Shown: positions 1 through 64,000 of the stretch, piece by piece
How positions within the stretch are numbered: the first letter of the stretch is position 1
Layout of the letters: each line of letters opens with the position of its first letter
Source: Candidatus Nealsonbacteria bacterium
GTDB lineage: Bacteria; Patescibacteriota; Minisyncoccia; Minisyncoccales; JANBVM01
Length of the DNA: 64,000 nucleotides
Direction: 5' to 3'
NCBI GenBank assembly: GCA_047456295.1
Contig: CP179887.1
Location: 45,944 to 109,943, forward strand
Program-made: the position numbers and the translations under genes
Notes under the pieces: model-generated
Seen by the model: the letters and a program-made list of their open reading frames with translations, nothing else
What the model was told of the DNA's origin: nothing
Databases searched by the model: none

Positions 1-12
1 TAGCCAAAATTT

Positions 13-780
13 ATGGAGCTTCAATTTATCTATAGTTTAATAGTGAGTATTTTCATTGGCGGGGTGGCAGGTTTCTTGGGCTCTTTGATGATTACCAAAC
101 GAATGGCTTTAGTTGGCGATGCTTTAGGGCATGTTGCTTTGCCTGGCGTAGCCTTAGCCCTTATTTATGGATTTAATGTTTCCTGGGGAGCTTTAGTTTG
201 TTTATTTTTTGGAATTTTACTGATTTGGCTCTTTGAAATTCACACCAAGCTGCCAATGGAAGCCTTAACTGGAATTGTTTTTACTGCTTCAGTAGCCATT
301 GCCTTTTTGTTTTTACCTGAAACAAAAGTTTCAACTGCGCTAATCGGCGATATTTCTCAAATAGGGCTTTGGGATACTTTAGTTTCAGTAATATTTTGCA
401 TTGTTACCTTTTTGGTTTTAAAAAAGATTTTTTCAAAAATGATTTTATCTAATCTCTCAGAGAATTTAGCTAAGGTAGAAGGAGTAGATGTTGAAAAATA
501 TAATCTTATTTATCTGGTTTGTGTTGCAATTGTCGTTGCTTTAGGAATTAAGGTAACAGGTTCTCTTTTAATGGGTGCTTTAGTAATTACTCCAGCTGCA
601 GCCGCTCGCAATATTGCTCGTAATTTATCTCAATATTCCTACGGAGCACTCTTGATAGGTAGTTTTTCTTGTTCTCTAGGCGTTTTAATCTTCAAGGTCT
701 TTGGTTTACCTGCAGGTCCATTAATTATTTTAGTTGCTTTCCTAATATTTCTAATTTCATTAGTATTTAAACAAAAATGA
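13..780 (+). CDS. ABC-3 family metal (Zn/Mn-type) ABC transporter permease
   Basis: 255-aa polytopic membrane protein. GDALGHVALPG and ITPAAAARN motifs are typical of ZnuB/MntB-type permeases. ATGA overlap with the next gene. Confidence 0.8.
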   Translation: MELQFIYSLIVSIFIGGVAGFLGSLMITKRMALVGDALGHVALPGVALALIYGFNVSWGALVCLFFGILLIWLFEIHTKLPMEALTGIVFTASVAIAFLFLPETKVSTALIGDISQIGLWDTLVSVIFCIVTFLVLKKIFSKMILSNLSENLAKVEGVDVEKYNLIYLVCVAIVVALGIKVTGSLLMGALVITPAAAARNIARNLSQYSYGALLIGSFSCSLGVLIFKVFGLPAGPLIILVAFLIFLISLVFKQK

Positions 781-1703
781 AGCTCGTAATTGCAAGTGGA
801 AAAGGGGGAGTAGGAAAATCAATGTTAGCTTCAAGTCTGGCAATACTTTTTGCTAAATCCAAAAAAATAGCAGCTGTAGATTGTGATGTTGATGCTCCCA
901 ATTTAGCTATTTGGTTAAATGAAATTAAAAATTCAGGGAAGAAAACCCCAATAGTTACTTCAGCTAAACCAGTAATTGATTATAAAAAATGTAATGGTTG
1001 TGGTTTATGTGTTGAGAAATGTCGTTTTGGAGCAATAAAAATGATAAATGGAAAACCCCGTACCAGAACAAGTTCGGTACGGGGCAGGCCTCAACTAAAT
1101 CCATTTTTATGTGAGGGGTGCGGTGTTTGTGAAATTGTCTGTCCTCAAGGGGCCATTAAATTAAAACCTGTTCAAAACGGGGAGATTATAATAAAGAATA
1201 CAAAATACGGTTTTCCTTTAATCATTGGAAATCTTTTACCTGGAGAAACAGGTTCGGGAAAAATAATAACAGAACTTAAAAAACAGGCAGACAAATCTGG
1301 CTGTAAGCTTCAAATCTTAGATTCTTCTCCAGGAACAGGTTGTCCGGTTATAGCTGCCTTACAGGATTCAAATTTTGCTATTTTGATTACAGAGCCTACT
1401 CCTTCAGCTTTTTCTGATTTAAAAAGGATTTTGAAAGTGATAAATCATTTCAATCTTCCTTACGAGATAGTAATTAATAAGTGGGATATTAATTCTGAAA
1501 TGGCTGATAAAATTGAAAAATGGGCCCTTGGGCATGGCTCAGGACAGACAGGTAAAAGAATTTTAGGTAAAATTTCTTACGATAAAAAGATATTTAAAGC
1601 AGTTTCTAACTTAAAGCCAATTGTAGAAACTAAACTTAAAGCCAAAACCGAAATTAAAAGAATTTTTAAAAAATTAGAGACTATTCTATGGCAAGACCAA
1701 TAA
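777..1703 (+). CDS. MinD/ParA-superfamily P-loop ATPase with inserted 2x[4Fe-4S] ferredoxin motifs
   Basis: Deviant Walker A (GKGGVGKS) plus CNGCGLCVEKC and CEGCGVCEIVCP cluster motifs. Confidence 0.8.
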   Translation: MKLVIASGKGGVGKSMLASSLAILFAKSKKIAAVDCDVDAPNLAIWLNEIKNSGKKTPIVTSAKPVIDYKKCNGCGLCVEKCRFGAIKMINGKPRTRTSSVRGRPQLNPFLCEGCGVCEIVCPQGAIKLKPVQNGEIIIKNTKYGFPLIIGNLLPGETGSGKIITELKKQADKSGCKLQILDSSPGTGCPVIAALQDSNFAILITEPTPSAFSDLKRILKVINHFNLPYEIVINKWDINSEMADKIEKWALGHGSGQTGKRILGKISYDKKIFKAVSNLKPIVETKLKAKTEIKRIFKKLETILWQDQ

Positions 1704-1966
1704 AACCAAGAAAAATTTTATTTAATCCAAATGTCACTTATTTTAAACCAAGAGCTATACCTCTTTCTGTGTTAGAAGAAGTGGATTTAAAAGTAGATGA
1801 GTTGGAAGCAATTAGACTTTGTGATTTAAGAGGATTAAGTCAAACCGAGGCTGCAAAGAGAATGAGAATTTCTCAAAGTACTTTAGGTCGAATTTTATCC
1901 TCGGCTCGCAGAAAAGTAGCTGAAGCTCTTGTTAAAGGAAAAGCAATTACAATAAGGAAGAAATAG
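1688..1966 (+). CDS. DUF134/UPF0251-like small DNA-binding protein
   Basis: N-terminal MARPxKxR...F.P motif and a C-terminal sigma70-region4-like HTH (LSQTEAAKRMRISQSTLGRIL). Confidence 0.7.
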   Translation: MARPIKPRKILFNPNVTYFKPRAIPLSVLEEVDLKVDELEAIRLCDLRGLSQTEAAKRMRISQSTLGRILSSARRKVAEALVKGKAITIRKK

Positions 1967-2063
1967 CAAGTATCAAGGTTGCCATATCCGAAATATTGGA
2001 TAGTGAACAATCTATCAAAAAAGAGATTTAACCTGTTTTAACAGGATTTTTATTTAAAGAAAC

Positions 2064-3341
2064 TTAGGGAATTAAGTTCTTGGAAGCCCATAGATTTTCT
2101 CCCTCCAGCACATACAGCTTTTTATCAACAGGATTCCAGAATATTTCAGAATTTTCAAATTCAGCTAAATCAATAATGTTTATTCTGTCTCGGTTGTCAA
2201 TCTCAGCAATCTTTATTTTGTTTTCAGTGTTGAATATTAAATATCTTGACATTAACCAGAAGACATCCTTGATTTTTTCTGAGAGTCTGACCAAAAAGAT
2301 GCTCTCTCCCATTTTTCTTGTTGGCCGGGTTGTTTTTTCTTTGAGAAACAGAACCCGGATTTCAGAATCTGAACAATAGACTAATTTCTTGCTGTCAGAT
2401 GAAATCTTCAAGGAATTGATTCCTTCAAAAAACCTTTCAAATATTTTTGTTTCTTGATTCAATAAATAGAGGATTTCTCCTCCTTCTTCTAAAAAGATAA
2501 AGTCAGGAAAAACATATAATTCATATCCTGTTTCTTTTTTTAGTGGAAAGGATGCTGTTGTAACCTTTTCTTTTAGAGAAAAAGAAGCATCTGTTTTATA
2601 AAGATAACCCAGGTTATCCAGATAATAGATGTCATTATTAAATTCTTCATAGGTTATGATATTTTCAGGGAGGAGTGAGGATTCTTTGGTTTCTTTTAAA
2701 ACAGGAGGAATCTTGTCGATTTCCAGGGCAAAGCTCTTTAATTGTTCTGCTGTAATTACCTTAAAATATATTTCCTTTCCATCCTTGGAAAACTCCAAAT
2801 CAAAAAATTCAGCTCCTTTTTTCGAAACATCGCTTTCTTTCAAGAGGTGACTTTTTAGGTTTTTATTCAAATCATAGAGTTTCAGGGTCCAAAGATTTCC
2901 TTCTTTTTCTTCCCACACCATTCTTTTTCCGTCAGGAGAAAACCAGAGATTCTTTATTCCATTGGATAATAAACTGAAATCAGCATCTTTTGGAAAAAGG
3001 ATAATTTCTTTTGCTTCCACCACCTCTTTCTCTTTTACTTCTAAATTCTTTTCCCACTCAAAGTATCCCTCTTTCTTTACCTTGATATTGTATTTTTTGG
3101 GCAATAGCTCCTCAATAAGGATTGAGCCAAAGAAGAAATCTGTTTTTCTGGAGAACCCTCCATCTATATATATCTCTGCTTGCCTGGGTACAGCTTTTAA
3201 GAAGATACCGCCTGTCTGGGTTAGTTTCTTGTTTTCAAAATCAAATCTATATCCCTGAAAGTAAAGCACCACCAGAGGGGCTGACAAAAGGAATATGAAG
3301 ACAAAGATGAAAAATATGATTCTGCGGGTTTTTTTCTCCAT
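2064..3341 (-). CDS. Membrane-anchored PEGA-domain / beta-propeller-like protein
   Basis: N-terminal TM helix, a PEGA-like segment (AEIYIDG...YNIKVKKEGYFEWEKNLEV), then WFSPDGKRMVW TolB-like repeats. Confidence 0.55.
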   Translation of the reverse strand: MEKKTRRIIFFIFVFIFLLSAPLVVLYFQGYRFDFENKKLTQTGGIFLKAVPRQAEIYIDGGFSRKTDFFFGSILIEELLPKKYNIKVKKEGYFEWEKNLEVKEKEVVEAKEIILFPKDADFSLLSNGIKNLWFSPDGKRMVWEEKEGNLWTLKLYDLNKNLKSHLLKESDVSKKGAEFFDLEFSKDGKEIYFKVITAEQLKSFALEIDKIPPVLKETKESSLLPENIITYEEFNNDIYYLDNLGYLYKTDASFSLKEKVTTASFPLKKETGYELYVFPDFIFLEEGGEILYLLNQETKIFERFFEGINSLKISSDSKKLVYCSDSEIRVLFLKEKTTRPTRKMGESIFLVRLSEKIKDVFWLMSRYLIFNTENKIKIAEIDNRDRINIIDLAEFENSEIFWNPVDKKLYVLEGENLWASKNLIP

Positions 3342-3470
3342 TCTTAATATTATATTTATTTAATAGCTTGTCTGCAAGTTTTTGGGGTTTAACCTCATAC
3401 AAAGATTTGCAAACTTTAAGACTTTAAATTATACTTAAATTGGATTTCCATAATTTTTAAGCCCAAAGAT

Positions 3471-4469
3471 ATGAAAATTGGCGTTGATTTAGGAACCTGT
3501 AATTCGGTTGTTTTTATTCCCAAGAAAGGAGTGGTTTTACAAGAGCCATCAGTGGTAGCTGTAGCTTTGGCAGAGAATGAGATTTTAGCTGTGGGAAGAG
3601 AAGCCAAAGAAATGATGGGCAGGACCCCTGATACCATCAAGATATACCGTCCACTTAGAGACGGGGTGATTGCTGATTTCAGGGTTACCCAGGCCATGCT
3701 TAAATATTTTATTGATAAAGCCCTGGGTAGATTTCGACCTTTTAAGCCTGATTTAATGATTGGTATTCCAGCTGGCATTACCTCTACTGAGAGGAGAGCA
3801 GTAATTGAAGCTGGCATGAATGCCGGAGCCAGGGCAGTTTATTTGGCAAAAGAACCAATCCTGGCAGCTGTGGGAGCCAATGTTCCTATCAATAGCTGCT
3901 CGGGCAATATGATTCTTGATATTGGAGGAGGAACATCTGAAGCTGCAGTAATTTCTCTGGGAGGAATTGTCAATTTTCATTCCATAAGGGTAGCTGGAGA
4001 TAAAATGGACCTGGCTATCTCTGATTACATTAAGAAAAAATACAATTTAGCCATCGGACAACAAACAGCCGAAGAAATAAAAAAAAGAATTGGTACAGCC
4101 TTACCTGATAAAGAAGAGAAAAGGATGGATATCAAGGGAAGGGATATGGCTCTGGGTTTGCCAAAGAACATTAAGATTTCATCAAACGATGTCTGTATGG
4201 CCTTATCTGATATTCTTTCAGAGATTATTCAGATGATTAAAATAGTGCTTCGGGATACTCCTCCTGAGCTCTCAGCTGACATACTGAACAAGGGTATGGT
4301 AATGACAGGGGGAGCTTCTTTGCTGAATAAGTTTCCAGCATTAATTGCCAGATCAATCGGTGTTCCAGCTATCTTAGCTGATGATTCCATTTTATGCGTA
4401 GCAAAAGGAACAGGAATAATGCTGGAAAATCTTGATCTCTACAAGAAAACCATAATGAGTAAGAAATAA
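3471..4469 (+). CDS. mreB: MreB-like actin homologue (paralogue 1)
   Basis: IGVDLGTCNS phosphate-1 motif, DIGGGTSE phosphate-2 motif and MTGGASLL adenosine motif. Confidence 0.85.
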   Translation: MKIGVDLGTCNSVVFIPKKGVVLQEPSVVAVALAENEILAVGREAKEMMGRTPDTIKIYRPLRDGVIADFRVTQAMLKYFIDKALGRFRPFKPDLMIGIPAGITSTERRAVIEAGMNAGARAVYLAKEPILAAVGANVPINSCSGNMILDIGGGTSEAAVISLGGIVNFHSIRVAGDKMDLAISDYIKKKYNLAIGQQTAEEIKKRIGTALPDKEEKRMDIKGRDMALGLPKNIKISSNDVCMALSDILSEIIQMIKIVLRDTPPELSADILNKGMVMTGGASLLNKFPALIARSIGVPAILADDSILCVAKGTGIMLENLDLYKKTIMSKK

Positions 4470-4482
4470 GGTGGTGGCTTTC

Positions 4483-5331
4483 ATGATTATCGGTCATAAA
4501 AAACAACAACAATTTTTAAAAAAAATAATTAGCTCAAGAGAAATTCCCCATGCTTTATTGTTTACAGGTCCGGAAGGATTGGGAAAAAAGACAATAGCTT
4601 TACAATTCCTTTCTTCTCTTTTTGGAGAAAAACTCTTTCAACATCCTGATTTCAGTTTAATTACCCCTATAACAAAGCAGATTCAAATTAACCAGATCAG
4701 AGACCTCAGATGGAGATTATCTTTAAAACCAATTAAGGCCCCTCTTTTGGGAGCTGTTGTTGATAAAGCCCATTTAATGACCAGGGAAGCCCAAAACTGT
4801 TTTTTAAAGACCCTGGAGGAGCCCAAAAGCAGAAGCCTTTTAATTTTAATTAGTGAATATCCAAATTACCTTTTATCTACCATTGTTTCCAGGTGCGAAA
4901 AGATTAAGTTTTATCAGGTGGAAAATAGAGAAATAACCAGTTACCTGGAGAAAAAAAAGGTTTCCAAAGAAAAGATTGAGGAGATTGTTGAAATTTCTCT
5001 GGGAAGACCGGGAAGGGCTGTTAATATATTGCAAAACCCGGAGAAGTTGGAAGAAAGGAAAAAAAAGATAAGAGAGTTAATTAAGATTTCAGGTTCTCCT
5101 CTGTCTTTACGCTTTAAATATGTCAAGGAATTAGCCCAGCAGCAGGACTTGAAAGAAACCCTGGGCATTTGGTTGTTCTACTTCAGGAAGGGTTTAATTT
5201 CCTGTAGAAACCGCACAGAATTAATAAAGATAAAAAATATTCTTAAGGCCGTACAAGAAACAATGTTTTTACTTTCAACCACAAACGTCAATCCCAGGTT
5301 AGCCTTGGAAATATTAACAATGAAACTATAG
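4483..5331 (+). CDS. holB: DNA polymerase III delta-prime subunit
   Basis: HALLFTGPEGLGKKT clamp-loader motif and SRC motif (IVSRC). ATG at 4483 preferred over the GTG at 4471. Confidence 0.75.
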   Translation: MIIGHKKQQQFLKKIISSREIPHALLFTGPEGLGKKTIALQFLSSLFGEKLFQHPDFSLITPITKQIQINQIRDLRWRLSLKPIKAPLLGAVVDKAHLMTREAQNCFLKTLEEPKSRSLLILISEYPNYLLSTIVSRCEKIKFYQVENREITSYLEKKKVSKEKIEEIVEISLGRPGRAVNILQNPEKLEERKKKIRELIKISGSPLSLRFKYVKELAQQQDLKETLGIWLFYFRKGLISCRNRTELIKIKNILKAVQETMFLLSTTNVNPRLALEILTMKL

Positions 5332-5339
5332 ATATTATT

Positions 5340-5912
5340 ATGGGTGAGGATAAGGTATCATATAAAGAAATTATTGAGAAGATTAAGCCTGAACTGGAAA
5401 AGGTCATCAATTTTTTGAGCAGGGAGTTGCAAAAGATTAGGACCGAGAGAGCTTCACCTTCTCTGGTGGAGGATATTAAGGTTGATTATTTTGGACAGAC
5501 ATTTTCTTTAAAACAATTAGCTGCAATATCCATTCCTTTTCCCAGAGAGATTCTCATTCAACCATGGGATAAATCATATATTGAAGAGATTGTAAAAGCC
5601 CTGGAAAAGAGCAGTATTGGAGCAAATCCTGTAGTTGATAGACACGTAATCAGAATCACCATGCCTTCCCTGAGCGAGGAATTCAGAAAGGATTTGATTA
5701 ATCTTACATCTGAAAAACAGGAACAGGCAAAAAGAACAATCAGGAAATGGAGGGATGAGGCCTGGGGGGAGATACAGGAAAGCTTTAGACAGGGAAAGAT
5801 GAGCGAGGATGATAAGTTTAAAGGAAAAGACGAATTGCAGGATTTGATTGATGATTTTCAGGAGAAGATTAAGGAAATGGTGGAGAAAAAGAAAAAAGAA
5901 ATAGAGAGTTAA
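5340..5912 (+). CDS. frr: Ribosome recycling factor
   Basis: Full-length RRF pattern (RTGRA-like RTERASPSLVEDIKVDYFG ... LSEEFRKDL). Confidence 0.9.
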   Translation: MGEDKVSYKEIIEKIKPELEKVINFLSRELQKIRTERASPSLVEDIKVDYFGQTFSLKQLAAISIPFPREILIQPWDKSYIEEIVKALEKSSIGANPVVDRHVIRITMPSLSEEFRKDLINLTSEKQEQAKRTIRKWRDEAWGEIQESFRQGKMSEDDKFKGKDELQDLIDDFQEKIKEMVEKKKKEIES

Positions 5913-5922
5913 ACATTAAAAC

Positions 5923-7005
5923 ATGACGATTTTAACCCTTGCCATTGCTTTTTTTAGTCTTATTAGCTTGATAATTATCCACGAGTTGGGTCATTTTTTA
6001 TTGGCTAAGAAATTCGGTGTCAGGGTTGAAGAATTCGGCATAGGTTATCCTCCCCGTTTGATTGGGAAAAAAATAGGAGAAACCATTTATTCTTTAAATC
6101 TTCTGCCTTTTGGTGCTTTTGTACGCTTTCCCGGAGAGATTAAAAGGAAAGATGATCCTGGCAGTTTTTCTCAACAACCAGTGGAAAAAAGGTTTTTAAT
6201 TTCTTTGGGAGGAGTGCTTTCTTTTTGGATAATAGCAATTCTTCTTTTTGGTATTGTCTTTAGTATTGGTGCTCCGGTCATGGTTGAAGATGAAGATGTT
6301 TCTGGTTTAACTGAATCTGAGATCAGGATTGCTGGCATAGCTTTAAATTCACCTGCTGACAGGGCAGGTATTAAGATAGGAGATACAATAAAAGAATTAT
6401 TAGCTGGCAATGACAGATTAATCCCTGTAAAGATAAAAGAGGTGCAGGATTTTACAAATTCTCATTTAGGACAAGAGATTAAACTGACAATTGAGAGGGA
6501 ACAGGATTTTTTTGAAATATCCTTGATTGCCAGGTCCTCGCCTCCAGCTGGAGAAGGATCCATGGGTGTGATGTTGGTCAGGACAGCAATTCAAAAATAT
6601 CCCTGGTATCTGTCTCCCTGGCAGGGAATTTTAGCTACTGTAAGAACCACCTTTCTTATTATTAAAGGCTATATGACAGCCATTGGAAATATTTTTCAGG
6701 GGTCAGCTTCAGGGGTTCAATTAGCAGGACCTGTGGGTGTTTTTCAGATGTTAATCCAGAGCCAGCAGTTAGGATTAGCTTATTTCTTAAACTTTCTGGC
6801 TTTAATTTCTCTTCATTTAGCCATATTTAATCTTCTGCCTATTCCAGCAGTAGACGGAGGTAAGATGCTTTTTTTAGGCATTGAAGCTGTAAGGAAAAAA
6901 CCTGTTTCTGAAAATATCGAACAGAACATTACTGCTTTTTCCTTCATCATATTGCTTGTTTTAATGGTTTGGGTAACAATAAATGATATAACTAGGTTGT
7001 TTTAA
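5923..7005 (+). CDS. rseP: Site-2 (M50) zinc metalloprotease RseP-like with PDZ domain
   Basis: HELGH zinc motif in TM1, a central PDZ-like segment and NLLPIPAVDGG in the C-terminal TM. Confidence 0.85.
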   Translation: MTILTLAIAFFSLISLIIIHELGHFLLAKKFGVRVEEFGIGYPPRLIGKKIGETIYSLNLLPFGAFVRFPGEIKRKDDPGSFSQQPVEKRFLISLGGVLSFWIIAILLFGIVFSIGAPVMVEDEDVSGLTESEIRIAGIALNSPADRAGIKIGDTIKELLAGNDRLIPVKIKEVQDFTNSHLGQEIKLTIEREQDFFEISLIARSSPPAGEGSMGVMLVRTAIQKYPWYLSPWQGILATVRTTFLIIKGYMTAIGNIFQGSASGVQLAGPVGVFQMLIQSQQLGLAYFLNFLALISLHLAIFNLLPIPAVDGGKMLFLGIEAVRKKPVSENIEQNITAFSFIILLVLMVWVTINDITRLF

Positions 7006-7008
7006 TAT

Positions 7009-8259
7009 ATGAGGCAATCTCAACTTTTTACAAAAACAATCAGAAAGGCACCCAGAGATGAAAAAAGCATAAATTCACGGCTTTTAATAAAAGCTGGTTT
7101 TATTGATAAATTAATGGCAGGGGTTTATTCTTATCTGCCCCTGGGGTTTCGGGTTTTAAAAAGAATTGAGAATATTATTCGGGAAGAAATGAATGGAATC
7201 TTAGGACAGGAGATTCTTTTGCCTGCTCTTCATCCCAGGAGCAGGTGGGAGACAACAAGAAGATGGAAGGAACAGATTATGTTTAAATTAAAGACTCGGG
7301 GGAAAAAAGATTATGGTTTGGGTTGGACCCACGAAGAGATTATCACTCCTCTGGTTAAAACCTTTGTTCAGTCATATAAGGACCTGCCTGTTTATGTTTA
7401 TCAGATCCAGGATAAATTCAGGGATGAGCTGCGGGCCAAGTCAGGGTTGTTAAGAGGGATAGAGTTTATAATGAAAGATCTTTATTCTTTTCACCAGGAT
7501 GAGAAGGATTTAGACAGATATTATGAGAAGGTAAAAGGAGCTTATTCCAGGATTTTTAAGAGATGTAAGATAGGCAGACAAACCTTTTTGACTTTAGCTT
7601 CAGGTGGGACTTTCAGCAAGTATTCTCATGAATTTCAAACCATAACCCCTTATGGCGAAGACTTGATATATCTTTGTAAGAAATGTAAGTTAGCTGTCAA
7701 TAAAGAGATTATAAAGGAGCAGAAATATAAATGTCCCAAATGTAAAAGCAAGAAGTTAGAGACTAAAAAAACCGTTGAAGTAGGAAATATTTTTAAACTA
7801 AAAGACAGGTTCAGTAAGGCATTTAATTTGAAATTTAAAGACAGGAATGGAAAAGAAAAAATGGTATTGATGGGTTCTTATGGTATTGGGCTGAGTCGAT
7901 TATTGGGTGCCATTGTGGAGGTCAACCACGATAAAAAAGGAATTATCTGGTCAGAAGAGACAACCCCTTTTCAGACTCATTTAATTTGTCTTAAAGACAC
8001 TTTAAAAACAAGGAAAACAGCTGAAAAACTATATCAGGATTTAAGCAAAAAAGGATTTGACCTGTTGTATGACGATAGAAAAGACAAGTCTCCAGGGAAG
8101 AAATTTGCAGATTGTGATTTAATAGGCATTCCCATCAGGCTTGTTATTTCTGAAAAAACCTTGAAAAAGAATTCCATTGAGGTTAAAAAAAGAAGAGAAG
8201 ATAAAATAAAATTAATAAAAATAACTGATTTAAGTAAGTTTTTAAAAAAGATAGTTTAA
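7009..8259 (+). CDS. proS: Prolyl-tRNA synthetase, short form lacking the INS editing domain
   Basis: Class II motifs (FRDELRAKSGLLRGIEFIMKD; GSYGIGLSRLL). A CxxC...CxxC knuckle replaces INS. C-terminal anticodon-binding domain present. Confidence 0.85.
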   Translation: MRQSQLFTKTIRKAPRDEKSINSRLLIKAGFIDKLMAGVYSYLPLGFRVLKRIENIIREEMNGILGQEILLPALHPRSRWETTRRWKEQIMFKLKTRGKKDYGLGWTHEEIITPLVKTFVQSYKDLPVYVYQIQDKFRDELRAKSGLLRGIEFIMKDLYSFHQDEKDLDRYYEKVKGAYSRIFKRCKIGRQTFLTLASGGTFSKYSHEFQTITPYGEDLIYLCKKCKLAVNKEIIKEQKYKCPKCKSKKLETKKTVEVGNIFKLKDRFSKAFNLKFKDRNGKEKMVLMGSYGIGLSRLLGAIVEVNHDKKGIIWSEETTPFQTHLICLKDTLKTRKTAEKLYQDLSKKGFDLLYDDRKDKSPGKKFADCDLIGIPIRLVISEKTLKKNSIEVKKRREDKIKLIKITDLSKFLKKIV

Positions 8260-8266
8260 TGAAACC

Positions 8267-9310
8267 ATGTTGAAAAAAGCCCTTAAAGCATTATCAGATG
8301 ACATTGCAATTGATCTGGGTACAGCCAACTCCGTGGTTTATGTGCGGGGAAGGGGTATTGTAATGCAAGAACCCTCCATAGTAGCTGTCAATCAAAAAAC
8401 AGGTCAGATATTGGCAATTGGTTCTGAAGCCAAAAGAATGGTAGGCAGAACCCCATCTCACATTGTAGCCACCAGACCATTAAAGGCAGGAGTGATTTCT
8501 GATTTTGAGATTACAGAACAAATGCTCAGGTATTTTATTGAAAAGACCAGAAAGAAAAAATGGATTAGACCAAGGGTTATTATTGGAATACCATCTGGAG
8601 TAACACAGGTGGAAAAAAGAGCGGTTATTGATGCTACCAGGTCAGCTGGAGCAAGGGAGGTTTTTTTGATTGACGAACCCATGGCATCTGCTATTGGAGC
8701 CCGTCTTCCTGTTCAGGAACCAGGTGGCAACTTTGTCATTGATATCGGGGGAGGGACAACAGAGGTGGCAATCATTTCTTTGGGAGGAATAGTTTTATCA
8801 AAGAGCTTGAGGGTAGCTGGAGATAAACTAAACGAAGACATCGTGCTCTTTGCCCAAGAAGAGTACAAATTATTAATTGGTGAAAGGACGGCTGAGTCAA
8901 TTAAGATTGCCATAGGTTCAGCTTACCCTTTAAAAGATAAAAAAGAGATTCCAATGAGGGGTAGAAACCTGGTTACCGGTCTTCCTGAAGAGGTTTTGAT
9001 TTCCAACAAGGACGTGAAAAGAGCAATGGATAAATCAATTAATCGGATTGTAACTGAAATTAAAACAGCCATTGAAGAGACTCCGCCTGAACTGCTGGCT
9101 GATATAATGACAAAAGGAATATATATGGCAGGAGGAGGTTCTCTTTTAAAAGGATTGGATGTGTTGATTCAGAAAGAAACAAGGATTCCGACAAATATCA
9201 TTGAAGACCCCATGACAGCTGTGGTAAGGGGAGCAGGAATGGTATTGGAGAATTTGGATGAGCTGCACGAGGTATTGTTAGAAACATGGGAGTTGGAACC
9301 CCCAAAATAA
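8267..9310 (+). CDS. mreB: Rod-shape protein MreB (paralogue 2)
   Basis: IAIDLGTANS, DIGGGTTEVA and MAGGGSLLKGLD motifs. Closer to canonical MreB than paralogue 1. Confidence 0.9.
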   Translation: MLKKALKALSDDIAIDLGTANSVVYVRGRGIVMQEPSIVAVNQKTGQILAIGSEAKRMVGRTPSHIVATRPLKAGVISDFEITEQMLRYFIEKTRKKKWIRPRVIIGIPSGVTQVEKRAVIDATRSAGAREVFLIDEPMASAIGARLPVQEPGGNFVIDIGGGTTEVAIISLGGIVLSKSLRVAGDKLNEDIVLFAQEEYKLLIGERTAESIKIAIGSAYPLKDKKEIPMRGRNLVTGLPEEVLISNKDVKRAMDKSINRIVTEIKTAIEETPPELLADIMTKGIYMAGGGSLLKGLDVLIQKETRIPTNIIEDPMTAVVRGAGMVLENLDELHEVLLETWELEPPK

Positions 9311-9312
9311 TT

Positions 9313-9600
9313 ATGATTTCCAAAAAAGAAGTTCAACATATAGCTCAACTTGCCAGATTGGGTTTGAGCAAGAAAGAAACAGAGAAAATGCAAAAAGACC
9401 TCTCTTCTGTTTTAGATTACATTGAAAAATTAAAAGAGGTTGATATATCAGGTGTTGATGTTTATTCTCCTTTAGATGGTCTTGGAAACGTGATGAGGGA
9501 AGACAGAATAAAGAAAGAATCAAAGAAGAAGGATAAGAAATTATTAGAACTGGCACCTGAGAAAAAGAACGGATATTTAAAGGTAAAACAGGTACTTTAA
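9313..9600 (+). CDS. gatC: Asp/Glu-tRNA amidotransferase subunit C
   Basis: MISKKEVQHIAQLARLGL...L..VLDYIEKL pattern. Start moved to the ATG just after the mreB stop. Confidence 0.85.
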   Translation: MISKKEVQHIAQLARLGLSKKETEKMQKDLSSVLDYIEKLKEVDISGVDVYSPLDGLGNVMREDRIKKESKKKDKKLLELAPEKKNGYLKVKQVL

Positions 9601-9636
9601 TATTTTTGTATTAACACAAAGTCTGTCAATGTTTTA

Positions 9637-11076
9637 ATGGAGTTAACAAGTCTTACAATAAAAAAGATTCACGAGGGTTTGCTGAAAAAAGAATTTTCAG
9701 CCCTGGAATTAACCAGGGCCTATCTAGAAAAGGTTAAAAAAGAAGATGTAAAGATCCATTCTTTTTTATCTGTTTGTGAAGACACAGCTGTTTCTCAAGC
9801 AAAAAAGATTGATGAAATGATTTTTGTTGGGAGAGAGATTCCTTTGTTAGCTGGAGTTCCTGTGGCAGTAAAAGACAATATTCTGGTTGAGGATCTGGGA
9901 TGTAGTGCTGGATCCAGGATTTTAAAAAACTATCTCGCTCCTTATGACGCTACCTGTATTAAAAGATTAAGAGAGCAAGGAGTTATAATCTTAGGAAAGA
10001 CAAATCTGGATGAATTTGCCATGGGTTCTTCTACTGAGAATTCTGCTTTCGGGCCGACGAGAAACCCCAGGGATTTAACCAGGGTACCAGGAGGCTCTTC
10101 TGGAGGGTCAGCTGCTGCTGTAGCTGCAAACCTTTGCCTTTTTGCTTTAGGTTCTGATACCGGAGGTTCAATAAGACAACCAGCATCTTTTTGCGGTGTA
10201 GTGGGTTTAAAACCTAGTTACGGGGCTGTATCAAGATATGGTTTGATTGCTTTTGCTTCTTCTTTAGACCAGATAGGTCCAATAACAAGAACCGTGCAAG
10301 ATTGTAAAATAGTGTTTAATGTTATTAAAGGAAAGGATGTATTGGATTCAACCAGTGTTGAAGCTCAATCACAGAAATCTTCAGTTAACCAATCTGTGAA
10401 GGGACTGGTAATAGGAATTCCAAAAGAATACTTTGTTGAAGGAACCGACCCTGAAGTGATAAGATTAATAAAAAGGGCAATAGACAAATATGAAGAAAAG
10501 GGGGCTAAGATTGAACAAATCAGCCTTCCTCATACAGAATATGCTTTACCCTGCTATTATATCATTGCTCCCTCTGAAGCCAGTGCCAATCTTGCCCGTT
10601 ATGATGGAATTAAATACGGATACAGTAAAGGTTTAAAGTCAAAGTCCCACAGTCTTTTAGATGTTTATTTGCAAAGCAGGGGACAGGGATTTGGTGAGGA
10701 AGTCAGGAGAAGAATAATGCTGGGCACTTATGCTCTGTCATCTGGATATTATGATGCTTATTATTTGAGAGCCCAAAAGGTTAGAACATTAATTAAAAAG
10801 GATTTTGATAAAGTCTTTGAAAAGGTTGATGTTATATTTTCCCCTGTGTCTCCCACTCCTGCATTCAAATTAGGAGAGAGAACCAGAGATCCCTTAAAAA
10901 TGTATTTGTCTGACATTTTTACAGCTTCCGTTAATTTAGCTGGATTACCGGCAATTTCCATACCTTGTGGTACAATAGAAAAAGGTTTACCAGTGGGCTT
11001 ACAAATTATTGGGAAACCTTTTGAGGAGGAAAAGATAATGAATATTGCTGAAGTCTTTGAAAAAGAATATATTTAA
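9637..11076 (+). CDS. gatA: Glu-tRNA(Gln) amidotransferase subunit A
   Basis: Amidase signature [13 protein letters not shown] and KDNI motif. Confidence 0.9.
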
Positions 11077-11088
11077 AAAAATACATTT

Positions 11089-11604
11089 ATGGCCTTAGAT
11101 AATATAATTCAATTTATTTTAGACCCTGTTCTTCCTGGTTGGCTTTTGATTGTAAAATTTGTATTTTTGAGCCTGGGTTTATTTTTCATTTTTTTCATTG
11201 TTTGGGCTTTGATTAAGACTACCTGGTTAAAGAGGCTGATTATCTGGGATATAAGGGAAATAATGACTTTCCGGCATTATGGATTGGCCAGAATTGAAAG
11301 GAAATGGATTAAAATCAGAGAGAGATTTGTCATGAATACTGAAGCTGAAGAAAAGTTAGCCATAATAGAAGCTGACAACCTGTTGGATGAGGTTTTAAAG
11401 AAAATGGGTTTTATGGATAAAACCCTGGGTGAAAAACTGGATAAACTAACCATTGATATTCTTTCCAATCTCAATGAGGTTAGAGAGGCCCATAAGATTC
11501 GTTCAAACATTATTCATGATCCAACCTTTCGTTTAGACAGAAACGAAGCAAAAAAAGTTTTTAAAACTTATGAAAAAGCCATGGTTGATTTACAGGTATT
11601 GTAG
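11089..11604 (+). CDS. Hypothetical membrane-anchored protein
   Basis: One or two N-terminal TM helices followed by a helical soluble domain. No recognisable motif. Confidence 0.5.
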   Translation: MALDNIIQFILDPVLPGWLLIVKFVFLSLGLFFIFFIVWALIKTTWLKRLIIWDIREIMTFRHYGLARIERKWIKIRERFVMNTEAEEKLAIIEADNLLDEVLKKMGFMDKTLGEKLDKLTIDILSNLNEVREAHKIRSNIIHDPTFRLDRNEAKKVFKTYEKAMVDLQVL

Positions 11605-11647
11605 TTGATGTTGCCTGGTTGCTTTTTTAATTTGCTTTTTAAAAATA

Positions 11648-11676
11648 TTGACTCTCAAGGTTAAAAAAGGTAAAAT
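11648..11676 (+). promoter_or_regulatory. Sigma70-type promoter for the tRNA operon
   Basis: TTGACT (11648-53), 17-nt spacer, TAAAAT (11671-76), about 12 nt before the first tRNA. Confidence 0.6.
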
Positions 11677-11688
11677 CATGGACATAGA

Positions 11689-11759
11689 CGCGGTGTGGAG
11701 GAGTAGTACCTCGCCAGTCCCATAAGCTGGAGGCCCTGGTGCAATTCCAGGCACCGCAA
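11689..11759 (+). tRNA. tRNA-Met (CAT), initiator-like
   Basis: Manual cloverleaf with acceptor CGCGGTG/CACCGCA. It has the bacterial initiator C1xA72 mismatch and discriminator A. Anticodon loop is CCCATAA. No encoded CCA. Confidence 0.75.
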
Positions 11760-11760
11760 G

Positions 11761-11833
11761 GCCGGTGTAGCTCAATGGTTAGAGCAATTGCATCATAAGC
11801 AAGAGGTTACAGGTTCGAGTCCCGTCACCGGCA
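11761..11833 (+). tRNA. tRNA-Met (CAT), elongator-like
   Basis: Acceptor GCCGGTG/CACCGGC, anticodon loop ATCATAA. The T arm ACAGGTTCGAGTCCCGT resembles E. coli elongator Met. tRNA-Ile2 cannot be excluded. Confidence 0.8.
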
Positions 11834-11860
11834 TAAAAATTTACTTTATAATTTTCATAT

Positions 11861-11934
11861 GGGGACGTAGCTCAATTGGTTAGAGCTCGTGATTGTCGAT
11901 CACGAGGTTGCGAGTTCGAGTCTCGTCGTCCCCG
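11861..11934 (+). tRNA. tRNA-Asp (GTC)
   Basis: Acceptor GGGGACG/CGTCCCC, anticodon loop TTGTCGA, T arm GCGAGTTCGAGTCTCGT, discriminator G. Confidence 0.9.
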
Positions 11935-11944
11935 AATTTTCAAG

Positions 11945-11964
11945 CCCCGCCAAGGCGGGGTTTT
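11945..11964 (+). terminator. Intrinsic terminator after tRNA-Asp
   Basis: CCCCGC-CAAG-GCGGGG hairpin followed by TTTT. Confidence 0.75.
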
Positions 11965-11988
11965 GAGTTATATTGGGCAGGTAAGCTA

Positions 11989-12017
11989 TTGACAAAATTA
12001 AAATGGTGTGATATAAT
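11989..12017 (+). promoter_or_regulatory. Consensus extended -10 promoter, leaderless geometry
   Basis: TTGACA, 17-nt spacer, TGaTATAAT. The -10 ends 6 nt before the ATG at 12024. Confidence 0.65.
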
Positions 12018-12023
12018 TTAAAT

Positions 12024-12227
12024 ATGATAGGAAATAAGAAAACTGGAATAAGTGCCGATCGGTTCAAAGAGTTACAAGAATTGGCTGGCAAAATCCAGAA
12101 GATAAAGAAAAACCTGATTAGTCGCAGTCCTCAATTATCAACAGAGGAGGCGGCGCAGGTTGAGAGATTTTTCGAGCCGTTGTTAAAATCTCTTGCCAAA
12201 GTGTTAAATGGTGTTAAAAATAACTAA
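12024..12227 (+). CDS. Small hypothetical protein (67 aa)
   Basis: ORF placed exactly at the predicted TSS of a consensus promoter. No motif recognised. Confidence 0.4.
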   Translation: MIGNKKTGISADRFKELQELAGKIQKIKKNLISRSPQLSTEEAAQVERFFEPLLKSLAKVLNGVKNN

Positions 12228-12275
12228 ATCCTATTTTTTTTATTTTTTATTTATTGTTCTTTACAATCAATCCTA

Positions 12276-12313
12276 TTTTTCAAGCCCATAACTTACTTGT
12301 GATTTTGAAAAAG
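12276..12313 (+). repeat. Motif X copy 1 (TTTTTCAAGCCCATAA-N-TGTGnTTTTGAAAAAG)
   Basis: Second copy at 30465-30504 in the same relative position: after a small ORF that follows a tRNA-Asp 3' sequence. Confidence 0.6.
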
Positions 12314-12317
12314 CCCG

Positions 12318-12340
12318 AAACCACCTTTGAGGTGGTTTTT
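12318..12340 (+). terminator. Intrinsic terminator
   Basis: AAACCACC-TTTGA-GGTGGTTT hairpin followed by a T-run. Confidence 0.7.
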
Positions 12341-12425
12341 GGTTTAGGCAGGAAAGTAGTCGAGAAAGCTATCTATTTTCTCCATCATTTCTTCAGGATT
12401 CTCTATAGAATCAAGCCATTCCAGA

Positions 12426-12499
12426 GTTCGAAAATAGTCTCGTCGTCCCCGCCACAATAAGAAATCGCCTTTTAGGTGATTTTTTTGTAGAATAGGAAT
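12426..12499 (+). repeat. Junction module J1: tRNA-Asp 3'-end-like fragment, hairpin with T-run, -10 box
   Basis: GTTCGAaaataGTCTCGTCGTCCCCGCCA compared with the genuine tRNA-Asp 3' end. Then ATCGCCT-TTT-AGGTGAT hairpin, T7, and TAGAAT 6 nt before the ATG at 12500. Confidence 0.7.
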
Positions 12500-13471
12500 A
12501 TGAAAATAATTAACCTCAAAAAGATTTTTTCAAGCATTCTGAAGCCGACTCCGCCTTATAATTTTAATGTAACAATCCATAAGCCGTCGCATTTCCCCTC
12601 GTCTGATAATGAATGGTCAAAAGGGAAATACTGGATAACAATGGTTTGGAGAGGCAAGTATCTGGGATTAAAATTGGAAAATAAGGGAACGGTAAAAAGA
12701 CCAAAGATAAGGTTTAGCGTATATTCAAAAAAGCCCCTATTAAAGTCATATAAGGATAGTTTAATGACAGAAATAGAATGGAGGTTTAATCTGAAGTCGG
12801 ATATTTCAGAATTTGCTAGAAAGTTCAAAAAAGATAAAATTTTAAAACCTTTATTAAAAAAATGGCAAGGAATGAAACCAGTAGCTGCTAATTCGTTATA
12901 TGAAACGCTTGTCATATATATTGTTTTACAGAATGCCGTAGTTCGTCGTTCGGTTCAGATGTTGGAGAATCTTTTTAATAAGTTTGGTAAGAAGGTGAGA
13001 TTTGACAACAAAACCCTTTCTACTTTTTGGGAGCCAAAAGCTATAAATAAAGTTTCAGAGCAAACATTAAGAGATTTAAAGTTAGGTTACAGAGCTAAAT
13101 TCTTAAAGAAAATCAGTTTACAGTTCGTCAAAGGAAAGATTGATGAATTTAAAATGAGAAAGATGGAGAGAGAAGAGTTAAAAAAGAAAGCATTAAAACT
13201 TTACGGAATTGGACCTGCTTCTGTAGAGTATCTTTTATTTGAGGATTTTTATCATTACAATGCCTTAGAAACTATTCCTCCCTGGGAACAGAAAATAATG
13301 TCTAAGTTGTTATTTAACAAGAAGTTAGTTTCTACTAAAAAAATCTTAAACTTCTTCAGAAAAAGATATTCAGGATGGGAGAAATTAGCCTTTCACTATA
13401 TCTGGGAAGATATCTTCTGGAAAAGAAAAACCCAGAAAATAGATTGGTTGGAAAAAGAAATCCGACTATAA
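12500..13471 (+). CDS. HhH-GPD superfamily DNA glycosylase-like protein (AlkA/Ogg-like)
   Basis: Helix-hairpin-helix LKLYGIGPASVEYLL, preceded by the LYETLVIYIVLQN helical core typical of HhH-GPD enzymes. The position of the catalytic Asp is unclear. Confidence 0.6.
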   Translation: MKIINLKKIFSSILKPTPPYNFNVTIHKPSHFPSSDNEWSKGKYWITMVWRGKYLGLKLENKGTVKRPKIRFSVYSKKPLLKSYKDSLMTEIEWRFNLKSDISEFARKFKKDKILKPLLKKWQGMKPVAANSLYETLVIYIVLQNAVVRRSVQMLENLFNKFGKKVRFDNKTLSTFWEPKAINKVSEQTLRDLKLGYRAKFLKKISLQFVKGKIDEFKMRKMEREELKKKALKLYGIGPASVEYLLFEDFYHYNALETIPPWEQKIMSKLLFNKKLVSTKKILNFFRKRYSGWEKLAFHYIWEDIFWKRKTQKIDWLEKEIRL

Positions 13472-13508
13472 AATCGCCAAGCAGGCAGTTTCTTGGTAGG
13501 ATGGAAAT
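13472..13508 (+). repeat. Junction module J2 (degenerate)
   Basis: AAATCGCCAAGCAGGCAG...TAGGAT-GGAAAT-ATG. Same frame as J1 and J3-J5, with a decayed hairpin. Confidence 0.5.
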
Positions 13509-13922
13509 ATGAAAAAAATCTTATTTGTCTATTTAGGTAATGTTGCCAGAAGCCAGATGGCTGAGGCATATTATAATCATTTTACAAATTCCAACAATGC
13601 AACAAGTGCTGGCATTTTAGATTTTACTCCAGTAAGATACGGTTATCCTATAAAAGAAGTTGTTCGGGCGATGAAAGAAGAAAGTATAGACGTATCCAAA
13701 AATAAAGTCAAAACCATAACAAGAGAGATGGTAAAAGAAAATGATAAGATTTTTGTTATGTGTAAGAAAGAAGAATGTCCTAACTTTCTATTGAATTCTG
13801 GTAAAGTTACTTTTTGGAATGTTGGTGACCCTTTTGATACAGATTTAGAAAATTTCAGAAGAATTAGGGATAAAATTAGGGGGAAAGTAGAACAACTGAT
13901 TACAGAAAAAAGAATTAATTAA
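13509..13922 (+). CDS. LMW phosphotyrosine phosphatase / ArsC-fold protein lacking the catalytic cysteine
   Basis: P-loop region reads VYLGNVARS where the family has VCxGNxCRS. The DP general-acid motif (VGDPF) is retained. Confidence 0.65.
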   Translation: MKKILFVYLGNVARSQMAEAYYNHFTNSNNATSAGILDFTPVRYGYPIKEVVRAMKEESIDVSKNKVKTITREMVKENDKIFVMCKKEECPNFLLNSGKVTFWNVGDPFDTDLENFRRIRDKIRGKVEQLITEKRIN

Positions 13923-14191
13923 TATTTAATCATTCAATTATTGCGATACGCGGAAAATTATTCCAAAACCAAGTTTTAATTATATCCAACCATCCCCGCC
14001 AAATTGTAATTCAAAGAATCAAGGTTCTGAGGAGCGGTAGCGACGAATGGTTCTTATAAAATTGGATGTAATTAGATATAATTCGAGCTTTTTGTTCGGA
14101 TTTTTTTCACAAAATTACACAAAATTAGTTTGATATTTTTTTAAAATTTGTTACACTAAATTTAGGCCTCCTCGAATTTAGTGAAAATTTT

Positions 14192-14764
14192 ATGAAACAA
14201 AAAGAAGTATTATTTATTACGGGCAATAAAAGTAAATTAGCTGAGACAACTAAGATGGCTGAAAGATTCTCAGTAAAGATAGTAGGGCAAAAAGCTAATT
14301 TATTTGAGCCAATGGTATCCGATTCTACTAAAATCTTAATTGACAAAGCAAAGGATGCATATAAAAAGTTTGGTAAGCCTTTAATCGTTGATGATGCTGG
14401 TATTTACTTTGGAGCTTATCCTAATTTTCCTGGTGTATTCACGAAATTTATTATTAAGTTGCTTGGTTTTAATGGAATCATTAAGTTATTAGAAGGAAAA
14501 AGCAAAGACGCTTACTTCAAGTGCACAATTGGTTTTATTGACGAAAAGTTAGACCAGCCTCTTTTATTTGAAGGTATATCTAAGGGGAAAATAACCGAGA
14601 AAATTTCGATAAACTTCAATGGAAATTTCGAATTTAATAGTATTTTTATTCCTGAGGGAGAAAGTAAAACTTTTTCAGAAATGTCAATTGAGGAACGTAG
14701 TAAACACTGTCATAGAGATAGAGCGTTAGAGAAATTTTTAAGTTGGTATGTTAAAGAATATTAG
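14192..14764 (+). CDS. Ham1/RdgB-family non-canonical (d)NTP pyrophosphatase
   Basis: Family motifs ITGNKSKLAE, DDAGIYF, PGVFTKF and SKHCHRDRAL. Confidence 0.75.
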   Translation: MKQKEVLFITGNKSKLAETTKMAERFSVKIVGQKANLFEPMVSDSTKILIDKAKDAYKKFGKPLIVDDAGIYFGAYPNFPGVFTKFIIKLLGFNGIIKLLEGKSKDAYFKCTIGFIDEKLDQPLLFEGISKGKITEKISINFNGNFEFNSIFIPEGESKTFSEMSIEERSKHCHRDRALEKFLSWYVKEY

Positions 14765-14769
14765 TAAAA

Positions 14770-15396
14770 ATGAAATATATTAAAAAGGAAACAATTGGGG
14801 CGAGTTGGTTAAAAGCAGTAGAGGTGGTTATGGAAGAAGGAAACGATTTTTATGATCGCGATGTTAAGATAAAGGAGTTACTTGATCTTTTCATTGAGAT
14901 AAAAGATGCTCTTCTAATTGACGACGTGATAAAGAAACATGGAGATAAGTATATGATAGAACAACTAAAAATAGTTTTATTGGATACAAAACCAGGTGAG
15001 TGGGGGTGGAGTTATGGACAAAGGTTGTTTGGAGATAGTAACTATTTTAACCAAATAGAATTTATTGTAAATAAATTAAAGAGGAAACCGGAAACAAAAT
15101 CAGCTACCGTAACTTGTTTATTTCCTAAGGAGGATTTTCAGAAGGGAGCTCACATTCCATGTATTTGTCTTTTGGATTTTAAAATTAGAGATAATAGGTT
15201 GAACATGAGTGTTTGTTTAAGAAGCCAAGATATTGCTAAAAAGATGTATGGGGATGCGCTTGCTTTAGGTAAACTCATGGAAAAAGTAGCTAACGAATTA
15301 GATGTCTTGACGGGTAATCTTAAACTGTACATTATGTCGGCTCATATTTATGAAAACGAGTTTGAGAAAATGAGAAAAATAATAGGAAACTCTTAA
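14770..15396 (+). CDS. Short thymidylate-synthase-like protein 1 (Asp at the ThyA Asn177 position)
   Basis: IPC(131)ICLL...CLR(151)SQD(154)...YGD(162)...SAHIYENE. Spacing matches E. coli ThyA C146/R166/D169/N177/H207-Y209. Confidence 0.7.
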   Translation: MKYIKKETIGASWLKAVEVVMEEGNDFYDRDVKIKELLDLFIEIKDALLIDDVIKKHGDKYMIEQLKIVLLDTKPGEWGWSYGQRLFGDSNYFNQIEFIVNKLKRKPETKSATVTCLFPKEDFQKGAHIPCICLLDFKIRDNRLNMSVCLRSQDIAKKMYGDALALGKLMEKVANELDVLTGNLKLYIMSAHIYENEFEKMRKIIGNS

Positions 15397-15585
15397 AATA
15401 AATAAATTCACCATAAACATTCTGATAGTGATAAGCTTACTATAATAAGTTTATTTTTTTTATTGTTGAGCAATCCTGAAATAATATGGGTCTTGATAAT
15501 TCAAAGAAATACTGTATTATATGAATAGCTATAAGATATATTTCCAATAGCAAAGTTCTTTATAACTTAAAAGAGGTGAAATGAG

Positions 15586-16152
15586 ATAAAAGTTATATAT
15601 GTAGGAGGAGTTAAGGGTGTTGGTAAAACCTTTGTCCTTCGTGAGGTCTTTAGGCAACTATCTTTAGAAAAAGTGCCTTTTAAGAAGGCAAAAGTTGCAA
15701 AAGTTATGTTTGATCTATTAAAAAGATACGGTATGGTTGAGAAGTATGATGAGTTAGAAAATATTAGTGTCGAAATAAAAGATTGTATTCGCAAAGAATC
15801 TTTCAAAAAAATACTGAAAGATAAAAATGAAAATTTGATTTTCGATGGCCATTATTCAATATCGTCACAGTTTGGTTATGAGTATGGAATTCCATTGAAT
15901 TTTATAAAAGAAATTGATCACTTAGTATTATTATATAACAATGAAGATGTTGTTCGCAGGAGAAGGTTAGAAGATAAATCTAAAAAAAGAGAGACAAGTT
16001 TAGAGAAAGTAATAATAGACTTAATAATAGAGGAAGCGTTTGCTGAGTTTTATGCGAGATTACGGGGTAGAAAGTTAAAGAAGATAGAAACTAATAATAA
16101 AGCCAGTGTCAGTTTAAAAGATTTTATAAAGGAGGTGTTTGAAAGTGGTTAG
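15586..16152 (+). CDS. P-loop nucleoside/nucleotide kinase-like protein (archaeal Adk-like); apparent ATA start
   Basis: An in-frame Walker A (GGVKGVGKT) lies upstream of the GTG at 15673 given in the ORF track. Between the TGA at 15577 and the P-loop the only start-like codon is ATA at 15586, 7 nt after the SD AAGAGGTGA. Confidence 0.55.
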   Translation: MKVIYVGGVKGVGKTFVLREVFRQLSLEKVPFKKAKVAKVMFDLLKRYGMVEKYDELENISVEIKDCIRKESFKKILKDKNENLIFDGHYSISSQFGYEYGIPLNFIKEIDHLVLLYNNEDVVRRRRLEDKSKKRETSLEKVIIDLIIEEAFAEFYARLRGRKLKKIETNNKASVSLKDFIKEVFESG

Positions 16153-16789
16153 ATTAATAGAAGCAGATAATATTTCAGAAGCATGGTTAAAGGGATGTGA
16201 ATGTATTATAAATTACGGCTTTAGAACGAAAAGAAAAATCAAACTCCATAATTTGATTGCTGAGATTAAAAATATAACTCTAGATAAATACATAGATGAG
16301 CAATTTAGAAATTATATGAATCTAAGAATATTCAAGCGAACATTGGATATCGTTTCTTCAGATCAAAACCTCAATTCACATCCTAATTATTGGAGACGCT
16401 TGAAAGGAAAGGAAGAATTTAAGATAGACCAAGTGGCCCGCGTTATTTCCAGACTTAGAAAGCAGCCTCATTCAACCAAGCTTACCTTATGTATTTACAG
16501 CCCTAACGATTTCAAAAAGATGTATACACCTTGTATTTTATGTGCTGAATTAAGAGTGAATAAGAGGCGTCTTAATATGACCGCTTTTATCAGAAGTCAA
16601 GATTTCGCAAATAAAAGTTATGCTGATTATATAGGTTTATCATCTATTCTTAAACGAATTGGAGAGAATAGTAACATAAAACCAGGAGCAATTCTTACTC
16701 ATACTATAACCGCATTTATTGCCTATAAAGACCTAAGCCGAATGAAATCCTTTTTAAATATCATAAGGGAAAAGAAAATATCAAATTAG
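16139..16789 (+). CDS. Short thymidylate-synthase-like protein 2 (Asp at the Asn177 position; HxY motif lost)
   Basis: TPC(132)ILCA...IR(152)SQD(155)...YAD(163). The C-terminal motif is TAFIAY instead of xAHIY. Start is TTG 16139 or GTG 16145, after the SD AAGGAGGTG, and overlaps the kinase stop. Confidence 0.65.
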   Translation: MKVVRLIEADNISEAWLKGCECIINYGFRTKRKIKLHNLIAEIKNITLDKYIDEQFRNYMNLRIFKRTLDIVSSDQNLNSHPNYWRRLKGKEEFKIDQVARVISRLRKQPHSTKLTLCIYSPNDFKKMYTPCILCAELRVNKRRLNMTAFIRSQDFANKSYADYIGLSSILKRIGENSNIKPGAILTHTITAFIAYKDLSRMKSFLNIIREKKISN

Positions 16790-16863
16790 TTATATGCACC
16801 AGCACCAGTTTATAATGTAAACTTATAAACTGGATTTTTTATATAAGCTAAGAAATACAATAG

Positions 16864-17106
16864 TACTTATATGAAGGAGAAAAAGACAATAAATTCATCC
16901 AGGTTTTAGTTAAAGATTCAGACATAGGTTTGGACAGGAAAGACAAAAACAATCTTTTTAAGCTCTTCCATAGGGGAGAAAAAGCCACTTCTTTGTATCT
17001 TAACGGCTTAGGTTTAGGGCTCTTTATTGTTAAAAACCTGATCGAATTCCACAAGGGCGCGGTTAAAACTAAAAGCGAGGAGGGGAGAGAAGTACCTTTA
17101 TCATAA
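16864..17106 (+). pseudogene. C-terminal fragment of a sensor histidine kinase (HATPase_c G1/G2 boxes)
   Basis: Start-less frame reads ...VKDSDIGLDRKDKNNLFKLFHRGE...LNGLGLGLFIVKNLIEFHKGAVKTKSEEGREVPLS*. It is preceded by an in-frame TAG. Confidence 0.7.
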
Positions 17107-17145
17107 AAATACCTTTCATGGTAGAGGTTTAAGAGGATAATCCTT

Positions 17146-17226
17146 CCAGAATTCATTTCTAACCATGCTTAACCATTCTCGTCACACTAAGTCGCATTTG
17201 AAGTGATTTTTTGATAGAATCGAAAT
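17146..17226 (+). repeat. Junction module J3 (degenerate tRNA-Asp-3'-like segment plus TGATAGAAT -10)
   Basis: CCAGAATTC...TCTCGTCACAC parallels CCAGAGTTCGA...TCTCGTCGTCCCC in J1. TTTTTTGATAGAAT-CGAAAT-ATG follows. Confidence 0.55.
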
Positions 17227-17254
17227 ATGAAAAAAGATTTAAGATTATCAAGAT

Positions 17255-18250
17255 ATGGATTTAGCTCTTCTTAAAAAAATTCTTGTAAAAGAACCATCTT
17301 TTCGTTTAAGGCAAGCGAAAAGAGCTATATTTAGAGACTTGATTGAAGATTGGTCAGGAGTTACAACCTTCCCTTTGTCTTTACGAGAAAAATTGAAAGA
17401 AAAATATCCTTTAAAAATTCAAGCTAAAACTTTTACCTCTAGAGACAAAAGAACAGTCAAAGCTGTTATTAATTTAAAAGACAATTTGAAAATTGAAACA
17501 GTTTTAATGCGCCATAAGAATAAGAGAAATACTGTTTGTGTTTCATCTCAGGTTGGCTGTGCTTTAGGTTGTATCTTTTGTGCTACTGGAAAGGCTGGTT
17601 TCAAAAGAAATCTTGAGGCTTTTGAAATTGTAGAACAGGTTTTATTTTTTGCTCGTTATTTAAAAAAAGAGAAACAAAAGATTACCAATATTGTCTTTAT
17701 GGGAATGGGAGAACCTTTTTTAAATTATGATAGTGTTTTGAACGCTATTAAAGTCCTAAACGATAAAGAAGGATTTAATTTGGGAGCAAGACGATTTTCA
17801 ATCTCTACTGTAGGAATTATAGAGGGTATTAAAAAATTGGCTGAAGAAAAACTTGAAGTGAATTTGGCAATTTCTCTTCATGCACCTGATGATACCCTGC
17901 GTTCAAAAATTATACCAATTAATAGAAAATATCCTCTTTCAAAAGTTTTAAAAGCAGTTGATGAGTATATTAAAAAGACTCGGCGTAGAGTAATGTTTGA
18001 ATACATAATGATAAAAGGATTAAATGATTCAGATGAGTATGCGAAAAAATTAGCAGAATTAATGAAGAAAAGAGAGCTTTCTTTTGTGAACCTTATTTCT
18101 TACAATCCCACAGGAATTTTTAAACCCTCTCTGAGTACAAGAATAAAAAAATTCAAAGATATTTTAGAAAAAGCAGGAATAGCCGTTACTCAGAGATATC
18201 GTTTTGGACAAGATATTAAGGGGGCTTGTGGTCAGCTAGCAGCTAAATAA
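17255..18250 (+). CDS. rlmN: Radical-SAM 23S rRNA/tRNA adenine-C2 methyltransferase
   Basis: CALGCIFCATG radical-SAM motif, GMGEPFLNY, and the C-terminal catalytic Cys in GACGQL. Confidence 0.9.
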   Translation: MDLALLKKILVKEPSFRLRQAKRAIFRDLIEDWSGVTTFPLSLREKLKEKYPLKIQAKTFTSRDKRTVKAVINLKDNLKIETVLMRHKNKRNTVCVSSQVGCALGCIFCATGKAGFKRNLEAFEIVEQVLFFARYLKKEKQKITNIVFMGMGEPFLNYDSVLNAIKVLNDKEGFNLGARRFSISTVGIIEGIKKLAEEKLEVNLAISLHAPDDTLRSKIIPINRKYPLSKVLKAVDEYIKKTRRRVMFEYIMIKGLNDSDEYAKKLAELMKKRELSFVNLISYNPTGIFKPSLSTRIKKFKDILEKAGIAVTQRYRFGQDIKGACGQLAAK

Positions 18251-18465
18251 GTTTATTAATTAAAGATCAGATTAACCAATAAAAAAATCAAAAATCTGAC
18301 CAAGAGATATAGAGATAACTAATACTGCTAATTTTAGTCTTTCTGAAGAGTTTTTTTCTTAAGACCATAAGACAGTTTTTGTTTAGGTGGCTGACTTCAT
18401 CGTCCATCCGTTATTATAAGTAATTTATCAGGTTTTTTTCAAAATCCACCTAACTAAAATTCTAA

Positions 18466-18512
18466 AATCGTTTCGTAGTCCCCGAATACCACTGCCCAGC
18501 GGGGACATTTTT
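18466..18512 (+). repeat. Junction-like relic J7 (tRNA-3'-like segment plus hairpin with T-run)
   Basis: TTCTAAAATCGTTTCGTAGTCCCCGAA resembles J6. GTCCCCG-N15-CGGGGAC stem is followed by ATTTTT. Confidence 0.45.
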
Positions 18513-18715
18513 GTTTTAAGTTGTTGAATAATTCTCCCAAAACCAATTTCCAATACATTTAATTCTCTCTCTTTTCGTAAGTTAAAGTTGGTTTTGGTAG
18601 GTGGGGACCTTAAAAATACCAAATAATGGGTATTTTTCATCTTAATTTATTATTTTTTATTCACACCCTTGAGCTTGATTTTACCTTAATTTTAAGCTAA
18701 AATGAATATGAGATT

Positions 18716-19768
18716 ATGGCAAAAATTGACCTGAAAACCATCAAGAATAAGGCTGGAAAAGAGATTAAAAAGAGCCAGACCTTAAAGGAATTGGATAGGG
18801 TTTTTAAGAGATATCTGGGAAAAAAAGGGGATCTTTCCTGGATTTTGCGTTCTTTAAACAAGATGCCAAAAACAAAAAGGATAAAGATGGGGAAAAAGGC
18901 AAATCAGCTTAAAGAGTTTTTAGAAGAAGCGATTGCCAAAAAGAGTGGGGAAATCAGAAAAAAAACAAAGAAATCATTAGAGGGGACAGAATGGTTTGAC
19001 ATTACCATTCCTGGAAAGAAACCTGTTTCCGGTCACTTACATCCTTTAACCCAGGCAAAGAAAAAAGCCGAAGAGATTTTTCAATCAATGGGTTTTTCAA
19101 TAGCTGAAGGTCCAGAACTTGAAAGTGAATGGTATAACTTTGATGCCTTAAACTTTCCCTCAGAACATCCAGCTAGAGAGATGCAGGATACCTTGTTTAT
19201 AAAACAAAAGAATAGAGAAAGATTACCTAGTACAGCTAAGCTTTTAATGAGAACTCACACTTCTCCGGTTCAGATTCGTTATATCAAAGAAAATCAGCCT
19301 CCTCTAAGAATTATTATTCCAGGCAGGGTCTTTAGACATGAAGCCACCGATGTTTCCCATGAGATTAATTTCTATCACGTGGAAGGGTTGATGGTTGATA
19401 AGAAAATCTCGGTAGCAAATTTTAAAGCCATAATAAAGGAGTTTTTAAAAAGATTCTTTGAAAAAGAGCTTAAGATTCGTCTCCGTCCCAGTTATTTTCC
19501 TTTTACCGAACCTTCTTTTGAGATTGACTTTTCCTGCCCCATGTGTGGAGGAAAAGGATGTTCTATTTGTAAAAAAAGAGGGTGGTTGGAGATTATGGGA
19601 GCAGGAATGGTTCATCCTAATGTGTTTAAGAATGCTGGTTTGAACCCTAAAAACTGGCAGGGTTTTGCCTTTGGAATGGGATTAGACAGATTAACAATGA
19701 TGAAATACAAAATAAGCGATATTAGATTATTTTACGGAGGGGACTTGAGATTTTTAATCCAATTCTAA
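18716..19768 (+). CDS. pheS: Phenylalanyl-tRNA synthetase alpha subunit
   Basis: Class II motifs (RTHTSPVQIR, FRHEATDVSH, GFAFGMGLDRL) with the CPMCGGKGCSIC knuckle. Confidence 0.9.
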   Translation: MAKIDLKTIKNKAGKEIKKSQTLKELDRVFKRYLGKKGDLSWILRSLNKMPKTKRIKMGKKANQLKEFLEEAIAKKSGEIRKKTKKSLEGTEWFDITIPGKKPVSGHLHPLTQAKKKAEEIFQSMGFSIAEGPELESEWYNFDALNFPSEHPAREMQDTLFIKQKNRERLPSTAKLLMRTHTSPVQIRYIKENQPPLRIIIPGRVFRHEATDVSHEINFYHVEGLMVDKKISVANFKAIIKEFLKRFFEKELKIRLRPSYFPFTEPSFEIDFSCPMCGGKGCSICKKRGWLEIMGAGMVHPNVFKNAGLNPKNWQGFAFGMGLDRLTMMKYKISDIRLFYGGDLRFLIQF

Positions 19769-19777
19769 TTCATTAAC

Positions 19778-21808
19778 ATGTTATTTTCTTATAACTGGTT
19801 ACAATCATTTTTTAAAGAAAAACTACCCAGACCCCAAAAACTAGGGGAGGTTTTAACAATGCATAGTTTTGAAGTTGAAGAAATAGAAAAAGAGAAGAAT
19901 GATTGGTTATTGGACATTGATATATTGCCAAACAGGGGTCCTGATTGTTTTTCTCATTTAGGTGTGGCCAGGGAGATTGCTGCTGTCTTAAATCTTAAAT
20001 TACGATTTGAAGATTACAAATTAAAGGAACAAGGAAACAAAACAAAAGATTACATAAAAGTAATGGTTAAAAACAAAGAGGAGTGCCTGAGATATACAGC
20101 CAGGGTTATTACAGATATTAAGGTTGCTCCTTCTCCTAAATGGATTCAAGATAGATTAAAGGCTTTGGGTTTAAAACCCATTAATAACGTGGTTGATATT
20201 TCAAATTACGTTATGCTGGAAACCGGACAACCATTGCATGCTTTTGATTTGGACAAGATATCTGATTGTAAGATAATTGTGAGAAGAGCCAAAAAAGGAG
20301 AGAAAATAATTACCTTAGACAATGAAAGGTATGAACTGGATAAGGATGTCTTGGTGATTGCTGATTCTAAAAATCCTTTGGCAATAGCTGGAATCAAAGG
20401 CGGAAAAAGAGCTGAGATAGACAAGAAGACAAAAACCATTGTTTTGGAGTCTGCTAATTTTAATCAGAGGGTTGTCCGCCGGGGTTCTAAGAAGATTGAT
20501 TTAAAAACAGATGCTTCCTGGCGATTTGAACATGGTTTGGATTTGAACTTAACTGAAACAGCAATAAACAGAGTAGCTTATTTAATGGAAGATATTGCAG
20601 ACGGAAAGATATGTCAGGGATTGGTTGATTTTTATCCTCAAAAGGTTTCTCCAAAGAAAATTAAATTGGATTTAGATTACCTTGAAGATTTGCTGGGAGT
20701 GAAAATTCCACCAAGGAAGATAAAGAATATATTAAAGAACCTGGGTTTTAGTGTCTCTCAAGATTCTTCATCTTCTCAGCTCTTAGTCTGGGTTCCAACC
20801 TTTAGATTGGATATTGCCATTCCCGAAGATCTAATCGAGGAAATTGGCAGGGTTTATGGTTATCACAGGATTCCTTCAGTTTTTCCCACAGCAGCTTTAG
20901 TTCCGCCAGAAAGAAACCTCAATATCTTCTGGGAGGATATGACAAAGAAGGTATTGAAGGAAGCTGGATTTAGCGAGATTTACAGCAATTCTTTTGTAAA
21001 TAAAAAAGAAGCAGAACTCTTTAACTACAAAGACTCTCGGTTGATAGAAACAGATAATCCCATCAGTGCTGATTACCAATATTTAAGGCCAAGTCTGATT
21101 CCAAACCTTCTGAAGAGTGTTAAGAAAAATCAAAGATTTTTTGGCAACATTAGAATTTTTGAGCTGGGAAAAATCTTTAAAAACTCAAAGGTTAAAGAAA
21201 AAAGAGCCCTTACCGGATTAATGACAGGAGATGTATTCTATGGGGCAAAAGGGATTGTAGATATGCTTTTGAATAAGCTGGGTATCAGTGATATCTGGTA
21301 TGACCAGTATCAACCCACACCAGAAGAATCAAAGATATCTATCTGGCATCCTAAAAAATGTGCTGAAATCAAGGTTGGTGGAAAAGAAATAGGATTTTTA
21401 GGAGAAATATCTGGTAAGGTGATGGAAGATTTAAAATTAAAGTCCAGGATAGTGGTTTTTGATTTTGATTTTGAAAAATTACAGAAGATTGCTTCTGAAG
21501 AACAGGAGTTCAAACCCATTTCCTCTTATCCATCAGCTGTCAGAGACATAGCAGTATTGGTTCCCAGAGATGTCTTGGTGGTAGATGTGTTGAATAAGAT
21601 TGAAGCAGCTGGAGGTAGATTGATTAGGGATATCGACCTCTTTGATATCTATGAAGGTGAAGAGATATCAGAGGGAAAAAAGAATTTAGCTTTTCATATC
21701 ATTTATCAGGCAGAAGATAGAACCCTGTCTTCAAAAGAAATAGACGGAGTTCAAAATAGGATAATTAAGGTTTTAGAAAAAGAATCAGGATGGGAGGCGA
21801 GGAGATAG
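19778..21808 (+). CDS. pheT: Phenylalanyl-tRNA synthetase beta subunit (short, no N-terminal tRNA-binding domain)
   Basis: MLFSYNWL start, B3/4, B5 and C-terminal FDX-ACB domain patterns. Confidence 0.9.
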   Translation: MLFSYNWLQSFFKEKLPRPQKLGEVLTMHSFEVEEIEKEKNDWLLDIDILPNRGPDCFSHLGVAREIAAVLNLKLRFEDYKLKEQGNKTKDYIKVMVKNKEECLRYTARVITDIKVAPSPKWIQDRLKALGLKPINNVVDISNYVMLETGQPLHAFDLDKISDCKIIVRRAKKGEKIITLDNERYELDKDVLVIADSKNPLAIAGIKGGKRAEIDKKTKTIVLESANFNQRVVRRGSKKIDLKTDASWRFEHGLDLNLTETAINRVAYLMEDIADGKICQGLVDFYPQKVSPKKIKLDLDYLEDLLGVKIPPRKIKNILKNLGFSVSQDSSSSQLLVWVPTFRLDIAIPEDLIEEIGRVYGYHRIPSVFPTAALVPPERNLNIFWEDMTKKVLKEAGFSEIYSNSFVNKKEAELFNYKDSRLIETDNPISADYQYLRPSLIPNLLKSVKKNQRFFGNIRIFELGKIFKNSKVKEKRALTGLMTGDVFYGAKGIVDMLLNKLGISDIWYDQYQPTPEESKISIWHPKKCAEIKVGGKEIGFLGEISGKVMEDLKLKSRIVVFDFDFEKLQKIASEEQEFKPISSYPSAVRDIAVLVPRDVLVVDVLNKIEAAGGRLIRDIDLFDIYEGEEISEGKKNLAFHIIYQAEDRTLSSKEIDGVQNRIIKVLEKESGWEARR

Positions 21809-21859
21809 GTTTTAATTTTAATAAAGGCAGGCTTTTTTATTTCAACCAATAGTAAAAAA

Positions 21860-24800
21860 ATGAAGAAGAAAAAAATTAAAAAGAGAAAAAAAACTAAATT
21901 AACATATACGGCAAAGGACATTTATGTGCTGCACGGTTTGGAACCCATCAGAAAAAGACCGGGAATGTATATTGGTTCAACCGGACCTGAAGGATTGCAT
22001 CATTTAATCAGGGAGTGCGTGGGAAACAGTATTGACGAAGCCATCATGGGTTATTGTAACGATATTAAGGTTTTTCTTTTGCCTGGAGACAGGATTAAGA
22101 TTGAAGACAATGGAAGGGGTATTCCTGTAGACAAGCATCCTCAGACCAAAAAATCAGCTTTGGAGACCGTAATGACCACCTTACATGCCGGAGCTAAGTT
22201 CGGAGGAAAGGTGTATGTTTCTACAGGTGGCTTGCACGGAATTGGTGTTTCCGTGGTTTGTGCCCTGTCAAGATATATGAAAGCCGAGGTTTGTCGGGAA
22301 GGCTTCAGGTATTCCCAGGAATATTCAAAGGGAAAAGTAAAAACAAAATTGAAGAAAATCGGAAGATGTAAGGACAGGGGAACGATTATTACTTTTGAAC
22401 CTGATCCTGAAATCTTTAAAGACATAAAGTTTAATAAAAAGAAGATCATAAATTATCTCCGTCAGCAGGCTTACCTGACCAAGGGCTTGAGGATTACCTT
22501 AATAGACAAAACAGTAAAGCCCAATACCACTTATAGTTTTTATTTTGAAGGAGGGATAGTTTCTTACGTTAAGTATTTAACTCAAGGCCGTAGTCTCCTT
22601 CACCGGAATACTTTTTATTGTTTTGAGGAAAAAGATGGAATCTTGGTTGAGACTGCTTTTGTTTATACCGATGAATATGAATGTTATGAAGATGCCTTTG
22701 CCAATAATATTCACACTGCTGAAGGAGGGACCCATTTGACAGGTTTCAGGAGCGCTTTAACCAGGACATTCAATGATTATGCCAGGAGGAATGAATTTTT
22801 AAAAGAAAACAGCACTAATTTCAGCGGTCAGGATACCAGAGAGGGTTTGACAGCAGTGGTTTCCATTAAAATAAGAGATCCCCAGTTTGAGGGTCAGACC
22901 AAGTCAAAGTTAGGGAATTCTGAAGCCAAGACAGTGGTTGAACACGTGGTGGGCAAGACCCTGACAGATTTCTTGGAGAGAAACCCTACTGATGCCAAGG
23001 AAATAATCCAGAGATTCATTTTAGCCCAGAAAGCAAGGAAGGCTGCTAAAGCTGCCAAAGATATTATTTTGCGAAAGAGGCTTTTAGATGGTTTAGCCCT
23101 GCCTGGAAAACTGGCTGATTGTTCTTCTAAAAACGCAGAAGAATCAGAATTATATATAGTTGAAGGCGAGTCTGCTGGAGGAAGTAGCAGGCAGGCCAGG
23201 GACCGTCACTTCCAAGCCATTCTGCCTCTTCGGGGTAAAATCCTGAATGTGGAAAGAGCCCGTCTCGATAAAATCCTTTCTTCAAAAGAAATAAAATCCT
23301 TAGTCATAGCTTTAGGTACTGCTATTGCTGAAGATTTTAATATTGAAAAAGTCAGGTATCATCGAATTATCATAATGTGTGATGCAGATAGCATAACAGG
23401 TGATACTCCTATTTTTCTTTATAACAAAGAAAAGCAAGAATTTTTCTTAAGTAAAGTAGGGGAATTTATTGAAAACTGTGATGATACCAGTGAATATATG
23501 GTCTTGACCTACAATCAAAAAAATGGGAAGCGAGAATTAAAAGAAATTCGTCAGACAATAAAGCATCCCTTAAGGACTCCACTTTACGAGATAAAAACCT
23601 ATTGCGGTTATCCTATCAAGGTAACCTCTTGTCATAGTGTTTATGTTTTTGAAAATGGAAAGGTGATAACTAAAAAGGGTGATGAGGTTAAAAAAGGAGA
23701 TTTACTCGTTTTTCCCAAAACCTTTCCTCGTCAGAACAAAGAATATATTATGTCTCTGAAAGATGTAATTTTGAATTCGGATTTTAGAAATATCTCTGTG
23801 AAGGTTCCCCAGGATTATGTAAAAGAAATACCATTAAGGGCCTGGTGTGAATTGGATTCCCCTTTATGGAATAGACTTCAGAAAAAAAGAGAATTAGCCA
23901 GGGTTTCTCGGCGAGTAATGGGAGAATCAATTGGGATTTATGATAGGGTTATTCAGCAATGGGAACAAAAGATTGATAACGTAATGCCCAGATTCTGTCA
24001 ATTTCAAAAGTATCTGAATCAACTTGAAATAGATAATAAGAATTTAAATTACAATATTTATATTCCCTTAAAAGATTGGAAAGATAAGAATATTTCAAGA
24101 GAAACTCCATTGTATTATGGAAATCATTCTCGGATTTTAAGAACAAGGTTTGAATTAAATGATGATCTCGCTTATTTACTTGGTTTTTATTTAGGAGATG
24201 GTTGTGCTTGTCCAGAGAAAAATAGTCCAAATAGATTTTCGATTTCTTTAAACAAAGACAAGTCAGAAAAATATCTTGAGAGACTTTCTCGAATAATAAA
24301 AGAGAAATTCAATGCAAAAGCTATTTTAAACCACCGTAAAACCAATGATATCCAACTTTATTTCCATTCGTTTGAGTTTAAATTACTCTTAATAAAACTG
24401 GGTCTCTTAGGAAAGAAATGTAATGAAAAGTTTATTCCTGATATTTTCTTTAATGTTAAAAGAGAAATTCAGGAGGATTTACTTGAAGGGTTGCTCCATA
24501 GTGACGGGTTTATTACGGTCTGGCCAAAAGGTAAAGCAAAGAAAGCAATTTATGGGTGGAGATTGTCTTCCCAAAGACTGATTCAGGGAATTCTTACCAT
24601 TTTTAGGCAGTGGGGAATATTTCCAGCATACACTGTCTGTCAGACCAAGGATCATTTCAGAAGAGATGGAAAGATTATTCGTTCTAATTTTAAATCTTAC
24701 GATTTATCAATTTCTACTGTTGAATATTTACTTAAAACTGAGAAGGTTTGGACTGGACATAAAGATGCTCAAAAATTAAAGAATTATCTAAAGAAAGTGG

Positions 24801-25378
24801 ATTACAAAAAAGTCATTGGCAAGTACATAAAACCCATTTCTCAAGACTTCGTTGGGTTAAAGGTAAAAAAAATTAAAAAGTTAAAAAATACAGATGAATT
24901 TGTTTATGATTTTTCAGTTCAGGGAGACCAAAATTTTATAGCCGGGACAGGTGGAGTATTATTGCATAATTCTGATGGTAATCACATTAAAGCCCTGCTC
25001 TTGACTTTATTTTACCGTTACTTTAAACCTTTAATTGAGAAGGGTTATCTGTATATTGCCCAGCCTCCTCTTTATAAAATTCAAGCCGGGAAAGAGATTC
25101 AATTCGCTTATACCGAGAATCAGAAATTAAATATCTTAAAGTCAATGAAAAAAAGAGTTGGTATTTCTATTCAAAGATACAAGGGTTTAGGAGAGATGAA
25201 TGCAGGAGAGTTATGGGAAACAACCATGGATCCTGAAAATAGGATTTTACTTCAGGTCACTATTGAAGATGCCAGGGAGGCAGATAAGATTTTTGACACC
25301 TTGATGGGAAAGGAAGTTTCATCAAGAAAGAAGTTTATTCAAACCTATGCAAAAAAGGTGAAGAATCTTGATATTTAA
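21860..25378 (+). CDS. gyrB: DNA gyrase subunit B precursor containing an intein
   Basis: GHKL ATPase motifs (GLHHLIRECVGNSIDEA, GGLHGIG), Toprim EGESAGG, and a C-terminal YKGLGEMN motif. 1172 aa; about 645 aa once the intein is removed. Confidence 0.9.
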   Translation: MKKKKIKKRKKTKLTYTAKDIYVLHGLEPIRKRPGMYIGSTGPEGLHHLIRECVGNSIDEAIMGYCNDIKVFLLPGDRIKIEDNGRGIPVDKHPQTKKSALETVMTTLHAGAKFGGKVYVSTGGLHGIGVSVVCALSRYMKAEVCREGFRYSQEYSKGKVKTKLKKIGRCKDRGTIITFEPDPEIFKDIKFNKKKIINYLRQQAYLTKGLRITLIDKTVKPNTTYSFYFEGGIVSYVKYLTQGRSLLHRNTFYCFEEKDGILVETAFVYTDEYECYEDAFANNIHTAEGGTHLTGFRSALTRTFNDYARRNEFLKENSTNFSGQDTREGLTAVVSIKIRDPQFEGQTKSKLGNSEAKTVVEHVVGKTLTDFLERNPTDAKEIIQRFILAQKARKAAKAAKDIILRKRLLDGLALPGKLADCSSKNAEESELYIVEGESAGGSSRQARDRHFQAILPLRGKILNVERARLDKILSSKEIKSLVIALGTAIAEDFNIEKVRYHRIIIMCDADSITGDTPIFLYNKEKQEFFLSKVGEFIENCDDTSEYMVLTYNQKNGKRELKEIRQTIKHPLRTPLYEIKTYCGYPIKVTSCHSVYVFENGKVITKKGDEVKKGDLLVFPKTFPRQNKEYIMSLKDVILNSDFRNISVKVPQDYVKEIPLRAWCELDSPLWNRLQKKRELARVSRRVMGESIGIYDRVIQQWEQKIDNVMPRFCQFQKYLNQLEIDNKNLNYNIYIPLKDWKDKNISRETPLYYGNHSRILRTRFELNDDLAYLLGFYLGDGCACPEKNSPNRFSISLNKDKSEKYLERLSRIIKEKFNAKAILNHRKTNDIQLYFHSFEFKLLLIKLGLLGKKCNEKFIPDIFFNVKREIQEDLLEGLLHSDGFITVWPKGKAKKAIYGWRLSSQRLIQGILTIFRQWGIFPAYTVCQTKDHFRRDGKIIRSNFKSYDLSISTVEYLLKTEKVWTGHKDAQKLKNYLKKVDYKKVIGKYIKPISQDFVGLKVKKIKKLKNTDEFVYDFSVQGDQNFIAGTGGVLLHNSDGNHIKALLLTLFYRYFKPLIEKGYLYIAQPPLYKIQAGKEIQFAYTENQKLNILKSMKKRVGISIQRYKGLGEMNAGELWETTMDPENRILLQVTIEDAREADKIFDTLMGKEVSSRKKFIQTYAKKVKNLDI
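23390..24970 (+). mobile_element. Intein (527 aa) with LAGLIDADG homing-endonuclease domain, inserted in the GyrB Toprim DxD motif
   Basis: N-extein ends IIIMCDAD. Intein starts SITGDTPIFL (block A with Ser1) and ends VLLHN, with +1 Ser (SDGNHI). LAGLIDADG motifs are LLGFYLGDGCA and LLEGLLHSDGF. Confidence 0.85.
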
Positions 25379-25393
25379 CATTGAAAAAATAAT

Positions 25394-25594
25394 ATGAATT
25401 TTAAAAATATTCCCATAAAAATTAATACCTTTTTTAAAGAAATCAAGGTAGAGATTAGGAAGGTTAATTGGCCAACAAGAAAGGAAACCATAAGAGATAC
25501 CTTGATTGTCATCGGGGTTTCAATAGTAGTTGCCATATTTTTAGGTGGAATAGATTTTCTCTTTACCACCTTATTAAATAGATTTATACTTTAG
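25394..25594 (+). CDS. secE: Preprotein translocase subunit SecE
   Basis: 66 aa with VNWPTRKE followed by a single TM helix. Immediately upstream of nusG. Confidence 0.85.
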   Translation: MNFKNIPIKINTFFKEIKVEIRKVNWPTRKETIRDTLIVIGVSIVVAIFLGGIDFLFTTLLNRFIL

Positions 25595-25598
25595 AAAT

Positions 25599-26144
25599 AT
25601 GCCAAAGCAAAAAATAATCCAAAAGAGAAGCTGGTATGTGCTCCATACCTATTCAGGGTATGAAGAATCTGTGGCCAAGAATTTAAGACAAAGGATTGAG
25701 TCTTTGGGTATGGAAGATAAAATCTTTAATGTTATTGTTCCCAAGGAAAAAAAGATAAAGATTAAAGCAGGCAAGAGAAAGGTGATTGAAGAAAAGATTT
25801 ATCCAGGTTATGTGCTGGTGGAAATGATTGTTACAGATGATTCCTGGTATGTTGTCAGGAATACCCCTAACGTTACTGGTTTTATCGGGGCTGGTACCAT
25901 TCCTATTCCGGTTTCAGAAAAAGAGATTAATGACCTGAAAAAGAGGATGGAGGTGAAAGAGCCCCAGTACAAGATTAAGGTTAAAATTGGTGATTTGGTA
26001 AAGATTACAGATGGTCCTTTTAAGGATTTTGAAGGCAAGGTTTCTGAGATTGATGAAGAAAAGGGGAAGATAAAGGTCTTGGTAAATATATTTGGAAGAG
26101 ACACGCCTGTTGAGTTAGATTCCCTCCAGGCCAAGAAGCTTTAA
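25599..26144 (+). CDS. nusG: Transcription termination/antitermination factor NusG
   Basis: [14 protein letters not shown] start and a C-terminal KOW domain ([18 protein letters not shown]). Confidence 0.9.
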
Positions 26145-26170
26145 TATTAAACCTATCTAATGACAAGATT

Positions 26171-26593
26171 ATGGCAAAAAAAATAAAAGCCGTCATAAAA
26201 TTACAGATTCCAGGAGGTAAAGCTACTCCTGCACCTCCTGTAGGGCCTTCTTTGGCCCAGCATGGATTAAATATTGCTGAATTCTGCAAGAAGTTTAATG
26301 ATGCAACCCAGAATCAGCAGGGAGCTAAGATTCCTGTAGTGGTTACCATATATGAGGACAAGAGTTATACCTTTAAGACAAAGCAACCCTTGATCTCTGA
26401 TTTATTGAAAAAAGCAGCTGGTATTGAGAAGGGTTCAGGAGAGCCTAACAGAAAAAAGGTGGGCAAGATTACAAAAGAACAGCTAAGAAAGATAGCTGAA
26501 CAAAAGATAGCTGATTTAAATACCGAAGACATAGAAAAAGCAATGAAGATTATACAGGCTACAGCTAAAAACATGGGAATAGAAGTTCAATAA
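26171..26593 (+). CDS. rplK: 50S ribosomal protein L11
   Basis: [26 protein letters not shown] motif. Confidence 0.95.
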
Positions 26594-26602
26594 ACAATCT
26601 CT

Positions 26603-27082
26603 ATGTTAAATTCAAGAATCAATTTGAAAATAGCAGTAATTATCCTTGGCATTGCCATAATAGGAGCATTAATTTTAATTCAGAATGAGTATTCTTTAAC
26701 CAAAAAAGAGATAGATGATTTGATTGAAAATCAGTTTGTTGATTTCCAGTATCAGAAAAGAAAAGCTGTTCAGGAAGAAACAGTATATATCATTAATAAG
26801 GGAAATGAGGACGTGCTCTACTATGAAATAGTGCCTTCTGAAGACTCAACTGTCTTTTCCTTGCTGGAGGAGTTAAGCCAGAGAGAGAATTTTGAGCTAG
26901 AATCAACCTTATATGAGGGAATGGGCGTATTTGTTGAAAGTATTGATGGTCTCAGGAATGGAACCCAAGATAAATATTGGCAATACTGGGTTAATAATGA
27001 ATTGCCCCAGGTTGCTGCAGATAAAATGCAGATTAAGAAAAATGATGTTATTGAGTGGAGATTTGAGGCTTCTACTTTTTAG
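26603..27082 (+). CDS. Membrane-anchored DUF4430-like (transcobalamin beta-domain-like) protein
   Basis: N-terminal TM helix, then GVFVESIDGLRNGTQDKYWQYWVNNE...KNDVIEWRF, the typical DUF4430 core. Confidence 0.65.
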   Translation: MLNSRINLKIAVIILGIAIIGALILIQNEYSLTKKEIDDLIENQFVDFQYQKRKAVQEETVYIINKGNEDVLYYEIVPSEDSTVFSLLEELSQRENFELESTLYEGMGVFVESIDGLRNGTQDKYWQYWVNNELPQVAADKMQIKKNDVIEWRFEASTF

Positions 27083-27108
27083 TACGTATTTAACAATCCA
27101 TAAATTAA

Positions 27109-27678
27109 ATGGACTATAAAAAGCTTTTTTTTACTATTTTAATTATCATCTTCGGAGTTATTTTTCGCATTTTTTTGAATGAAACAATAGGTATTCCTAA
27201 TTTTGAAGCAGTAACTGCTTTATCTTTGCTTTCAGGGGTGTTTGTGGGAGGTGTTTACAGTATTTTAATTCCCCTTTCCATCATGTTTTTTTCTGACCTT
27301 TATTTTGGCAATACCTTTATTTATCTTTTTACCTGGTCAGCCTTTGTCTTGATTGGAATTTCTGGTAATATATTCAAGAGGGATTCTAAACATTATTTGC
27401 TTAAAATTACAGGTTCAGGAGTTTTGTCTGTTTTATTTTTTTATTTGTGGACGAATCTTGGCTGGTGGCTGATTTCTGGGATGTATCCCATGAGTTTTTC
27501 AGGTTTGATTCAATGTTATATTGCTGCCCTTGCTTTTTTAAAGAATCAACTTATTTCCGTGATTCTTTTTGTTCCTGGTTTCAATGTTATTTTTTCTTTT
27601 CTTATTGATAAGGTTTTTTCTTCTTCTCAAAAGGTAAAAAAGCATGGAACCTTTATTTTACCCGAAATTAATCATTAA
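27109..27678 (+). CDS. Multi-pass membrane protein, possible vitamin-uptake (ECF-S-like) component
   Basis: 5-6 predicted TM helices and a PNFEAVTALSLLSG motif. Adjacent to the DUF4430 gene. Function is inferred only. Confidence 0.4.
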   Translation: MDYKKLFFTILIIIFGVIFRIFLNETIGIPNFEAVTALSLLSGVFVGGVYSILIPLSIMFFSDLYFGNTFIYLFTWSAFVLIGISGNIFKRDSKHYLLKITGSGVLSVLFFYLWTNLGWWLISGMYPMSFSGLIQCYIAALAFLKNQLISVILFVPGFNVIFSFLIDKVFSSSQKVKKHGTFILPEINH

Positions 27679-27699
27679 GATTATATTATTTTAATTTAT

Positions 27700-28266
27700 A
27701 TGATTCTTTCTGACAGAGACATCAAAAAATATATTAAAATGGGTAAGATTAAAATAAATCCCGAACCTGATTTTAAAAAACAGTTAGGTTCAGCTTCTTT
27801 AGATTTAAGACTGGGAAATGAATTCAGGGTTTTTAACCACGTAAAAAAACCGTTTATTGATACCAAAGATCCAAAGACTTTTAAGAATATAACCCATTTG
27901 ATAAAGATAAAAGATAAAGAACCTTTTGTTTTCCAGCCAGGCCAATTTATTTTAGGGGTGACCTTAGAGGAGATTTCTCTGCCCGATGGCGTGGCAGCCA
28001 GGGTTGATGGAAGGAGCAGCATTGGAAGACTGGGAATTGTTGTTCATTCCACTGCCGGACATGTTGATGCCGGATTTAGGGGAAGAATTAATCTTGAGAT
28101 GGAGAATATTGGAATGATGCCCGTTCTTTTGTATCCTGGAACAAGGATCTGCCAGTTGGTTTTTGAATTGCTTTCTTCACCAGCTGAGATTCCTTATTAC
28201 AAAAAGAAAGGGGCAAAATATTTAGGAACAAAATCCCCGGAAGAAAGCAAGCTTGAAAAAATATGA
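27700..28266 (+). CDS. dcd: dCTP deaminase
   Basis: MILSDRDI start, SLDLRLG, GRSSIGRLG and PGTRICQLVF motifs. Confidence 0.9.
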   Translation: MILSDRDIKKYIKMGKIKINPEPDFKKQLGSASLDLRLGNEFRVFNHVKKPFIDTKDPKTFKNITHLIKIKDKEPFVFQPGQFILGVTLEEISLPDGVAARVDGRSSIGRLGIVVHSTAGHVDAGFRGRINLEMENIGMMPVLLYPGTRICQLVFELLSSPAEIPYYKKKGAKYLGTKSPEESKLEKI

Positions 28267-29093
28267 ATGATTGGCCCAAGGTAGAAGGAAGATATAAAGT
28301 GGGAAACAAGACCTCTCCCATTGCTGTTTGTACCAATGCCAGTATTGATGACATAGAGATTGACCTTAAAAAAATAGCAATTATTGGAAAGTGTGTTACA
28401 GAGAACATTGGCATTGAAAAGATAATCCAGAATATAGTTTCCAATCCTAATATAAGGTATTTGATTCTTTGCGGAAAGAAATCAAAGGGTCATTTTATCT
28501 CCCAGGCAATTGAATCTTTAAAGAAAAATGGCATTGACCAAGATAAGAGAATCATTGGAGCTGCAGGCAACATGCCTTATTTAAGAAATATTGATGAAGA
28601 ATTAATTGAAAGGTTCAGGAAACAGGTAGAAATAATCAATATGGCAGGGGAGACCAACAGCCAAAAAATTGAAACAATGGTAGATAAATTATTAGAAGGA
28701 AAAACAGAGGAGTTTAAAGGTGAAGCTGTTCAAATTAAAAAAACAGAGGAGATTGAAGCTAAACCAGCAAAATGGATTGCTGACCCTAAAGGTTATTTTG
28801 TAATATCCCTTAACAATGAAAGAACTAAGATTATGGTTGATCATTATATAAAAGGGGAGATCAACAAAAGAATTATTGGCAAGAATGCCAAGGAAATCTG
28901 TGATACCATTGCCAGATTAAAACTCATAGGAGAGTTTGAACAGTCTTTGGAGCATTCCATGTATTTGGGAAGAGAACTTGAAAAAGCAGAAATAGCCTTA
29001 AGGGAAAACCTTGATTTTGAACAGGACAAGGAATTAAAAATTAAAAAGCTTAAAAAACAAGAGCCAACCAATGAATACGGTTGGTTTGATTAA
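28263..29093 (+). CDS. MtrA-like (corrinoid-protein fold) plus DUF4346 fusion protein
   Basis: WPxVEGRYKVGN...PIAVCT...TENIGIEKIIQNIVSNPNIRYLILCGKKSKGH matches the MtrA family core. The C-terminal half (DPKGYFVI...HSMYLGRELEKAE) is DUF4346-like. ATGA overlap with dcd. Confidence 0.65.
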   Translation: MNDWPKVEGRYKVGNKTSPIAVCTNASIDDIEIDLKKIAIIGKCVTENIGIEKIIQNIVSNPNIRYLILCGKKSKGHFISQAIESLKKNGIDQDKRIIGAAGNMPYLRNIDEELIERFRKQVEIINMAGETNSQKIETMVDKLLEGKTEEFKGEAVQIKKTEEIEAKPAKWIADPKGYFVISLNNERTKIMVDHYIKGEINKRIIGKNAKEICDTIARLKLIGEFEQSLEHSMYLGRELEKAEIALRENLDFEQDKELKIKKLKKQEPTNEYGWFD

Positions 29094-29871
29094 AAATATG
29101 TATCAAACAAGAATAATTGCAGCTAAAAATTTAGGTCAGGCATGGGAAAGAGCCTGTATCTTAATAATGAAAGAAGGACATAATCGTTATGTTCAGGCCC
29201 CTGAATATAAAATTGAAACAAGGGATTTGCCTTTGATGATAAAGGTGTCAGAACCTTTTTCAGAGCCAAGACTTTCTTTGAAATCCAATGTTAAAAAAGA
29301 ACAGGCTGATGACTATTCCAAAAAACTGCTTTTTGGGAGCGGAAAAGAAAAAGAAAACAGTTTTGATTATACCTATTTTTCTCGGCTTCGTTGTTATCCT
29401 GATTGCCGGGTGAGGGCTTTTTTGCCCAGTATTACAGAATCAAAAGAAGAACTGGAACAGGAGGTAAGAAAGGTTTCTCCTGACGGTAAATGTCTGGTTG
29501 AGAGAATTGACCAGGTGGAAAAAGCAATTAAGATTTTAAAGAAAGATCCAACCCGTCGGACAGTTGTTCTTCATACCTGGATTCCTTACAGGGATTTGAT
29601 GAAATTTGGACCTAAGAGAGAAGACACCTCTTCTCCCTGCGTGGTTTTGGTTTATCCTCAACTGGTTGATGGGAAATTGCACATGTTTATTGTAATGAAA
29701 ACCAATGATTTATATAATGCCTGGCCTGAGAATGCCTATGCCCTTACCAATCTCCAGAAACATATAGCTGATGAATTGGGGGTTGAAACTGGAACCTATA
29801 CCCATTTTTCTGTGAGTATGCATATTTATAAAGACATGTTTGAGGAAGTAAAAAGGAAATTTAATCTTTAA
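29071..29871 (+). CDS. Thymidylate-synthase-like protein 3 (Asn at the specificity position; RR dyad present)
   Basis: DPTRRTVVLHTW, SPC(190)VV, MK(210)TND(213), WPEN(221) and SMHIYKD. Overlaps the upstream gene; an alternative ATG lies at 29098. Confidence 0.7.
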   Translation: MNTVGLIKNMYQTRIIAAKNLGQAWERACILIMKEGHNRYVQAPEYKIETRDLPLMIKVSEPFSEPRLSLKSNVKKEQADDYSKKLLFGSGKEKENSFDYTYFSRLRCYPDCRVRAFLPSITESKEELEQEVRKVSPDGKCLVERIDQVEKAIKILKKDPTRRTVVLHTWIPYRDLMKFGPKREDTSSPCVVLVYPQLVDGKLHMFIVMKTNDLYNAWPENAYALTNLQKHIADELGVETGTYTHFSVSMHIYKDMFEEVKRKFNL

Positions 29872-29909
29872 GAATAAAAAACTTAATATTAGGGAATTAA
29901 GTTTTAGGA

Positions 29910-29933
29910 GTTCGAATCTCGTCGTCCCCACCA
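29910..29933 (+). repeat. tRNA-Asp 3'-end fragment with CCA (att-like relic)
   Basis: GTTCGAaTCTCGTCGTCCCCaCCA compared with the genuine GTTCGAgTCTCGTCGTCCCCg at 11913-11934. No 5' half of a tRNA lies upstream. Confidence 0.75.
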
Positions 29934-29940
29934 TTTCGGG

Positions 29941-29963
29941 CCCGAGCATTTGGCTCGGGTTTT
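29941..29963 (+). terminator. Intrinsic terminator
   Basis: CCCGAGC-ATTTG-GCTCGGG followed by TTTT. Confidence 0.7.
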
Positions 29964-30043
29964 AGGTTTGACAAAAACTAAAAGATGGGGTAAAAGTAGA
30001 TAGATTAAAATTACAATTAAAAGTGTGGAGGTTAAGGATAAAA

Positions 30044-30370
30044 ATGTTTAGGAAAAAAAGGAAAAAAACAGAAATTAAAGAAAGAAAGGAAATTAAAGAG
30101 ACTAGAAAAATTGAGAAGGTAGCTATAAAAACAAATGAATTTACCAAGGGCACCTCAATCAAAATCTTCTTTCCCAATAGAGAAGAAGATAACATATGGC
30201 TTACTTCTGTAGATAAGCGCTTGAAACCTTATTCTGAATCTCAGATTAGAAGAATCTGGTCCGATTGTCAGAATCAGATAAAAGCAATGGATTCTGAGAT
30301 TCCTGTGGTATTTCATGAAATAGTTCGAAAACTTAACGAAGCTATTAAAAAGAGAGGAATAGATATCTGA
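30044..30370 (+). CDS. Small hypothetical protein with Lys-rich N-terminus
   Basis: ORF downstream of TTGACA (29968-73). ATG at 30044 preferred over the GTG at 30023. No motif recognised. Confidence 0.4.
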   Translation: MFRKKRKKTEIKERKEIKETRKIEKVAIKTNEFTKGTSIKIFFPNREEDNIWLTSVDKRLKPYSESQIRRIWSDCQNQIKAMDSEIPVVFHEIVRKLNEAIKKRGIDI

Positions 30371-30464
30371 ATAGCTAAATGTTGGTGGTTTCTAGATTTA
30401 TTTTATATAGGGAAAAAAGAACTATATCGAGAAAATAATTATTTTTTCTTTCTTTTTTCCGCTT

Positions 30465-30504
30465 TTTTTCAAGCCCATAATCATAGATTGTGGTTTTGAA
30501 AAAG
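30465..30504 (+). repeat. Motif X copy 2
   Basis: TTTTTCAAGCCCATAAtcatagatTGTGgTTTTGAAAAAG. See copy 1 at 12276-12313. Confidence 0.6.
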
Positions 30505-30531
30505 AAAATTAAAGGAAAAGAAGATTAGAAC

Positions 30532-30561
30532 AAAAACTGTCTATTAGTATAGGCAGTTTTT
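30532..30561 (+). terminator. Intrinsic terminator
   Basis: A-run, CTGTCTA-TTAGTA-TAGGCAG hairpin, then T-run. Confidence 0.65.
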
Positions 30562-30588
30562 GTGTTATAATATGTGTATAATAAAACA

Positions 30589-31206
30589 ATGGAGAAGAAT
30601 ACTTTTCCTGGAAAATTTATTGTTTTTGAAGGATTGGATGGTTCAGGGCAATCAACCCAGTCAGGACTTTTAAAGGATTTTTTATTGAAAAAAGGATATA
30701 ATATTCTTCTTGCAAAGGAACCTACCTTAGATTCTGAAGCTGGGAGAAAGATCAGAAAAGTTTTGAGGAAAGAATTAAAAATACCTCCCCAGGAACTACA
30801 AGAATTGTTTGTTCAAGATAGAAAGGAACATCTGGAAAAAACCATTATTCCTGCTTTAAAACAAGGGAAAACAGTTATTTCTGACCGTTATTTTCTCTCT
30901 TCCCTTGCTTATGGAACATCTGAAGGCCTTGATTTGGAATGGTTAATTGAGATTAACAGCCAATTTCTTTTTCCTGATATAATTTTCCTTTTAAAGGTGA
31001 ATCCTGAAACTTGTATTAAAAGGGCTAAAAAGAGAAATATCAAAATTACCCTTTTTGAAGAAAAAGAAAAGTTAGCTATGGTTTGGCAAACTTATGAAAT
31101 CTTGCCAGCTCGATTTGAGAATATTTATGTTATCGATGGAGAAAAATCCATTGAAAAAGTTTTTGAACAAATAAAGAATATATTAAATAAAAAGCTAAAT
31201 TTATGA
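30589..31206 (+). CDS. tmk: Thymidylate kinase
   Basis: FIVFEGLDGSGQST P-loop and DRYFLSSLAYG. TGTGTATAAT ends 6 nt before the ATG at 30589, so the transcript looks leaderless. Confidence 0.85.
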   Translation: MEKNTFPGKFIVFEGLDGSGQSTQSGLLKDFLLKKGYNILLAKEPTLDSEAGRKIRKVLRKELKIPPQELQELFVQDRKEHLEKTIIPALKQGKTVISDRYFLSSLAYGTSEGLDLEWLIEINSQFLFPDIIFLLKVNPETCIKRAKKRNIKITLFEEKEKLAMVWQTYEILPARFENIYVIDGEKSIEKVFEQIKNILNKKLNL

Positions 31207-31877
31207 AAAAGATAAACAAAAAAAATATTGCCAGAATCATTGACCACACCAATATCAAGCTTGAAGCAAAAGCCAAAGACATTAAAAAGACCTGTCAGGA
31301 GGCAAAACAGTATGGTTTCAGGTCGGTATGTGTCAATCCTAAATGGGTGAGATTAGCCAAGAAACAACTAGAGGGAACCAAGGTTAAAATAGTTGTTTTA
31401 ATTGATGCTCCCATGGGTTTAAGCTCTCATCAAAAAAGAATGAGAATATGTAAAAAAACAAAGAAACATGGGGCAGATGAACTGGATGTAGTAATGAATA
31501 TTGTTGATTTAAAATATGGAAGATATGATAAGGTTTTAAAAGATTTGAAAGGAATTTGTAGTATTTTACCCACAAAAGTAATCATTGGTTCAGGTTATCT
31601 GACAGATGACGAGATTAAGAAAGCTTCTAAGATTGTTAAGAAAGCTGGAGCTTTTTGTGTTAAAACAGCAACCTCAAAAGACCCTTTGGAAAATCGAGAA
31701 ATAAAAGAAAAAGTCTATCATCTGAAAATAATGAAAAAATCAGCTCCTGGTCTTTCAATTAAAGCCTCAGGAAAAATCAGAACCTTAAGCGATGTTAAGG
31801 CAGCTGTGAAAGCTGGAGCTGACATTATTGGTACCAGTTCCGGGATAAAGATAATAAAACAAATCTCTAAAAGATAA
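31203..31877 (+). CDS. deoC: Deoxyribose-phosphate aldolase
   Basis: IDHTNIK, VCVNP, Schiff-base VKTATS region and IGTSSG tail. Confidence 0.85.
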   Translation: MKKINKKNIARIIDHTNIKLEAKAKDIKKTCQEAKQYGFRSVCVNPKWVRLAKKQLEGTKVKIVVLIDAPMGLSSHQKRMRICKKTKKHGADELDVVMNIVDLKYGRYDKVLKDLKGICSILPTKVIIGSGYLTDDEIKKASKIVKKAGAFCVKTATSKDPLENREIKEKVYHLKIMKKSAPGLSIKASGKIRTLSDVKAAVKAGADIIGTSSGIKIIKQISKR

Positions 31878-31883
31878 TCCTTT

Positions 31884-33356
31884 ATGGAAAAATCTCGATT
31901 CCAGCCCGTGATAGGATTGGAAATACATGTTGAGTTAAAAACAAAAACCAAGATGTTTTGTTCTTGTTTGAATAACCCTGATGAAAGGCATCCCAATGTT
32001 AATGTATGTCCCATATGCCTGTCGCATCCAGGAACACTTCCAGTAATAAATAAGGAAGCTGTGAAAAAGGTTATAAAAACAGGCTTGGCATTGAATTGTG
32101 AAGCATCAACAGCTTCAAAATTTGATAGAAAGAATTATTTTTATCCAGATCTGCCAAAGGGATATCAAATATCTCAGTATGACATGCCTCTTTGTAAAAA
32201 GGGATTTTTGCAGATAGGGAAGAGGAAGATTAAAATAACTAGGGTTCATTTAGAAGAAGATACAGGGAGACTTATTCATCCTCAAGGTAAAGATTACAGC
32301 CTGGTGGATTTTAATCGGGCAGGCATTCCTTTAATGGAATTGGTTACTGAACCTGACCTCACTTCTGCTTTGGAAGCGAGAAGGTTTGCCCAAGAGCTTC
32401 AACTGATTTTTCGATATCTTGGTGTGTCTGATGCTGATATGGAAAAAGGACAAATGAGGGTAGAAGCTAACATCTCACTCTCTCCTAAAGATGCAAAATC
32501 CAGGACTCAACCTTTAGGTAACAAGGTAGAGGTTAAAAACCTTAATTCTTTTAAAGCAGTAGAGAGAGCAATTGATTACGAGATTGAAAGACAGGCAAAA
32601 ATTTTACAAGGAGGAAAGAAAGTTTTACTAGAAACAAGAGGCTGGAATGCTGTAAAGGAGATAACATTTTCTCAAAGAAAAAAAGAGGAAGCTCATGATT
32701 ACCGTTATTTCCCTGAACCTGATTTACCTTCACTTCATTTCACAAAAGAAGATATTAAAGGAATCAAGAGCGGGATTCCTGAGCTACCTCAAGCCAGAAG
32801 AGAAAGGTTGGCCAAAGAATATAAACTGGGTAAAGAAGCAGTTGAATTTTTCGTTCAAAATAAAGATTTGGGAGAGTATTTTGAAAAGGTGGTTAGCGAA
32901 TTTGAATCAAGGATATCCAGGGAAAAACTCTCTGCTTTAATAACTTTGGCAACCAATTATATGATTAGTGATTTACAGGGGTTATTAAAAGAAGCCGGTA
33001 TTTCTGATGAAGATTTTTTGATTACTCCGGAAAACTTTGCCGAATTCATTTCTTTATTAGAGGGTAAAAAAATATCAAGCAAAATTGCCAAGACCGTTCT
33101 TTCAGAGATGTTTGAAACCGGAGCTGATCCTTCTCAAATTATTGAAGAAAAAGGATTGTCTAAGATAACCGATGGGGTTGTGATTACAGATACTGCCAGT
33201 GAAGTAATTTCAGAGAATCCAGAAGCAGTTAAAGATTATAGAAAAGGAAAGAAAAATGCCCTTGAGTTTTTAATAGGGCAGATGATGGTAAAAGAAAAAG
33301 GAAGAATAGATCCTGAGACTGCTCGAAAAGAAATAGAGAAAAAGCTCAAAACTTAA
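31884..33356 (+). CDS. gatB: Asp/Glu-tRNA amidotransferase subunit B
   Basis: VIGLEIHVEL, KMFCSC, DRKNYFYPDLPKGYQISQ and a C-terminal GatB_Yqey domain. Confidence 0.9.
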   Translation: MEKSRFQPVIGLEIHVELKTKTKMFCSCLNNPDERHPNVNVCPICLSHPGTLPVINKEAVKKVIKTGLALNCEASTASKFDRKNYFYPDLPKGYQISQYDMPLCKKGFLQIGKRKIKITRVHLEEDTGRLIHPQGKDYSLVDFNRAGIPLMELVTEPDLTSALEARRFAQELQLIFRYLGVSDADMEKGQMRVEANISLSPKDAKSRTQPLGNKVEVKNLNSFKAVERAIDYEIERQAKILQGGKKVLLETRGWNAVKEITFSQRKKEEAHDYRYFPEPDLPSLHFTKEDIKGIKSGIPELPQARRERLAKEYKLGKEAVEFFVQNKDLGEYFEKVVSEFESRISREKLSALITLATNYMISDLQGLLKEAGISDEDFLITPENFAEFISLLEGKKISSKIAKTVLSEMFETGADPSQIIEEKGLSKITDGVVITDTASEVISENPEAVKDYRKGKKNALEFLIGQMMVKEKGRIDPETARKEIEKKLKT

Positions 33357-34252
33357 TTTTTTAAAAATTCTTTTACTAAGTTTTCAGCCTCCGGGTATTT
33401 TTTTATCCAATGAATTCTTTTATCTCTTTTAAACCAGGTCATTTGTCTCTTGGCAAATTGTAGGGTGTGATATTTAATAGTGTTTTTTACTTCTTTGTTT
33501 TCCTTTGTTGTAAGAGGAAAAGAAGGCCATTCTAGATAGCCAATTGTTTGGAGTAAAAGAAGTTTACCGTATTTTTTCCTTAAATCTTCAACCTCTTTTT
33601 CCAATCCTGATTTAAACATACTCTTTGTTCTTGTTGAGATTCTTTTTTTTAATTCCTCTTTCGATAACTTTATTCCAATCTGGAGAATATTGAAAAGAGG
33701 TTTTCCTTTCTTTCTCTGTCCCCAAAATGGTTTTTTTGTTACCTTACAAACCTCAATTGCCCTGATTAATCTTCTTTTGTTTTCTTTGTCAATGAATTCT
33801 GCTCCTCTGGGGTCTAATTTCTTATAAATCTTAAACAATTCTTCCTTGGTTTTTTCCATTAACTCTTTCCTTATCTTTTTTTGGGGTGAAACCTCTGGGA
33901 AGATGACATTATCAATGATTGACTGAATGTAGAGGCCTGTTCCTCCAACTAAAAAAGGAACCTTTTTCTTTTTTTGAATATCTTTAATGGTCTGAATAGC
34001 CATTTTTTTATACAGGGCCACATTAAATTTTTCGTTTGGATAAATAATATCAATTAAGTGGTGGGGGATAGCTTTCATTTCTTTTTTGGTTGGTTTTGCT
34101 GTTCCAACAGTCATTTCTTTATAAATCTGTCTTGAATCAGCTGAAACAATTTCTCCTTTAAATTCCTTGGCTAATTTTATTGCCAAGCCTGTTTTTCCGG
34201 TAGCTGTAGGTCCCAATATGACGATTAATTTTGGTAATTTGTTGTTTTTCAT
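33353..34252 (-). CDS. miaA: tRNA dimethylallyltransferase
   Basis: ILGPTATGKT P-loop, SADSRQIYKEM, GGTGLY. Confidence 0.9.
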   Translation of the reverse strand: MKNNKLPKLIVILGPTATGKTGLAIKLAKEFKGEIVSADSRQIYKEMTVGTAKPTKKEMKAIPHHLIDIIYPNEKFNVALYKKMAIQTIKDIQKKKKVPFLVGGTGLYIQSIIDNVIFPEVSPQKKIRKELMEKTKEELFKIYKKLDPRGAEFIDKENKRRLIRAIEVCKVTKKPFWGQRKKGKPLFNILQIGIKLSKEELKKRISTRTKSMFKSGLEKEVEDLRKKYGKLLLLQTIGYLEWPSFPLTTKENKEVKNTIKYHTLQFAKRQMTWFKRDKRIHWIKKYPEAENLVKEFLKN

Positions 34253-34262
34253 CTTCCAGGAA

Positions 34263-35588
34263 TTAAACTTTACTCTTTAAGATTCCCTTTAGTCCCCAGG
34301 GCAGGACATCAATAATTTTCACTTTCAAGAAGCGACCAATTAAACTGCTGGTTAATGTTTTGTCTGGTATTTTGATTTTTACTGTTTTATGGGTTCTGGT
34401 TTTACCGTATAAAAAGCCCTTTTTGTGTTCATTCACTAAAACCTCCACTTGTTTTTTAAGATATTTTCTATTGTTTTTTAAAGCAGTTTTGCTTAATACT
34501 ACTGTCAGGGTTTTCCATCTTCGCTCCTTTTCTTTTTTAGGAACGTTATCTTCCATTAAAGCTGCTTTGGTTGCAGGTCTTAGAGAATACTGGGAGATAT
34601 ATGCCATATCAAACTTAATCTCTTTGAAGAGTTTCATTGTATTTTTAAATTGTTTTTTAGTTTCTCCTGGAAAACCGACAATAACATCGGTTGATAAGCT
34701 AATATCTGGTATTTTTTGACGAATCTTTTTTACCAAACTTTTGTATTCTTTAATGTTATATTGCCGATTCATCATTTTTAAAATCTTATCGTCTCCTGAT
34801 TGAACAGGAAGGTTTAGATATTCTGTTATCTTTTTACATCTTGATATTTTTTCAATTAATTCCCCAGAGAAATCTTTAGGATTGGAGCTTGTAAACCTGA
34901 CCCAGAAATTACCTGGTATATTATTTATCATTTCCAATATCTCAGGGAAATTTATTGAAGAATTACTTGGGGATTGATAATCATTAATATTTTGGCCCAA
35001 AAGCCAGACTTCTTTGACACCTTTTTTAATTGAGTTTTCAGCTTCCTTTAATATGTCTTTATGGCATCGGCAGACCAGAGGACCGCGGGTAAAAGGAACA
35101 ACACAATAACTGCATAAATTATTGCAACCTGTTGAAATAGGGATAAGGGTGGAAAAATCTTTGGAGTATTGCGGAGAGATATTAAGATAATTTGCGTCAA
35201 ATTTTTCATTGAATTGAGAGTCTCTTTGGTTTAAATAAAGGAAATGACTTTTTCTTTTTAATATCTCTGGCCAGTACTTTAAGGTTTTAACAGGGAGAAT
35301 AAAGTCAAAGAAATCTTTAAATTTTCTAAAGTCTTTTTTTAAAAAACATCCTGTTAAGATAGTTTTAATAGCCTGTTTGTTTTTTCTTAAACCCTTAAAC
35401 TTTTGGGAAAGACCGTAAATCCTATCGACAGCTGATTGTCTTACCGAACACATATTGACAATAATCAAATCAGCCTCATTTATTGTTGAAGCTGATTTAT
35501 ATCCCATTTTTTCTATCACAGAGGCAAGTCTTTCAGAGTCAGATTTATTCATCTGACATCCGTAAGTAACAATAAGGTATTTTTTCAT
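34263..35588 (-). CDS. miaB: tRNA-i6A37 methylthiotransferase
   Basis: TYGCQMN UPF0004 start, CNNLCSYCVVP radical-SAM motif and a C-terminal TRAM domain. Start set at the internal MKKYLIV. Confidence 0.85.
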   Translation of the reverse strand: MKKYLIVTYGCQMNKSDSERLASVIEKMGYKSASTINEADLIIVNMCSVRQSAVDRIYGLSQKFKGLRKNKQAIKTILTGCFLKKDFRKFKDFFDFILPVKTLKYWPEILKRKSHFLYLNQRDSQFNEKFDANYLNISPQYSKDFSTLIPISTGCNNLCSYCVVPFTRGPLVCRCHKDILKEAENSIKKGVKEVWLLGQNINDYQSPSNSSINFPEILEMINNIPGNFWVRFTSSNPKDFSGELIEKISRCKKITEYLNLPVQSGDDKILKMMNRQYNIKEYKSLVKKIRQKIPDISLSTDVIVGFPGETKKQFKNTMKLFKEIKFDMAYISQYSLRPATKAALMEDNVPKKEKERRWKTLTVVLSKTALKNNRKYLKKQVEVLVNEHKKGFLYGKTRTHKTVKIKIPDKTLTSSLIGRFLKVKIIDVLPWGLKGILKSKV

Positions 35589-35658
35589 ATCATTTTCTTT
35601 ATAACAGAAAAACAGCCCCTGACAAGGCTGTTTTCTATTATTTTTCAAAACTTTCCCT

Positions 35659-37413
35659 TTATTCTTTGGCCCCTTCTTGTGTCTGTAAAGATGATTTTAG
35701 CTTTAACTGTAATTGAGGACAGCTATTGACTCTTGTCCATGATTTTGGAACATCACAGGGGGTTGGGAATTCCTTACATTCATTTGTTATAGGGTCTTTA
35801 GCTGGAGTAATAACCTGAATACAGACTTGAGGTTCTTTACAAAGAGGCACTATGCATTTGCCTTCAACACATTTTGAGGTTTCTCCTATACAGCGGGAAA
35901 GGGGACAATCTTCATCTGTCTGGCACTGAAAAGAAACCCCTGGTTTTTTACAGATGCTGTAAGTCCTGGCTACCCTGATTTCTTCCAGACCCTCACAGCA
36001 TAACTGAGAAATTGCGCCAAGAAGAGGGTTCCGGTTCACTCTTTGTCCTTCTATGGCACAGCGTATTTCAGCTCTACATACTTCCCGATAGGCAATTGCA
36101 ACTCCTTGTTTTTTTGCTTCACAGATATTGAGATAGGTGTTTCCGTCTGTTCCACAAACAGGAGCTTCAATATCTGTACAGATTATAGCCTGAGATTCTG
36201 CAGTCTCTTCAAAGCCTGCTCTTACTGCCATAATTCTAATGGCATTTTTAGACAAAGATTCAAATGTTGTTGTTTGACCGAAAGCAGCTCCGTAATTTCC
36301 CTCCTCATAGTATTTTTTAGCAGCCTCTAAATTTTCCTGGGCTTCTTCTACCAGTCGATAGACAGCAGGCATTTCTTCTTTTGTAATCTCTTTTTCAAGG
36401 ATTAAGGACTTGGCTTTTTCTAATATTTGTTCAGCTCGATTAATCTGTTCTTGGGTCTTTTCTGGTGTTATCATTTCTTTATACTTGTTTTCTATTCTCT
36501 CAACGTTTATTTCTCTTGCTTGTTTAATAATTACCCTTAATTTTTCTGAAAGTTCTTTTCCTTCAAGATAACCCAATATATCCAATTGGTTTAATTTATC
36601 TCCGCTTATCCTCTCTATGTATTGTTTAAATTGTTCTTGCTCTTCTGGAGGAAGCGCTTCTAAACTCTGGCGTAATCTTTCTATTATCTCTTCTTTCTTT
36701 TGTTCAATTTTCTCTTGTATATCTTCTGGAAGCCTTTTTTTAAATTCATTAAGAACCTCCAGGTTTTTGAAGTCTTTAAATTTACTGCCTTTTAATTTTT
36801 CTAAATTGTTTACCAATCTATCAGGGATTTTAGCTTTATCTTCAAGTTTTAACATTACATTGTTAAATCTTTCTAAGTGTTCTTCCCTGGCTTGTTTTAT
36901 CTTTTCAAAGGCTTCAACAGGTACCTGCTCTTGTAGTTTTAAAAGCAGTTTTTCGTGAAGAAACTGATGTTGGGTAAATTTATCTAAAAAGGTTCCTATT
37001 CTTTCATTTTCCTGGGCTGTTTCCCTTATTCTTTCTGTATATCTTTCAACTTTTTCCATTTCATTTCTATACTTTTCAGTAGCCTTTTTTAAGCTTTCTG
37101 GATTTCTTTTTATCTCAACCATTTTCTTTAATTCCATCAATCTTTCATTTGCAAATCTTTCTCTCAGTTCTGCTTTTGCCACTGAGTTGAAAGTAAAGAA
37201 AGCCCTGATTTCTCTTCCCCAGTCTCTCAAAAAATAAAAGGGGCTGTCGGGTAATATTGCAGGTTCACCAACTTCCAGGTCAGCTGGCTGAACATCCTCG
37301 TCAAGATTAACTTGTTCAATGACTTGTGATGTATCTTGAGCTGAAACAAAGCTCCCCACAAGGAGAAGAGTTAAGGCTGTTAAAGCCAAAAGGTATTTGG
37401 TTGTTTTTCGCAT
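35659..37413 (-). CDS. Secreted DUF5667-like coiled-coil protein with a Kazal-type domain and Cys-rich C-terminus
   Basis: Signal peptide ...SFVSAQD, PDSPFYFLRDW motif and long Glu/Lys coiled coil. Kazal signature C-x6-PVCGTDGNTYLNIC-x14-C at residues 412-446. Confidence 0.65.
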   Translation of the reverse strand: MRKTTKYLLALTALTLLLVGSFVSAQDTSQVIEQVNLDEDVQPADLEVGEPAILPDSPFYFLRDWGREIRAFFTFNSVAKAELRERFANERLMELKKMVEIKRNPESLKKATEKYRNEMEKVERYTERIRETAQENERIGTFLDKFTQHQFLHEKLLLKLQEQVPVEAFEKIKQAREEHLERFNNVMLKLEDKAKIPDRLVNNLEKLKGSKFKDFKNLEVLNEFKKRLPEDIQEKIEQKKEEIIERLRQSLEALPPEEQEQFKQYIERISGDKLNQLDILGYLEGKELSEKLRVIIKQAREINVERIENKYKEMITPEKTQEQINRAEQILEKAKSLILEKEITKEEMPAVYRLVEEAQENLEAAKKYYEEGNYGAAFGQTTTFESLSKNAIRIMAVRAGFEETAESQAIICTDIEAPVCGTDGNTYLNICEAKKQGVAIAYREVCRAEIRCAIEGQRVNRNPLLGAISQLCCEGLEEIRVARTYSICKKPGVSFQCQTDEDCPLSRCIGETSKCVEGKCIVPLCKEPQVCIQVITPAKDPITNECKEFPTPCDVPKSWTRVNSCPQLQLKLKSSLQTQEGAKE

Positions 37414-37425
37414 AGTATTATTATG

Positions 37426-39144
37426 TTATTTTTTCTTATCAATTTCTATTTTCGCCTTTTTGATAAAACCTGTCAACTTTATTTTCCCCAAGTCTTTTCC
37501 TTTATATCTTGGTCTTACTGATTTTGTTTTCATTTCTTTGTCGCCCACTACCAAAAGGTAAGGTATTTTTTTGAGTTCTCCGTTTCTGATTTTCTTGGAT
37601 ACGGTTTCATTCTCATCTTTAAGTTTACATCGGAAGCTATCTGATAGAAGTTTTTTTGCAACCTCTTTTGAGTATTTTCTATGTTGGGAGCCTACTGGTA
37701 TTACCCATATCTGTTCAGGAGCCAACCACAAAGGCAAATTACCTGCCCAATTTTCCAATAAGACCCCGATAAATCTTTCAAAAGATCCAAGCAGAGCCCG
37801 ATGGATCATATAGGGTCTTTTTTTCTTTCCTTTTTTATTAATATATGACATGTCAAATCTTTCAGGCAGATTGAAATCAACCTGGATTGTTGTACACTGC
37901 CATTCTCTTCCCAAAGAGTCCTTTATCTTAATATCTATCTTGGGTCCATAAAATGATCCTCCTCCTTTGTCAAGGTAGTGTTTTAACCCCTCTTTTTTTA
38001 ATACGTATTTTAAAGCATTCGTTGCTTTTTCCCAGCCCTTTTTTGTTCCGACATATTTTATAGGACGGGTGGAAAGATAAATATCAAACTCTTTAAAACC
38101 AAAAGCCCTTAAGATTTTTAGACTGTGTTTCAAGAGTTTTATAACCTCTTCAGCTAACTGATCTTGGGTGCACCAGACATGGGCGTCATCCTGGGTAAAA
38201 CCCCTTACCCTTGTCAAACCATGCAAGACTCCAGATTTCTCATAACGGTAAACCGTACCAAATTCTGCGTATTTAATGGGTAGTTCTTTATAGCTTCTGA
38301 TTTCAGATTGATAGATTTTTATATGAAAAGGACAATTCATGGGTTTTAATATGTATTGTTCTTTCTCAACCTTCATTGGGGAGTACATATTTTCTCTATA
38401 AAAGTCCCAGTGACCAGATTTTTTCCAGAGCTCTAATTTTCCGATATGGGGCGAGACCAGCCATTGATATCCTTGAGAGGTTAATTCTTTGTACATATAG
38501 TCTTGAATAATCTTTATCAAGATAGCTCCATTGGGATACCATATATGGAGTCCAGCCCCAACCTCCTCGTCAGAGTAAAACAGCTTTAATTTCTGACCCA
38601 AAATCCGGTGGTCTCTTTTTTCAGCTTCCTTTAATTTGAAAACATGATTGTCTAATTCTTTCTTTGTTTTGAAAGCGATTCCGTAAATCCGGGTCAGCAT
38701 GGGATTCTTTTCATTTCCTTTCCAGTAAGCCCCTGCAATCTTTGTTATCTTGAAAGCATTGGGATTGATTTCTTTTGTTGATTTAACATGGGGACCCTGG
38801 CATAAATCTATGAAATTACCACTTTCATAAAAGGTTAACTTACCTTTTGCTAATTTTTTCATCAACTCTCGTTTATATGGTTGTTTCTTGAAGATTTTAT
38901 TGATTTCTTGTTTTGACAATCTTCTCTTCTTAAAGGAGATATTTTTTTTAATGAGTTCTTTCATCTTTTTTTCAATCTTTGGTAAATCATCTGGGGTTAA
39001 AGCTTCTCTGGGGAAACCAAAATCATAATAAAATCCATTTTCAATTGCAGGTCCTATGCCAAATCTCACCCCAGGGAATAATTCCTGGACAGCATGAGCC
39101 ATTACATGGGAGAGTGAATGACGGATTGTTTCAATTTTAGCCAT
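37426..39144 (-). CDS. thrS: Threonyl-tRNA synthetase lacking the N-terminal TGS domain
   Basis: Begins at the editing-domain motif RHSLSHVMAHA. Class II core motifs present (MNCPFH, FGTVYRYEKSGVLHGLTRVRGFTQDDAH). Confidence 0.9.
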   Translation of the reverse strand: MAKIETIRHSLSHVMAHAVQELFPGVRFGIGPAIENGFYYDFGFPREALTPDDLPKIEKKMKELIKKNISFKKRRLSKQEINKIFKKQPYKRELMKKLAKGKLTFYESGNFIDLCQGPHVKSTKEINPNAFKITKIAGAYWKGNEKNPMLTRIYGIAFKTKKELDNHVFKLKEAEKRDHRILGQKLKLFYSDEEVGAGLHIWYPNGAILIKIIQDYMYKELTSQGYQWLVSPHIGKLELWKKSGHWDFYRENMYSPMKVEKEQYILKPMNCPFHIKIYQSEIRSYKELPIKYAEFGTVYRYEKSGVLHGLTRVRGFTQDDAHVWCTQDQLAEEVIKLLKHSLKILRAFGFKEFDIYLSTRPIKYVGTKKGWEKATNALKYVLKKEGLKHYLDKGGGSFYGPKIDIKIKDSLGREWQCTTIQVDFNLPERFDMSYINKKGKKKRPYMIHRALLGSFERFIGVLLENWAGNLPLWLAPEQIWVIPVGSQHRKYSKEVAKKLLSDSFRCKLKDENETVSKKIRNGELKKIPYLLVVGDKEMKTKSVRPRYKGKDLGKIKLTGFIKKAKIEIDKKK

Positions 39145-39343
39145 GATTTTATTAGTTTATTTTACTATAAAAATTGACCTTTTAAAAATAAAAACCTCTT
39201 TTTTTCAAGAGTCTAGCTTAAAGAATTGTTTAAAATTCCCAAACCAGACCTTTAAGAGGTTGTAGTGGTAGTTGTAATTCTATTGCTTAGATTCTTTGAC
39301 ATCCTGATTTTAATTTTAGAGGGAATAAAAATCTTGTCAAGCA

Positions 39344-42300
39344 TCAGGCTTCCATAATCTCTTCAATGTTTTCACAGATGAGCTTTGGGGTTTCGCTTCG
39401 TCTATCAACCCTTCCTGAAACCAGAACGATTTTATTTTCCTTGAAAGCAGTAGGATTCTTTTCAATTATTGTTGGAAATACCACAACCTCAATTCTATCG
39501 GATAAATCCTCCAAAGTCATAAAAAACATGAGTCTTCCGGTTTTGGTAATAATCTTTTTTATCCTTGAAATAATTCCTCCAATCCTAACGTGACGGTTTG
39601 TTAAAGCAGGGACCAGGCTGGAAATTTTAGTTGCCTTTTTTTCTAAGATATCCTGGAAATCTTCCAAAGGATGGGAACTGACAAAAAGTCCTAACAGTTC
39701 TTTTTCCCAGGCCAGTTTTTGTCTTTTGGTAGCAGCCTCAATAGGTTGAAGATGAAGCTTATTGTTAAACTTCATTCCCTCAAAAAGCCCTTTTTGACCT
39801 GTGGTTAATATTTTTTGATTTTCCCGGCTGCAATCTAGAATCTTTTCTATGTTGAATAAAAGCAGGTTTCTTTCAACCAGTTTGTCAAAGGCACCGGCTT
39901 TAATAAGGCTTTGCAGGGATTTTTTGTTTAAATCAGTTGAACTTATCCTTAAGATAAAGTCATCTATTGACTGGAAGAGACCTTTATTTTTTCTCTCCTG
40001 GACTATGGATTCCACAATATTTGAACCAACATTTTTAATGGCCAATAATCCGAAACGAATTTGTTTTTTATTAGGAATAACCGTGAAGTTTCTCCAGCTC
40101 TGGTTTATATCAGGAGCCAGGATTTCAATGTCCATTCTTTTGCATTCCTGCATTAAAAATCCAATCCTTTCCACATCAGCCTTGCTTGAGGTTAAAAGAG
40201 CAGCCATAAATTCTACTGGAAAATGGGCTTTAAGATAAGCTGTTTGATAAGCAATAGTGGAATAGGCGCAGGAGTGGCTTCTGTTAAATCCGTAGCTGGC
40301 AAAGGGTAAAATCCATTGCCATATCTTCTGGGCAATCCTTTGTTCTATTCCGTTTTTCATCATTCCCTGGATTAGTTTTTCTTTTTGAGCCATAAGCAGG
40401 GATTTAATCTTTTTTCCAACAGCCTTTCTCAAGATGTCTGCTTCAGAAAGAGTGAAGCCTGCCAATTTTTGGGCAATGAGCATTAGGTCTTCCTGGTATA
40501 TGAGAAGGCCATAGGTTTTTCCCAGGATCTCTTTTAAGCTAGGATGTAAATATTCCACCTGTTTTTTTCCTTTTTTTCTGGCAATATATTCAGGAATAAG
40601 AGACATGGGACCTGGTCTATAAAGAGCAACCATGGTTATGATGTCTTCAAATTCAGTTGGTTTTAATTGTTTTAAGTATCGTTGAAAACCAGCTGATTCT
40701 AATTGAAAAACTCCGACTGTTTTTCCTTTTTGCAATAATTGATAGGTTTTTTTGTCGTTGAGAGGGATATTCTCAATGTCAATCTTCTTTTTCTTTCTAA
40801 CAACATAGATTCTTGTTAAGGTATCTTCAATAATGGTTAGATTCTTCAGTCCCAGGAAATCCATTTTCAGGAAACCCAGATCCTCTATTGAATGCATTTC
40901 ATATTGGGTAACAATAGTTGAATCATTCTGAGTGGGATGCTGTAAGGGAATGTCATTATCTAAGGATTCTTTTGAAATTACCACTCCGCAGGCATGGGTT
41001 GAGGCATGTCTGGCTACACCCTCCATTTTTTTTGCAAAATCAATAAGTTTTGTTGCTTTAGGATCTGTTTCATAAAGTTGTCTGAATTCAGGAATCTTTG
41101 CCAGGGTTTCATCCAGGGTAGAACCAAAAGGAATCATTTTTGCAACCCTGTCACAATAGCTATAAGCATAGTTAAGGGCTCTTCCAACATCTCTTACAGC
41201 TGCCCTGGCAGCCATTGTTCCAAAAGTAATGATTTGGGCTACCCGGTCTCTTCCGTATTTTTCAGCCACATATTCAATTACTTCATCCCTTCTTCTGTCG
41301 GTAAAATCCAAATCAATATCAGGCATTGATATGCGGGCAGGATTAAGAAATCTTTCAAATAAGAGATTATATTTCAAAGGGTCAATAGTTGTAATGCCTA
41401 AAACATAAGATACCAATGATCCCCCGACAGAACCCCTGCCTGGACCCACCACAATTCTTTTTTCTTTTGCCCAATTAACAAAATCCTGGACAATCAAAAA
41501 ATAAGAAGAAAAACCCATTTTATCAATCATGTCTAATTCATAGTTTAATCTGTCTAGGACCTCTTTTTTTGCCAGAGGCCCAAACTTTTTCTTTACTCCC
41601 TGAAGACATAAGTGCTTAATATATTCACCAGGCGTTTGGTTGTTTGGCGTTTCAAAATGAGGCAGTTTTGTTTTTCCGAGAACAAAATCAAAATTGCAGC
41701 TTTGCGCTATCCTTTGCGTATTTTCAATAGCTTGGGGTACATCCTTGAAATCTTCAATCATTTTTTCAGGAAGCCTTAAAGAAAAATCATCTGCTTTCAT
41801 GGTCAGTCTTTCCGGGTCATTGGGGTCAGATCCAGTATTAATAAGCATTAAGATGTCCTGGGCCTCTGCATCCTCTGGTCTTAAATAATGAGAGTCGTTT
41901 GTAGCTACCAGGGGAATGTTTAATTCTTTTGATATTAAGATAAGACCCTGATTGACAATTCCTTGCTCTCTTAGATTGGGATGGTGTTGTAGTTCTAAAT
42001 AAAAATTTCCTTTGCCTAAAATCTCCTGATATTTTAAAGCAGCTTTTTTAGCTGTCTCAGGTTTTTTGGCTAGAATTAACTGGGGGATTTTTCCCTGGAT
42101 ACAGGCTGATAAACCAATAAGTCCTTCTGAATAGCGGGATAATAGTTCTTCATCAATCCTGGGTTTGTAGTAAAAACCTTCCAGATGAGCTTTTGTTAAG
42201 AGTTTTACCAGATTCTTATAACCTGTTTTGTCTTTAACCAATAAAACCAAATGATATCTTCTATTATCAATGTTTGGCCTTTTTTGATGCATGCTTTCCA

Positions 42301-42517
42301 GGGCCATATATACTTCACAACCAATTATGGGCTTTATTCCTTTTTTCTTTGCCTTTTTGTAAAATTCAACTGCCCCGTAAAGAACCCCATGATCGGTTAT
42401 GGCAACAGAATCCATTCCCTGTTCTTTTACGTAATCCAAAAGTTCATCGATTTTTGGAAGGCCATCGAGCAGGGAATAATGACTATGAACGTGGAGATGG
42501 GTAAATTTTTTATCCAT
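39344..42517 (-). CDS. dnaE: DNA polymerase III alpha subunit
   Basis: PHP domain start FTHLHVHSHYSLLDG, palm PDIDLDF, and a C-terminal OB fold. Confidence 0.95.
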   Translation of the reverse strand: MDKKFTHLHVHSHYSLLDGLPKIDELLDYVKEQGMDSVAITDHGVLYGAVEFYKKAKKKGIKPIIGCEVYMALESMHQKRPNIDNRRYHLVLLVKDKTGYKNLVKLLTKAHLEGFYYKPRIDEELLSRYSEGLIGLSACIQGKIPQLILAKKPETAKKAALKYQEILGKGNFYLELQHHPNLREQGIVNQGLILISKELNIPLVATNDSHYLRPEDAEAQDILMLINTGSDPNDPERLTMKADDFSLRLPEKMIEDFKDVPQAIENTQRIAQSCNFDFVLGKTKLPHFETPNNQTPGEYIKHLCLQGVKKKFGPLAKKEVLDRLNYELDMIDKMGFSSYFLIVQDFVNWAKEKRIVVGPGRGSVGGSLVSYVLGITTIDPLKYNLLFERFLNPARISMPDIDLDFTDRRRDEVIEYVAEKYGRDRVAQIITFGTMAARAAVRDVGRALNYAYSYCDRVAKMIPFGSTLDETLAKIPEFRQLYETDPKATKLIDFAKKMEGVARHASTHACGVVISKESLDNDIPLQHPTQNDSTIVTQYEMHSIEDLGFLKMDFLGLKNLTIIEDTLTRIYVVRKKKKIDIENIPLNDKKTYQLLQKGKTVGVFQLESAGFQRYLKQLKPTEFEDIITMVALYRPGPMSLIPEYIARKKGKKQVEYLHPSLKEILGKTYGLLIYQEDLMLIAQKLAGFTLSEADILRKAVGKKIKSLLMAQKEKLIQGMMKNGIEQRIAQKIWQWILPFASYGFNRSHSCAYSTIAYQTAYLKAHFPVEFMAALLTSSKADVERIGFLMQECKRMDIEILAPDINQSWRNFTVIPNKKQIRFGLLAIKNVGSNIVESIVQERKNKGLFQSIDDFILRISSTDLNKKSLQSLIKAGAFDKLVERNLLLFNIEKILDCSRENQKILTTGQKGLFEGMKFNNKLHLQPIEAATKRQKLAWEKELLGLFVSSHPLEDFQDILEKKATKISSLVPALTNRHVRIGGIISRIKKIITKTGRLMFFMTLEDLSDRIEVVVFPTIIEKNPTAFKENKIVLVSGRVDRRSETPKLICENIEEIMEA

Positions 42518-42712
42518 GTCATTATATAAAGTTTAGCTCGCTCAGGGCGAGCATTGTATCATTTTACTTTTTTGGGTCTTCCAAGTCAAATTTTAAAAAT
42601 TATCAGATATCTTTTATAAAATTTGGACAGGCTAAGCCTGTCCAAAGAAGATAAAGTCTTAAGGCCTTATATGTAGACCTTAAGACCGCCCTATTTTTTA
42701 TTTTGAGTTTGA

Positions 42713-42774
42713 AATATAATTAAGAAATGAAATACCCAAATTTTTCTGAAGAAAAAAAGTTATGGAAAAAGGGA
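42713..42774 (+). repeat. Direct repeat, left copy (duplicated rnhB promoter and first 16 codons)
   Basis: 61 of 62 nt identical to 46250-46311; the single mismatch is at 42765/46302. Confidence 0.9.
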
Positions 42775-42801
42775 AAATCCAAACCAACATTCAGTAAATA
42801 A
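42727..42801 (+). pseudogene. Truncated duplicate of the rnhB 5' end
   Basis: Encodes MKYPNFSEEKKLWKKG, then diverges and stops after 24 codons. Confidence 0.7.
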
Positions 42802-42848
42802 AATATGCCCCATCATTATTTGGTGGGGCTTTTCTTTCAAGGATTTTC

Positions 42849-44177
42849 TTATTCTAAAAGTTCGACTTGCTCCTCTTGGGCTTCAAACTCTACTTTGCTT
42901 TCTTCATTGAAGGATGGTATGAAAAAATCTGGAGGGATTAGTTCGACCTCTGAAATGCTTAAAATTCTAATCTTTGAAGGAATAAACGAACCTGCTTCCG
43001 TCCGCCTGCCTTTAGCTTCAATGATATCTCCTCGTTGAAAATCTTTTAACTTTATCTCTTTTTTGTCCTTGTTTAAGAGCATCGTTTTCTCGGTGAGTGC
43101 CACGCTTATCTCCTTTCCTTGCTGTTCTTGTATTGTAATGACTTTGGCACTTAATGCTACATCGGTAATCCTTCCTGTCACGGTATCCAAGAGGTATTGT
43201 TCTATGTTTGTTTGATGTTCCTCGTAGGTTTTGGCAGGGTGAATCTGTCCTTCGCTGTCGTGCAGGTAGTAAAGGTATTCGCTGTCCTCTGAATTAATCA
43301 CTGCATCAATCGCTGCCAGTCCTGGATTGCAGATTGGTGCTGGCGGGCGTCCTGTGTGCAGATAGGTGTTATAAGGGGAATCGGTTTTGTATTCCTCTGG
43401 CTTCACCTTCTTCCACCAGTTGCCTGGCTCTCCCAGTGCGTATTGAACGGTGGCGTCTATTTCAAACCTCATGTCCTGCAGCCATCTGTTCCAGATGATT
43501 CCCGCAACCAGAGGCATCTGTTTTTCATTGCCTGCTTCTCTCTGAATCAGCGAGGCGAGGACAATTAAAGTGTCGTTTCTGATGTTGTTTTTTTCTGCTT
43601 CTTTAAAAAGGTCTGCCACTTCCTCATTAAACTTGTCCTTCATTCTCTCGGCTACTTCTTGGCCAGTGTAATCTACGTTGAGCAGATAGGTGTCTGGAAA
43701 CAAGTAGCCCTCTTTAGTCCAGCTGAGAAACCTTCTTTCTTCCACTTCTGGCCAACCGATTTTCTCCTGAACCATTTCTGCTATTTCTTCTTTTCTCAGC
43801 CCCTCTGGGATCACTATCCATTTCTGGTAAGGATGATTGACCAGCGTGTCGGCCAAAAACCAAGCGTCCATTCCTTTTGAGACTATGTATCCGCCTGGTT
43901 CAATTTTGCCCTGCCACCCCTTTCTTTTTAATACGAAGTTAAACGCCCACTCGCTTCTGATGTAGCCCTGCTCTTTCAGCTTAGGAATGAATTCTTCTTC
44001 TGTTGTGGCCAGGTTGATTACGATTCGTTCTTCCTCTGCTGTTCTCTGCGGTGCTGAAAACTGATAAAAAAATACAGCAATAACGATTGCTGTCGCCAGG
44101 ACTATCCCGCTTCCGATTGCTATTTTTTTATTTCTGGTTATCACTGTCATTATCTTTTTATCATAAAATAAAGTCAA
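42849..44177 (-). CDS. MltG/YceG-like endolytic transglycosylase with ~110-aa C-terminal extension (island copy)
   Basis: N-terminal TM helix, LASLIQREAG, IDATVQYALG and YNTYLHTGRPPAPICNPG motifs. Visibly more GC-rich than its surroundings. Confidence 0.75.
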   Translation of the reverse strand: MTLFYDKKIMTVITRNKKIAIGSGIVLATAIVIAVFFYQFSAPQRTAEEERIVINLATTEEEFIPKLKEQGYIRSEWAFNFVLKRKGWQGKIEPGGYIVSKGMDAWFLADTLVNHPYQKWIVIPEGLRKEEIAEMVQEKIGWPEVEERRFLSWTKEGYLFPDTYLLNVDYTGQEVAERMKDKFNEEVADLFKEAEKNNIRNDTLIVLASLIQREAGNEKQMPLVAGIIWNRWLQDMRFEIDATVQYALGEPGNWWKKVKPEEYKTDSPYNTYLHTGRPPAPICNPGLAAIDAVINSEDSEYLYYLHDSEGQIHPAKTYEEHQTNIEQYLLDTVTGRITDVALSAKVITIQEQQGKEISVALTEKTMLLNKDKKEIKLKDFQRGDIIEAKGRRTEAGSFIPSKIRILSISEVELIPPDFFIPSFNEESKVEFEAQEEQVELLE

Positions 44178-44247
44178 GGGCTTTAGTTCTAAACCAAAAA
44201 ACCTCTTTGGATTGGCAGAGATTTTTTGGTTTTAAAATTCCTAAGTT

Positions 44248-44799
44248 TTACCAATAAATTCTTGAGGCATCGGCGTAAATCCTCTTATCAGCAGGAGATC
44301 CACAATCTGTAACTATCAATCTGTCTTTCTCGGAACTCCAATAGGAGGCGAATCCGTAACAACTATATTTTCCGACGCAAGGACATGTGTGAGCGTTTGT
44401 CCATCCGTAGGTGTTGTAGTGGTCTATTTTTCCTATGCAGTAGGTCGGAATATAATCCTTGTTGTAAAAATGATAATCTGCGTATGTGACTGGATTTGTT
44501 TCATACCAGGGGATGTAAAAATACGAGTCACTATCTCCTACCCACTGGTTATTCGTGGTGAATCTCCAAGAAGCATAGTCAGCCCACCCGTAAGGCAACC
44601 ACCCTGCATCGCAATTATAACTCAGTGCACTGAAGGTGTAATAATCCGTTGAGCAAACTCTGTTTGCTGGATTGTGAATTGCCCAATAACCCGCTAAATA
44701 ACGGTCGCAGGATGTCTCGTAGCCCGCTAATACCACCCCTATTATTACTGCCACTAATGCCACTCCAAGAATTGTCGCAATAATTGTTTTCTTTCCCAT
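44248..44799 (-). CDS. Membrane-anchored Tyr/Trp/Cys-rich hypothetical protein
   Basis: N-terminal TM helix followed by a 150-aa domain with many Y, W, C, N and D residues. No known motif. Confidence 0.5.
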   Translation of the reverse strand: MGKKTIIATILGVALVAVIIGVVLAGYETSCDRYLAGYWAIHNPANRVCSTDYYTFSALSYNCDAGWLPYGWADYASWRFTTNNQWVGDSDSYFYIPWYETNPVTYADYHFYNKDYIPTYCIGKIDHYNTYGWTNAHTCPCVGKYSCYGFASYWSSEKDRLIVTDCGSPADKRIYADASRIYW

Positions 44800-44803
44800 A
44801 GTT

Positions 44804-45679
44804 TTATGGAAGCCAATTTTGGTAATTAATAATTTCTCCTTTTACTGGTTCAACCGCTACTAAAATCTGGTAATCTTTGGGTGTTTTCTCGCCTGTGGCA
44901 GGATAAATAAAAATGAAGGTGTTTCCTTTTTCTGTTGCCCGTTGAACTTCACAATTTTCTATTACCTCTTTTGCTTTTGCTTCTCCTATTGTTTTAGTCA
45001 GAAGGGTTAAAACATTTTCCCTCGCTTCTTTTTCGGTTATCTTTCCTTCTTTGTAACGGCAATTTTCGTCGAGAATGTCTTGACGGGTTTTGCACCAATT
45101 TTCTCCCCCTATTTGCAAACTGAGAATTTTGTTTTTGTCTACATCAAAATAGAAAATTCGCCCTTGCTCGTCTGTGTATTCTTCCATTACATTCTCTTTG
45201 GTGTAGGGATTTCCGCTAACTTTCTGATAGACCACATTGCTTTCTCCAAATAAATCTTTAATTTGTTTGATTGTTTCTGCTCTTTCCTCTATTGGTCTCT
45301 CTAAATTTTCTTTAATTAAATTTTCTCTGTGAATCTGTATTTCAAGGAAATCAATTTCTTTGCCTACCTCTTCTTTTAAACGAGGGGAGAAAACTATCAC
45401 ATAGGTTTCTTTATTGCTGGCGAGATACTCCATTGTCTCCAATTCTTCTCCTATTGTTTGTTTGATTCTTTGAATTTTTTCTTCTACTCCTTCTTCTCCC
45501 TTTCGGAATATTTGGATTATTCCATCTTTTTTAAAACCCAAATCTTTTTTGCCTTCTTCATAATACTGAAGGTTAGGGTCTTTTTGGTATTTCTCTGATA
45601 CTCCTATTACTATTCCTGCTGCTACTCCCACTACTAATGTTGATAAGCCAACGCCAAGTAGTATTTTTTTAATTTCCAT
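44804..45679 (-). CDS. Membrane-anchored hypothetical protein
   Basis: N-terminal TM helix with a Glu/Lys-rich soluble domain. 4-nt gap to the downstream gene. Confidence 0.5.
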   Translation of the reverse strand: MEIKKILLGVGLSTLVVGVAAGIVIGVSEKYQKDPNLQYYEEGKKDLGFKKDGIIQIFRKGEEGVEEKIQRIKQTIGEELETMEYLASNKETYVIVFSPRLKEEVGKEIDFLEIQIHRENLIKENLERPIEERAETIKQIKDLFGESNVVYQKVSGNPYTKENVMEEYTDEQGRIFYFDVDKNKILSLQIGGENWCKTRQDILDENCRYKEGKITEKEARENVLTLLTKTIGEAKAKEVIENCEVQRATEKGNTFIFIYPATGEKTPKDYQILVAVEPVKGEIINYQNWLP

Positions 45680-45965
45680 GAGTTTGTTTCTTTTAATCTT
45701 TCTTCGACCTTTGTGGTTTCCCCCTATCGCTTCGAGCCAATCCTCGCTTCGATAGTTTGTTGGGGATTCCTATCTTTTATTTTCACTTTTCCTTGAAATC
45801 AAGTCAAGGGGGTTTCTTTTTTCCCCGTGTTCGATTCTGTTGTCTCTATTCTGAATGCGTAGCCATCTTGGATGAAAATTGTAATCCTGCCAAATTTCAA
45901 TTTTCGGGCATCTTGGTATGCCTTCTTAATGATTCGCCTTGCTCTTTTTTCTCTGTTTTCTTTTT

Positions 45966-46244
45966 TTATCGGTTTGGTTCATACTTTAGCCGTTTTTTTA
46001 ATGCGATGTGCCAGTAAATAAGTGCAGTCCAGAAGTGGTCTGCTCCCGAGTTCGCCCATTCTCTTTTTTCCTGCCCGTATTTGTCGGTGACGGTTCTGGC
46101 GTAAATGGTCTGGGCATGTTTGATTAATAATTGAAAGGTTGGTGCTTCTTTTGGCATTGCGAAGGTAATGTCCCCTCTCATTAAGGCAGAGATGGTATCG
46201 TCGTAGATTCTGTTTCTTGAGGTGAACACTTTCATTAGTTTCAA
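45966..46244 (-). pseudogene. Phage terminase large-subunit C-terminal fragment
   Basis: 92-aa ORF ending ...REWANSGADHFWTALIYWHIA, which resembles the TerL nuclease-domain C-terminal motif (W..SH.DDA.DALRY). It abuts the right direct repeat. Confidence 0.5.
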
Positions 46245-46249
46245 ATTTT

Positions 46250-46311
46250 AATATAATTAAGAAATGAAATACCCAAATTTTTCTGAAGAAAAAAAGTTAT
46301 GCAAAAAGGGA
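46250..46311 (+). repeat. Direct repeat, right copy (native rnhB 5' end)
   Basis: See the left copy at 42713-42774. Confidence 0.9.
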
Positions 46312-46923
46312 TTTAAAAGAGTGGTTGGATTAGACGAGGCAGGAAGAGGACCCTTGGCAGGACCTGTGCTGGCTGGAGCAGTTATGGTCAATTCAAAATT
46401 CAGAATTAAAAATTCAAAATTAAAAGTAAACGATTCAAAAAAGCTTTCAGAGAAAAAAAGAAGAGAACTGTATAAAATTTTAGTGAATCATTCCCAGATA
46501 GAGTGGGGAATAGGCAGGGTTTCAGAAAAAGTCATTGATAGAATCAATATCCTGGAAGCCACCAAATTGGCAATGAAAAGAGCTATTAAGAATCTGGGAA
46601 AGAAATTAAAAAAGAAACAACAGAAAAAATCAGATTCAGTTGGTTTTTTAATTTTAGACGGGAGAATAAAGCTTGATTTGGATATTCCTCAGAAATCAAT
46701 CATTAAAGCTGATAACAAGGTTTTTTCCTGTGCCGCGGCATCCATTATAGCTAAGGTAAGCAGGGACAGGATAATGCAAAGGTGGGATAAAAAATACGTT
46801 AGATATGGATTCTTAAAACATAAGGGATATGCTACCAAGCTTCACCTTAAGATGTTAAAGAAATACAAACCCTGTAAGATTCACAGAAAGAGTTTCAAAC
46901 CAGTGCAGAGATTGCTTCATTAA
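46264..46923 (+). CDS. rnhB: Ribonuclease HII
   Basis: VGLDEAGRGPLAGPV active-site motif and DSKKLS. Confidence 0.9.
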   Translation: MKYPNFSEEKKLCKKGFKRVVGLDEAGRGPLAGPVLAGAVMVNSKFRIKNSKLKVNDSKKLSEKKRRELYKILVNHSQIEWGIGRVSEKVIDRINILEATKLAMKRAIKNLGKKLKKKQQKKSDSVGFLILDGRIKLDLDIPQKSIIKADNKVFSCAAASIIAKVSRDRIMQRWDKKYVRYGFLKHKGYATKLHLKMLKKYKPCKIHRKSFKPVQRLLH

Positions 46924-46983
46924 ATTGAGAAGCTTGATTTTTATAAAAAATAATGTAAGAATATAAAATTAACTTTTAATTTA

Positions 46984-47268
46984 ATGGCTGTACCCAAGAA
47001 GAGAACGACAAAGTCAAAACGGGATAAAAGAAGGCTCCATATTTTTTTAAAGAAACCTGTTTTAGCCAGATGTCCAAAATGTGGTAAGTTATTATTACCC
47101 CATACCCTTTGTTCTTATTGCGGGTATTATAAAGGGAGGGAGATTGTAAACATTCTTGGTAAAATGACCAAAAAAGAAAGGAAGAAAAGAGAAAAAGAAA
47201 TGAAGGAAAAAGACAAAGAAACCCAAAAGAAGAAACCCTTGGACTGGAAGCAGTTATCTAAAAGATAA
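46984..47268 (+). CDS. rpmF: 50S ribosomal protein L32 with Lys/Glu-rich C-terminal extension
   Basis: [17 protein letters not shown] start and CPKCG...CSYCG zinc ribbon. Confidence 0.9.
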
Positions 47269-47275
47269 ATCACAT

Positions 47276-47722
47276 ATGGCTTCAAGACACTTATCACGAA
47301 GTATCGCTATGCAATCCCTTTATGAATGGGATTTTAGCAATAAAGAACTGGATTTGGACAAAATCGTTGAAAAGAATTTAAAGGAGTTTGGTCCAGGATT
47401 AGAGGATCAAGGATTTGTCTGGGAGCTGGTAACAGGAGTGGTTGAACATTTAAAAGAGATTAATGAGATTATTACAAAGGCTGCTCCTCAATGGCCTCTG
47501 CAGCAGATTTCCATTGTTGATAGAAATATCCTGAGAATCGGGATTTACGAGTTGTTATACGAAGATAGAAAAGCTGTTCCTCCCAAGGTAGCCATTAATG
47601 AGGCAATTGAATTGGCAAAATCCTTTGGAGGTGAAAATTCAGGAAAATTTATAAACGGGGTCCTGGGAACGGTCTTTGAACTTATTTCTTCTTCTGAAAA
47701 AGAACAAAAACCCAAGAAATAA
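47276..47722 (+). CDS. nusB: Transcription antitermination factor NusB
   Basis: [14 protein letters not shown] start and [13 protein letters not shown]...FINGVLG. Confidence 0.85.
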
Positions 47723-47724
47723 CA

Positions 47725-48426
47725 ATGAACAACAAGATGAAAGATTTCTCCCTTTTTGAAAAAAAATTAAAGATTAAATTTAAAAACAAGGATCTCTTGA
47801 CTCAGGCTTTTGTCCACCGTTCTTATTTAAACGAAAATCCAGATTTTCCTTTGTTTCACAATGAAAGACTGGAGTTTTTAGGAGATGCTGTATTGGAGTT
47901 GGTTGTGACCGAAGAGCTTTACAAAGAATATCCTAAAAAATCAGAAGGAGAACTAACCAATTGGCGGGCAGCCCTGGTCAATTCAAAGATACTTTCAGAG
48001 ATTGCCGACGAATTGGGTTTGAATGATTTTTTACTGTTATCCAGGGGGGAGACAAAAGAACTTGGTAAGTCCAGGAAATATATTTTAGCCAATACCTTTG
48101 AAGCCATGATTGGAGCCATTTATCTTGACCAGGGATATGGAGTCTGTCGGGATTTAATTAAAAAACATTTAATAAAGGAATTACCTTTAATTATTGAAAA
48201 AGGTCTTTATAAAGATGCCAAATCCCTTTTTCAGGAGGAAGCACAGGAAAAGGTGGAAATTACCCCTACTTACAAAGTATTGAAAGAGTGGGGACCTGAC
48301 CATGCCAAACATTTCATTATCGGGGTTTTTCTGGAAAAAGAATTAATAGCAGAAGGTGAGGGTTCTTCAAAGCAGGAAGCAGAGGATGAGGCAGCTAAAA
48401 AAGCTTTAGAAGTTAAAAAATGGTAA
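47725..48426 (+). CDS. rnc: Ribonuclease III
   Basis: NERLEFLGDAVLELV signature and a C-terminal dsRBD (GEGSSKQEAEDEAAKKAL). Confidence 0.9.
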   Translation: MNNKMKDFSLFEKKLKIKFKNKDLLTQAFVHRSYLNENPDFPLFHNERLEFLGDAVLELVVTEELYKEYPKKSEGELTNWRAALVNSKILSEIADELGLNDFLLLSRGETKELGKSRKYILANTFEAMIGAIYLDQGYGVCRDLIKKHLIKELPLIIEKGLYKDAKSLFQEEAQEKVEITPTYKVLKEWGPDHAKHFIIGVFLEKELIAEGEGSSKQEAEDEAAKKALEVKKW

Positions 48427-48427
48427 T

Positions 48428-48931
48428 ATGCTTGTTATTCGTTTGTTTCGTGTCGGTAAAAAAAATCAGCCTTCTTTCAAGATTGTGGTAATTGACAAAA
48501 GGAAACCTCCCAGACGAGGCCGCTTTATAGAAGAGGTTGGTTTTTTAAATCCTTTAACTAAAGAAAAGGTGTTGAGAAAGGAAAGGATTGATTACTGGAT
48601 GTCGGTGGGAGCCAAACCCTCAGATACGGTTCATAATTTATTGGTTGAAGAAAAGATTATTGAAGGAAAGAAAATTGTAAAACATAAGAAAGCAAAAAAG
48701 AAAGAGAAAAAAGAGGAAGGGAAGATTCCATCTCAAGAAGAGAAACCCAAAGAACAAAAGAAGGAAGAGAAAAAAGAAATTCAAGTCCCAGAGGAAAAAG
48801 TAAAAGAAGTTTCAATCTCAAAGAAACCAGAGGAGGTTTCAGCTCCAGGAGAAAAAAAAGAGAGGCAAAAACAGACTAAAGAAGCATCTAATACAAAGAA
48901 AGAAGAAGATAAAAAGGAAAAAACAGAATAA
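48428..48931 (+). CDS. rpsP: 30S ribosomal protein S16 with ~85-aa Lys/Glu-rich C-terminal extension
   Basis: MLVIRLFRVGKKNQPSFKIVV start. Confidence 0.9.
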   Translation: MLVIRLFRVGKKNQPSFKIVVIDKRKPPRRGRFIEEVGFLNPLTKEKVLRKERIDYWMSVGAKPSDTVHNLLVEEKIIEGKKIVKHKKAKKKEKKEEGKIPSQEEKPKEQKKEEKKEIQVPEEKVKEVSISKKPEEVSAPGEKKERQKQTKEASNTKKEEDKKEKTE

Positions 48932-49115
48932 TTTTTGGAGAGGAGAAGAATCAGACAGTTCTTTATAAAAAAAGAGAAGGAAATCCTTGGATGATGGAAT
49001 TTGTCAGCTATAAATTAGTAGATAGATTCCACTATCCAAGGAGCTGATTAAAATTAAAATAAAAATTAAAGTATTTCCAGAACAAGAAATTTTTAAAAAA
49101 CCTGGAATAGAAGAT

Positions 49116-49355
49116 ATGGCAGAGAGAATAAAGGATGTATATATAGATTTGGACGTACATACAGCAGGGATCTTTCAAAAAGCATCACCAGAATTAAAAA
49201 GGAGGATAAAAAATGAATTTGAAAATCTTTTCCGCCATTTTGGAAAATTAGGATTTACATCTTTTTTAGTAACGGCTGAAACAGACGATTGGAGTATGGT
49301 GAATAAGATGAAAGAAGCTCTAGATAATTTACATGAAGAATTAACTTTATATTAA
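49116..49355 (+). CDS. Small hypothetical protein (79 aa)
   Basis: ORF inserted between rpsP and the KH-domain gene. No motif recognised. Confidence 0.4.
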   Translation: MAERIKDVYIDLDVHTAGIFQKASPELKRRIKNEFENLFRHFGKLGFTSFLVTAETDDWSMVNKMKEALDNLHEELTLY

Positions 49356-49427
49356 AAAACCAAACCCTTCTCTTTTTTTTAATTTTTAGAAGTTATTAAA
49401 AGAAGGGATTTATTTTAGAATTAATCC

Positions 49428-49455
49428 TTGACATATTTTAAATAATAAATATAAT
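49428..49455 (+). promoter_or_regulatory. Consensus sigma70 promoter
   Basis: TTGACA (49428-33), 16-nt spacer, TATAAT (49450-55), followed by a ~100-nt structured leader before the KH gene. Confidence 0.6.
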
Positions 49456-49562
49456 ATCAGTATTGGTAGCTTTTTCAGTTTAGCCGATTCTCCGAATGAT
49501 TGGAGGAGGGTAGGCTGCAAAGGTCGGGCTACTCAAAAATCACTTAATTGTTGTAGGAATTT

Positions 49563-49880
49563 ATGGCAAAAGGAACAGCTGATAAAGATTTCCTTGAATT
49601 CATTATCAAGGCCTTGGTTGACAACCCAGATGATGTCAAAGTTGACCGTAGGGTTGATGAGATGGGAGTTTTACTTTCTTTAAAGGTAAACCCTGAAGAC
49701 ATGGGTCAGATCATTGGAAAGGCTGGATCTACTGCTCGGGCTATCAGAAACCTGGTTCGTATCGTCGGTCTTAAAAATCACGCTAGGGTGAATTTAAAGA
49801 TTGAGGAACCAGAAGGAGCCAGAGCTTCTCAGGGAAAGAAATCTAAAGTTGAAGAAGGACTAGAAGACTTAAAAATATAA
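49563..49880 (+). CDS. KH-domain RNA-binding protein (YlqC/KhpA-like)
   Basis: IIKALVDNPDDV...GQIIGKAGSTARAIRNLV, containing a GxxG KH motif. Confidence 0.8.
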   Translation: MAKGTADKDFLEFIIKALVDNPDDVKVDRRVDEMGVLLSLKVNPEDMGQIIGKAGSTARAIRNLVRIVGLKNHARVNLKIEEPEGARASQGKKSKVEEGLEDLKI

Positions 49881-49971
49881 GTCTTTCCTAGATTTACTCT
49901 TAAAGGAAACAGTGCTATTATATTAATTAGTAGCGCTGTTTTCTTTTTAACTGATAATTTTTTCAGGATAT

Positions 49972-50655
49972 ATGTTGAGATTCGATATCATCACAATTTT
50001 TCCAGAGATATTTGACTCCTATTTAGGAGCCAGTTTAATTAACAGAGCTCAAAAAAAGAAATTAATCAAGGTTAAGCTTCATGATTTAAGGAAATGGACC
50101 CTTGACCGTCATAAAACAGTTGATGATAGACCTTATGGAGGGGGTATAGGCATGGTTTTAAAGGTTGAACCGATTTATAAGGCAGTCAGAGACATTAAAA
50201 AATTAAAAAGAGTAGACAAGAGAAAAAGGAAGATTATTTTATTCACTCCAAGAGGAAAACAGTTTGACCAAAAAACAGCTTATTTTTTAAGTAAACTCAG
50301 TCATGTTATTATGATTTGCGGTAGATACGAAGGAGTGGATGAAAGGGTAGCAAGACATATAGCTGATATGAAGTTATCAATAGGGAATTATGTTTTAATG
50401 GGGGGAGAGTTACCATCTATGGTAGTAATTGAAACCGTAGCTAGGCTTATTCCAAGAGTGTTGGGCAAACCTAAACTTTTAAAAGAAAGGATAACAAAAG
50501 AAAAAGGGTTTATTGAATATTCTCAATATACCCGACCTGAGACCTTTAGCCCCAAAAAAGGGGTAAACTGGAAGGTACCGAAGGTTTTACTCTCAGGTCA
50601 TCATAAGAAAATTAAAGAGTGGCGCAAAAAACACGAAAAAGTTATTAAAAAATAG
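49972..50655 (+). CDS. trmD: tRNA (guanine37-N1)-methyltransferase
   Basis: FDIITIFPEIF start, DDRPYGGGIGMV, ICGRYEGVDERV. Confidence 0.9.
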   Translation: MLRFDIITIFPEIFDSYLGASLINRAQKKKLIKVKLHDLRKWTLDRHKTVDDRPYGGGIGMVLKVEPIYKAVRDIKKLKRVDKRKRKIILFTPRGKQFDQKTAYFLSKLSHVIMICGRYEGVDERVARHIADMKLSIGNYVLMGGELPSMVVIETVARLIPRVLGKPKLLKERITKEKGFIEYSQYTRPETFSPKKGVNWKVPKVLLSGHHKKIKEWRKKHEKVIKK

Positions 50656-50720
50656 CATTTATCGCTATTGATAAATTAAGAAAGACAAGGTAAACTGTTA
50701 AAGTATTCAATATTACTCTT

Positions 50721-50804
50721 GGGTGGTTGGCGGAGCAGACAAACGCATCAGACTGTAAATCTGACGGCCACTGGCCTACGGGGGTGCAAATCCCTCACCA
50801 CCCA
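50721..50804 (+). tRNA. tRNA-Tyr (GTA)
   Basis: Acceptor GGGTGGT/ACCACCC, anticodon loop CTGTAAA and a long variable arm. Confidence 0.85.
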
Positions 50805-50892
50805 TAAATAACTTTTACAAAACACTGTTACCAAAGAAAAAATTAGAAAAATTGTATAAGAGTGGTTTGTCAATGCAAGAAATTTCTAATAA

Positions 50893-50965
50893 GCCGAGAT
50901 AGCTCAGATGGTAGAGCATTTCCGTGGTAAGGAAAAGGTCACGAGTTCGATCCTCGTTCTCGGCT
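50893..50965 (+). tRNA. tRNA-Thr (GGT)
   Basis: Acceptor GCCGAGA/TCTCGGC, anticodon stem TTTCC/GGAAA with loop GTGGTAA, T arm ACGAGTTCGATCCTCGT. Confidence 0.85.
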
Positions 50966-50982
50966 TAAAGTATTAAAAATAT

Positions 50983-51147
50983 ATGGCAAAAAGAAGAAAA
51001 CCTTTTGTAAAAATGATGTGTACTGATTGTAAAAGAATTAATTATTACACTCACAAATCAAAGAAGATGGTGGGGGAGAAGTTAGAATTGAAGAAATTCT
51101 GTAAGTGGTGCAAGAAACACACTTTACATAAAGAAACAAAGAAGTAA
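50983..51147 (+). CDS. rpmG: 50S ribosomal protein L33
   Basis: Absent from the ORF track (54 aa): MAKRRKPFVKMMCTDCKRINYYTHKSKKMVGEKLELKKFCKWCKKHTLHKETKK, with a CxxC...CxxC zinc ribbon. Confidence 0.85.
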   Translation: MAKRRKPFVKMMCTDCKRINYYTHKSKKMVGEKLELKKFCKWCKKHTLHKETKK

Positions 51148-51227
51148 GATAAGAATATATGGGGGCGTTGGTTAATAGACGAACTGCTTCTGATTTTTGC
51201 AAAGGCATTACAAAAAATATTTGTATT

Positions 51228-51301
51228 GGGGGTGTAGTGAAGTGGTATCATTGGAATCTCCAAAATTCCAGTCGGGGGTTCGATTCCCTCCGCCCCTGCC
51301 A
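51228..51301 (+). tRNA. tRNA-Trp (CCA) with encoded 3' CCA
   Basis: Acceptor GGGGGTG/CGCCCCT, anticodon stem GGAAT/ATTCC with loop CTCCAAA, T loop TTCGATT. Confidence 0.85.
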
Positions 51302-51307
51302 AAGATT

Positions 51308-51634
51308 ATGAAAAAAATAAAGATAAATAAATCAAAGCTTCTTTTAGGAATTCCCTTGGCCTTAATATCTTTAAGAATTTATTTGGGAGTTTTGTTTGGT
51401 TATTTTTTCGCAAGGTTTCTATCAACAAGGATTAATTCCATTATTCTTAGTATCGGCAGCCATAAACTCCACTTTCATCATTGGATAATGGGTTTTATTG
51501 CCTTGATTTTTATTCTTTGGTACAGTTTTTCTCCATTGATAGATCAGCTTGTCTTTGGATTCTTAGGAGGTTTAATCTTTGAAGGAATCTCTTCTTATCC
51601 GGATTGGTATAAAGTTATAATCAGAAAAGAATAA
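51308..51634 (+). CDS. Small membrane protein (108 aa)
   Basis: ATG directly after tRNA-Trp. The longer ORF-track version (51197) would run through the tRNA. Confidence 0.5.
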   Translation: MKKIKINKSKLLLGIPLALISLRIYLGVLFGYFFARFLSTRINSIILSIGSHKLHFHHWIMGFIALIFILWYSFSPLIDQLVFGFLGGLIFEGISSYPDWYKVIIRKE

Positions 51635-51708
51635 AGGCTCCTCAATATCAAACGTGTATGTAAAATACACGTTTTTTTATTTTAATAAATATGATATTAT
51701 TATCATAT

Positions 51709-53313
51709 ATGAAAAAGGTTATAGTAATTGTAGTTATTGTTTCTATTGTTTCTATTTTTGTCTATCAGAATTATTTCAAAAAAACAGAGTTAGATTTTAC
51801 TTTGGTAAAGGTGGTAAAGGGAGAGGTGGTACAGGAAATATCTGAAACAGGTCAGGTTAAAAAAGGAGAAGAAGTAAATCTTGGCTTTAAATTGGCAGGC
51901 GTACTTGAAAACATTTATGTTGAGGTTGCCGAAGAGGTTAAAGAAGGAGAGATATTGGCAAAATTAGAAAACAGTCAATTAAGGATTAAATTAGAAGAAG
52001 CTGAAGCCAATCTGGATTTAGCCCAGGCTCAATTTAATAAATTGTTAGCTGGAGCAACCCAGGAGGAAATTCAAATTACCCAGACTGCTGTGGATAATGC
52101 AAGGATTTCTTTTGAATCTGCAAAACAAAACCTCCAAGACATTAAAGTCCAGGGAGAAGAAAATCTAAAAGCAGCTTATGACGATGCTTTAAATGCTCTG
52201 GATGATTCTCATTTAAAAATCACTAATGCTCTTAACAATGTAGATTTGATACAGACAACATATTTCACAAGTAATGATCAGGAAAAGATCATTGTTAGAG
52301 AAAATAAAGACAAGATAGAAAATGCTTTAAATAAGGTAAAGTCTTATTTAGATACTGCCAAGAACACTCAAGGATATGAGGATATTGATCTTGCTATTTC
52401 TGAAATGAAAGAAGCCTTGGATAGTGTTTTTAATGCCTTAAAGATTATCAGAGATACCTGTGAAGAAACAGGTTATAAAAACCTGGTTTCCTCGACCGAC
52501 AAGACATCTTTAGATAATCACCAGGGATACATTAATACTGCCTTAACAAACATTACCAACTCCCAGCAAACCATTTCTTCAACCAAATTAACAAACAGCA
52601 GCAATATCAACACCTATCAGGCCAGCATTGATTCAGCCCAGGGCAAGCTAACAGCAGCAGAGAATGAATTAACCAAGATTACAGCTGATCCCAGAAAGGA
52701 AGATGTTGATTTATACCAGGCTCAGGTAAGACAGGCCAGGGCCCAGTTTCAGCTTTTGGGAAAACAGATTGAAGACACCATACTCAAGAGTCCTGTTGAA
52801 GGCCAGGTGGTTAAGATAAATAAGAGAGTAGGGGAACTGGTTCAGGCAGCCATTCAGGATCCAGTCATTATTCTTCTTCCTGCCAGTCCTTTTAAAATAG
52901 AGGTAGATATTTATGAGGAAGATGTAGCTAGAATGGATATTGGCAATCCGGTAGATATTACTTTGGTTGCTTTTCCTGATGAAACTTTAACAGGAAAAGT
53001 GATTTCAATTGATCCTGTTGAAAAAATGATAGAAGGAGTAGTCTATTATGAGGTTTCTATTTCTTTTGATAATGTACCTAAAGACGTTAAACCTGGGATG
53101 ACAGCTGATTTGGTTATTACAACAGAGAAAAAGGAAAACGTACTCACTGTTGCAAAAAAAGCTATTAAGACCAAGAATGGAAAAACAATAGTTCAGGTTT
53201 TAGAAAATAACATTATTACAGAGCGTGAAATAAAAATTGGTCTTAAAGGCACCAATGATCTCATAGAAGTTATTTCTGGGCTCAAAGAAGGTGAACAAGT
53301 TATTTTACCTTAA
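51709..53313 (+). CDS. HlyD/MacA-family periplasmic adaptor protein
   Basis: N-terminal TM helix, biotinyl-lipoyl-like hairpin, long coiled coil and C-terminal beta-barrel (KPGMTADLVI). Confidence 0.8.
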   Translation: MKKVIVIVVIVSIVSIFVYQNYFKKTELDFTLVKVVKGEVVQEISETGQVKKGEEVNLGFKLAGVLENIYVEVAEEVKEGEILAKLENSQLRIKLEEAEANLDLAQAQFNKLLAGATQEEIQITQTAVDNARISFESAKQNLQDIKVQGEENLKAAYDDALNALDDSHLKITNALNNVDLIQTTYFTSNDQEKIIVRENKDKIENALNKVKSYLDTAKNTQGYEDIDLAISEMKEALDSVFNALKIIRDTCEETGYKNLVSSTDKTSLDNHQGYINTALTNITNSQQTISSTKLTNSSNINTYQASIDSAQGKLTAAENELTKITADPRKEDVDLYQAQVRQARAQFQLLGKQIEDTILKSPVEGQVVKINKRVGELVQAAIQDPVIILLPASPFKIEVDIYEEDVARMDIGNPVDITLVAFPDETLTGKVISIDPVEKMIEGVVYYEVSISFDNVPKDVKPGMTADLVITTEKKENVLTVAKKAIKTKNGKTIVQVLENNIITEREIKIGLKGTNDLIEVISGLKEGEQVILP

Positions 53314-54027
53314 ATGTCAAACCCAATAGTTAAATTAGAAAATGTTTGGAAAGTTTATCAGTTAGGCAAGGTTGAATTAACAGCTTTAAAAGGAGTAAGC
53401 CTCGATGTGAGTCGAGGTGCTTTTGTAAGTATTATGGGTACTTCAGGTTCTGGTAAATCAACTCTTTTAAACATGATAGGATGTTTAGATACTCCAACTA
53501 AAGGTAAAGTTTTTTTAAAGGGAAAAGATGTTTCAAAACTAACAGAAGATCAATTGTCTCAATTAAGGGGGAAAATCATTGGCTTTGTATTTCAGGAATT
53601 TAATTTAATGCCTCATTTAACAGCTCTTGAGAATGTAATGCTGCCCATGGTTTTTCAAGGTATATCACTAAAACAAAGAAAAGAAAAAGCAAAAGCACTT
53701 TTAGTGTCTGTAGGTTTAGAAAAAAGAATTTCCCATCAGCCAGCTGAACTTTCAGGTGGTGAAAGACAGAGAGTAGCTATAGCCAGAGCTTTTGCTAATG
53801 ATCCAGAACTTGTTATTGCTGATGAGCCAACAGGTAATTTAGATTCAATTACTGGTAAAAAGATAATGGATCTTTTAAAGAAATTCCATCAAAAACAAGA
53901 AAAAACCATTATTGTTGTGACCCATGATCCTAATATTGCTGGTTACAGTAAGAATATTTTTAATATTAAAGATGGTGAAATTATTGTTAATCATCAAAAA
54001 GCATCTAAAGTATTATGGGAGAAATAA
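53314..54027 (+). CDS. MacB/LolD-type ABC transporter ATPase
   Basis: Walker [10 protein letters not shown], signature LSGGERQR and Walker [12 protein letters not shown]. Confidence 0.9.
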
Positions 54028-55238
54028 AAGAATATATTTATATTGGTATTAGAAATCTTAAGACCAGATCTTTAAGAAGTTGGTTAACTATTTTTGGTAT
54101 TGTTATCGGAGTTTTTTTAATCATTAGTTTGCTTTCTTTGTCTGAAGGCATTAAAAATAGTATTACTCAACAATTAAGATCTTTGGGAGGAGAAATGGTT
54201 TTTGTTATACCTGGTGATGTTTCCAATCCTTTTATGGCTATGATGGGAAGTGAAAAATTAGAAAAAGAAGATATAGATATTATTAAAAAAACAAAAGGAG
54301 TAGATCGAGTGCTTACTACCTCATACACAAGCACTATTATGAGGCATGAAGATGAAAGCAAGCAAATTCTTTTAATGGGTGTTGCCTGGGAAGATAGAGA
54401 TGTTTTAGAAAACTATCAGGGTTGGAATTTAGCTGAAGGACAATGGCCTGTTGCTGGCAAAAGAGAAGTTGTAATTGGTCAACAAGTAGCTCATGAAATA
54501 TTTGAAAGAGAGATTGAAGTTGATTCAGAGGCAGTAATTAAAGGCAGAACTTTCAAAATAGTTGGTGTTTTAAATTCTTTAGGAAGCAGAATGGATGATA
54601 GCGGTGTTTATATAGACATACCAATTTATCAGGGTTTAACTGGAGAAAAAAGAGGAAGTGCTCAAATGGCAATGGTTAAAATTGAAGAAGGTGCTCCTCT
54701 AGATGAAACAGCTGATAATATTAGGGAGAATTTACAAAAAACAAGAAAAAGAAGAGCTGGAACTGATGAAGCTGACTTTAGCGTTATTACTTCAGATACC
54801 ATCGGTGATATTGCAGGTAACATATTAGCTGTTATTCAATTAGCCATCATGGCTTTCGCTAGTATTGCTATTATTGTTGGAGGTATTGGAATAATGAATA
54901 CAATGTTTACTTCAGTTAGAGAAAGAACTAAAGAAATAGGGGTTATGAAAGCTGTAGGCGCTAAAAATTCAGCAGTATTATCTATTTTCCTAACTGAAGC
55001 TGCAGTTATTGGTTTGATTGGTGGAATAGGAGGAACATTTTTAGGTGCTATTTTTGCAAAGTTTATTGAGCTTTATGGGCAGCTTCACCCCATGTTTTAT
55101 TTTAAAGCCTCTGTAAGTCCTGAATTAGTTATTTTTGGCTTGTTTTTTTCTTTTTTAGTTGGTTGTTTGTCAGGATTTTTTCCAGCTAGAAAAGCAGCTA
55201 GCTTGAAACCAGTTGAGGCCCTGAGAAGACTTGAATAA
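54015..55238 (+). CDS. FtsX/MacB-type ABC transporter permease
   Basis: MacB_PCD periplasmic domain between TM1 and TM2, and a C-terminal FtsX region (RTKEIGVMKAVGA). Confidence 0.85.
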   Translation: MGEIKEYIYIGIRNLKTRSLRSWLTIFGIVIGVFLIISLLSLSEGIKNSITQQLRSLGGEMVFVIPGDVSNPFMAMMGSEKLEKEDIDIIKKTKGVDRVLTTSYTSTIMRHEDESKQILLMGVAWEDRDVLENYQGWNLAEGQWPVAGKREVVIGQQVAHEIFEREIEVDSEAVIKGRTFKIVGVLNSLGSRMDDSGVYIDIPIYQGLTGEKRGSAQMAMVKIEEGAPLDETADNIRENLQKTRKRRAGTDEADFSVITSDTIGDIAGNILAVIQLAIMAFASIAIIVGGIGIMNTMFTSVRERTKEIGVMKAVGAKNSAVLSIFLTEAAVIGLIGGIGGTFLGAIFAKFIELYGQLHPMFYFKASVSPELVIFGLFFSFLVGCLSGFFPARKAASLKPVEALRRLE

Positions 55239-55291
55239 AGTGTTTAATGTATTATAAAATAAAAAAAGGATTAATTTAAATCTTTAAAATT

Positions 55292-55594
55292 ATGACTTAT
55301 TTAATATTAGGTGCAGGTTTTTTAGGAGGAGTAGTGAGGGGATTAATGGGATTCGTAAAACACCAGTTTTCATATAAAAACGTGCCTTTTAAATTAGGGT
55401 ATTTTTTAACAATGGTTTTTCTGTCTGGCGTGATCGGGTTTTTATCAGTTTGTGCAGTTAAAAATACTGGTTTTACCTTAGAGGGAGTGTTTAGTCCAGC
55501 TTTAAGTTTTATTGTAGGTTATGCAGGAGGTGATTTTATAGAGAATATTTATAAAATCATTATTAAAAAATCATCATTGTATTCTGAAAAATAA
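55292..55594 (+). CDS. Small membrane protein (100 aa)
   Basis: Three predicted TM helices. No motif recognised. Confidence 0.45.
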   Translation: MTYLILGAGFLGGVVRGLMGFVKHQFSYKNVPFKLGYFLTMVFLSGVIGFLSVCAVKNTGFTLEGVFSPALSFIVGYAGGDFIENIYKIIIKKSSLYSEK

Positions 55595-55610
55595 TTGCTT
55601 TTTAGCTTTA

Positions 55611-56048
55611 TTATTTTTCCTCTGTCCACTTTTTTGCCTTTTCCACAGTAGGAAATAATTCTACTTCTATTGATGGTTTGTTTAACTTTAAGAAAAACGA
55701 ACCAATTATTCTTGCCATTGGATTTTTATAAACTAACGCAACTTTTTTTCTAACATGTTTCGCAATCTCTGGACTTTCATTAACAAATCTTCTTGCTTCC
55801 AGACTTACTTTTTCTATCTCTGAAATATCTACAATTATTCCTCGTCTTTGGAGATTCTTCGTTATTTTAATTCCTGCTTCAGTTATTCGTTCTACTTCTT
55901 CTTTGTCTATTTTCCCCCACATTCTTATCATCATTATATTGTCTTCAATCCAAGTTTCGCTACTCCTTGTTTTAATTGATTCTTTTTTCATATTTTTATA
56001 AATCCGTTTGACTGTTTTCATTTCGACATCTTTAATAACGACAAACAA
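55611..56048 (-). CDS. Hypothetical protein (possibly STAS/SpoIIAA-like fold)
   Basis: 145-aa ORF on the opposite strand to its neighbours. Only weak fold-level resemblance. Confidence 0.4.
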   Translation of the reverse strand: MFVVIKDVEMKTVKRIYKNMKKESIKTRSSETWIEDNIMMIRMWGKIDKEEVERITEAGIKITKNLQRRGIIVDISEIEKVSLEARRFVNESPEIAKHVRKKVALVYKNPMARIIGSFFLKLNKPSIEVELFPTVEKAKKWTEEK

Positions 56049-56085
56049 TTAATTTTAAAAAATCTTCCTTTTAAAGAAAGGAAAA

Positions 56086-56160
56086 GTTCGAGTCCTACTA
56101 CCGGAGCAAATTAAGTTCAAAAATCGCCAATCAGGCGGTTTTTTGATAAAATGAACTATA
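56086..56160 (+). repeat. Junction module J4
   Basis: AGTTCGAGTCCTACTACCGGAGCA (tRNA-3'-like), then AAATCGCCAATCAGGCGGTTTTTTGATAAAAT, with the ATG 8 nt after the -10. Confidence 0.7.
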
Positions 56161-56577
56161 ATGACAAGAAGAATTGCTATTTTTGCCCCTTCTGGAGTTG
56201 GTAAATCAACACTAATTAAGATTGCCTTAAAACAAGGGATAAAGGCTTATGATTTTGAAGATTTCTCTTCTCAAGAAAGAATAAAAAAAGCTCAAGAAAT
56301 TCTCAAGAAGGATTTTAATGACATTGTATTGTTTAATGCGGGAGATTTACAAACTAAAGATTTCCCGTTTGATGTTGAACTGGTATTGCTTTTACCTCCT
56401 AAAGATATTTATTTGAAGCGTTTAAAAAAGCGCGACAAATTAAATCCAGAGAAAAAAGGCCAACAAGGGAATATGAAGTATGAGATATTTTTTTAAAAAA
56501 AGAACATTTTTCATAGAATTATTAAAGATACAGGAACAGCGGATGAAATTTTAGATAAGATATTAAAAAGTTTATGA
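56161..56577 (+). pseudogene. P-loop kinase-like gene, frameshifted/decayed copy of 57269-57685
   Basis: The first 95 aa align with the paralogue (RRIAIFxPxGVGKSTLIK). The frame breaks after NPEKKGQQ near an A/T homopolymer. The C-terminal FHRIIKDTGTADEILDKILKSL* resumes in another frame and ends in ATGA overlap with ppa. Confidence 0.6.
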
Positions 56578-57044
56578 ACATAAAAGTTTTTATTGAGAAT
56601 AAAGCAGGGTCTAATCAAAAAAATATCTATGATGAAAAAACCTTGCAATATAAGAAAACTGTAATAATCTCAAGGAAATATCCATATCCCTATGGTTTCG
56701 TTTTGAATACCACAAGTGGGGATGGTGATAATGTAGATTGTTTTGTGTTAACAAACAAAAAACTTAAAACTGGTGAAATCGTTGAGTGTAAACCTATTGC
56801 CATGATGGAGCAAATAGAGTCTTATTCTGCAGAGCCAGGAATAGAGGAAGAAGACCACAATGTCTTAGCTGTTTTAGAGGGTGAAAGTTTTGAAATAGAC
56901 GATATATTAAAGAATAAACTGTCTGAATTTGTTTCACATGCCTTTGACCATTTACCAGATAAAAAAGTTAAAGTAGGAAATTTCTTAGATGAAAAAAAGA
57001 CTATAGAGTATATAGAAAAATGTAGAGATGCTATTAATCTTTAA
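56574..57044 (+). CDS. ppa: Family I inorganic pyrophosphatase
   Basis: YPYPYGFVLNTTSGDGDNVDCFVL active-site motif. Confidence 0.8.
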   Translation: MNIKVFIENKAGSNQKNIYDEKTLQYKKTVIISRKYPYPYGFVLNTTSGDGDNVDCFVLTNKKLKTGEIVECKPIAMMEQIESYSAEPGIEEEDHNVLAVLEGESFEIDDILKNKLSEFVSHAFDHLPDKKVKVGNFLDEKKTIEYIEKCRDAINL

Positions 57045-57158
57045 ATTCAGGTTCGAACATTATCCTATTAAATTAGGTTAATCCTTGAAATAGTCTTTAA
57101 ATCTCTAAGCTTTTTCTCAATTTCTATCCAATCAATAGTTCTAAATTGGTAAATTTTC

Positions 57159-57268
57159 CCAAAACCAAGTTCTAATATTGTACCACCCCCGGAGCAGGCT
57201 AGTGCTCGGTTCAAGTGACCGAGACGCATCAAATCGCCTTATAGGCGGTTTTTTGGTAAAATCGAAAT
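57159..57268 (+). repeat. Junction module J5
   Basis: CCCAAAACCAAGTTCTAAT...CCCCCGGAGCA, then hairpin CTCGGT-TCAAGTG-ACCGAG, then AAATCGCCTTATAGGCGGTTTTTTGGTAAAAT-CGAAAT-ATG. Confidence 0.7.
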
Positions 57269-57685
57269 ATGAAAAGAAGAATTGCCATCTTTGGTCCTCC
57301 TGGTGTTGGTAAGTCAACCCTAATTAAGCTCGCTATAAAAAGAGGAATAAAGGCCTTTGATTTCGAAGATTTTCCTGAGGAAGAAACATTAAGGCGAGTC
57401 AAAGAAATCTTCAAAAAAGTTCCTGATGACATTGTATTGTATGGTGCGGCTGGCTTACAGACTTATGATTTCCCACAGGATGTAGAACTGGTGTTGGTTC
57501 TGCCACCTAAAGATATTTATTTAGAGCGTATAAAGGAGCGGGATACAGTAAATCCAGCTAAAGTAGGCCAGAACCATTTGGAATGGTATGATGGCTATAC
57601 AAGTACTAAGAATCGTTATCATAAAGTTATTAGTGAGACAGGAAGTCCCAATGAAGTTTTAGATAAAATATTAGAAGATTTATGA
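57269..57685 (+). CDS. Small P-loop kinase-like protein (138 aa)
   Basis: Walker A GPPGVGKST. ATGA overlap with the downstream S66 peptidase gene. Confidence 0.6.
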   Translation: MKRRIAIFGPPGVGKSTLIKLAIKRGIKAFDFEDFPEEETLRRVKEIFKKVPDDIVLYGAAGLQTYDFPQDVELVLVLPPKDIYLERIKERDTVNPAKVGQNHLEWYDGYTSTKNRYHKVISETGSPNEVLDKILEDL

Positions 57686-58653
57686 AAAGTGTTACCCCAT
57701 CAAAACTTAGAAAAGGAGATGAGATAAGAGTCATAGCTCCTGCTAAAAGTTTCAAGACCTCCTTCACAGAAGAGAGAATGGCAACCGCAATGAAAAGGTT
57801 TGAAGAAATGGGTCTGAAAGTTAGTTTTGGAAAACATGTCTACGAACGGAATGAATTTGAATCCACAACTATTGAACATCGACTAGAAGATTTACATGAT
57901 GCTTTTTCAGACAACAACGTAAAAGGGATTTTAACTGTTCTTGGAGGTACCCATTCCAATCAGCTTTTGAAGTATATAGATTACGACCTCATCAGTAATA
58001 ATCCTAAAATCTTATGCGGACTATCGGACATCACTTCCTTGGCAAATGCAATACATGCTAAAACAGGACTGGTGACATATTCTGGACCACACTTCACGTT
58101 GTTTGGTGTAAATAAAGCAATTGACTATACTGTCGATTATTTTAAGCAATGTTTTTTTACAAACGAATCAATAGACGTACAAGCTTCGGAGCATTTTTGT
58201 AATGATAGATGGGACAGTGAAGAAATTCCAAACGATGGAATGTGGCTCATCAATCGTGGTGAAGCTCAAGGAAAAGTTCTCGGCGGTAATATGGTCACTT
58301 TCAATCTTCTGCAAGGGAGTGAATACTTTCCTGATATCTCTGATTCAATCATCTTTGTGGAAGACAACGCAAAAGAAAGTATTCGCGCCTTTGAAAATCA
58401 CTTACAATCACTTATCAACCAACCAAATTTTTCCAAAGTGATAGGGTTAGTAATTGGCAGGTTTCAAGAAGGTACTGGAATGACAAAAAAGTTACTTACA
58501 CAAATCGTTCAAACAAAAAAAGAATTTAACAATTTACCTGTTATTGCAAATGTGGATTTTGGACATACAATCCCAATGATTACTTTCCCCATCGGAGGCG
58601 AATGCAAAATTGCAGCAAAGGACGATCCTAGGATTAAGATAACCAAACACTAA
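57682..58653 (+). CDS. S66-family LD-carboxypeptidase / MccF-like serine peptidase
   Basis: LRKGDEIRVIAPA start, nucleophile elbow CGLSDITSL and C-terminal DFGHT motif. Confidence 0.75.
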   Translation: MKSVTPSKLRKGDEIRVIAPAKSFKTSFTEERMATAMKRFEEMGLKVSFGKHVYERNEFESTTIEHRLEDLHDAFSDNNVKGILTVLGGTHSNQLLKYIDYDLISNNPKILCGLSDITSLANAIHAKTGLVTYSGPHFTLFGVNKAIDYTVDYFKQCFFTNESIDVQASEHFCNDRWDSEEIPNDGMWLINRGEAQGKVLGGNMVTFNLLQGSEYFPDISDSIIFVEDNAKESIRAFENHLQSLINQPNFSKVIGLVIGRFQEGTGMTKKLLTQIVQTKKEFNNLPVIANVDFGHTIPMITFPIGGECKIAAKDDPRIKITKH

Positions 58654-58832
58654 TTATGGACAAAATGAAACAAGAAAGCACGGTCAATTTGATTATATAA
58701 AAAGCATTGGATGCTACCTAGACAGTGTGTGAACCGACATCAATATCCTTGTATAGTTCAAGAACGCGTACCGATGCAGCAAGCGGAAGCGATTGAAATT
58801 TTAAAGACTATTTTATCTAAAGACCATTAAAA

Positions 58833-58989
58833 CAGGTTCTAACCTCGTCCAGCCCCCGGAGTCAGCTTGTGCTCGGTTCGAGGGACCGAGACACTTTCGG
58901 TTCGAATCCTAACCCCACAGATGGTAAAATCAAGCTTGAAAGAAGCTTGCTTTTTTATTAAATTTAGGGAAAGGTTAAAATAGTGACTT
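58833..58989 (+). repeat. Composite junction region (two tRNA-3'-like segments, shared hairpin, terminator, -10 box)
   Basis: CAGGTTCTAACCTCGTCCAGCCCCCGGAG; CTCGGT-TCGAGGG-ACCGAG; GGTTCGAATCCTAACCCCACA; TGGTAAAATC; CAAGCTT-GAAAG-AAGCTTG followed by T6; TAAAAT 8 nt before the ATG at 58990. Confidence 0.6.
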
Positions 58990-59925
58990 ATGGAGATAAA
59001 AAACACAAAACCATCTTTTCGTTGTGTGTTACATGGAAGTTTCCGCAAATACTGGGATTTAATTAAAAGAACACATCGTATCTTTACTGAAGCCGGTATA
59101 GAAGTTTTGGCGCCTCGTGAAACAGAAATAACTTCTTCTACAGAAGGCTTCGCATTTTTAGAAGGTGAAGAAGATAAAGACCCTCGGATGGTTGAGTTGC
59201 TATATCTGCATAATCTTAAACGATTAGGGGAAAACGGTTTTAGTTATTTTGTAGATCCAGAAGGATACATAGGCAAAAGTGCATCTTATGAACTTGGCAT
59301 TGCACAAGTTACAAATATAAGGTGCTTCTTCTTCGATACCCCAAGGGACCACCCAGCTTATATTCATAGAAATGCTATTTGGAAACCTGAAAACCTCACT
59401 ACATTTATACGAGAGAAAGGAAGATTACCTGAGCCTCAAGTAGAGCCGGACAAACAAAAGATTCATAAGCTTTGGGAAGATTTAATGGTACCTGGTTCTG
59501 TAGTAGCTGCGGGAGGCATTATTGAGTATGACTCTGATAAAAAAGAGAAAGAAATTCTTTTAGTAAAGACTCATAAGTGGAAAGGACGATATTCGATTGT
59601 GGGGGGTAAGCTTCGCAGAAATGAAAGACTTGAAGATGCTTTACTTAGAGAAGTTAAAGAAGAAACAGGATTGGTAGGAAGGGTTGGAGAACATCTTTGC
59701 ACTTTTGACCAGATAAAAAACTCTGGTTATTACTTGCCTGGAATACAACATATTTTTGTTGATAATGTAGTTCATGTTAGAAGTAAACACGTTCGTTTGA
59801 ATGAAGAAGCAGAAGATTATATTTGGATACCAGCACGAATTGCGCTTCGTGAACTTTCAATAGAACCAAATGCTCGTCATACACTTCAATTATATGCTGA
59901 CAGCTTTTCTGTGTTAAGTAACTGA
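58990..59925 (+). CDS. Fusion protein: nucleoside 2-deoxyribosyltransferase/DNPH1-like N-domain plus Nudix hydrolase C-domain
   Basis: N-domain GKSASYELGIA resembles the NDT-family catalytic Glu motif. C-domain has the Nudix box GGKLRRNERLEDALLREVKEETGL. Confidence 0.6.
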   Translation: MEIKNTKPSFRCVLHGSFRKYWDLIKRTHRIFTEAGIEVLAPRETEITSSTEGFAFLEGEEDKDPRMVELLYLHNLKRLGENGFSYFVDPEGYIGKSASYELGIAQVTNIRCFFFDTPRDHPAYIHRNAIWKPENLTTFIREKGRLPEPQVEPDKQKIHKLWEDLMVPGSVVAAGGIIEYDSDKKEKEILLVKTHKWKGRYSIVGGKLRRNERLEDALLREVKEETGLVGRVGEHLCTFDQIKNSGYYLPGIQHIFVDNVVHVRSKHVRLNEEAEDYIWIPARIALRELSIEPNARHTLQLYADSFSVLSN

Positions 59926-59934
59926 TTTATAAGA

Positions 59935-60026
59935 CAGGTTCTAAAATCGTTCGTCCTTCGGAGCTAAAAAATCGCTAAATAGGCGATTTTTTGATAAAAT
60001 AAACAATATAAGTAAAAAATATTAAT
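59935..60026 (+). repeat. Junction module J6
   Basis: CAGGTTCTAAAATCGTTCGTCCTTCGGAGC followed by AAATCGCTAAATAGGCGATTTTTTGATAAAAT. Confidence 0.65.
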
Positions 60027-60653
60027 ATGGCTTTAATCAATAACCTAATCCAACAAGGTTGGTTAAAAACACCTAAAATTATTAAGGCTTTTAAAGAAAT
60101 CAAAAGAATTGATTTTTTGCCTGAAGATTCAAAAAATCTGGCTGAATTAAATGAACCCCTACCAATAGGATATGGACAGACAATATCTCAACCATTGGTT
60201 GTAGCTTTTATGATAGAACACCTCCAACCTAAACAAGGCCATAAGATTTTAGATATTGGTTCAGGTTCAGGCTGGACAACAGCCTTGTTGTCTTACATTG
60301 TAGGACCCAAAGGAAAGGTAATAGCCATTGAAGTTATTCCAGAATTAAAGGAGTTTGGAAAGAAAAACGTATCAAAATACAACTTTATACAAAAAGGAAT
60401 AGCAGAATTTATATGTGCAGATGGTTCAAAAGGGTATGAAATAAAAGCCCCTTTCGACAACATCTTAGCCTCAGCTTCAGCCCAGGAAATTCCTCAATCC
60501 TGGAAAGAACAATTGAGGATAGGTGGCAGTATTGTAACCCCTATTAAGTCTTCCATCTGGGTTTTCACCAAAAAATCAGAAAAAGACTTTGAGGAACGGG
60601 AATATCCTGGTTTTGCTTTTGTACCACTTATAACAAAGAATGAAAACACATGA
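60027..60653 (+). CDS. pcm: Protein-L-isoaspartate O-methyltransferase
   Basis: GYGQTISQP motif and SAM motif I ILDIGSGSGW. Confidence 0.85.
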   Translation: MALINNLIQQGWLKTPKIIKAFKEIKRIDFLPEDSKNLAELNEPLPIGYGQTISQPLVVAFMIEHLQPKQGHKILDIGSGSGWTTALLSYIVGPKGKVIAIEVIPELKEFGKKNVSKYNFIQKGIAEFICADGSKGYEIKAPFDNILASASAQEIPQSWKEQLRIGGSIVTPIKSSIWVFTKKSEKDFEEREYPGFAFVPLITKNENT

Positions 60654-61690
60654 AAGAGACTAATAAATCAACAATCTTTGTTTTTTGTTTTCTTGTTTTT
60701 TTTATATTTATCTGGCAACAGATTTATCTGCCTTTAAATTCTTCTGATACTGAAGATAGATTATTTTTAATTGAAAGAGGTCAGAATCTTTTTCAAATTT
60801 CTGGAAATCTGGAAAAACAAGTGATAAAGGACAGGTTTTCGTTTAATCTTTATGTGTTTTTAAAAGGCGGTGCAGGAAGGCTTCAGGCAGGGGAATATGT
60901 TTTTAATCCTTCAATGAGCATTGCAAGGATTGCTGATAAAATAATTTCTGGTGATGTTGCAAAAGAAACCATATTGATTCCCGAAGGATGGAATTTAAAA
61001 GACATTGCCTGGTATCTGGAAAACAAAGGAATGTTTCAGGCAGAAGAACTTTTTGAATTAGTGGGTTTTCGCTTGATTGATTACTCCCACAATAGTGATT
61101 TGCCAGAACTCAAGGATTTTAGTTCAGATCATGATTTTTTAACTGATAAACCCAAGAATATAGGATTGGAGGGTTATCTTTTTCCTGACACCTATGAAAT
61201 AAAAAGGAATAGCAGTTTGGAAGAGATTGTTAGGAAAATACTGGATAATTTTGGCAAGAAATTAAGTGGAGAATTAAGGGAAGAAATAAAAAGACAGGAA
61301 AAAACAATCTTTGAAATAATAACAATAGCTTCTTTAATAGAAAAAGAAGTTAAAACACCTGAAGAGAAAAAAATAGTTTCTGGAATCTTATGGAAAAGAT
61401 TGAAAAACAAAATACCTTTGCAGGTTGACGCTACCATAAACTATATTACTGGTAAAAAAACAACAAAGGTTTTAATACAAGAAACCAAGATTGATTCTCC
61501 TTATAACACCTATAAATATGGAGGATTACCTTTGGGTCCCATCTGCAACCCTGGAATTGAAAGCATTATATCAGCCCTCTATCCTGAAAGCAGTGAATAT
61601 TCTTATTATCTGTCTACTTCTGAAGGAGAAACCCTTTTTAGTAAAACCCTGGAAGAACATAATTTAAAAAAAGCTCAGTATCTTAAATAA
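60650..61690 (+). CDS. mltG: Endolytic murein transglycosylase MltG (native copy)
   Basis: ASLIEKE, VDATINY and YNTYKYGGLPLGPICNPG motifs. Confidence 0.85.
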   Translation: MKETNKSTIFVFCFLVFFIFIWQQIYLPLNSSDTEDRLFLIERGQNLFQISGNLEKQVIKDRFSFNLYVFLKGGAGRLQAGEYVFNPSMSIARIADKIISGDVAKETILIPEGWNLKDIAWYLENKGMFQAEELFELVGFRLIDYSHNSDLPELKDFSSDHDFLTDKPKNIGLEGYLFPDTYEIKRNSSLEEIVRKILDNFGKKLSGELREEIKRQEKTIFEIITIASLIEKEVKTPEEKKIVSGILWKRLKNKIPLQVDATINYITGKKTTKVLIQETKIDSPYNTYKYGGLPLGPICNPGIESIISALYPESSEYSYYLSTSEGETLFSKTLEEHNLKKAQYLK

Positions 61691-61694
61691 AATC

Positions 61695-62327
61695 ATGAAT
61701 AGAGTTTTGGTATTATTTATCATTGCTGCTATAATAATAACAGGATTTTTAGCTTATAATCACTTAATCAAAAAACAAGTTTATATGCCACAGGATAATA
61801 AAAAAGCTGTAATAATTATATCTTTTCGTAATTTTAGAGACGCAGAATATTTCATTCCTAAAGAAATTTTAGAAGAAGCAGGTGTTGAGATAAAGACTGC
61901 TTCAAATAAAATAGGATTAGCTATCGGGTCAGATGGAGGAGAGGTAAACATAGATTTGCTGGTTTCTGACATAAATATAGGTGAATTTGATGCAGTGGTA
62001 TTTATTGGGGGTCCTGGCTGTCTTACCAGTTTGGATAATGAACAATCATATAACATAGCAAGAGAGGCAGTTTCTCAAAACAAACTTCTTGCCTCAATTT
62101 GTATTTCCCCTGTTATCTTAGCTAAGGCTGGTGTGTTGGAAGGGAAAAAGGCTACTGTATGGAGTTCTCCTATGGATAAAAGTGCGGTTAAGACCCTGGA
62201 AGAAAAAGGTGTCCTTTACCAGACAGAGCCTGTGGTTGTTGATGGAAAGATTATTACTGCTAATGGTCCTGCTGCTGCCAAGGGTTTTGGCCAGGCTATA
62301 ATTGAAGGGTTGACAAAAAGTTATTAA
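61695..62327 (+). CDS. Membrane-anchored DJ-1/PfpI-family protein
   Basis: N-terminal TM helix, nucleophile elbow ASICISP and GGPG motif. Confidence 0.75.
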   Translation: MNRVLVLFIIAAIIITGFLAYNHLIKKQVYMPQDNKKAVIIISFRNFRDAEYFIPKEILEEAGVEIKTASNKIGLAIGSDGGEVNIDLLVSDINIGEFDAVVFIGGPGCLTSLDNEQSYNIAREAVSQNKLLASICISPVILAKAGVLEGKKATVWSSPMDKSAVKTLEEKGVLYQTEPVVVDGKIITANGPAAAKGFGQAIIEGLTKSY

Positions 62328-62346
62328 AAATATATATTGAAATATC

Positions 62347-62497
62347 CACAGACAGCAGGTTTATCCTCTTAGATAGGAGAGGATATCTAATGAGTAAAGT
62401 AAATCCTGCCGAGGATACCAGATATCTCTGGTAGAGTAGGTAATAGGTAAGAGATAAAATCCTTAAGTCTGTGATATGCACAGATTTTTGTTTTTTT
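62347..62497 (+). promoter_or_regulatory. Candidate rplJ (L10) leader with terminator/antiterminator alternative
   Basis: CACAGAC (62347-53) can pair with GTCTGTG (62467-73), enclosing about 110 nt of internal hairpins. The same GTCTGTG can instead pair with CACAGA (62479-84), which is followed by TTTTTGTTTTTTT. Confidence 0.45.
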
Positions 62498-62503
62498 AAT
62501 ATC

Positions 62504-63016
62504 ATGGCAAAATCTAAAGAACAAAAGAAAAAAATATTAGAGGAATTAAAAGAAAATATATCTAAACAAAAAACACTGGTTTTTATTGATTTTACGGGTT
62601 TGAAAATGGAAGATATGTTTGGCTTAAGAAAGAAATTAAAGAAAGCTGATGCTCAATTAAAGGTTGCTAAAAAAACCTTAATTCAGTTAGCTTTAAAACA
62701 AAGCGGTTTAAAAACAGATGTAAAAAAAATAAAGGGAGAATTGGGTTTGGTGTTTGGATATAAAGATGAGATATCTCCTGTAAAGGTGGTTCATGAGTTT
62801 TCCAGAGAAAATCCTTGTTTGAAGATTTTAGGAGGATTCTTTGAAAATGAATTCAAAGAAGCTGAAGATTTTATAGCTTTAGCTCAGCTTCCTTCAAAAC
62901 AAGAGCTTTTAGCAAGATTATCTGGGAGTTTGGCAGCTCCAGTAGTAAATTTTGTTAGGGCTTTACAATACAATTTAAAAGGTCTAGTTTATATATTATC
63001 AACAATTAAAGAGTAA
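62504..63016 (+). CDS. rplJ: 50S ribosomal protein L10
   Basis: MAKSKEQKKKILEEL start. The ORF-track start at 62471 lies inside the leader hairpin. Confidence 0.9.
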   Translation: MAKSKEQKKKILEELKENISKQKTLVFIDFTGLKMEDMFGLRKKLKKADAQLKVAKKTLIQLALKQSGLKTDVKKIKGELGLVFGYKDEISPVKVVHEFSRENPCLKILGGFFENEFKEAEDFIALAQLPSKQELLARLSGSLAAPVVNFVRALQYNLKGLVYILSTIKE

Positions 63017-63026
63017 TAATTAAAAT

Positions 63027-63548
63027 ATGGCTGAAGAAACAAAAAAAGAAGAAATAAAAGAGGAAATAAAGAAAGAAGAAAAAAAGGAAGAGGTAAAGAA
63101 AGAAGAAATAAAAGAAAAAGCTAAAGAAGAAAAGAAAGAAAAAAAAGAAACTCCTGTTAAGGTTCCTGCAAAATTTAAAAAGCTCATAGAAGAGATTGAA
63201 AAAATGAGTGTTTTAGATTTAGCAGAACTGGTCAAAATTTTAGAAAAGAAATTCGGCGTTTCAGCTGCTCCTCAGGTAGTGGCTGTAGCTGCCCCTGCTG
63301 GAGCTAAAGCTGCCCCTGTGGAAGAAAAGAGTGTTGTCAATATTGTTCTTACTGCTGTAGGAGCCAAGAAGATTGAAGTTATTAAAGCTGTAAGAGACGC
63401 AACTCAAAAAGGATTGAAAGATTCAAAAGATTTGGTTGATGCCGTGGCTTCAGGTCCCCAGACAGTTAAAGAGAATGTAAAGAAAGAAGAGGCTGAAGAG
63501 ATTAAAAAGAAATTTGAGGCAGCTGGTGCAAAAGTTGAGTTGAAATAA
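63027..63548 (+). CDS. rplL: 50S ribosomal protein L7/L12 with ~45-aa Lys/Glu-rich N-terminal extension
   Basis: The canonical part starts at [31 protein letters not shown]-terminal domain reads [24 protein letters not shown]. Confidence 0.9.
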
Positions 63549-63623
63549 ATCCTTATAAAATCTCCTAGAAAAGAACTCTTTTTGAAGGGTTCTTTTTCAG
63601 TTTAAATGTGTTAAGCTAAAAGA

Positions 63624-64000
63624 ATGAGAAAAATGTCTTTGCGTGAGCTTTTCGAAAAGGAAAGAGAGGTTTTTGAGGGTTATAAAAAGACAAATCCTGA
63701 GTTGTTTGTATCTCCAGAGACCCAAGAAACGGAACTCCTCTTTCATATTGGAATTGGAATAGATTTTAAATCACGTCTGAAAGGGTATTTACGTCTCTAT
63801 TTCCATGATTTCATTGTTGAAGAATTATCAGTTAATAGAGAGATTTCTGAGATAGAACCAAGGGAGAGGAGGATAAAGGTTCCTTCAGACCCTTTTACCC
63901 TTTATTGTGGTTTGATTAAGGTAGGAATTTCCACTAAAGCTGCTATTTCAAGCTTGGCTAACGAGCTTGGAATTGGAGCTAATAAGATAGGGTATGCTGG
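63624..64000 (+). CDS. truD: tRNA pseudouridine synthase TruD-like, 5' partial (runs off the window)
   Basis: Open frame from the ATG at 63624 to the window end. FHDFIVEE...LIKVGISTKAAISSLANELGI...IGYAG matches the TruD N-terminal pattern. Confidence 0.6.
   Translation, partial: MRKMSLRELFEKEREVFEGYKKTNPELFVSPETQETELLFHIGIGIDFKSRLKGYLRLYFHDFIVEELSVNREISEIEPRERRIKVPSDPFTLYCGLIKVGISTKAAISSLANELGIGANKIGYA

What the first reader, a model, noticed from the sequence alone, without database searches (positions are those of the whole stretch)
11913..29933. Three copies of the tRNA-Asp 3' end and a duplicated downstream architecture
The genuine tRNA-Asp 3' end GTTCGAGTCTCGTCGTCCCCG (11913-34) recurs at 12426-54, with a 5-nt insertion and ending GCCA. 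It recurs again at 29910-33, matching 20 of 22 nt and ending ACCA. Neither extra copy has a tRNA 5' half. After both the genuine tRNA and the 29.9-kb copy the same layout follows: terminator hairpin, TTGACA promoter, small orphan ORF (67 or 115 aa), motif X (12276 and 30465), terminator, then a leaderless gene. This is the signature of att-site duplication by elements that integrate into tRNA-Asp. However, the 18 kb between the outer copies contains essential genes (pheST, gyrB, secE-nusG-rplK). Rearrangement between repeat copies, or several nested events, must therefore be invoked.
Basis: partly seen in the sequence, partly recalled or inferred. Interest (0 to 1): 0.6.

Follow-up and report, generated by a model that had tools for sequence, protein, structure and literature searches.

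The report
Displaced tRNA-Asp ends mark small insertions
The extra tRNA-Asp tail copies in this tiny Candidatus Nealsonbacteria genome are real and most likely scars of several small insertions and rearrangements next to the tRNA-Asp gene, a known kind of genome scar, and not the two ends of one 18-kb mobile element.

Summary
The tRNA-Asp 3' end (11913-11934) recurs at 12424-12454 and 29908-29933, and I found a fourth, degenerate copy at 18460-18487. Motif X is a real 43-nt repeat.

The 18-kb-element reading fails. Relatives keep tRNA-Asp, pheST, gyrB, secE, nusG, rplK, tmk, deoC and gatB in the same order, so that block is ancestral. What varies are two slots: tRNA-Asp to pheS (0.1 kb, 1.1 kb or 6.8 kb) and rplK to tmk.

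- **Copy 2** is old. Another species carries the same piece, with the same 5-nt insert, upstream of its HhH-GPD gene at a locus with no tRNA.
- **Copy 3** and its terminator match the native tRNA-Asp flank of a sister species (27/31). It heads a 0.6-kb cassette that ends in motif X, like the cassette at the real tRNA.
- **Strain variation:** a second strain shows zero SNPs across the tRNA-proximal cassette against 1.9% beyond it, and a 3.7-kb indel.
- **No recombinase** is encoded in the window.

Best reading: att-type scars of tandem, integrase-less insertions, plus one relocated cassette. A functional tRNA-end mimic remains a live rival. Similar tRNA-Asn- and tRNA-Gln-like pieces are widespread in the clade.

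The parts
11689..11934 (+). tRNA-Met, tRNA-Met, tRNA-Asp(GTC) cluster. The tRNA-Asp is 11861-11934 and has no encoded CCA.
   Evidence: ARAGORN; Rfam tRNA, 70.8 bits. The same cluster follows gatA and a conserved 171-aa ORF in L003 and L015.
11911..11934 (+). Reference copy: T-stem 5' GAG, T-loop, T-stem 3' strand, acceptor 3' strand and discriminator of tRNA-Asp.
   Evidence: Sequence. Identical in L015.
11935..12334 (+). Cassette a. It holds terminator T1 (11939-11967), a perfect promoter TTGACA-17-TATAAT (11989-12017), leaderless orf67 (12024-12227), motif X1 (12273-12313) and the start of a bidirectional terminator (12318-12338).
   Evidence: There are zero SNPs against strain L107 over 11730-12334, compared with 22 SNPs in the next 1183 nt. 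orf67 has no Pfam match.
12424..12454 (+). Copy 2: GAGTTCGA + AAATA + GTCTCGTCGTCCCCG + CCA. It is followed by an AAATCGCC hairpin, TGTAGAAT and the leaderless HhH-GPD gene (12500-13471).
   Evidence: The same piece (25/26) lies upstream of HhH-GPD in L023/L024, away from any tRNA. Four-fold sites of the adjacent gene are only 56% identical.
12455..18459 (+). Segment b: HhH-GPD, LMW phosphatase, Ham1, TS-like, AAA_17 kinase, TS-like, radical SAM. It is absent between tRNA-Asp and pheS in L003 and L015.
   Evidence: Pfam; synteny. GC is 0.30-0.32 here, against 0.35-0.40 in the flanks.
13518..17206 (+). A 3.69-kb stretch (LMWPc to the second TS-like gene) that is missing in a 98%-identical strain (L107). 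The breakpoint lies inside the shared promoter/ATGAAAAAA module.
   Evidence: The repeat modules at 13468 and 17186 belong to family D3.
18460..18487 (+). Copy 4 (new): TTCTAAAATCGTTTCGTAGTCCCCGAAT. It is a degenerate copy-2-type piece about 230 bp upstream of pheS, at the right edge of the variable slot.
   Evidence: The contig of strain L107 ends at 18459, immediately before it.
18716..26593 (+). Ancestral backbone, not mobile: pheS, pheT, gyrB (with intein), secE, nusG, rplK.
   Evidence: Pfam. The same order is found in L003, L005, L015, L016 and L018.
26603..29871 (+). Variable dTMP-synthesis slot: DUF4430, DUF6580, dCTP deaminase, MtrA-like/DUF4346, TS-like.
   Evidence: Pfam. Relatives carry dCMP deaminase with ThyX (L001, L003, L005), dCMP deaminase with NYN (L015), or a related module with a fused MtrA-TS-DUF4346 (L016, L017).
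29908..29933 (+). Copy 3: GAGTTCGAaTCTCGTCGTCCCCaCCA with no insert. It is preceded by a weak AT-rich hairpin at 29880-29903.
   Evidence: Strain L018 reads GAGTTCGAGTCTCGTCGTCCCCACCA, 21/22 to the tRNA.
29934..30504 (+). Cassette b. It holds terminator T3 (29938-29962), TTGACA (29968-29973), orf115 (ATG at 30044, ends 30370; 108 aa) and motif X2 (30462-30504, the apex of an 80-nt hairpin at 30444-30524).
   Evidence: T3 matches the displaced native tRNA-Asp flank of L015 at 27/31 (score 42 against 12.2 +/- 2.1; 0 of 2000 shuffles). orf115 has one homologue only, in 98% strains. Relatives have NYN or other small genes at this position.
30527..31206 (+). Native terminator, a double -10 and leaderless tmk (ATG at 30589). 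This is backbone.

Best explanation
The extra tRNA-Asp tails are att-type scars: old 3' ends of the tRNA-Asp gene that were pushed downstream when DNA was inserted, more than once, inside the T-loop-to-3'-end stretch of the gene.

Proposed mechanism. An incoming segment carries its own copy of that stretch. Recombination within it rebuilds the gene from the incoming copy. The previous end, its terminator and whatever lay downstream are displaced.

Present order, read as a tandem array: tRNA-Asp | cassette a (T1, promoter, orf67, motif X; 0.4 kb) | copy 2 | HhH-GPD to radical SAM (6 kb) | copy 4 | pheS.

Copy 3 and its terminator T3 form an authentic former tRNA-Asp end plus native terminator. 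It now heads a sibling cassette (orf115, motif X) that sits in a second variable slot just upstream of tmk. It presumably moved there by excision and re-insertion or by illegitimate recombination.

The essential genes between the outer copies are ancestral backbone.

Shown:
- the copies and their shared 5' boundary;
- the conserved backbone;
- variable content of both slots in relatives;
- homology of copy 3 plus T3 to a sister species' native flank;
- the age of copy 2;
- a zero-SNP tract that coincides with cassette a;
- strain-level cassette loss.

Inferred:
- site-specific recombination as the cause;
- a recombinase acting in trans or since lost;
- the order of events;
- the relocation of cassette b.
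For: - The copies are beyond chance and are 3'-specific. The 14-mer gives 4 hits against 0.06 expected. With 15-nt probes from 26 tRNAs, every good non-tRNA hit with a T-loop-like context came from 3' probes. None came from 5' or anticodon-arm probes.
- Copies 2 and 3 start at the same position (GAG before the T-loop), as att identity blocks do.
- L003 has the empty site, with tRNA-Asp about 100 bp from pheS.
- L015 has the identical tRNA-Asp, then a different 0.6-kb insert, then TCCCCG plus the native flank, a promoter, orf92 and pheS.
- The terminator after copy 3 matches that L015 flank at 27/31, with 0 of 2000 shuffles as good.
- Cassettes a and b share both ends (tRNA-Asp tail, motif X) but not their interiors.
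- Strain L107 has 0 SNPs over 11730-12334 and 22 SNPs in the next 1183 nt. I computed about 5e-4 for the 400 non-tRNA bases by hand. The tract ends about 20 nt after motif X.
- Copy 4 lies at the right edge of the slot, and the L107 contig ends one base before it.
- In L057, HhH-GPD is the first gene after a tRNA-Asp gene. That fits copy 2 as a former tRNA end.
- High-GC phages use this same tRNA-Asp 3' half as an attachment site, with an integrase C-terminus read from the sequence next to it in L008 (L012 is near-identical over the region shown). So the site class is used in nature.
- Literature: displaced tRNA fragments mark the ends of islands (PMC4383910), and such fragments are pervasive (PMC9897764).
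Against: - No ORF of 110 aa or more in the window matches an integrase, recombinase or transposase family. None was found in the arrays of relatives that I scanned either.
- Copy 2 predates a species split and is 25/26 conserved, while four-fold sites of the neighbouring gene are 56% identical. That suggests constraint or gene conversion rather than a neutral scar.
- In L023 copy 2 lies far from any tRNA.
- The cargo includes HhH-GPD, a gene widespread and well conserved in the clade (3392 homologues, many at about 80% identity).
- Copies 2 and 4 carry a 5-nt insert after the T-loop that a simple crossover does not predict.
- Cassette b has no right-hand tRNA repeat.
- The one strain-level indel seen breaks in promoter modules, not in tRNA pieces.
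- SNP density across cassette b equals the background.
Confidence: 0.5

Rival explanations
1. The tRNA-like pieces are functional cis elements: a tRNA 3'-end mimic placed between a stop codon and the terminator/promoter module. They would act on transcript 3' ends, or as a protein or DNA site, and be kept by selection. Their resemblance to att scars would then be historical at most.
For: - Copy 2 is 25/26 identical between species whose four-fold sites are 56% identical. I computed about 6e-6 by hand for neutral sites.
- The piece travels with HhH-GPD to another locus.
- A widespread co-oriented family (AACAGGTTCTAAC.. plus a tRNA-Asn- or tRNA-Gln-like tail) starts 1-25 nt after stop codons next to housekeeping genes such as ppa, an LD-carboxypeptidase gene and a PCMT-family gene.
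- No recombinase was found.
Against: - The pieces have no stable fold or T-arm and no Rfam match.
- They are present or absent at orthologous positions. For example, none follows HhH-GPD in the window, but one does in L028, L030, L058, L059 and L067.
- Decayed tandem copies occur in a single spacer (57048, 57138, 57163).
- The Asp-type copies cluster downstream of the tRNA-Asp gene.
- Stems are conserved in sequence without covariation, judged by eye from the sequences listed. No pair-count or alignment-fold tool was run.
- The CCA is not conserved.
- An independent profile of the family's 5' module does not recognise copies 2, 3 or 4 (E = 8-19).
Confidence: 0.25
2. Copy 3, and perhaps the others, is the stump of a second tRNA-Asp gene or of a segmental duplicate of the tRNA-Asp locus. 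Its 5' part was lost by ordinary deletion or replacement, with no site-specific recombination involved.
For: - Copy 3 has no insert.
- It keeps a native-type terminator.
- It is preceded by a hairpin where an anticodon arm would lie.
- The relative L003 encodes CCA in its tRNA-Asp.
Against: - No relative has a tRNA at that position.
- The 5' boundary is the same as in copy 2.
- Only 3' parts are ever duplicated.
- The sibling cassette also shares motix X at its far end, i.e. motif X.
Confidence: 0.12
3. One reading: one or more nested integrative elements span the whole 18 kb between the tRNA-Asp gene and copy 3.
For: The outer copies are direct repeats. Copy 3 carries a native-type flank, as an attR would.
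Against: - pheS to rplK lies in the same order, directly downstream of tRNA-Asp, in L003 and L015. The block continues to tmk, deoC and gatB in five relatives.
- There is no integrase.
- The genes are essential.
Confidence: 0.03

Closest known systems
Genomic islands and prophages integrated in tRNA genes by tyrosine integrases (Islander-type; T-loop sublocation class of Williams 2002, cited from my own knowledge; PMC4383910)
   Same: An intact tRNA gene sits at one end and direct repeats of its T-loop-to-3' end lie further downstream. An empty site exists in a relative, and the content between the repeats varies.
   Different: No integrase is present. The segments are tiny (0.4-6 kb) and carry widely conserved housekeeping-type genes. 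One repeat is older than a species split and conserved. One repeat sits 18 kb away across ancestral essential genes. Two copies have a 5-nt insert.
Integrase-less cis-mobilizable elements (CIMEs) and tandem accretion at tRNA att sites in streptococcal ICEs (cited from my own knowledge; not checked in the paper library)
   Same: Short elements bounded by att repeats without their own recombination genes. Tandem arrays carry several copies of the tRNA 3' end, with the newest element nearest the tRNA.
   Different: No partner ICE or integrase is known here. Mobilisation has not been shown. The host is a CPR bacterium with a genome of about 0.7 Mb.
Phage attachment sites carrying the tRNA-Asp 3' half (viral contigs L007, L008, L009, L012)
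   Same: The same 3' sequence, GAGTTCGAGTCTCGTCGTCCCCGCCA, occurs without the 5' half of the tRNA.
   Different: Those are high-GC phages. Their identity block starts in the anticodon loop, and an integrase C-terminal motif can be read next to the fragment in L008 (L012 is near-identical over the region shown). They are unrelated to this AT-rich lineage. Copy-2-type and motif X patterns gave no viral hit.
Mosaic intergenic repeats (REP/BIME, pneumococcal BOX, Correia elements; cited from my own knowledge)
   Same: Modular short elements between genes, with module stems conserved in sequence, variants homogeneous within a genome, and promoters or terminators inside the modules.
   Different: Here one module reproduces the exact 3' end of a resident tRNA. 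No terminal inverted repeats or target duplications could be defined.

Membership tests
tRNA-targeting genomic island (tyrosine integrase) | Intact target tRNA gene at one boundary | tested here: met
   tRNA-Asp 11861-11934, 70.8 bits.
tRNA-targeting genomic island (tyrosine integrase) | Displaced direct repeat of the tRNA 3' part at the other boundary | tested here: met
   Copy 2 (12424-12454), copy 4 (18460-18487) and copy 3 (29908-29933).
tRNA-targeting genomic island (tyrosine integrase) | Integrase gene inside the element, usually next to an att site | tested here: not met
   Pfam scan of every ORF of 110 aa or more in the window found no integrase, recombinase or transposase family.
tRNA-targeting genomic island (tyrosine integrase) | Related genomes show the uninterrupted site | tested here: met
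   In L003, tRNA-Asp is followed by pheS after about 100 bp. This holds for the inner interval (tRNA-Asp to pheS) only.
tRNA-targeting genomic island (tyrosine integrase) | The whole interval between the repeats is the inserted DNA | tested here: not met
   For the outer pair (11934 to 29908), the block pheS to rplK is ancestral.
tRNA-targeting genomic island (tyrosine integrase) | Foreign composition or accessory cargo | tested here: inconclusive
   GC is 0.30-0.32 in 13-18 kb against 0.35-0.40 in the flanks. But HhH-GPD is widespread and well conserved in the clade.
Integrase-less att-bounded element (CIME) / tandem accretion | Bounded by att repeats and lacking recombination genes | tested here: met
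   Cassette a lies between the tRNA end and copy 2. Segment b lies between copy 2 and copy 4. No recombinase is present.
Integrase-less att-bounded element (CIME) / tandem accretion | Excision or integration driven in trans by a related element's integrase | not testable with these tools
   This needs the rest of the genome and read-level junctions.
Integron cassette array / CALIN | attC sites (imperfect palindromes with a GTTRRRY core), mostly promoterless cassettes | tested here: not met
   Read from the sequences: the tRNA-like pieces are not palindromic and each cassette has its own promoter. I saw no GTTRRRY-type core, but ran no formal attC search.
tRNA gene, pseudogene or tRNA-like structure (including the tmRNA 3' domain) | Cloverleaf, or at least a T-arm plus a paired acceptor | tested here: not met
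   No ARAGORN or Rfam call. tmRNA scores 10.4 bits against a threshold of 47. There are no intact T-arms outside true tRNAs. Folds show no arm.
Nealsonbacteria 'AACAGGTTCTAAC..' intergenic element family (defined here) | Match to the conserved 5' module | tested here: not met
   A profile built without the Asp-type copies scores copies 2, 3 and 4 at noise level (E = 8-19). Only the architecture and position are shared.

The most novel reading that the evidence does not exclude
Nealsonbacteria, and perhaps other CPR bacteria, shuffle ordinary genes as small self-promoted cassettes. Each cassette would be tagged with the last 15-26 nt of tRNA-Asp, tRNA-Asn or tRNA-Gln, and tRNA genes would serve as docking sites for a recombinase encoded elsewhere. 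That would be an integron-like system built on tRNA tails. Alternatively, the tails are a new class of functional tRNA-3'-end mimics in mRNA 3' regions.
Probability: 0.2. Interest if true: 0.75.

Novelty: new variant of a known kind. Interest (0 to 1): 0.45.

Why it matters
Displaced tRNA tails are the textbook marker of integrated elements. Here they occur in an ultra-small symbiont-type genome, without any integrase nearby, and bound cassettes of a few hundred bases to a few kilobases that carry everyday genes.

If the cassette reading is right, it would explain how gene order is reshuffled in streamlined CPR genomes. It would also give a handle (tRNA-tail repeats, motif X) for mapping recent exchange between strains.

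If the mimic reading is right, it would be a new cis element. Either way, the finding warns annotators that tRNA fragments in these genomes do not delimit the DNA between them as mobile.

Tried and rejected
- **Exact look-up of tmk with the GTG start** failed. The ATG start at 30589 is the one on record.
- **Genome-contig scan with the 171-aa anchor** returned one truncated locus only.
- **Metagenome-contig scan with a 41-nt tRNA-Asp string** returned nothing.
- **Global alignment of the two 0.6-kb regions** aligned only the tRNA piece.
- **orf67 against orf115, L015 orf92 and the small ORFs of relatives:** no similarity.
- **orf115 as a decayed NYN gene:** rejected by tblastn.
- **Rfam at permissive thresholds** on all three regions and on four relatives' loci gave only noise.
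- **tRNA-like folding of the copies:** rejected.
- **Placing copies 2 and 4 in the AACAGGTTCTAAC family:** an independent profile does not support it.
- **Viral scans** for the family module, the copy-2-type piece and motif X gave two uninformative contigs or nothing. L105 has an AT-rich 130-nt end on a 52% GC contig, possibly chimeric.
- **Search for integrases** in the arrays of L036, L059 and L105: none.
- **Idea that the copies are cDNA of mature tRNA** (CCA present, insert right after position 58). I dropped it as a main explanation, because the CCA is not conserved between strains and the insert sequences look homologous across copies by eye.
- **Literature searches** on Nealsonbacteria or Patescibacteria with tRNA or integrase terms found nothing specific.

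Full report
**What is there.** The window comes from a Candidatus Nealsonbacteria (CPR/Patescibacteria) genome. The tmk product is identical to a protein on a 689-kb NCBI contig of that name. A tRNA-Met, tRNA-Met, tRNA-Asp cluster lies at 11689-11934.

The tRNA-Asp tail GAGTTCGAGTCTCGTCGTCCCCG recurs twice:
- at 12424-12454, with AAATA inserted after TTCGA and CCA added;
- at 29908-29933, with two substitutions and CCA added.

The 14-mer core with up to two mismatches occurs four times, against 0.06 expected. The fourth hit extends to TTCTAAAATCGTTTCGTAGTCCCCGAAT at 18460-18487. It shares the 5-nt insert of copy 2, and the joint degenerate pattern has 0 expected matches.

None of the copies is a tRNA or folds into a T-arm.

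Motif X is a genuine 43-nt repeat at 12273-12313 and 30462-30504, with 0 of 1000 shuffles scoring as well. It folds as a two-tier hairpin whose inner stem differs between the copies in a way that keeps it paired.

The rest of the 'duplicated architecture' is present but not homologous:
- the ORFs are unrelated;
- the terminator/promoter blocks are not significantly similar;
- only the first site has a consensus promoter;
- terminator plus -10 plus leaderless-ATG modules are generic here (family D3).

**The 18 kb is backbone.** I fetched contigs that carry tmk homologues.
- L003 reads gatA, a 158-aa ORF (42% identical to window 11089-11604), tRNA-Met, tRNA-Met, tRNA-Asp, then pheS after about 100 bp. 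It continues pheT, gyrB, secE, nusG, rplK, dCMP deaminase, thyX, a small ORF, tmk, deoC, gatB, miaA, miaB, DUF5667, thrS, dnaE.
- L005, L015, L016, L017 and the 98% strain L018 keep the same chain, each over the part it covers.

So pheS to rplK was not brought in by an element. Two slots differ:
- **tRNA-Asp to pheS:** 0.1 kb in L003, 1.1 kb in L015, 6.8 kb here.
- **rplK to tmk:** dCMP deaminase with ThyX, dCMP deaminase with NYN, or DUF4430/DUF6580 with an MtrA-like thymidylate synthase module. A different small gene sits just before tmk: NYN in L015-L017, membrane ORFs in L003 and L004, none in L001 and L005, and orf115 here.

**Copy 2 is old and travels with a gene.** HhH-GPD (12500-13471) is widespread in the clade, with 3392 homologues, many at about 80% identity.

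In L023/L024 (86% identical protein) the gene follows a class II aaRS gene (Pfam tRNA-synt_2) and a peptidase S11 gene. No tRNA lies within 10 kb upstream. Yet its upstream spacer reads GTTCGAGAATAGTCTCGTCGTCCCCG, then a 10-nt spacer, the AAATCGCC hairpin, TGTAGAAT and ATG. That is the copy 2 piece at 25/26, with the same insert.

Four-fold degenerate sites of the two genes are only 56% identical (44/79). By my hand calculation, 25/26 would have a probability of about 6e-6 for neutral sites. The piece is therefore constrained, or kept like the tRNA by conversion. The tRNA-Asp genes of the window and of L015 are identical.

The CCA is not part of the conserved unit. It reads GTCG in L023 and GTCA in strain L107.

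In L057, HhH-GPD is the first gene after a tRNA-Asp gene. In other contigs it follows tRNA-Gln (L051), a partial tRNA-Asn (L032) or another tRNA (L103).

**Copy 3 is a former tRNA-Asp end with its native terminator.** In L015 the tRNA-Asp gene is identical to the window's. It is followed by a 0.6-kb insert holding a 105-aa ORF that looks MazG-like by eye (not scanned). Then come ..CCATCCCCG, AAATTTCAAGCCCGAGCGTTTAGCTCGGGTTTTA, a promoter, orf92 and pheS.

The terminator after copy 3 (TTTCGGGCCCGAGCATTTGGCTCGGGTTTTA) matches that displaced flank at 27/31, with a score of 42 against 12.2 +/- 2.1 and 0 of 2000 shuffles as good. The window's own T1 shares only AATTTTCAAGCCC with it.

orf115 exists only in this species. 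Its single homologue is 99% identical and sits in strains L018 and L019, which keep copy 3, T3 and motif X. In L018 the copy is 21/22 identical to the tRNA.

The window therefore holds two sibling units with the same ends and different interiors:
- tRNA-Asp tail, terminator, promoter, orf67, motif X, at the tRNA itself;
- tRNA-Asp tail, native-type terminator, promoter, orf115, motif X, in the tmk-upstream slot.

**Strain-level dynamics.** L107 comes from sample DRR463592 and is about 98% identical to the window.
- It lacks 13518-17206. Its breakpoint lies in a 29-nt overlap formed by the promoter/ATGAAAAAA modules of LMWPc and the radical SAM gene.
- It has no SNP across 11730-12334 (tRNAs, T1, orf67, motif X), against 22 SNPs in the next 1183 nt. 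By hand I get about 5e-4 for the 400 non-tRNA bases.
- The identity tract stops about 20 nt after motif X. This suggests the tRNA-proximal cassette was exchanged or acquired recently as a unit.
- The contig stops at 18459, one base before copy 4.

Two other assemblies break at 11727 and 11730, inside tRNA-Met.

**A wider phenomenon.** Many Nealsonbacteria spacers carry the element AAACAGGTTCTAAC(A/G)T(C/T)GT followed by about 13 nt.
- It starts 1-25 nt after a stop codon and is co-oriented with the genes.
- It often precedes the AAATCGCC hairpin/promoter module.
- The tail matches tRNA-Gln (four copies in L059, 13-14/15 to the L026 tRNA-Gln) or tRNA-Asn (window 56086-56107, 20/22 to the partial tRNA-Asn of L032).

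The window has such pieces at 56086, 57048, 57163, 58830, 58900 and 59932. They flank genes for an AAA_18-like kinase, inorganic pyrophosphatase, an LD-carboxypeptidase, a NUDIX protein and PCMT.

Only 3' tails are duplicated, never 5' or anticodon parts.

Copies 2 and 4 share the layout of this family: a T-loop-like start, 5 nt, GT, 12 nt, then G, placed before the same hairpin. However, a profile of the family's 5' module built without them does not detect them. I therefore do not file them as members.

**Interpretation.** The simplest account that covers the evidence is repeated recombination inside the T-loop-to-3'-end stretch of tRNA-Asp. It covers the 3'-specific copies with a common 5' boundary, the empty and differently filled sites in relatives, a displaced native flank, sibling cassettes and a cassette-sized identity tract.

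That process leaves a tandem array: tRNA, cassette a, copy 2, segment b, copy 4, pheS. One cassette has since relocated (copy 3 to motif X). This is the known logic of tRNA-targeted islands (PMC4383910; PMC9897764) and of integrase-less, att-bounded elements.

Several facts count against it:
- no recombinase is encoded in the window;
- copy 2 is old and conserved;
- the cargo consists of widely conserved housekeeping-type genes;
- the 5-nt insert is unexplained;
- cassette b has no right-hand repeat.

These facts keep a functional tRNA-tail-mimic reading alive. The single 18-kb element is excluded by synteny.

**Verdict.** This is a new variant of a known kind and of moderate interest.

Noticed in passing
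window 57048-57065, 57163-57199, 58830-58866, 59932-59969; L036 11351, L031 3548 and 5147, L059 1834/2676/3843/4548, and others: A conserved intergenic element, AAACAGGTTCTAAC(A/G)T(C/T)GT plus a tRNA-Asn- or tRNA-Gln-like 3' tail. It gives about 31 nhmmer hits with E < 0.1 in about 0.9 Mb of Nealsonbacteria loci (63 hits at E <= 10). It is co-oriented with genes, starts 1-25 nt after stop codons, has no Rfam match, and is often followed by a second conserved hairpin, GCTCGGTTCRAGnGACCGAGAC.
   Followed up: partly
window 56086-56107 and 58900-58921: Plain tRNA 3' fragments without an insert. GTTCGAGTCCTACTACCGGAGC is 20/22 to the partial tRNA-Asn of L032. GGTTCGAATCCTAACCCCACA is the second fragment. 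Each is preceded by a hairpin and followed by a terminator, like copy 3.
   Followed up: partly
window 12459, 13468, 17186, 56118, 57228, 59966; 46 regex matches in the relatives' loci and the window (a few are the two strands of one hairpin): Terminator-like hairpins whose stem sequence is conserved across genera (AAATCGCC-loop-GGCGRTTTTTT). Each is fused to an extended -10 (TGnTAGAAT) and a leaderless ATG. One occurs at 56118 with no co-directional gene upstream. Stem conservation at sequence level recalls the DNA-uptake sequences found in the terminators of competent bacteria.
   Followed up: no
window 13518-17206 versus L107: A 3.69-kb presence/absence difference (LMWPc, Ham1, TS-like, kinase, TS-like) between strains about 98% identical. 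The breakpoint lies in a 29-nt shared promoter/start module.
   Followed up: yes
window 21860-25378: gyrB carries an intein (1172 aa; Pfam Intein_splicing). L016 also has it. L003, L005 and L015 do not.
   Followed up: no
window 14770-15396, 16139-16789, 27700-29871: Three divergent thymidylate-synthase-like genes lie here, together with dCTP deaminase and an MtrA-like/DUF4346 pterin-binding protein. Relatives have ThyX with dCMP deaminase instead. In L016 and L017, MtrA, TS and DUF4346 form one 480-aa fusion, whereas here they are two overlapping genes.
   Followed up: no
L018 6873-8096 (between deoC and gatB; window equivalent about 31880): The 98% strain has an extra 407-aa gene (DUF559/MTES_1575-type endonuclease-like hits) that is absent from the window. 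This is another strain-level insertion.
   Followed up: no
window 26171-26593 versus 62471-63548: rplK is separated from rplJ-rplL by 36 kb, and no Pfam-scanned ORF in the window matched a ribosomal L1 (rplA) family. tRNA-Tyr, tRNA-Thr and tRNA-Trp (50720-51301) are also detached from secE-nusG. The classical cluster is broken up in this lineage.
   Followed up: no
window 42698-42774 and 46235-46311: A 77-nt direct repeat (91% identical) covers a TATAAT promoter and the first codons ATGAAATACCCAAATTTTTCTGAAG. The second copy starts the RNase HII gene.
   Followed up: no
window 56161-56460 and 57269-57568: A 300-nt repeat (75% identical): paralogous small P-loop (AAA_18-like) genes in adjacent cassettes.
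   Followed up: no
L105 14690-14819 (IMG/VR contig, 52% GC): An AT-rich 130-nt contig end carries a terminator and the AACAGGTTCTAAC..CCCGGAGCC element, which abuts GC-rich DNA exactly at the element's 3' end. This is either a chimeric assembly or a junction. No integrase lies nearby.
   Followed up: partly
window 11727-11730 and 18459: Independent Logan contigs break inside tRNA-Met (three assemblies) and one base before copy 4 (one assembly). These are branch points that bracket the variable slot.
   Followed up: no

Follow-up and report, generated by a model that had tools for sequence, protein, structure and literature searches.

The -10 boxes that stand 6–8 nt before an ATG at the sites described here are best read as promoters of leaderless mRNAs, a reading that we hold with considerable, although not complete, confidence. 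The window, by which we mean the whole stretch of DNA that was analysed, comprises 64,000 nt of a Candidatus Nealsonbacteria chromosome (contig CP179887.1, positions 45,944 to 109,943). Approximately nine of the approximately 38 genes that lead a transcription unit in the window fit the leaderless pattern, and for about one-quarter of transcription units the 5′ end of the mRNA probably lies at the start codon of the gene itself. The remaining genes have short leaders devoid of a Shine-Dalgarno (SD) sequence, start-stop overlaps (coupling) or, rarely, an SD. Leaderless design is already well documented in other phyla, and the present data extend it to a lineage of the Patescibacteria (CPR); the literature that we searched contained no description of leaderless mRNAs in the CPR. 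Our observations therefore extend a well-described mechanism, and the mechanism itself is not new.

According to the mechanism that we propose, the sites would be sigma-70-type promoters whose position makes the A of the start codon the first nucleotide to be transcribed. The majority of these promoters would depend on the -10 box, in many cases a TGn-extended one, and a -35 box would contribute little, if anything. The resulting mRNA would be leaderless, or would carry a leader of 1–3 nt at the sites with an 8-nt spacing, and the ribosome is predicted to bind the 5′-terminal AUG directly, without SD pairing. The preliminary description of this DNA had attributed the pattern to accessory genes. 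That attribution does not hold: the window belongs to a Patescibacteria chromosome rather than to an accessory element, and tmk and rnhB, both housekeeping genes, are among the candidates. A phage or accessory-element origin of the window is ruled out by gyrB, dnaE, pheS, thrS, secE-nusG-rplK, rpmF, rpsP and the tRNAs; aminoacyl-tRNA synthetase and ribosomal protein genes are also present, and the closest RlmN homologs are found in Patescibacteria MAGs. The sequence of the window is also met with in the sequencing run DRR463593.

Spacing between the -10 box and the start codon

In this study, d denotes the number of nucleotides between the -10 hexamer and the ATG (Table 1), and hexamers were counted per offset before 75 starts of the window. 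The preliminary description had listed six sites at which exactly 6 nt separate a TAnnAT hexamer from the ATG (ATG at 12024, 12500, 13509, 17227, 30589 and 57269) and two at which the gap is 8 nt (56161 and 58990); all of these positions were confirmed. Three further sites were absent from its list, namely, rnhB (46264), the duplicate of the rnhB site (42727) and the minus-strand site 3341. In the duplicate, TATAAT (42715-42720) precedes an ATG that opens a truncated ORF of 24 codons. The candidate starts are all ATG and each is the sole feasible start, with an in-frame stop 2–7 codons upstream and with the next in-frame start falling beyond the catalytic or P-loop motifs (Pfam). A TGn extension of the -10 box is present at 12024, 13509, 17227, 56161, 57269 and 59995 and absent at 12500 (where TG abuts the hexamer directly), 30589, 46264, 58990 and 3341(-), and a recognisable -35 box occurs at 12024 only.

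Table 1. Features of the window bearing on leaderless starts (positions within the window).
Position	Strand	Feature	Details
2064-3341	-	PEGA-domain gene	d=7; Pfam
3349-3354	-	-10 TATAAT	7 nt before ATG 3341
11989-12017	+	sigma-70 promoter TTGACA-17 nt-TATAAT, TG extended -10	consensus match 12/12
12012-12017	+	-10 TATAAT, spacer ttaaat, ATG 12024	d=6
12024-12227	+	67-aa hypothetical ORF, leaderless candidate	d=6; also called on independent Logan contig
12459-12499	+	cassette copy: hairpin 12459-12485 (-11.5 kcal/mol), T7, G, -10 TAGAAT 12488-12493, spacer aggaat
12500-13471	+	323-aa HhH-GPD-like protein, leaderless candidate	d=6; Pfam
13468-13508	+	cassette copy: TGg, -10 TAGGAT 13497-13502, spacer ggaaat	-10 match 4/6, also SD-like AGGA
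13509-13922	+	137-aa LMW-phosphatase-family protein, weaker leaderless candidate	d=6; LMWPc profile from residue 4
17186-17226	+	cassette copy: weak hairpin 17189-17209 (-6.4 kcal/mol), T6, TGa, -10 TAGAAT 17215-17220, spacer cgaaat
17255-18250	+	rlmN, predicted 28-nt SD-less leader	homologs align from residue 1, N-terminus MDL/MNL
30536-30588	+	terminator-like hairpin 30536-30557, T-run, -10 TATAAT 30577-30582, spacer aaaaca
30589-31206	+	thymidylate kinase (tmk), leaderless candidate	d=6; Pfam
42698-42801	+	duplicate of rnhB promoter and first 16 codons	91% over 77 nt (repeat family D8)
46252-46257	+	-10 TATAAT, spacer taagaa, ATG 46264	d=6
46264-46923	+	RNase HII (rnhB), leaderless candidate	d=6; Pfam
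56118-56160	+	cassette copy: hairpin (-14.6 kcal/mol), T6, TGa, -10 TAAAAT 56147-56152, 8-nt spacer
56161-56496	+	111-aa P-loop protein, predicted leader 0-3 nt	d=8; Pfam
57228-57268	+	cassette copy: hairpin 57231-57251 (-12.3 kcal/mol), T6, TGg, -10 TAAAAT 57257-57262, spacer cgaaat
57269-57685	+	138-aa P-loop protein, leaderless candidate	d=6; Pfam; paralog of 56161 gene (D2)
58931-58989	+	terminator-like hairpin 58931-58949, T6, -10 TAAAAT 58976-58981, 8-nt spacer
58990-59925	+	311-aa Nudix-domain protein, predicted leader 0-4 nt	d=8; Pfam
59966-60016	+	cassette copy without adjacent ATG: hairpin (-12.2 kcal/mol), T6, TGa, -10 TAAAAT 59995-60000

Statistics on the -10-to-ATG distance bore out the claimed spacing, with an excess at d=6 both in the window and in a set of 820 genes from approximately 58 related Patescibacteria loci. 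In the window, five strict hexamers (six with TAGGAT) fall at d=6 compared with 0.8 per offset (Poisson P=0.0014; P=0.0009 for d=6-8). Among the relatives, 41, 17 and 18 hexamers fall at d=6, 7 and 8, respectively, compared with 10.45 per offset (P=7e-13), and TGn precedes 38% of the hexamers at d=6-8 compared with 18% at other offsets. Hexamers resembling the -10 box are common in DNA of 35% GC. The pattern might accordingly be ascribed to composition, TAnnAT being frequent in AT-rich intergenic DNA and matching cases having been picked by eye; the background before the 75 starts (0.8 hexamers per offset when strictly defined, 1.8 when loosely defined) and a whole-window count of TAnnnT-N6-ATG that is not elevated are compatible with this view. 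However, TAnAAT-N6-ATG occurs nine times on the plus strand of the window compared with 0–4 times at other spacings, and the offset-controlled P values (1e-3 in the window, the above value in the relatives and 5e-37 in the metagenome modules described below) leave chance hardly credible and effectively refuted. A motif-first scan of all ATGs, not confined to gene starts, was too noisy.

The distribution of transcription starts has its centre 7 bp past the -10 box and coincides with a Y-R-Y element (PMC12641261). Because the start normally lies 7 nt after the -10 box, and because the T-A-T of 'tATG' supplies a Y-R-Y start element at five of the six listed d=6 sites, transcription is predicted to begin (+1) at the A of the ATG. 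At d=8, the polymerase may start 1–3 nt before the ATG. The same geometry has been used to recognise leaderless genes elsewhere. GeneMarkS-2 calls a gene leaderless when a Pribnow box lies 6–8 nt from the start (PMC6028130), and in the 'TA-led' genes of Zheng (2011), the first T of TANNNT is located approximately 12 bp upstream of the start (PMC3160421). The step from a fixed spacing to leaderless mRNAs is thus supported as a prediction, which agrees with the published criterion, the 7-bp rule, the hairpin context and the pattern in the relatives.

The candidate genes themselves have few orthologs in the relatives, too few for a synteny-based comparison of the rlmN loci to be useful. An ortholog of the 12500 gene (56% amino acid identity, locus L094) has kept the cassette with d=7, and a -10 box at d=6-8 precedes the rlmN ortholog in 15 of 70 loci, including one of 70% identity with d=8 (L190).

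A terminator/promoter cassette

The -10 box often follows directly on the terminator hairpin of the preceding gene. Five of the listed sites (12500, 13509, 17227, 56161 and 57269) are copies of one 51-nt cassette, which occurs six times in the window (63-78% identity) and consists, in order, of a terminator-like hairpin, T6, a TGn-extended -10 box, 6 nt and the ATG. Because five sites share this repeat and the genes at 56161 and 57269 are paralogs, the window holds fewer than eight independent events. The hairpins of four copies (12459, 56118, 57228 and 59966) are stable, at -11.5 to -14.6 kcal/mol with z scores of -3.3 to -5.2, and the hairpin upstream of tmk (30536) reaches -13.4 kcal/mol; all five have the form of an intrinsic terminator, a G+C-containing hairpin followed by a U-run, with termination being predicted. 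A consensus terminator scanner found only the 58931 hairpin and missed those of the cassettes. At seven sites, a terminator-like hairpin and T-run lie directly upstream, a placement that leaves approximately 16 nt for the promoter and any leader. The copy at 13468 begins at the stop codon of the preceding gene and its hairpin is weak (-9.1 kcal/mol, z -1.2); the 13509 gene may be co-transcribed with the 12500 gene.

In the proposed mechanism, the transcript arriving from upstream would be terminated by the intrinsic-terminator-like hairpin and T6 of the cassette (45-50 nt). G-n-TAnAAT adjoins the T-run directly, and the (T)ATG would follow as transcription and translation start 6 nt later. With the hairpin and T6, the abutting -10 box and the ATG so arranged, terminator, promoter and translation start would therefore be joined in a single short intergenic element. 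The G-U wobbles in the stems indicate pairing at the RNA level, to judge from the sequences. A palindrome serving as a protein operator instead of an RNA hairpin is disfavoured, since the wobbles keep the stem paired and approximately half of the metagenome copies have GGCGG. Rfam returned only tRNAs, both for the whole window at the gathering threshold and in E-value mode for 11.6-17.3 kb and 56-60.1 kb, and neither the cassette nor the D14 element matched a family.

It might be argued that the mRNAs are leadered and SD-independent, with transcription starting further upstream or reading through from the preceding gene. The hairpin would then be a structure of the 5′-UTR or intercistronic region, and the A/T-rich TAnAAT block would be an unstructured or S1-type translation enhancer, similar to the non-SD motif of Bacteroidota. 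The window is nearly devoid of SDs, and some SD-independent internal initiation must therefore exist; furthermore, the d=6 peak also appears before short-gap genes of the relatives (11 compared with approximately 1.9 per offset), and the 13509 start lies only 37 nt after the upstream gene, behind a weak hairpin. The short-gap excess fits internal promoters and is also compatible with a translational role. However, a translation signal needs neither a TG two bases upstream, which is enriched in the relatives as given above, nor a -35 box, and the optimum coincides with the 7-bp distance from the -10 box to the transcription start with its Y-R-Y element. Moreover, read-through would be stopped by a stable hairpin with T6 directly behind it, and the internal genes of the window mostly do not have the motif. 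We consider leadered mRNAs an unlikely explanation.

The leaderless reading was also confronted with metagenomes by means of the pattern ATCGCC-loop-GGCGRTTTTTTGnTAnAAT, in which nothing is specified past the -10 box. The pattern matched at least 120 contigs. In 130 module copies among the matches listed, the first ATG stands at d=6, 7 and 8 in 36, 9 and 17 copies, and these ATGs open ORFs of at least 50 amino acids in 31 of 36, 8 of 9 and 14 of 17 cases, respectively. After de-replication, again among the matches listed, 35, 9 and 17 of 126 modules have the ATG at d=6, 7 and 8 compared with 1.3 per offset (P ~5e-37). A pyrimidine occupies position -1 in 27 of 37 listed copies with d=6, which fits the Y-R-Y start element. 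The spacer and ORF sequences of the listed copies are unrelated (126 clusters from 129).

These copies bear on a further alternative, according to which the spacing was inherited and not selected: a dispersed repeat, such as remnants of att sites or tRNA flanks or a mobile cassette, would happen to hold TAnAAT-N6-ATG. Consistent with such descent are the similarity among the six copies of the window, the tRNA-3′-end-like fragments ahead of several of them, the ATG of the 17227 copy, which is out of frame with rlmN, and the recurrence of the ATCGCC/GGCGAT stem in the metagenome contigs. However, the non-homologous sites 12024, 30589, 46264, 58990 and 3341(-) share the spacing, the metagenome ATGs at 6–8 nt open long ORFs despite unrelated spacers and coding sequences, and the same spacing peak is seen in relatives whose hairpins have other stems. 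Descent of the cassette is compatible with leaderless function and is no substitute for it, and we regard inheritance alone as very improbable.

We tentatively raise the possibility, to which we give a minor share of belief, that the ATCGCC/GGCGRT stem, T6, TGn, TAnAAT, N6 and AUG form a conserved 'punctuation mark' of approximately 45 nt across a Patescibacteria clade, ending one transcript and launching the next one leaderless. Among the relatives, the TCGCC stem is over-represented only mildly (7 of 217 hairpins). The cassette, which frequently neighbours tRNA genes or tRNA-3′-end-like fragments, may move from locus to locus by recombination or together with integrative elements. If the possibility is correct, the cassette could be a principal expression signal in these SD-poor, ribosome-reduced organisms and a route to the expression of newly acquired genes.

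Comparison with known systems

The Mollicutes, such as Mycoplasma pneumoniae, resemble the present lineage in genome reduction and AT richness, in the dominance of the -10 box in promoters and in weak use of the SD, and many of their mRNAs have very short leaders or none; they belong to a different phylum. To our knowledge, no family of fused terminator/promoter cassettes has been described in them. In extended -10 promoters, which dispense with the -35 box, the TG likewise stands one base upstream of the hexamer, and here a -35 box is seen only at 12024. Unlike in these promoters, the -35 region is here held by a terminator hairpin, and function is predicted from sequence.

The closest parallel is with the leaderless genes of Actinobacteria and Deinococcus-Thermus ('group C' of GeneMarkS-2, e.g., M. 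tuberculosis and D. radiodurans), in which a Pribnow box also lies 6–8 nt before operon-first genes that start with ATG and have no SD, and in which approximately 25-50% of transcription units are leaderless, a share similar to that found here (PMC6028130; PMC3160421; PMC12340547). In contrast to group C, the present lineage belongs to the Patescibacteria/CPR and is low in GC, the hexamer is a full TAnAAT that is often TGn-extended, and the -10 box is frequently fused to the T-run of the preceding terminator in a cassette. In addition, group C genomes use SDs for their other genes, whereas here the others are also largely SD-less. With the non-SD initiation of Bacteroidota ('group B'), our sites share the lack of an SD and A-rich upstream regions. 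However, in group B the motif stands before every gene, internal genes included, and is incompatible with a promoter role (PMC6028130), whereas the present signal has TGn and -35 features and is placed after terminators.

The Patescibacteria/CPR represent a large share of bacterial diversity and have reduced ribosomes, and approximately half of the Parcubacteria lack a detectable anti-SD (PMC9297842). A -10 box 6–8 nt from the AUG suggests that leaderless initiation is a major route in the lineage. For uncultured genomes, in which start callers based on the SD would be misled, it would provide a simple annotation rule for gene starts, promoters and terminators, and the compact cassette could be used in expression constructs for the few cultivable CPR.

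Shine-Dalgarno use and leadered starts

SD motifs are not enriched before the genes of the window (5 of 75 compared with 11 of 75 control positions). Because the window is almost SD-free, a missing SD does not single out the candidate genes. The absence of an SD from every site, as originally described, stands for the 6–8-nt spacers, none of which contains GGAG or GAGG, and fails at 13509, where TAGGATGGA has AGGA 7 nt from the ATG. The strong SDs that had been set against these sites are real at 15586 (GAGGTG) and 16139 (AAGGAGGTG); clear SDs occur in only three of approximately 75 genes, the third being at 30044 (GGAGG). These three strong SDs suggest that the anti-SD is retained and that the ribosome may still be able to use SD pairing. 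A search of the related loci for 16S 3′ ends, which would carry the anti-SD, found none.

The +1 ATG is not always the start of a gene, because the cassette lies 26–28 nt before the 60027 gene and rlmN and because the ORF at 17227 has only 15 codons. As the preliminary description had noted, that ORF (17227-17274, plus strand) overlaps the rlmN start at 17255 in another frame. A frameshift joining it to rlmN was rejected: the loss of one A or the gain of two As in the A-run leads to an immediate TAA, and the homologs align from residue 1. The second counter-example is the PCMT gene at 60027, which begins 26 nt beyond the -10 box at 59995-60000 with an SD-less leader. The same cassette would thus also drive leadered mRNAs (17227/rlmN and 60027). 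In one relative (L005), the sequence after a TATAAT-N6-ATG is AAAGGAGGTG, an arrangement suggestive of an SD-led start further downstream.

Spacing of -10 hexamers and start codons

According to the preliminary description, a fixed spacing of 6 nt between the -10 hexamer and the ATG implies leaderless mRNAs. All of its coordinates proved correct: a TAnnAT hexamer ends exactly 6 nt from the ATG at six positions and 8 nt from it at two others, and a 15-codon ORF (17227-17274) begins with the ATG at 17227 and runs across the start of rlmN (17255) in another frame. Three more sites had been overlooked. For all real genes among the candidates, no start other than the ATG is feasible: the reading frame is closed by a stop 2-7 codons upstream, and within a few residues after the ATG come P-loop or catalytic motifs or the start of a Pfam profile. 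The promoter at 12024 is perfect (TTGACA-17-TGaTATAAT), and the weakest site is 13509 (TAGGAT hexamer, weak hairpin, AGGA resembling a Shine-Dalgarno (SD) sequence). The candidates represent about 9 of about 38 ORFs that lead transcription units in the window. Because they include the housekeeping genes tmk and rnhB, the earlier label "accessory genes" is inaccurate.

Coordinates of the features discussed (d, nucleotides between the end of the -10 hexamer and the A of the ATG)
Feature	Position	Sequence or remark
ATG, d=6	12024	
ATG, d=6, tmk	30589	
ATG, d=6, cassette copies	12500, 13509, 17227, 57269	
ATG, d=8, cassette copy	56161	
ATG, d=8, Nudix gene	58990	
Sixth cassette copy	59966	
Overlooked ATG, RNase HII (rnhB)	46264	TATAAT-taagaa-ATG
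Overlooked ATG, 77-nt duplicate of rnhB promoter and 5' end	42727	
Overlooked ATG	3341 (minus strand)	TATAAT-N7-ATG
Clear SD, TS-like gene	16139	AAGGAGGTG-TTG
Clear SD	15586	GAGGTG-ATA
Clear SD	30044	GGAGG-12 nt-ATG
tRNA-Asp gene	11860-11935	
Partial copies of tRNA-Asp 3' half	12424-12455, 29907-29933, 17150-17185	GAGTTCGA..TCTCGTCGTCCCC
Repeated tRNA-like element	57161-57225, 58828-58892, 59930-59963, about 13960-14000, 56085-56112	AGGTTCTAAnnTCGTCC...CCGGAGCA
Three divergent thymidylate-synthase (TS)-like paralogs	14770, 16139, 29071	nucleotide metabolism
MtrA-like/pterin-binding protein	28263	nucleotide metabolism
dCTP deaminase, Ham1 NTPase, small kinase, tmk	within 14192-16789 and 27700-31206	nucleotide metabolism

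Hexamers that have T1, A2 and T6 and agree with TATAAT at no fewer than 5 of 6 positions were counted before about 75 ORF starts in the window, with offsets d=10-49 as background. Five occurred at d=6 versus 0.8 per offset (P=0.0014; d=6-8 pooled, P=0.0009). Before 820 genes of 58 related Patescibacteria (CPR) loci, 41, 17 and 18 hexamers lay at d=6, 7 and 8, versus 10.45 per offset (P=7e-13), and TG two bases 5' of the hexamer (extended -10) was present in 38% at d=6-8 versus 18% at other offsets. Metagenome contigs were scanned with the pattern ATCGCC-loop-GGCGRTTTTTTGnTAnAAT, which specifies nothing 3' of the -10, and at least 120 contained it. The first ATG lay at 6, 7 and 8 nt in 36, 9 and 17 of 130 copies, opening ORFs of at least 50 aa in 31, 8 and 14; after similar downstream sequences were collapsed into 126 clusters, the numbers were 35, 9 and 17 versus 1.3 per offset (P about 5e-37). 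The main peak at 6 nt and secondary peak at 8 nt are exactly the pattern of the window. The excess at 6-8 nt, for which genome-wide statistics had been suggested as a check, is present in the window, the relatives and the module copies, and these offset-controlled tests exclude chance as the source of the spacing.

A -10 peak at d=6 (12 versus about 2 per offset) was also observed in high-GC, non-CPR rlmN loci of Eremiobacterota and Chloroflexota (L053-L081), which suggests leaderless genes there too.

A putative terminator-promoter cassette

Five of the sites belong to a 51-nt repeat family (63-78% identity) with a sixth copy. Each copy consists of an A-run, a hairpin (stem about ATCGCC/GGCGRT), T6, G-n, TAnAAT, nGAAAT and ATG-AAAA. 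The T-run ends only about 16 nt short of the ATG, a stretch wholly taken up by TGnTAnAAT and 6 nt. Pure inheritance of the fixed spacing with the repeat does not account for its recurrence at sites that lack homology, nor for its presence ahead of unrelated ORFs in the 126 module copies. Four of the copies have hairpins with folding energies of -11.5 to -14.6 kcal/mol (z -3.3 to -5.2), and those at 13468 and 17186 are weak. Because G-U wobbles keep the stems paired and about half of the metagenome copies have GGCGG, the palindrome is better read as an RNA hairpin (terminator) than as an operator bound by protein. Terminator-like hairpins unrelated to that of the cassette also lie just 5' of tmk and the Nudix gene. 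An A/T-rich translational enhancer on leadered mRNAs would leave unexplained the terminator-like hairpins directly upstream of the sites, the TGn and -35 features, and the match to the -10-to-start distance.

The cassette sometimes adjoins tRNAs or fragments resembling tRNA 3' ends. Each partial copy of tRNA-Asp is followed by a terminator hairpin and then a promoter; two carry a terminal CCA that is absent from the real gene. They resemble scars left at att sites by integrative elements, or else tRNA flanks that have been displaced. The element AGGTTCTAAnnTCGTCC...CCGGAGCA(GGCTAGTGCTCGGTTCAAGTGACCGAGAC), just 5' of several cassette copies, is similar to the T-arm and acceptor 3' end of a tRNA and had no match in Rfam. 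It also occurs in seven related loci (L084, L096, L097, L106, L111, L166, L198), its composite with the cassette is found again in metagenome contigs, and three other loci (L100, L128, L188) have a real tRNA in its position.

Probable leaderless initiation and the Shine-Dalgarno context

Transcription starts in 49 bacteria cluster around a point 7 bp past the -10 and coincide with a pyrimidine-purine-pyrimidine (Y-R-Y) element; where such an element is centred at that distance, E. coli polymerase initiates on it in 93% of variants (PMC12641261). A 6-nt spacer makes the A of the ATG this seventh base, and the Y-R-Y element is the T-A-T of tATG at 12024, 12500, 13509, 17227 and 57269; of 37 metagenome copies with d=6, 27 have a pyrimidine at position -1. 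Because of this placement, transcripts at d=6 sites are predicted to begin with pppAUG, and those at d=8 sites may start at the A or 1-3 nt ahead of it. Where the 5' ends actually lie, that transcription terminates at the hairpin, and that initiation depends on the 5' AUG are our inferences.

The window pattern is the one published for leaderless genes in bacteria: in GeneMarkS-2 group C the Pribnow box lies 6-8 nt from the start (PMC6028130), Zheng et al. describe TANNNT with its first T about 12 bp upstream (PMC3160421), and Deinococcus-Thermus has the same -10-adjacent pattern (PMC12340547). The orthologs agree. The 12500 protein has an ortholog (56% identity) in the related locus L094, with the same cassette, another loop and spacer, and d=7, and among the rlmN orthologs 15 of 70 loci show a -10 at d=6-8, L190 (70% identity; hairpin-T-run-TGgTATAAT-8 nt-ATG) being one of them. 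On the spacing tests, the signature and the orthologs, all in silico, we consider it likely that the -10-adjacent ATGs begin leaderless mRNAs, as was first proposed. In the closest relative, L002, T-run-TGcTAAGAT lies 37 nt 5' of rlmN, a leadered arrangement like that of the window, so a 28-nt SD-less leader beginning with the cassette's ATG is predicted for the window's rlmN. The leaderless mechanism is already well known, and the literature searched contained no description of leaderless mRNAs in CPR/Patescibacteria. The fused terminator/extended -10/AUG cassette, its sequence kept across many contigs, is somewhat new.

The SD contrast drawn earlier stands only in part. Strong SDs do exist (15586, 16139), but the window shows no enrichment of SD-like motifs ahead of its genes (5/75 at -18..-4 versus 11/75 at a control position) and clear ones occur at only three starts; therefore, SD absence is the rule rather than a mark of the candidates, and 13509 even has its AGGA. 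Other first genes (pheS, thrS, rpmF, mreB) have -10 boxes 11-16 nt from the ATG, so their leaders are probably too short for an SD, and many internal genes overlap the previous gene's stop. The length of the SD matches suggests that the ribosome still has an anti-SD; no 16S gene is present in the window or the related loci. In secE-nusG-rplK (25394-27082), a DUF4430 gene follows rplK in place of rplA (uL1), which fits the uL1-less Parcubacteria subgroup, whose anti-SD is often undetectable (PMC9297842).

In the AAA_17 kinase (region 15573-15720), the codons of the P-loop (IKVIYVGGVKGVGKT) precede the first canonical start codon, and only the ATA at 15586, 8 nt after GAGGT(G), fits as a start. 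This implies that the start is non-canonical or that the gene is disrupted. Next to it, the TS-like gene has a TTG start after its SD.

Genomic setting

The window (35% GC) encodes gyrB (with an intein), dnaE, pheS, thrS, secE-nusG-rplK, rpmF, rpsP, trmD, rnc, mreB and six tRNAs, and almost all of the 80 genomic relatives that best match its RlmN (up to 72% identity) are MAGs of Patescibacteria/CPR (Nealsonbacteria, Parcubacteria, Paceibacterota and the like). By this gene content and these relatives, we judge the window to be a piece of a CPR chromosome; the same evidence rules out a phage or accessory element. The proteins for 12024-13922 are identical in an independent Logan assembly (DRR463593).

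GyrB (21860-25378, 1172 aa) carries its intein at residues 531-1037 (Pfam Intein_splicing). The rnhB promoter and first 16 codons form a 77-nt direct repeat (91%; 42698-42774 and 46235-46311) enclosing 3.5 kb in which three genes lie on the minus strand (a second YceG-like one and two hypotheticals), which suggests insertion or rearrangement at the rnhB 5' end. A TATAAT (11847-11852) stops 7-8 nt short of the mature 5' end of tRNA-Asp, whose transcript may therefore have no more than 0-2 nt of leader, although the gene also lies closely behind two tRNA-Met genes. Nucleotide-metabolism genes are unusually dense in two stretches (14192-16789 and 27700-31206) and could be a deoxynucleotide-modification pathway. 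The LMW-phosphatase family has the catalytic motif CxGNxCRS; the member that starts at 13509 has YLGNVARS instead (within 13509-13550) and may be catalytically inactive or divergent.

Follow-up and report, generated by a model that had tools for sequence, protein, structure and literature searches.

The supercluster that carries the genes for ribosomal proteins L11, L1, L10 and L7/L12 has, in most bacteria, the canonical order tuf-(rpmG-tRNA-Trp)-secE-nusG-rplKAJL-rpoBC. Within it rplK and rplJ are described as belonging to two distinct operons, and in some species, among them Bradyrhizobium diazoefficiens and Actinomyces israelii, other genes stand between rplKA and rplJL (bioRxiv 10.1101/2025.04.14.645983). 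In the Parcubacteria, the loss of L1 from one subgroup has been known since 2015: the OD1-L1 group lacks it in all members (Brown et al, 2015, cited by PMC5220378 and by bioRxiv 10.1101/2022.01.07.475337). Complete CPR genomes bore this out (bioRxiv 10.1101/2022.01.07.475337), as did closed genomes, including that of Ca. Nealsonbacteria DGGOD1a, which has no L1 (bioRxiv 10.1101/2022.04.20.488981).

In the window, by which we mean the whole 64-kb stretch of DNA that was analysed, the genes of this cluster lie in three pieces, as a sequence-only reading had reported: secE-nusG-rplK at 25.4-26.6 kb, rpmG-tRNA-Trp at 50.7-51.3 kb if the two tRNA genes ahead of them are counted in, and, at 62.5-63.5 kb, rplJ-rplL (Pfam, ARAGORN and Rfam). 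An extension of ~5 kb (locus L082) brought the sequence base to ~69 kb of the genome, and the genes, the leader and the promoter-like site given with coordinates below are on the + strand. The first piece follows pheT (19778-21808) and an intein-containing gyrB (21860-25378), both identified with Pfam and both conserved neighbours upstream of secE in Parcubacteria; here they sit where rpmG/tRNA-Trp would canonically be. The gyrB stop is separated by 15 nt from the start of secE (25394-25594; PF00584, E=1.3e-20), which is followed by nusG (25599-26144; PF02357 and KOW) and, after a spacing of 26 nt, by rplK encoding L11 (26171-26593; PF03946 and PF00298; TIGR01632, 197 bits). The rplA slot is empty: the ORF coordinates leave a 9-nt intergenic gap (26594-26602), beyond which Pfam identifies DUF4430 (26603-27082), the gene that the earlier reading had placed there, and DUF6580 (27109-27678). 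These are followed by a module comprising dcd, an MtrA-like/DUF4346 protein, thymidylate synthase, an ORF, tmk, deoC and gatB (27700-33356).

The second piece lies downstream of rpsP-KH-trmD and of two tRNA genes, tRNA-Tyr(GTA) (50720-50805) and tRNA-Thr(GGT) (50892-50966), and consists of rpmG encoding L33 (50983-51147; PF00471, E=1.7e-19) and tRNA-Trp(CCA) (51228-51301), the tRNAs being called by both ARAGORN and Rfam. Located 3′ of tRNA-Trp are a small membrane ORF and then MacAB-like HlyD/ABC/FtsX genes, not secE, an order that recurs in loci L083 and L086. The third piece opens with rplJ encoding L10 (62504-63016; PF00466; NF000955, 144 bits). Its ORF as listed from GTG 62471 overlaps the leader hairpin and an independent gene call in L082 gives a protein of 170 aa; the start is therefore placed at ATG 62504. 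The adjacent rplL encoding L7/L12 (63027-63548; PF16320 and PF00542; TIGR00855 over residues 51-173) carries a 50-aa K/E-rich N-terminal extension, with a tandem array at 63033-63150. The 5′ part of truD (63633-64000, running past the window end) occupies the canonical rpoB position; the gene in L082, a 460-aa call matching PF01142, bears out the earlier identification of truD, not rpoB, 3′ of rplL.

Synteny was compared across 80 species-representative loci. In all non-CPR loci with enough downstream flank, L10 and/or L12 come after L11-L1, and L33 and SecE mostly precede them. About 45 Parcubacteria species have the arrangement (pheT-)gyrB-secE-nusG-rplK, with L33 not upstream and L10/L12 not downstream, and the order pheT-gyrB-secE recurs in nearly every Parcubacteria locus with sufficient upstream flank. 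Ten basal Parcubacteria retain rplK-rplA, yet already lack a downstream rplJL. A dcd/comEB-thy-tmk-glyA-gatB module lies 3′ of rplA in L1-bearing loci (L028, L041, L056 and L081) and 3′ of rplK in L1-less Parcubacteria, and rplK-to-next-gene gaps are as short as 8-49 nt. Two loci, L083 and L086 (L10 identity 70% and 59%, respectively), share the order trmD-tRNA-Tyr-tRNA-Thr-rpmG-tRNA-Trp-...-PCMT-YceG-DJ1-rplJ-rplL with the window, and L083 likewise runs on from rplL into truD. The comparison with related MAGs, which the sequence-only reading had proposed, found the split junctions to be common to dozens of species.

No L1 gene was detected in the window, in agreement with the earlier reading. 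A tblastn search with the L1 proteins of E. coli, T. thermophilus and B. subtilis gave no match there (best E=2), and a profile HMM built from 44 L1 sequences and run with --max against the six-frame translation found nothing, its top window score (E=3, 7 bits) falling within the deoC ORF. Both tblastn and the HMM found no L1, hidden or degenerate, in L082 or in any of the L1-less loci, and the HMM found none in 24 rplJ loci without an upstream rplA; neither the HMM nor tblastn found an L1 remnant in the 9-nt gap between rplK and DUF4430. Searches for rpoB and tuf showed that neither is present in the window. As positive controls, identical queries recovered L1, rpoB and tuf in canonical non-CPR loci. 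A ~180-aa ORF located immediately 3′ of rplK in many relatives was considered as a divergent L10 or L1 and rejected; it encodes a dCMP deaminase with HAE...PCxxC motifs.

In a neighbour-joining tree of NusG and L11, built from these two proteins without support values or bootstrap, all 36 L1-less species fall into a single clade, deep within which the window is nested as locus L001, and the ten L1-bearing Parcubacteria, including an Uhrbacteria MAG, form a basal grade. The window L11 and NusG group with MAGs labelled Nealsonbacteria, Gribaldobacteria and Paceibacteria that also lack rplA after rplK. A further trait, found CPR-wide, is that L30 is missing between rpsE and rplO; it concerns the S10-spc cluster, which lies outside the window. 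The window therefore falls inside the L1-less clade, and the proposed fit with the published L1 loss in a Parcubacteria subgroup holds. These results make it very probable that the window derives from an L1-less member of the Parcubacteria (OD1-L1; Paceibacteria/Nealsonbacteria-like), and that its fragmented cluster is an inherited, lineage-wide order and not a local event.

It could be argued that rplA was moved and not lost, and that it lies elsewhere in the genome, perhaps beside rpoBC; the window is only a fraction of the genome, and rpoB and tuf must lie elsewhere, so cluster genes do relocate in this lineage. However, all 36 species of the clade in which the window nests show an empty rplA slot, no relative has an L1 within 10 kb of rplK or rplJ, and published complete or closed genomes of the group are entirely without L1 (bioRxiv 10.1101/2022.01.07.475337; bioRxiv 10.1101/2022.04.20.488981; PMC5220378), making relocation improbable. 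From clade membership and the published closed genomes, we infer that L1 would be absent from the whole genome of this organism.

The sequence-only reading had also placed the breakpoints at accessory or repeat-bearing regions, and in this respect it was mostly unsupported. Such a placement would imply recent local rearrangement. The flanks of the pieces are conserved housekeeping modules, namely pheT-gyrB 5′ of secE, the dTMP-synthesis module and gatB 3′ of rplK, rpsP-KH-trmD 5′ of the tRNAs and PCMT-YceG-DJ-1 5′ of rplJ, and these housekeeping junctions are common to dozens of species; only DUF4430-DUF6580 is inserted. When the first three ORFs 3′ of rplK in 38 L1-less relatives were clustered, the DUF4430 and DUF6580 proteins had no cluster partners except their own copies in L001, a locus of this very organism, and in the nearest species (L002) rplK is followed by the dCMP deaminase. 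Judged from this comparison of sequences, the pair is a putative recent, lineage-specific insertion between rplK and dcd, and the only such one at the junctions. The search for repeats at the breakpoints returned the coding K/E-rich array inside rplL, which is the sole repeat near a junction, and otherwise only unrelated intergenic motifs.

One could instead ascribe the splits to rearrangements that took place recently and in this genome only, with accessory or repeat elements at the breakpoints as their cause. In favour of this are DUF4430-DUF6580, which is lineage-specific and located exactly at the rplK 3′ junction, and a 4.3-kb segment at 55.6-59.9 kb, missing in L083 and L086, that has a repeated intergenic hairpin motif on either side. 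However, these insertions adjoin the pieces or lie between them and did not create the breaks, the gyrB/secE and rplK(A)/nucleotide-module junctions occur in both L1-bearing and L1-less Parcubacteria, and none of the junctions yielded a transposase or integrase. We consider this explanation very unlikely.

Over 19651-36593, 49688-57186 and 58865-64000 the window is matched at 100% identity by contigs of the Logan assembly (run DRR463593), and L082 likewise agrees with it at 100% identity over 58865-64000. The Logan contigs cover the junctions gyrB/secE, rplK/DUF4430, trmD/tRNA...tRNA-Trp/HlyD, DJ-1/rplJ and rplL/truD, that for the rpmG region having been reached via TrmD. This assembly was produced with a different assembler, from reads that may be those behind the window, and is thus not necessarily an independent sample. 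Since every split junction is reproduced at 100% identity in a separate assembly, the junctions are not chimeras, a possibility that the sequence-only reading had itself raised. A 77-nt direct repeat (42698/46235, 91% identity) does lie between pieces one and two, and the Logan contigs end near repeats, so that it is the assembly of the window itself that links the pieces over long distances; nevertheless, an assembly or binning chimera as the source of the three-piece order is scarcely credible, given that each split-defining junction matches base for base, that these junctions are found again in dozens of species and metagenomes besides this one, and that composition is uniform throughout the window (30-40% GC).

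The L10(L12)n autoregulatory leader is best known from Firmicutes, and in B. subtilis it acts by transcription attenuation. In the window, a promoter-like TTGACA-17-TATATT (62310-62338), a consensus match only at 11/12 positions, stands ahead of the rplJ leader. The predicted leader (62328-62501; RF00557) lies directly 5′ of rplJ and contains the AGACAGCAGG...CCUGCCGAGG motif and, before ATG 62504, a terminator-like hairpin (62465-62487) with a T-run. At the gathering threshold a whole-window Rfam scan returned tRNAs only, and the leader surfaced only in a relaxed local scan, where it scored 42.9 bits (E=6.8e-6), 1.1 bits short of the gathering score of 44. RF00557 was found at or above gathering directly 5′ of rplJ in 11 related loci (45.4-68.2 bits), and the AGACAGCAGG/CCUGCCGAGG motif is conserved in the leader alignment. 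This suggests that rplJL of these CPR bacteria retains a recognisable, predicted L10 autoregulatory leader. Because the rplJL piece has its own promoter-like site and L10 leader, the break appears to sit at an operon border; the 26 nt between nusG and rplK are too few to hold a leader. Gene spacing and consensus scans, together with what is known from E. coli and B. subtilis, make it likely that the pieces are separate transcription units.

From the observations, which are the gene identities, the junctions and how widely these are conserved, where L1 occurs on the tree, and the leader of rplJ, a likely order of events can be proposed. In an early Parcubacterial ancestor the supercluster would have been broken at no fewer than three junctions. 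Three units would have resulted: pheT-gyrB-secE-nusG-rplK-rplA, with a dTMP-synthesis module behind it; trmD-tRNA-Tyr-tRNA-Thr-rpmG-tRNA-Trp as a block by itself; and, likewise detached, rplJ-rplL, which retained a promoter and an autoregulatory L10 leader of its own. A clean deletion of rplA in the ancestor shared by one large clade would then have left rplK abutting dcd or comEB, and in the organism's own lineage DUF4430-DUF6580 would recently have been inserted into the rplK junction. Since the same dTMP-synthesis genes lie 3′ of rplA in L1-bearing and 3′ of rplK in L1-less species, rplA would have been cleanly excised once; a single loss is parsimonious, but a neighbour-joining tree of two proteins that carries no support values does not prove it. 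We lean slightly towards the view that the break-up was a rare genomic change of ancient date, Parcubacteria-wide and older than the loss of L1, rplA being by then the last ribosomal gene of gyrB-secE-nusG-rplKA and uncoupled from an rplJL that retained L10-leader feedback. Such an rplA-terminal unit abutting dTMP genes is apparently not described in the literature searched and, if the proposal is true, the ancient break-up could be used as a synteny marker to delimit and root the L1-less clade.

The L1-less split cluster is real, ordinary for its lineage and already known, and it reflects neither a fault of assembly nor any recent rearrangement. In the literature searched we found no description of the gyrB-secE-nusG-rplK order, the autonomous rplJL unit or the dTMP module in the rplA slot. 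Useful synteny markers for the clade are the two junctions gyrB-secE and rplK-dcd/comEB, and synteny would allow the sequence of break-up, single rplA deletion and DUF4430/DUF6580 insertion to be read. Beyond this documentation the window adds little, and it gives no new handle on ribosome function without L1.

Compared with the canonical cluster, the window is alike in its genes, in their strand, in the internal order of its pieces and in the predicted L10 leader that precedes rplJ. It differs in contiguity and order, being broken at tRNA-Thr/rpmG (no tuf), tRNA-Trp/secE, rplK/rplJ (no rplA) and rplL/rpoB: the pieces, at 25.4, 51.0 and 62.5 kb, stand in the order B-A-C over 38 kb (lettered by their canonical succession), and rplA, rpoB and tuf are absent from the window. 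Bradyrhizobium diazoefficiens and Actinomyces israelii resemble it in having a break between the rplK and rplJ operons, but they keep rplA and their pieces are adjacent, whereas in the window 36 kb separate the two pieces and rplA is missing. The predicted L10 leader of the window shares its position, the AGACAGCAGG/CCUGCCGAGG helix and a terminal hairpin with U-run with RF00557, and differs by a 35-nt insertion in the first hairpin. With the OD1-L1 group and DGGOD1a the window agrees as a member of the CPR/Parcubacteria without an L1 gene in the expected place; nothing substantive sets it apart from them, and DUF4430-DUF6580 at the rplK junction is specific to the window organism.

Every gene that the sequence-only reading had named in the three pieces was recovered where it had placed it. 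The first piece encodes SecE (25394-25594), NusG with a KOW domain (25599-26144) and L11 (rplK, 26171-26593). The second encodes L33 (rpmG, 50983-51147) and tRNA-Trp (51228-51301; ARAGORN and Rfam), with tRNA-Tyr (50720-50805) and tRNA-Thr (50892-50966) upstream, and the third L10 (rplJ, 62504-63016) and L7/L12 (rplL, 63027-63548). Proteins were assigned with Pfam, and NCBIfam equivalog models agreed for L11, L10 and L12. The proposed neighbours DUF4430 and truD were also as described. rplK is followed, in place of rplA, by a 9-nt gap, DUF4430 (26603-27082) and DUF6580 (27109-27678; both Pfam); truD begins at 63633, 3′ of rplL, and runs past the window end, a 100%-identical contig extending ~5 kb further encoding a 460-aa TruD.

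The window was searched for L1 by tblastn with three L1 proteins (best E-value 2) and, in all six frames, with a profile HMM derived from 44 L1 sequences that include ten from Parcubacteria (best E=3), bearing out the claim that it holds no L1 gene. Searches of the window for rpoB and tuf found neither. Because the same L1, rpoB and tuf queries readily matched canonical loci, these negative results are meaningful. The missing tuf (EF-Tu) leaves its usual slot between tRNA-Thr and rpmG empty (50966-50983), which breaks the canonical supercluster at a fourth point; the earlier reading had not noted this one.

An L11 scan over species-representative genomes yielded 80 loci, which were annotated by tblastn. 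Non-CPR loci (Chloroflexota, Acidobacteriota, Cyanobacteria, Bipolaricaulota and others) carried the canonical order L33-SecE-NusG-L11-L1-L10-L12, with rpoB next and tuf directly upstream of rpmG wherever the flank sufficed. About 45 Parcubacteria loci shared the (pheT-)gyrB-secE-nusG-rplK order of the window, and tblastn placed L33 upstream in none of them and L10 or L12 downstream in none. Ten of these loci retained rplA after rplK (L026, L028 from an Uhrbacteria MAG, L036, L040, L041, L042, L056, L058, L077 and L081), none with rplJL downstream. In a neighbour-joining tree of NusG+L11 these ten formed a basal grade within Parcubacteria, while the 36 L1-less species formed one clade that includes the Nealsonbacteria-labelled MAGs L015, L027 and L031 and has the window nested deep within it. 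A single ancient loss of rplA, in a cluster that had already come apart, would produce this pattern, and the split arrangement appears to be inherited within Parcubacteria.

The gyrB gene upstream of secE (21860-25378) encodes a 1172-aa product interrupted by an intein, with PF14890 (Intein_splicing) lying between Toprim and GyrB_C. Matches of similar length, about 3.5 kb, occur in several relatives (L011, L016, L021); in most others gyrB matches over about 1.5 kb, with a short additional hit at the C-terminus.

Genes downstream of rplK were clustered and mapped across loci. In L1-bearing loci, rplA precedes a dCTP or dCMP deaminase, followed by thymidylate synthase, thymidylate kinase, serine hydroxymethyltransferase and gatB. 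Loci without L1 have this module straight after rplK, often with gaps of only 8-49 nt, and the L1 profile HMM detected no L1 remnant; the deletion of rplA was therefore clean. The window reads rplK, DUF4430, DUF6580, dcd, MtrA-like/DUF4346, thyA, an unassigned ORF, tmk, deoC and gatB. DUF4430 and DUF6580 clustered solely with their own copies in L001, the same organism, and had no counterparts among genes immediately downstream of rplK in 38 L1-less relatives; in the nearest species (L002, 85% L11 identity) rplK is followed by dCMP deaminase. The DUF pair was therefore inserted recently into a junction that is itself old, and it did not cause the cluster to break. Among relatives (L002-L049) the slot alternates between dcd and comEB (dCMP deaminase). 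The thymidylate synthase of the window (within 27700-29871) adjoins the MtrA-like/DUF4346 pterin-binding protein and has as its closest model the methanogen/archaeal-type TIGR03283, below cut-off; two more short thymidylate-synthase-like ORFs lie at 14770-15396 and 16139-16789.

The other pieces were compared using an L10 scan of metagenomes (35 loci). The two closest long contigs, L083 (70% identity) and L086 (59%), share the order trmD-tRNA-Tyr-tRNA-Thr-rpmG-tRNA-Trp-small membrane ORF-HlyD-ABC-FtsX-ORF-PCMT-YceG-DJ-1-rplJ-rplL, with truD next in L083 as in the window. Over this stretch the window differs solely by an extra 4.3 kb (55611-59925) encoding DUF7793 (minus strand), two small P-loop paralogues (56161-56496 and 57269-57685, 75% DNA identity), inorganic pyrophosphatase, an LD-carboxypeptidase (LdcA) and a NUDIX protein. 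rplA was absent upstream of rplJ in 24 loci (L083-L106), and rpoB was downstream in none of the 35. Breakpoints had been proposed to coincide with accessory or repeat-bearing regions; this was mostly wrong, the DUF pair having entered an old junction and the DNA between the pieces being core housekeeping, including miaA, miaB, thrS, dnaE, mltG-like YceG, rnhB, nusB, rnc, rpsP, a KH protein and trmD. An assembly artefact as the source of the splits was rejected, since base composition is even along the whole window and three Logan contigs from run DRR463593, 100% identical to 19651-36593, 49688-57186 and 58865-64000, cover all split-defining junctions (gyrB/secE, rplK/DUF4430, trmD/tRNAs-rpmG-tRNA-Trp/HlyD, DJ-1/rplJ and rplL/truD).

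The window also carries repeats. An intergenic family (12462, 13471, 17189, 56114, 57231 and 59962) comprises a hairpin, AAATCGCC...GGCGATTTTTT, then GATAAAAT/TAGAAT, about 20-30 nt before an ATG, resembling terminator-plus-promoter cassettes; three copies lie inside the 55.6-59.9 kb segment missing from L083 and L086. A 77-nt direct repeat (42698-42774 and 46235-46311, 91% identity), copying the rnhB upstream region and first codons, brackets 3.5 kb with three genes on the minus strand, of which one encodes a second YceG/MltG paralogue (442 aa) and the other two are ORFs that had no Pfam match. Logan contig 5764 appears, by its length, to end near the first repeat copy. Two full-length MreB/Mbl paralogues (3471-4469 and 8267-9310) lie within 5 kb, with holB-like, frr, rseP-like and class II aaRS genes between them.

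Upstream of rplJ, a promoter-like site (TTGACA-17-TATATT, 62310-62338) is followed by a 174-nt leader (62328-62501) that is a full-length match to Rfam L10_leader RF00557 (E=6.8e-6; 42.9 bits, just under the gathering score of 44). It carries the AGACAGCAGG...CCUGCCGAGG helix and a hairpin with T-run (62465-62487) just 5′ of the ATG at 62504; its first hairpin contains a 35-nt insertion. The motif aligns across relatives, and in 11 related CPR loci RF00557 scores above threshold (45-68 bits) immediately 5′ of rplJ, so this Firmicute-type attenuator leader appears widespread in Parcubacteria. With its promoter-like site and leader, rplJL would thus stand as a unit of its own, probably autoregulated, which may in part explain how the pieces can exist separately. 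By contrast, the start of secE lies 15 nt after gyrB and that of rplK 26 nt after nusG, so these genes are probably co-transcribed, with no space for a leader. In the window, a degenerate tandem array (63033-63150) encodes a K/E-rich extension of 50 aa at the N-terminus of L7/L12 (63027-63180). Among related CPR L12 proteins (L083-L111), almost all carry 15-70 acidic or K/E-rich residues before the dimerisation helix, and larger L12 in CPR bacteria has been mentioned (bioRxiv 10.1101/2022.01.07.475337).

All members of the OD1-L1 group of Parcubacteria are reported to be without L1 (PMC5220378, citing Brown et al. 2015). The absence of L1 was re-confirmed in an analysis covering 69 complete CPR genomes (bioRxiv 10.1101/2022.01.07.475337), and the closed 1.16-Mb Nealsonbacteria DGGOD1a genome lacks it (bioRxiv 10.1101/2022.04.20.488981). 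Together with the Nealsonbacteria MAGs in the window's clade, these reports uphold the earlier suggestion that L1 loss here is a known lineage trait, and we infer that L1 is absent from this genome as a whole. Both the split of the cluster and the lack of an L1 gene in the window are confirmed. The literature searched contained no description of the split gene order, which is a descriptive lineage character and not a new kind of system. The rplA/rplJ break seen here falls at the same place as the border already described between the operons of rplK and rplJ (bioRxiv 10.1101/2025.04.14.645983). E. coli has secE-nusG, rplKA and rplJL-rpoBC as three distinct units, and by analogy the tRNA-Trp/secE and rplL/rpoB breaks would likewise lie between transcription units.
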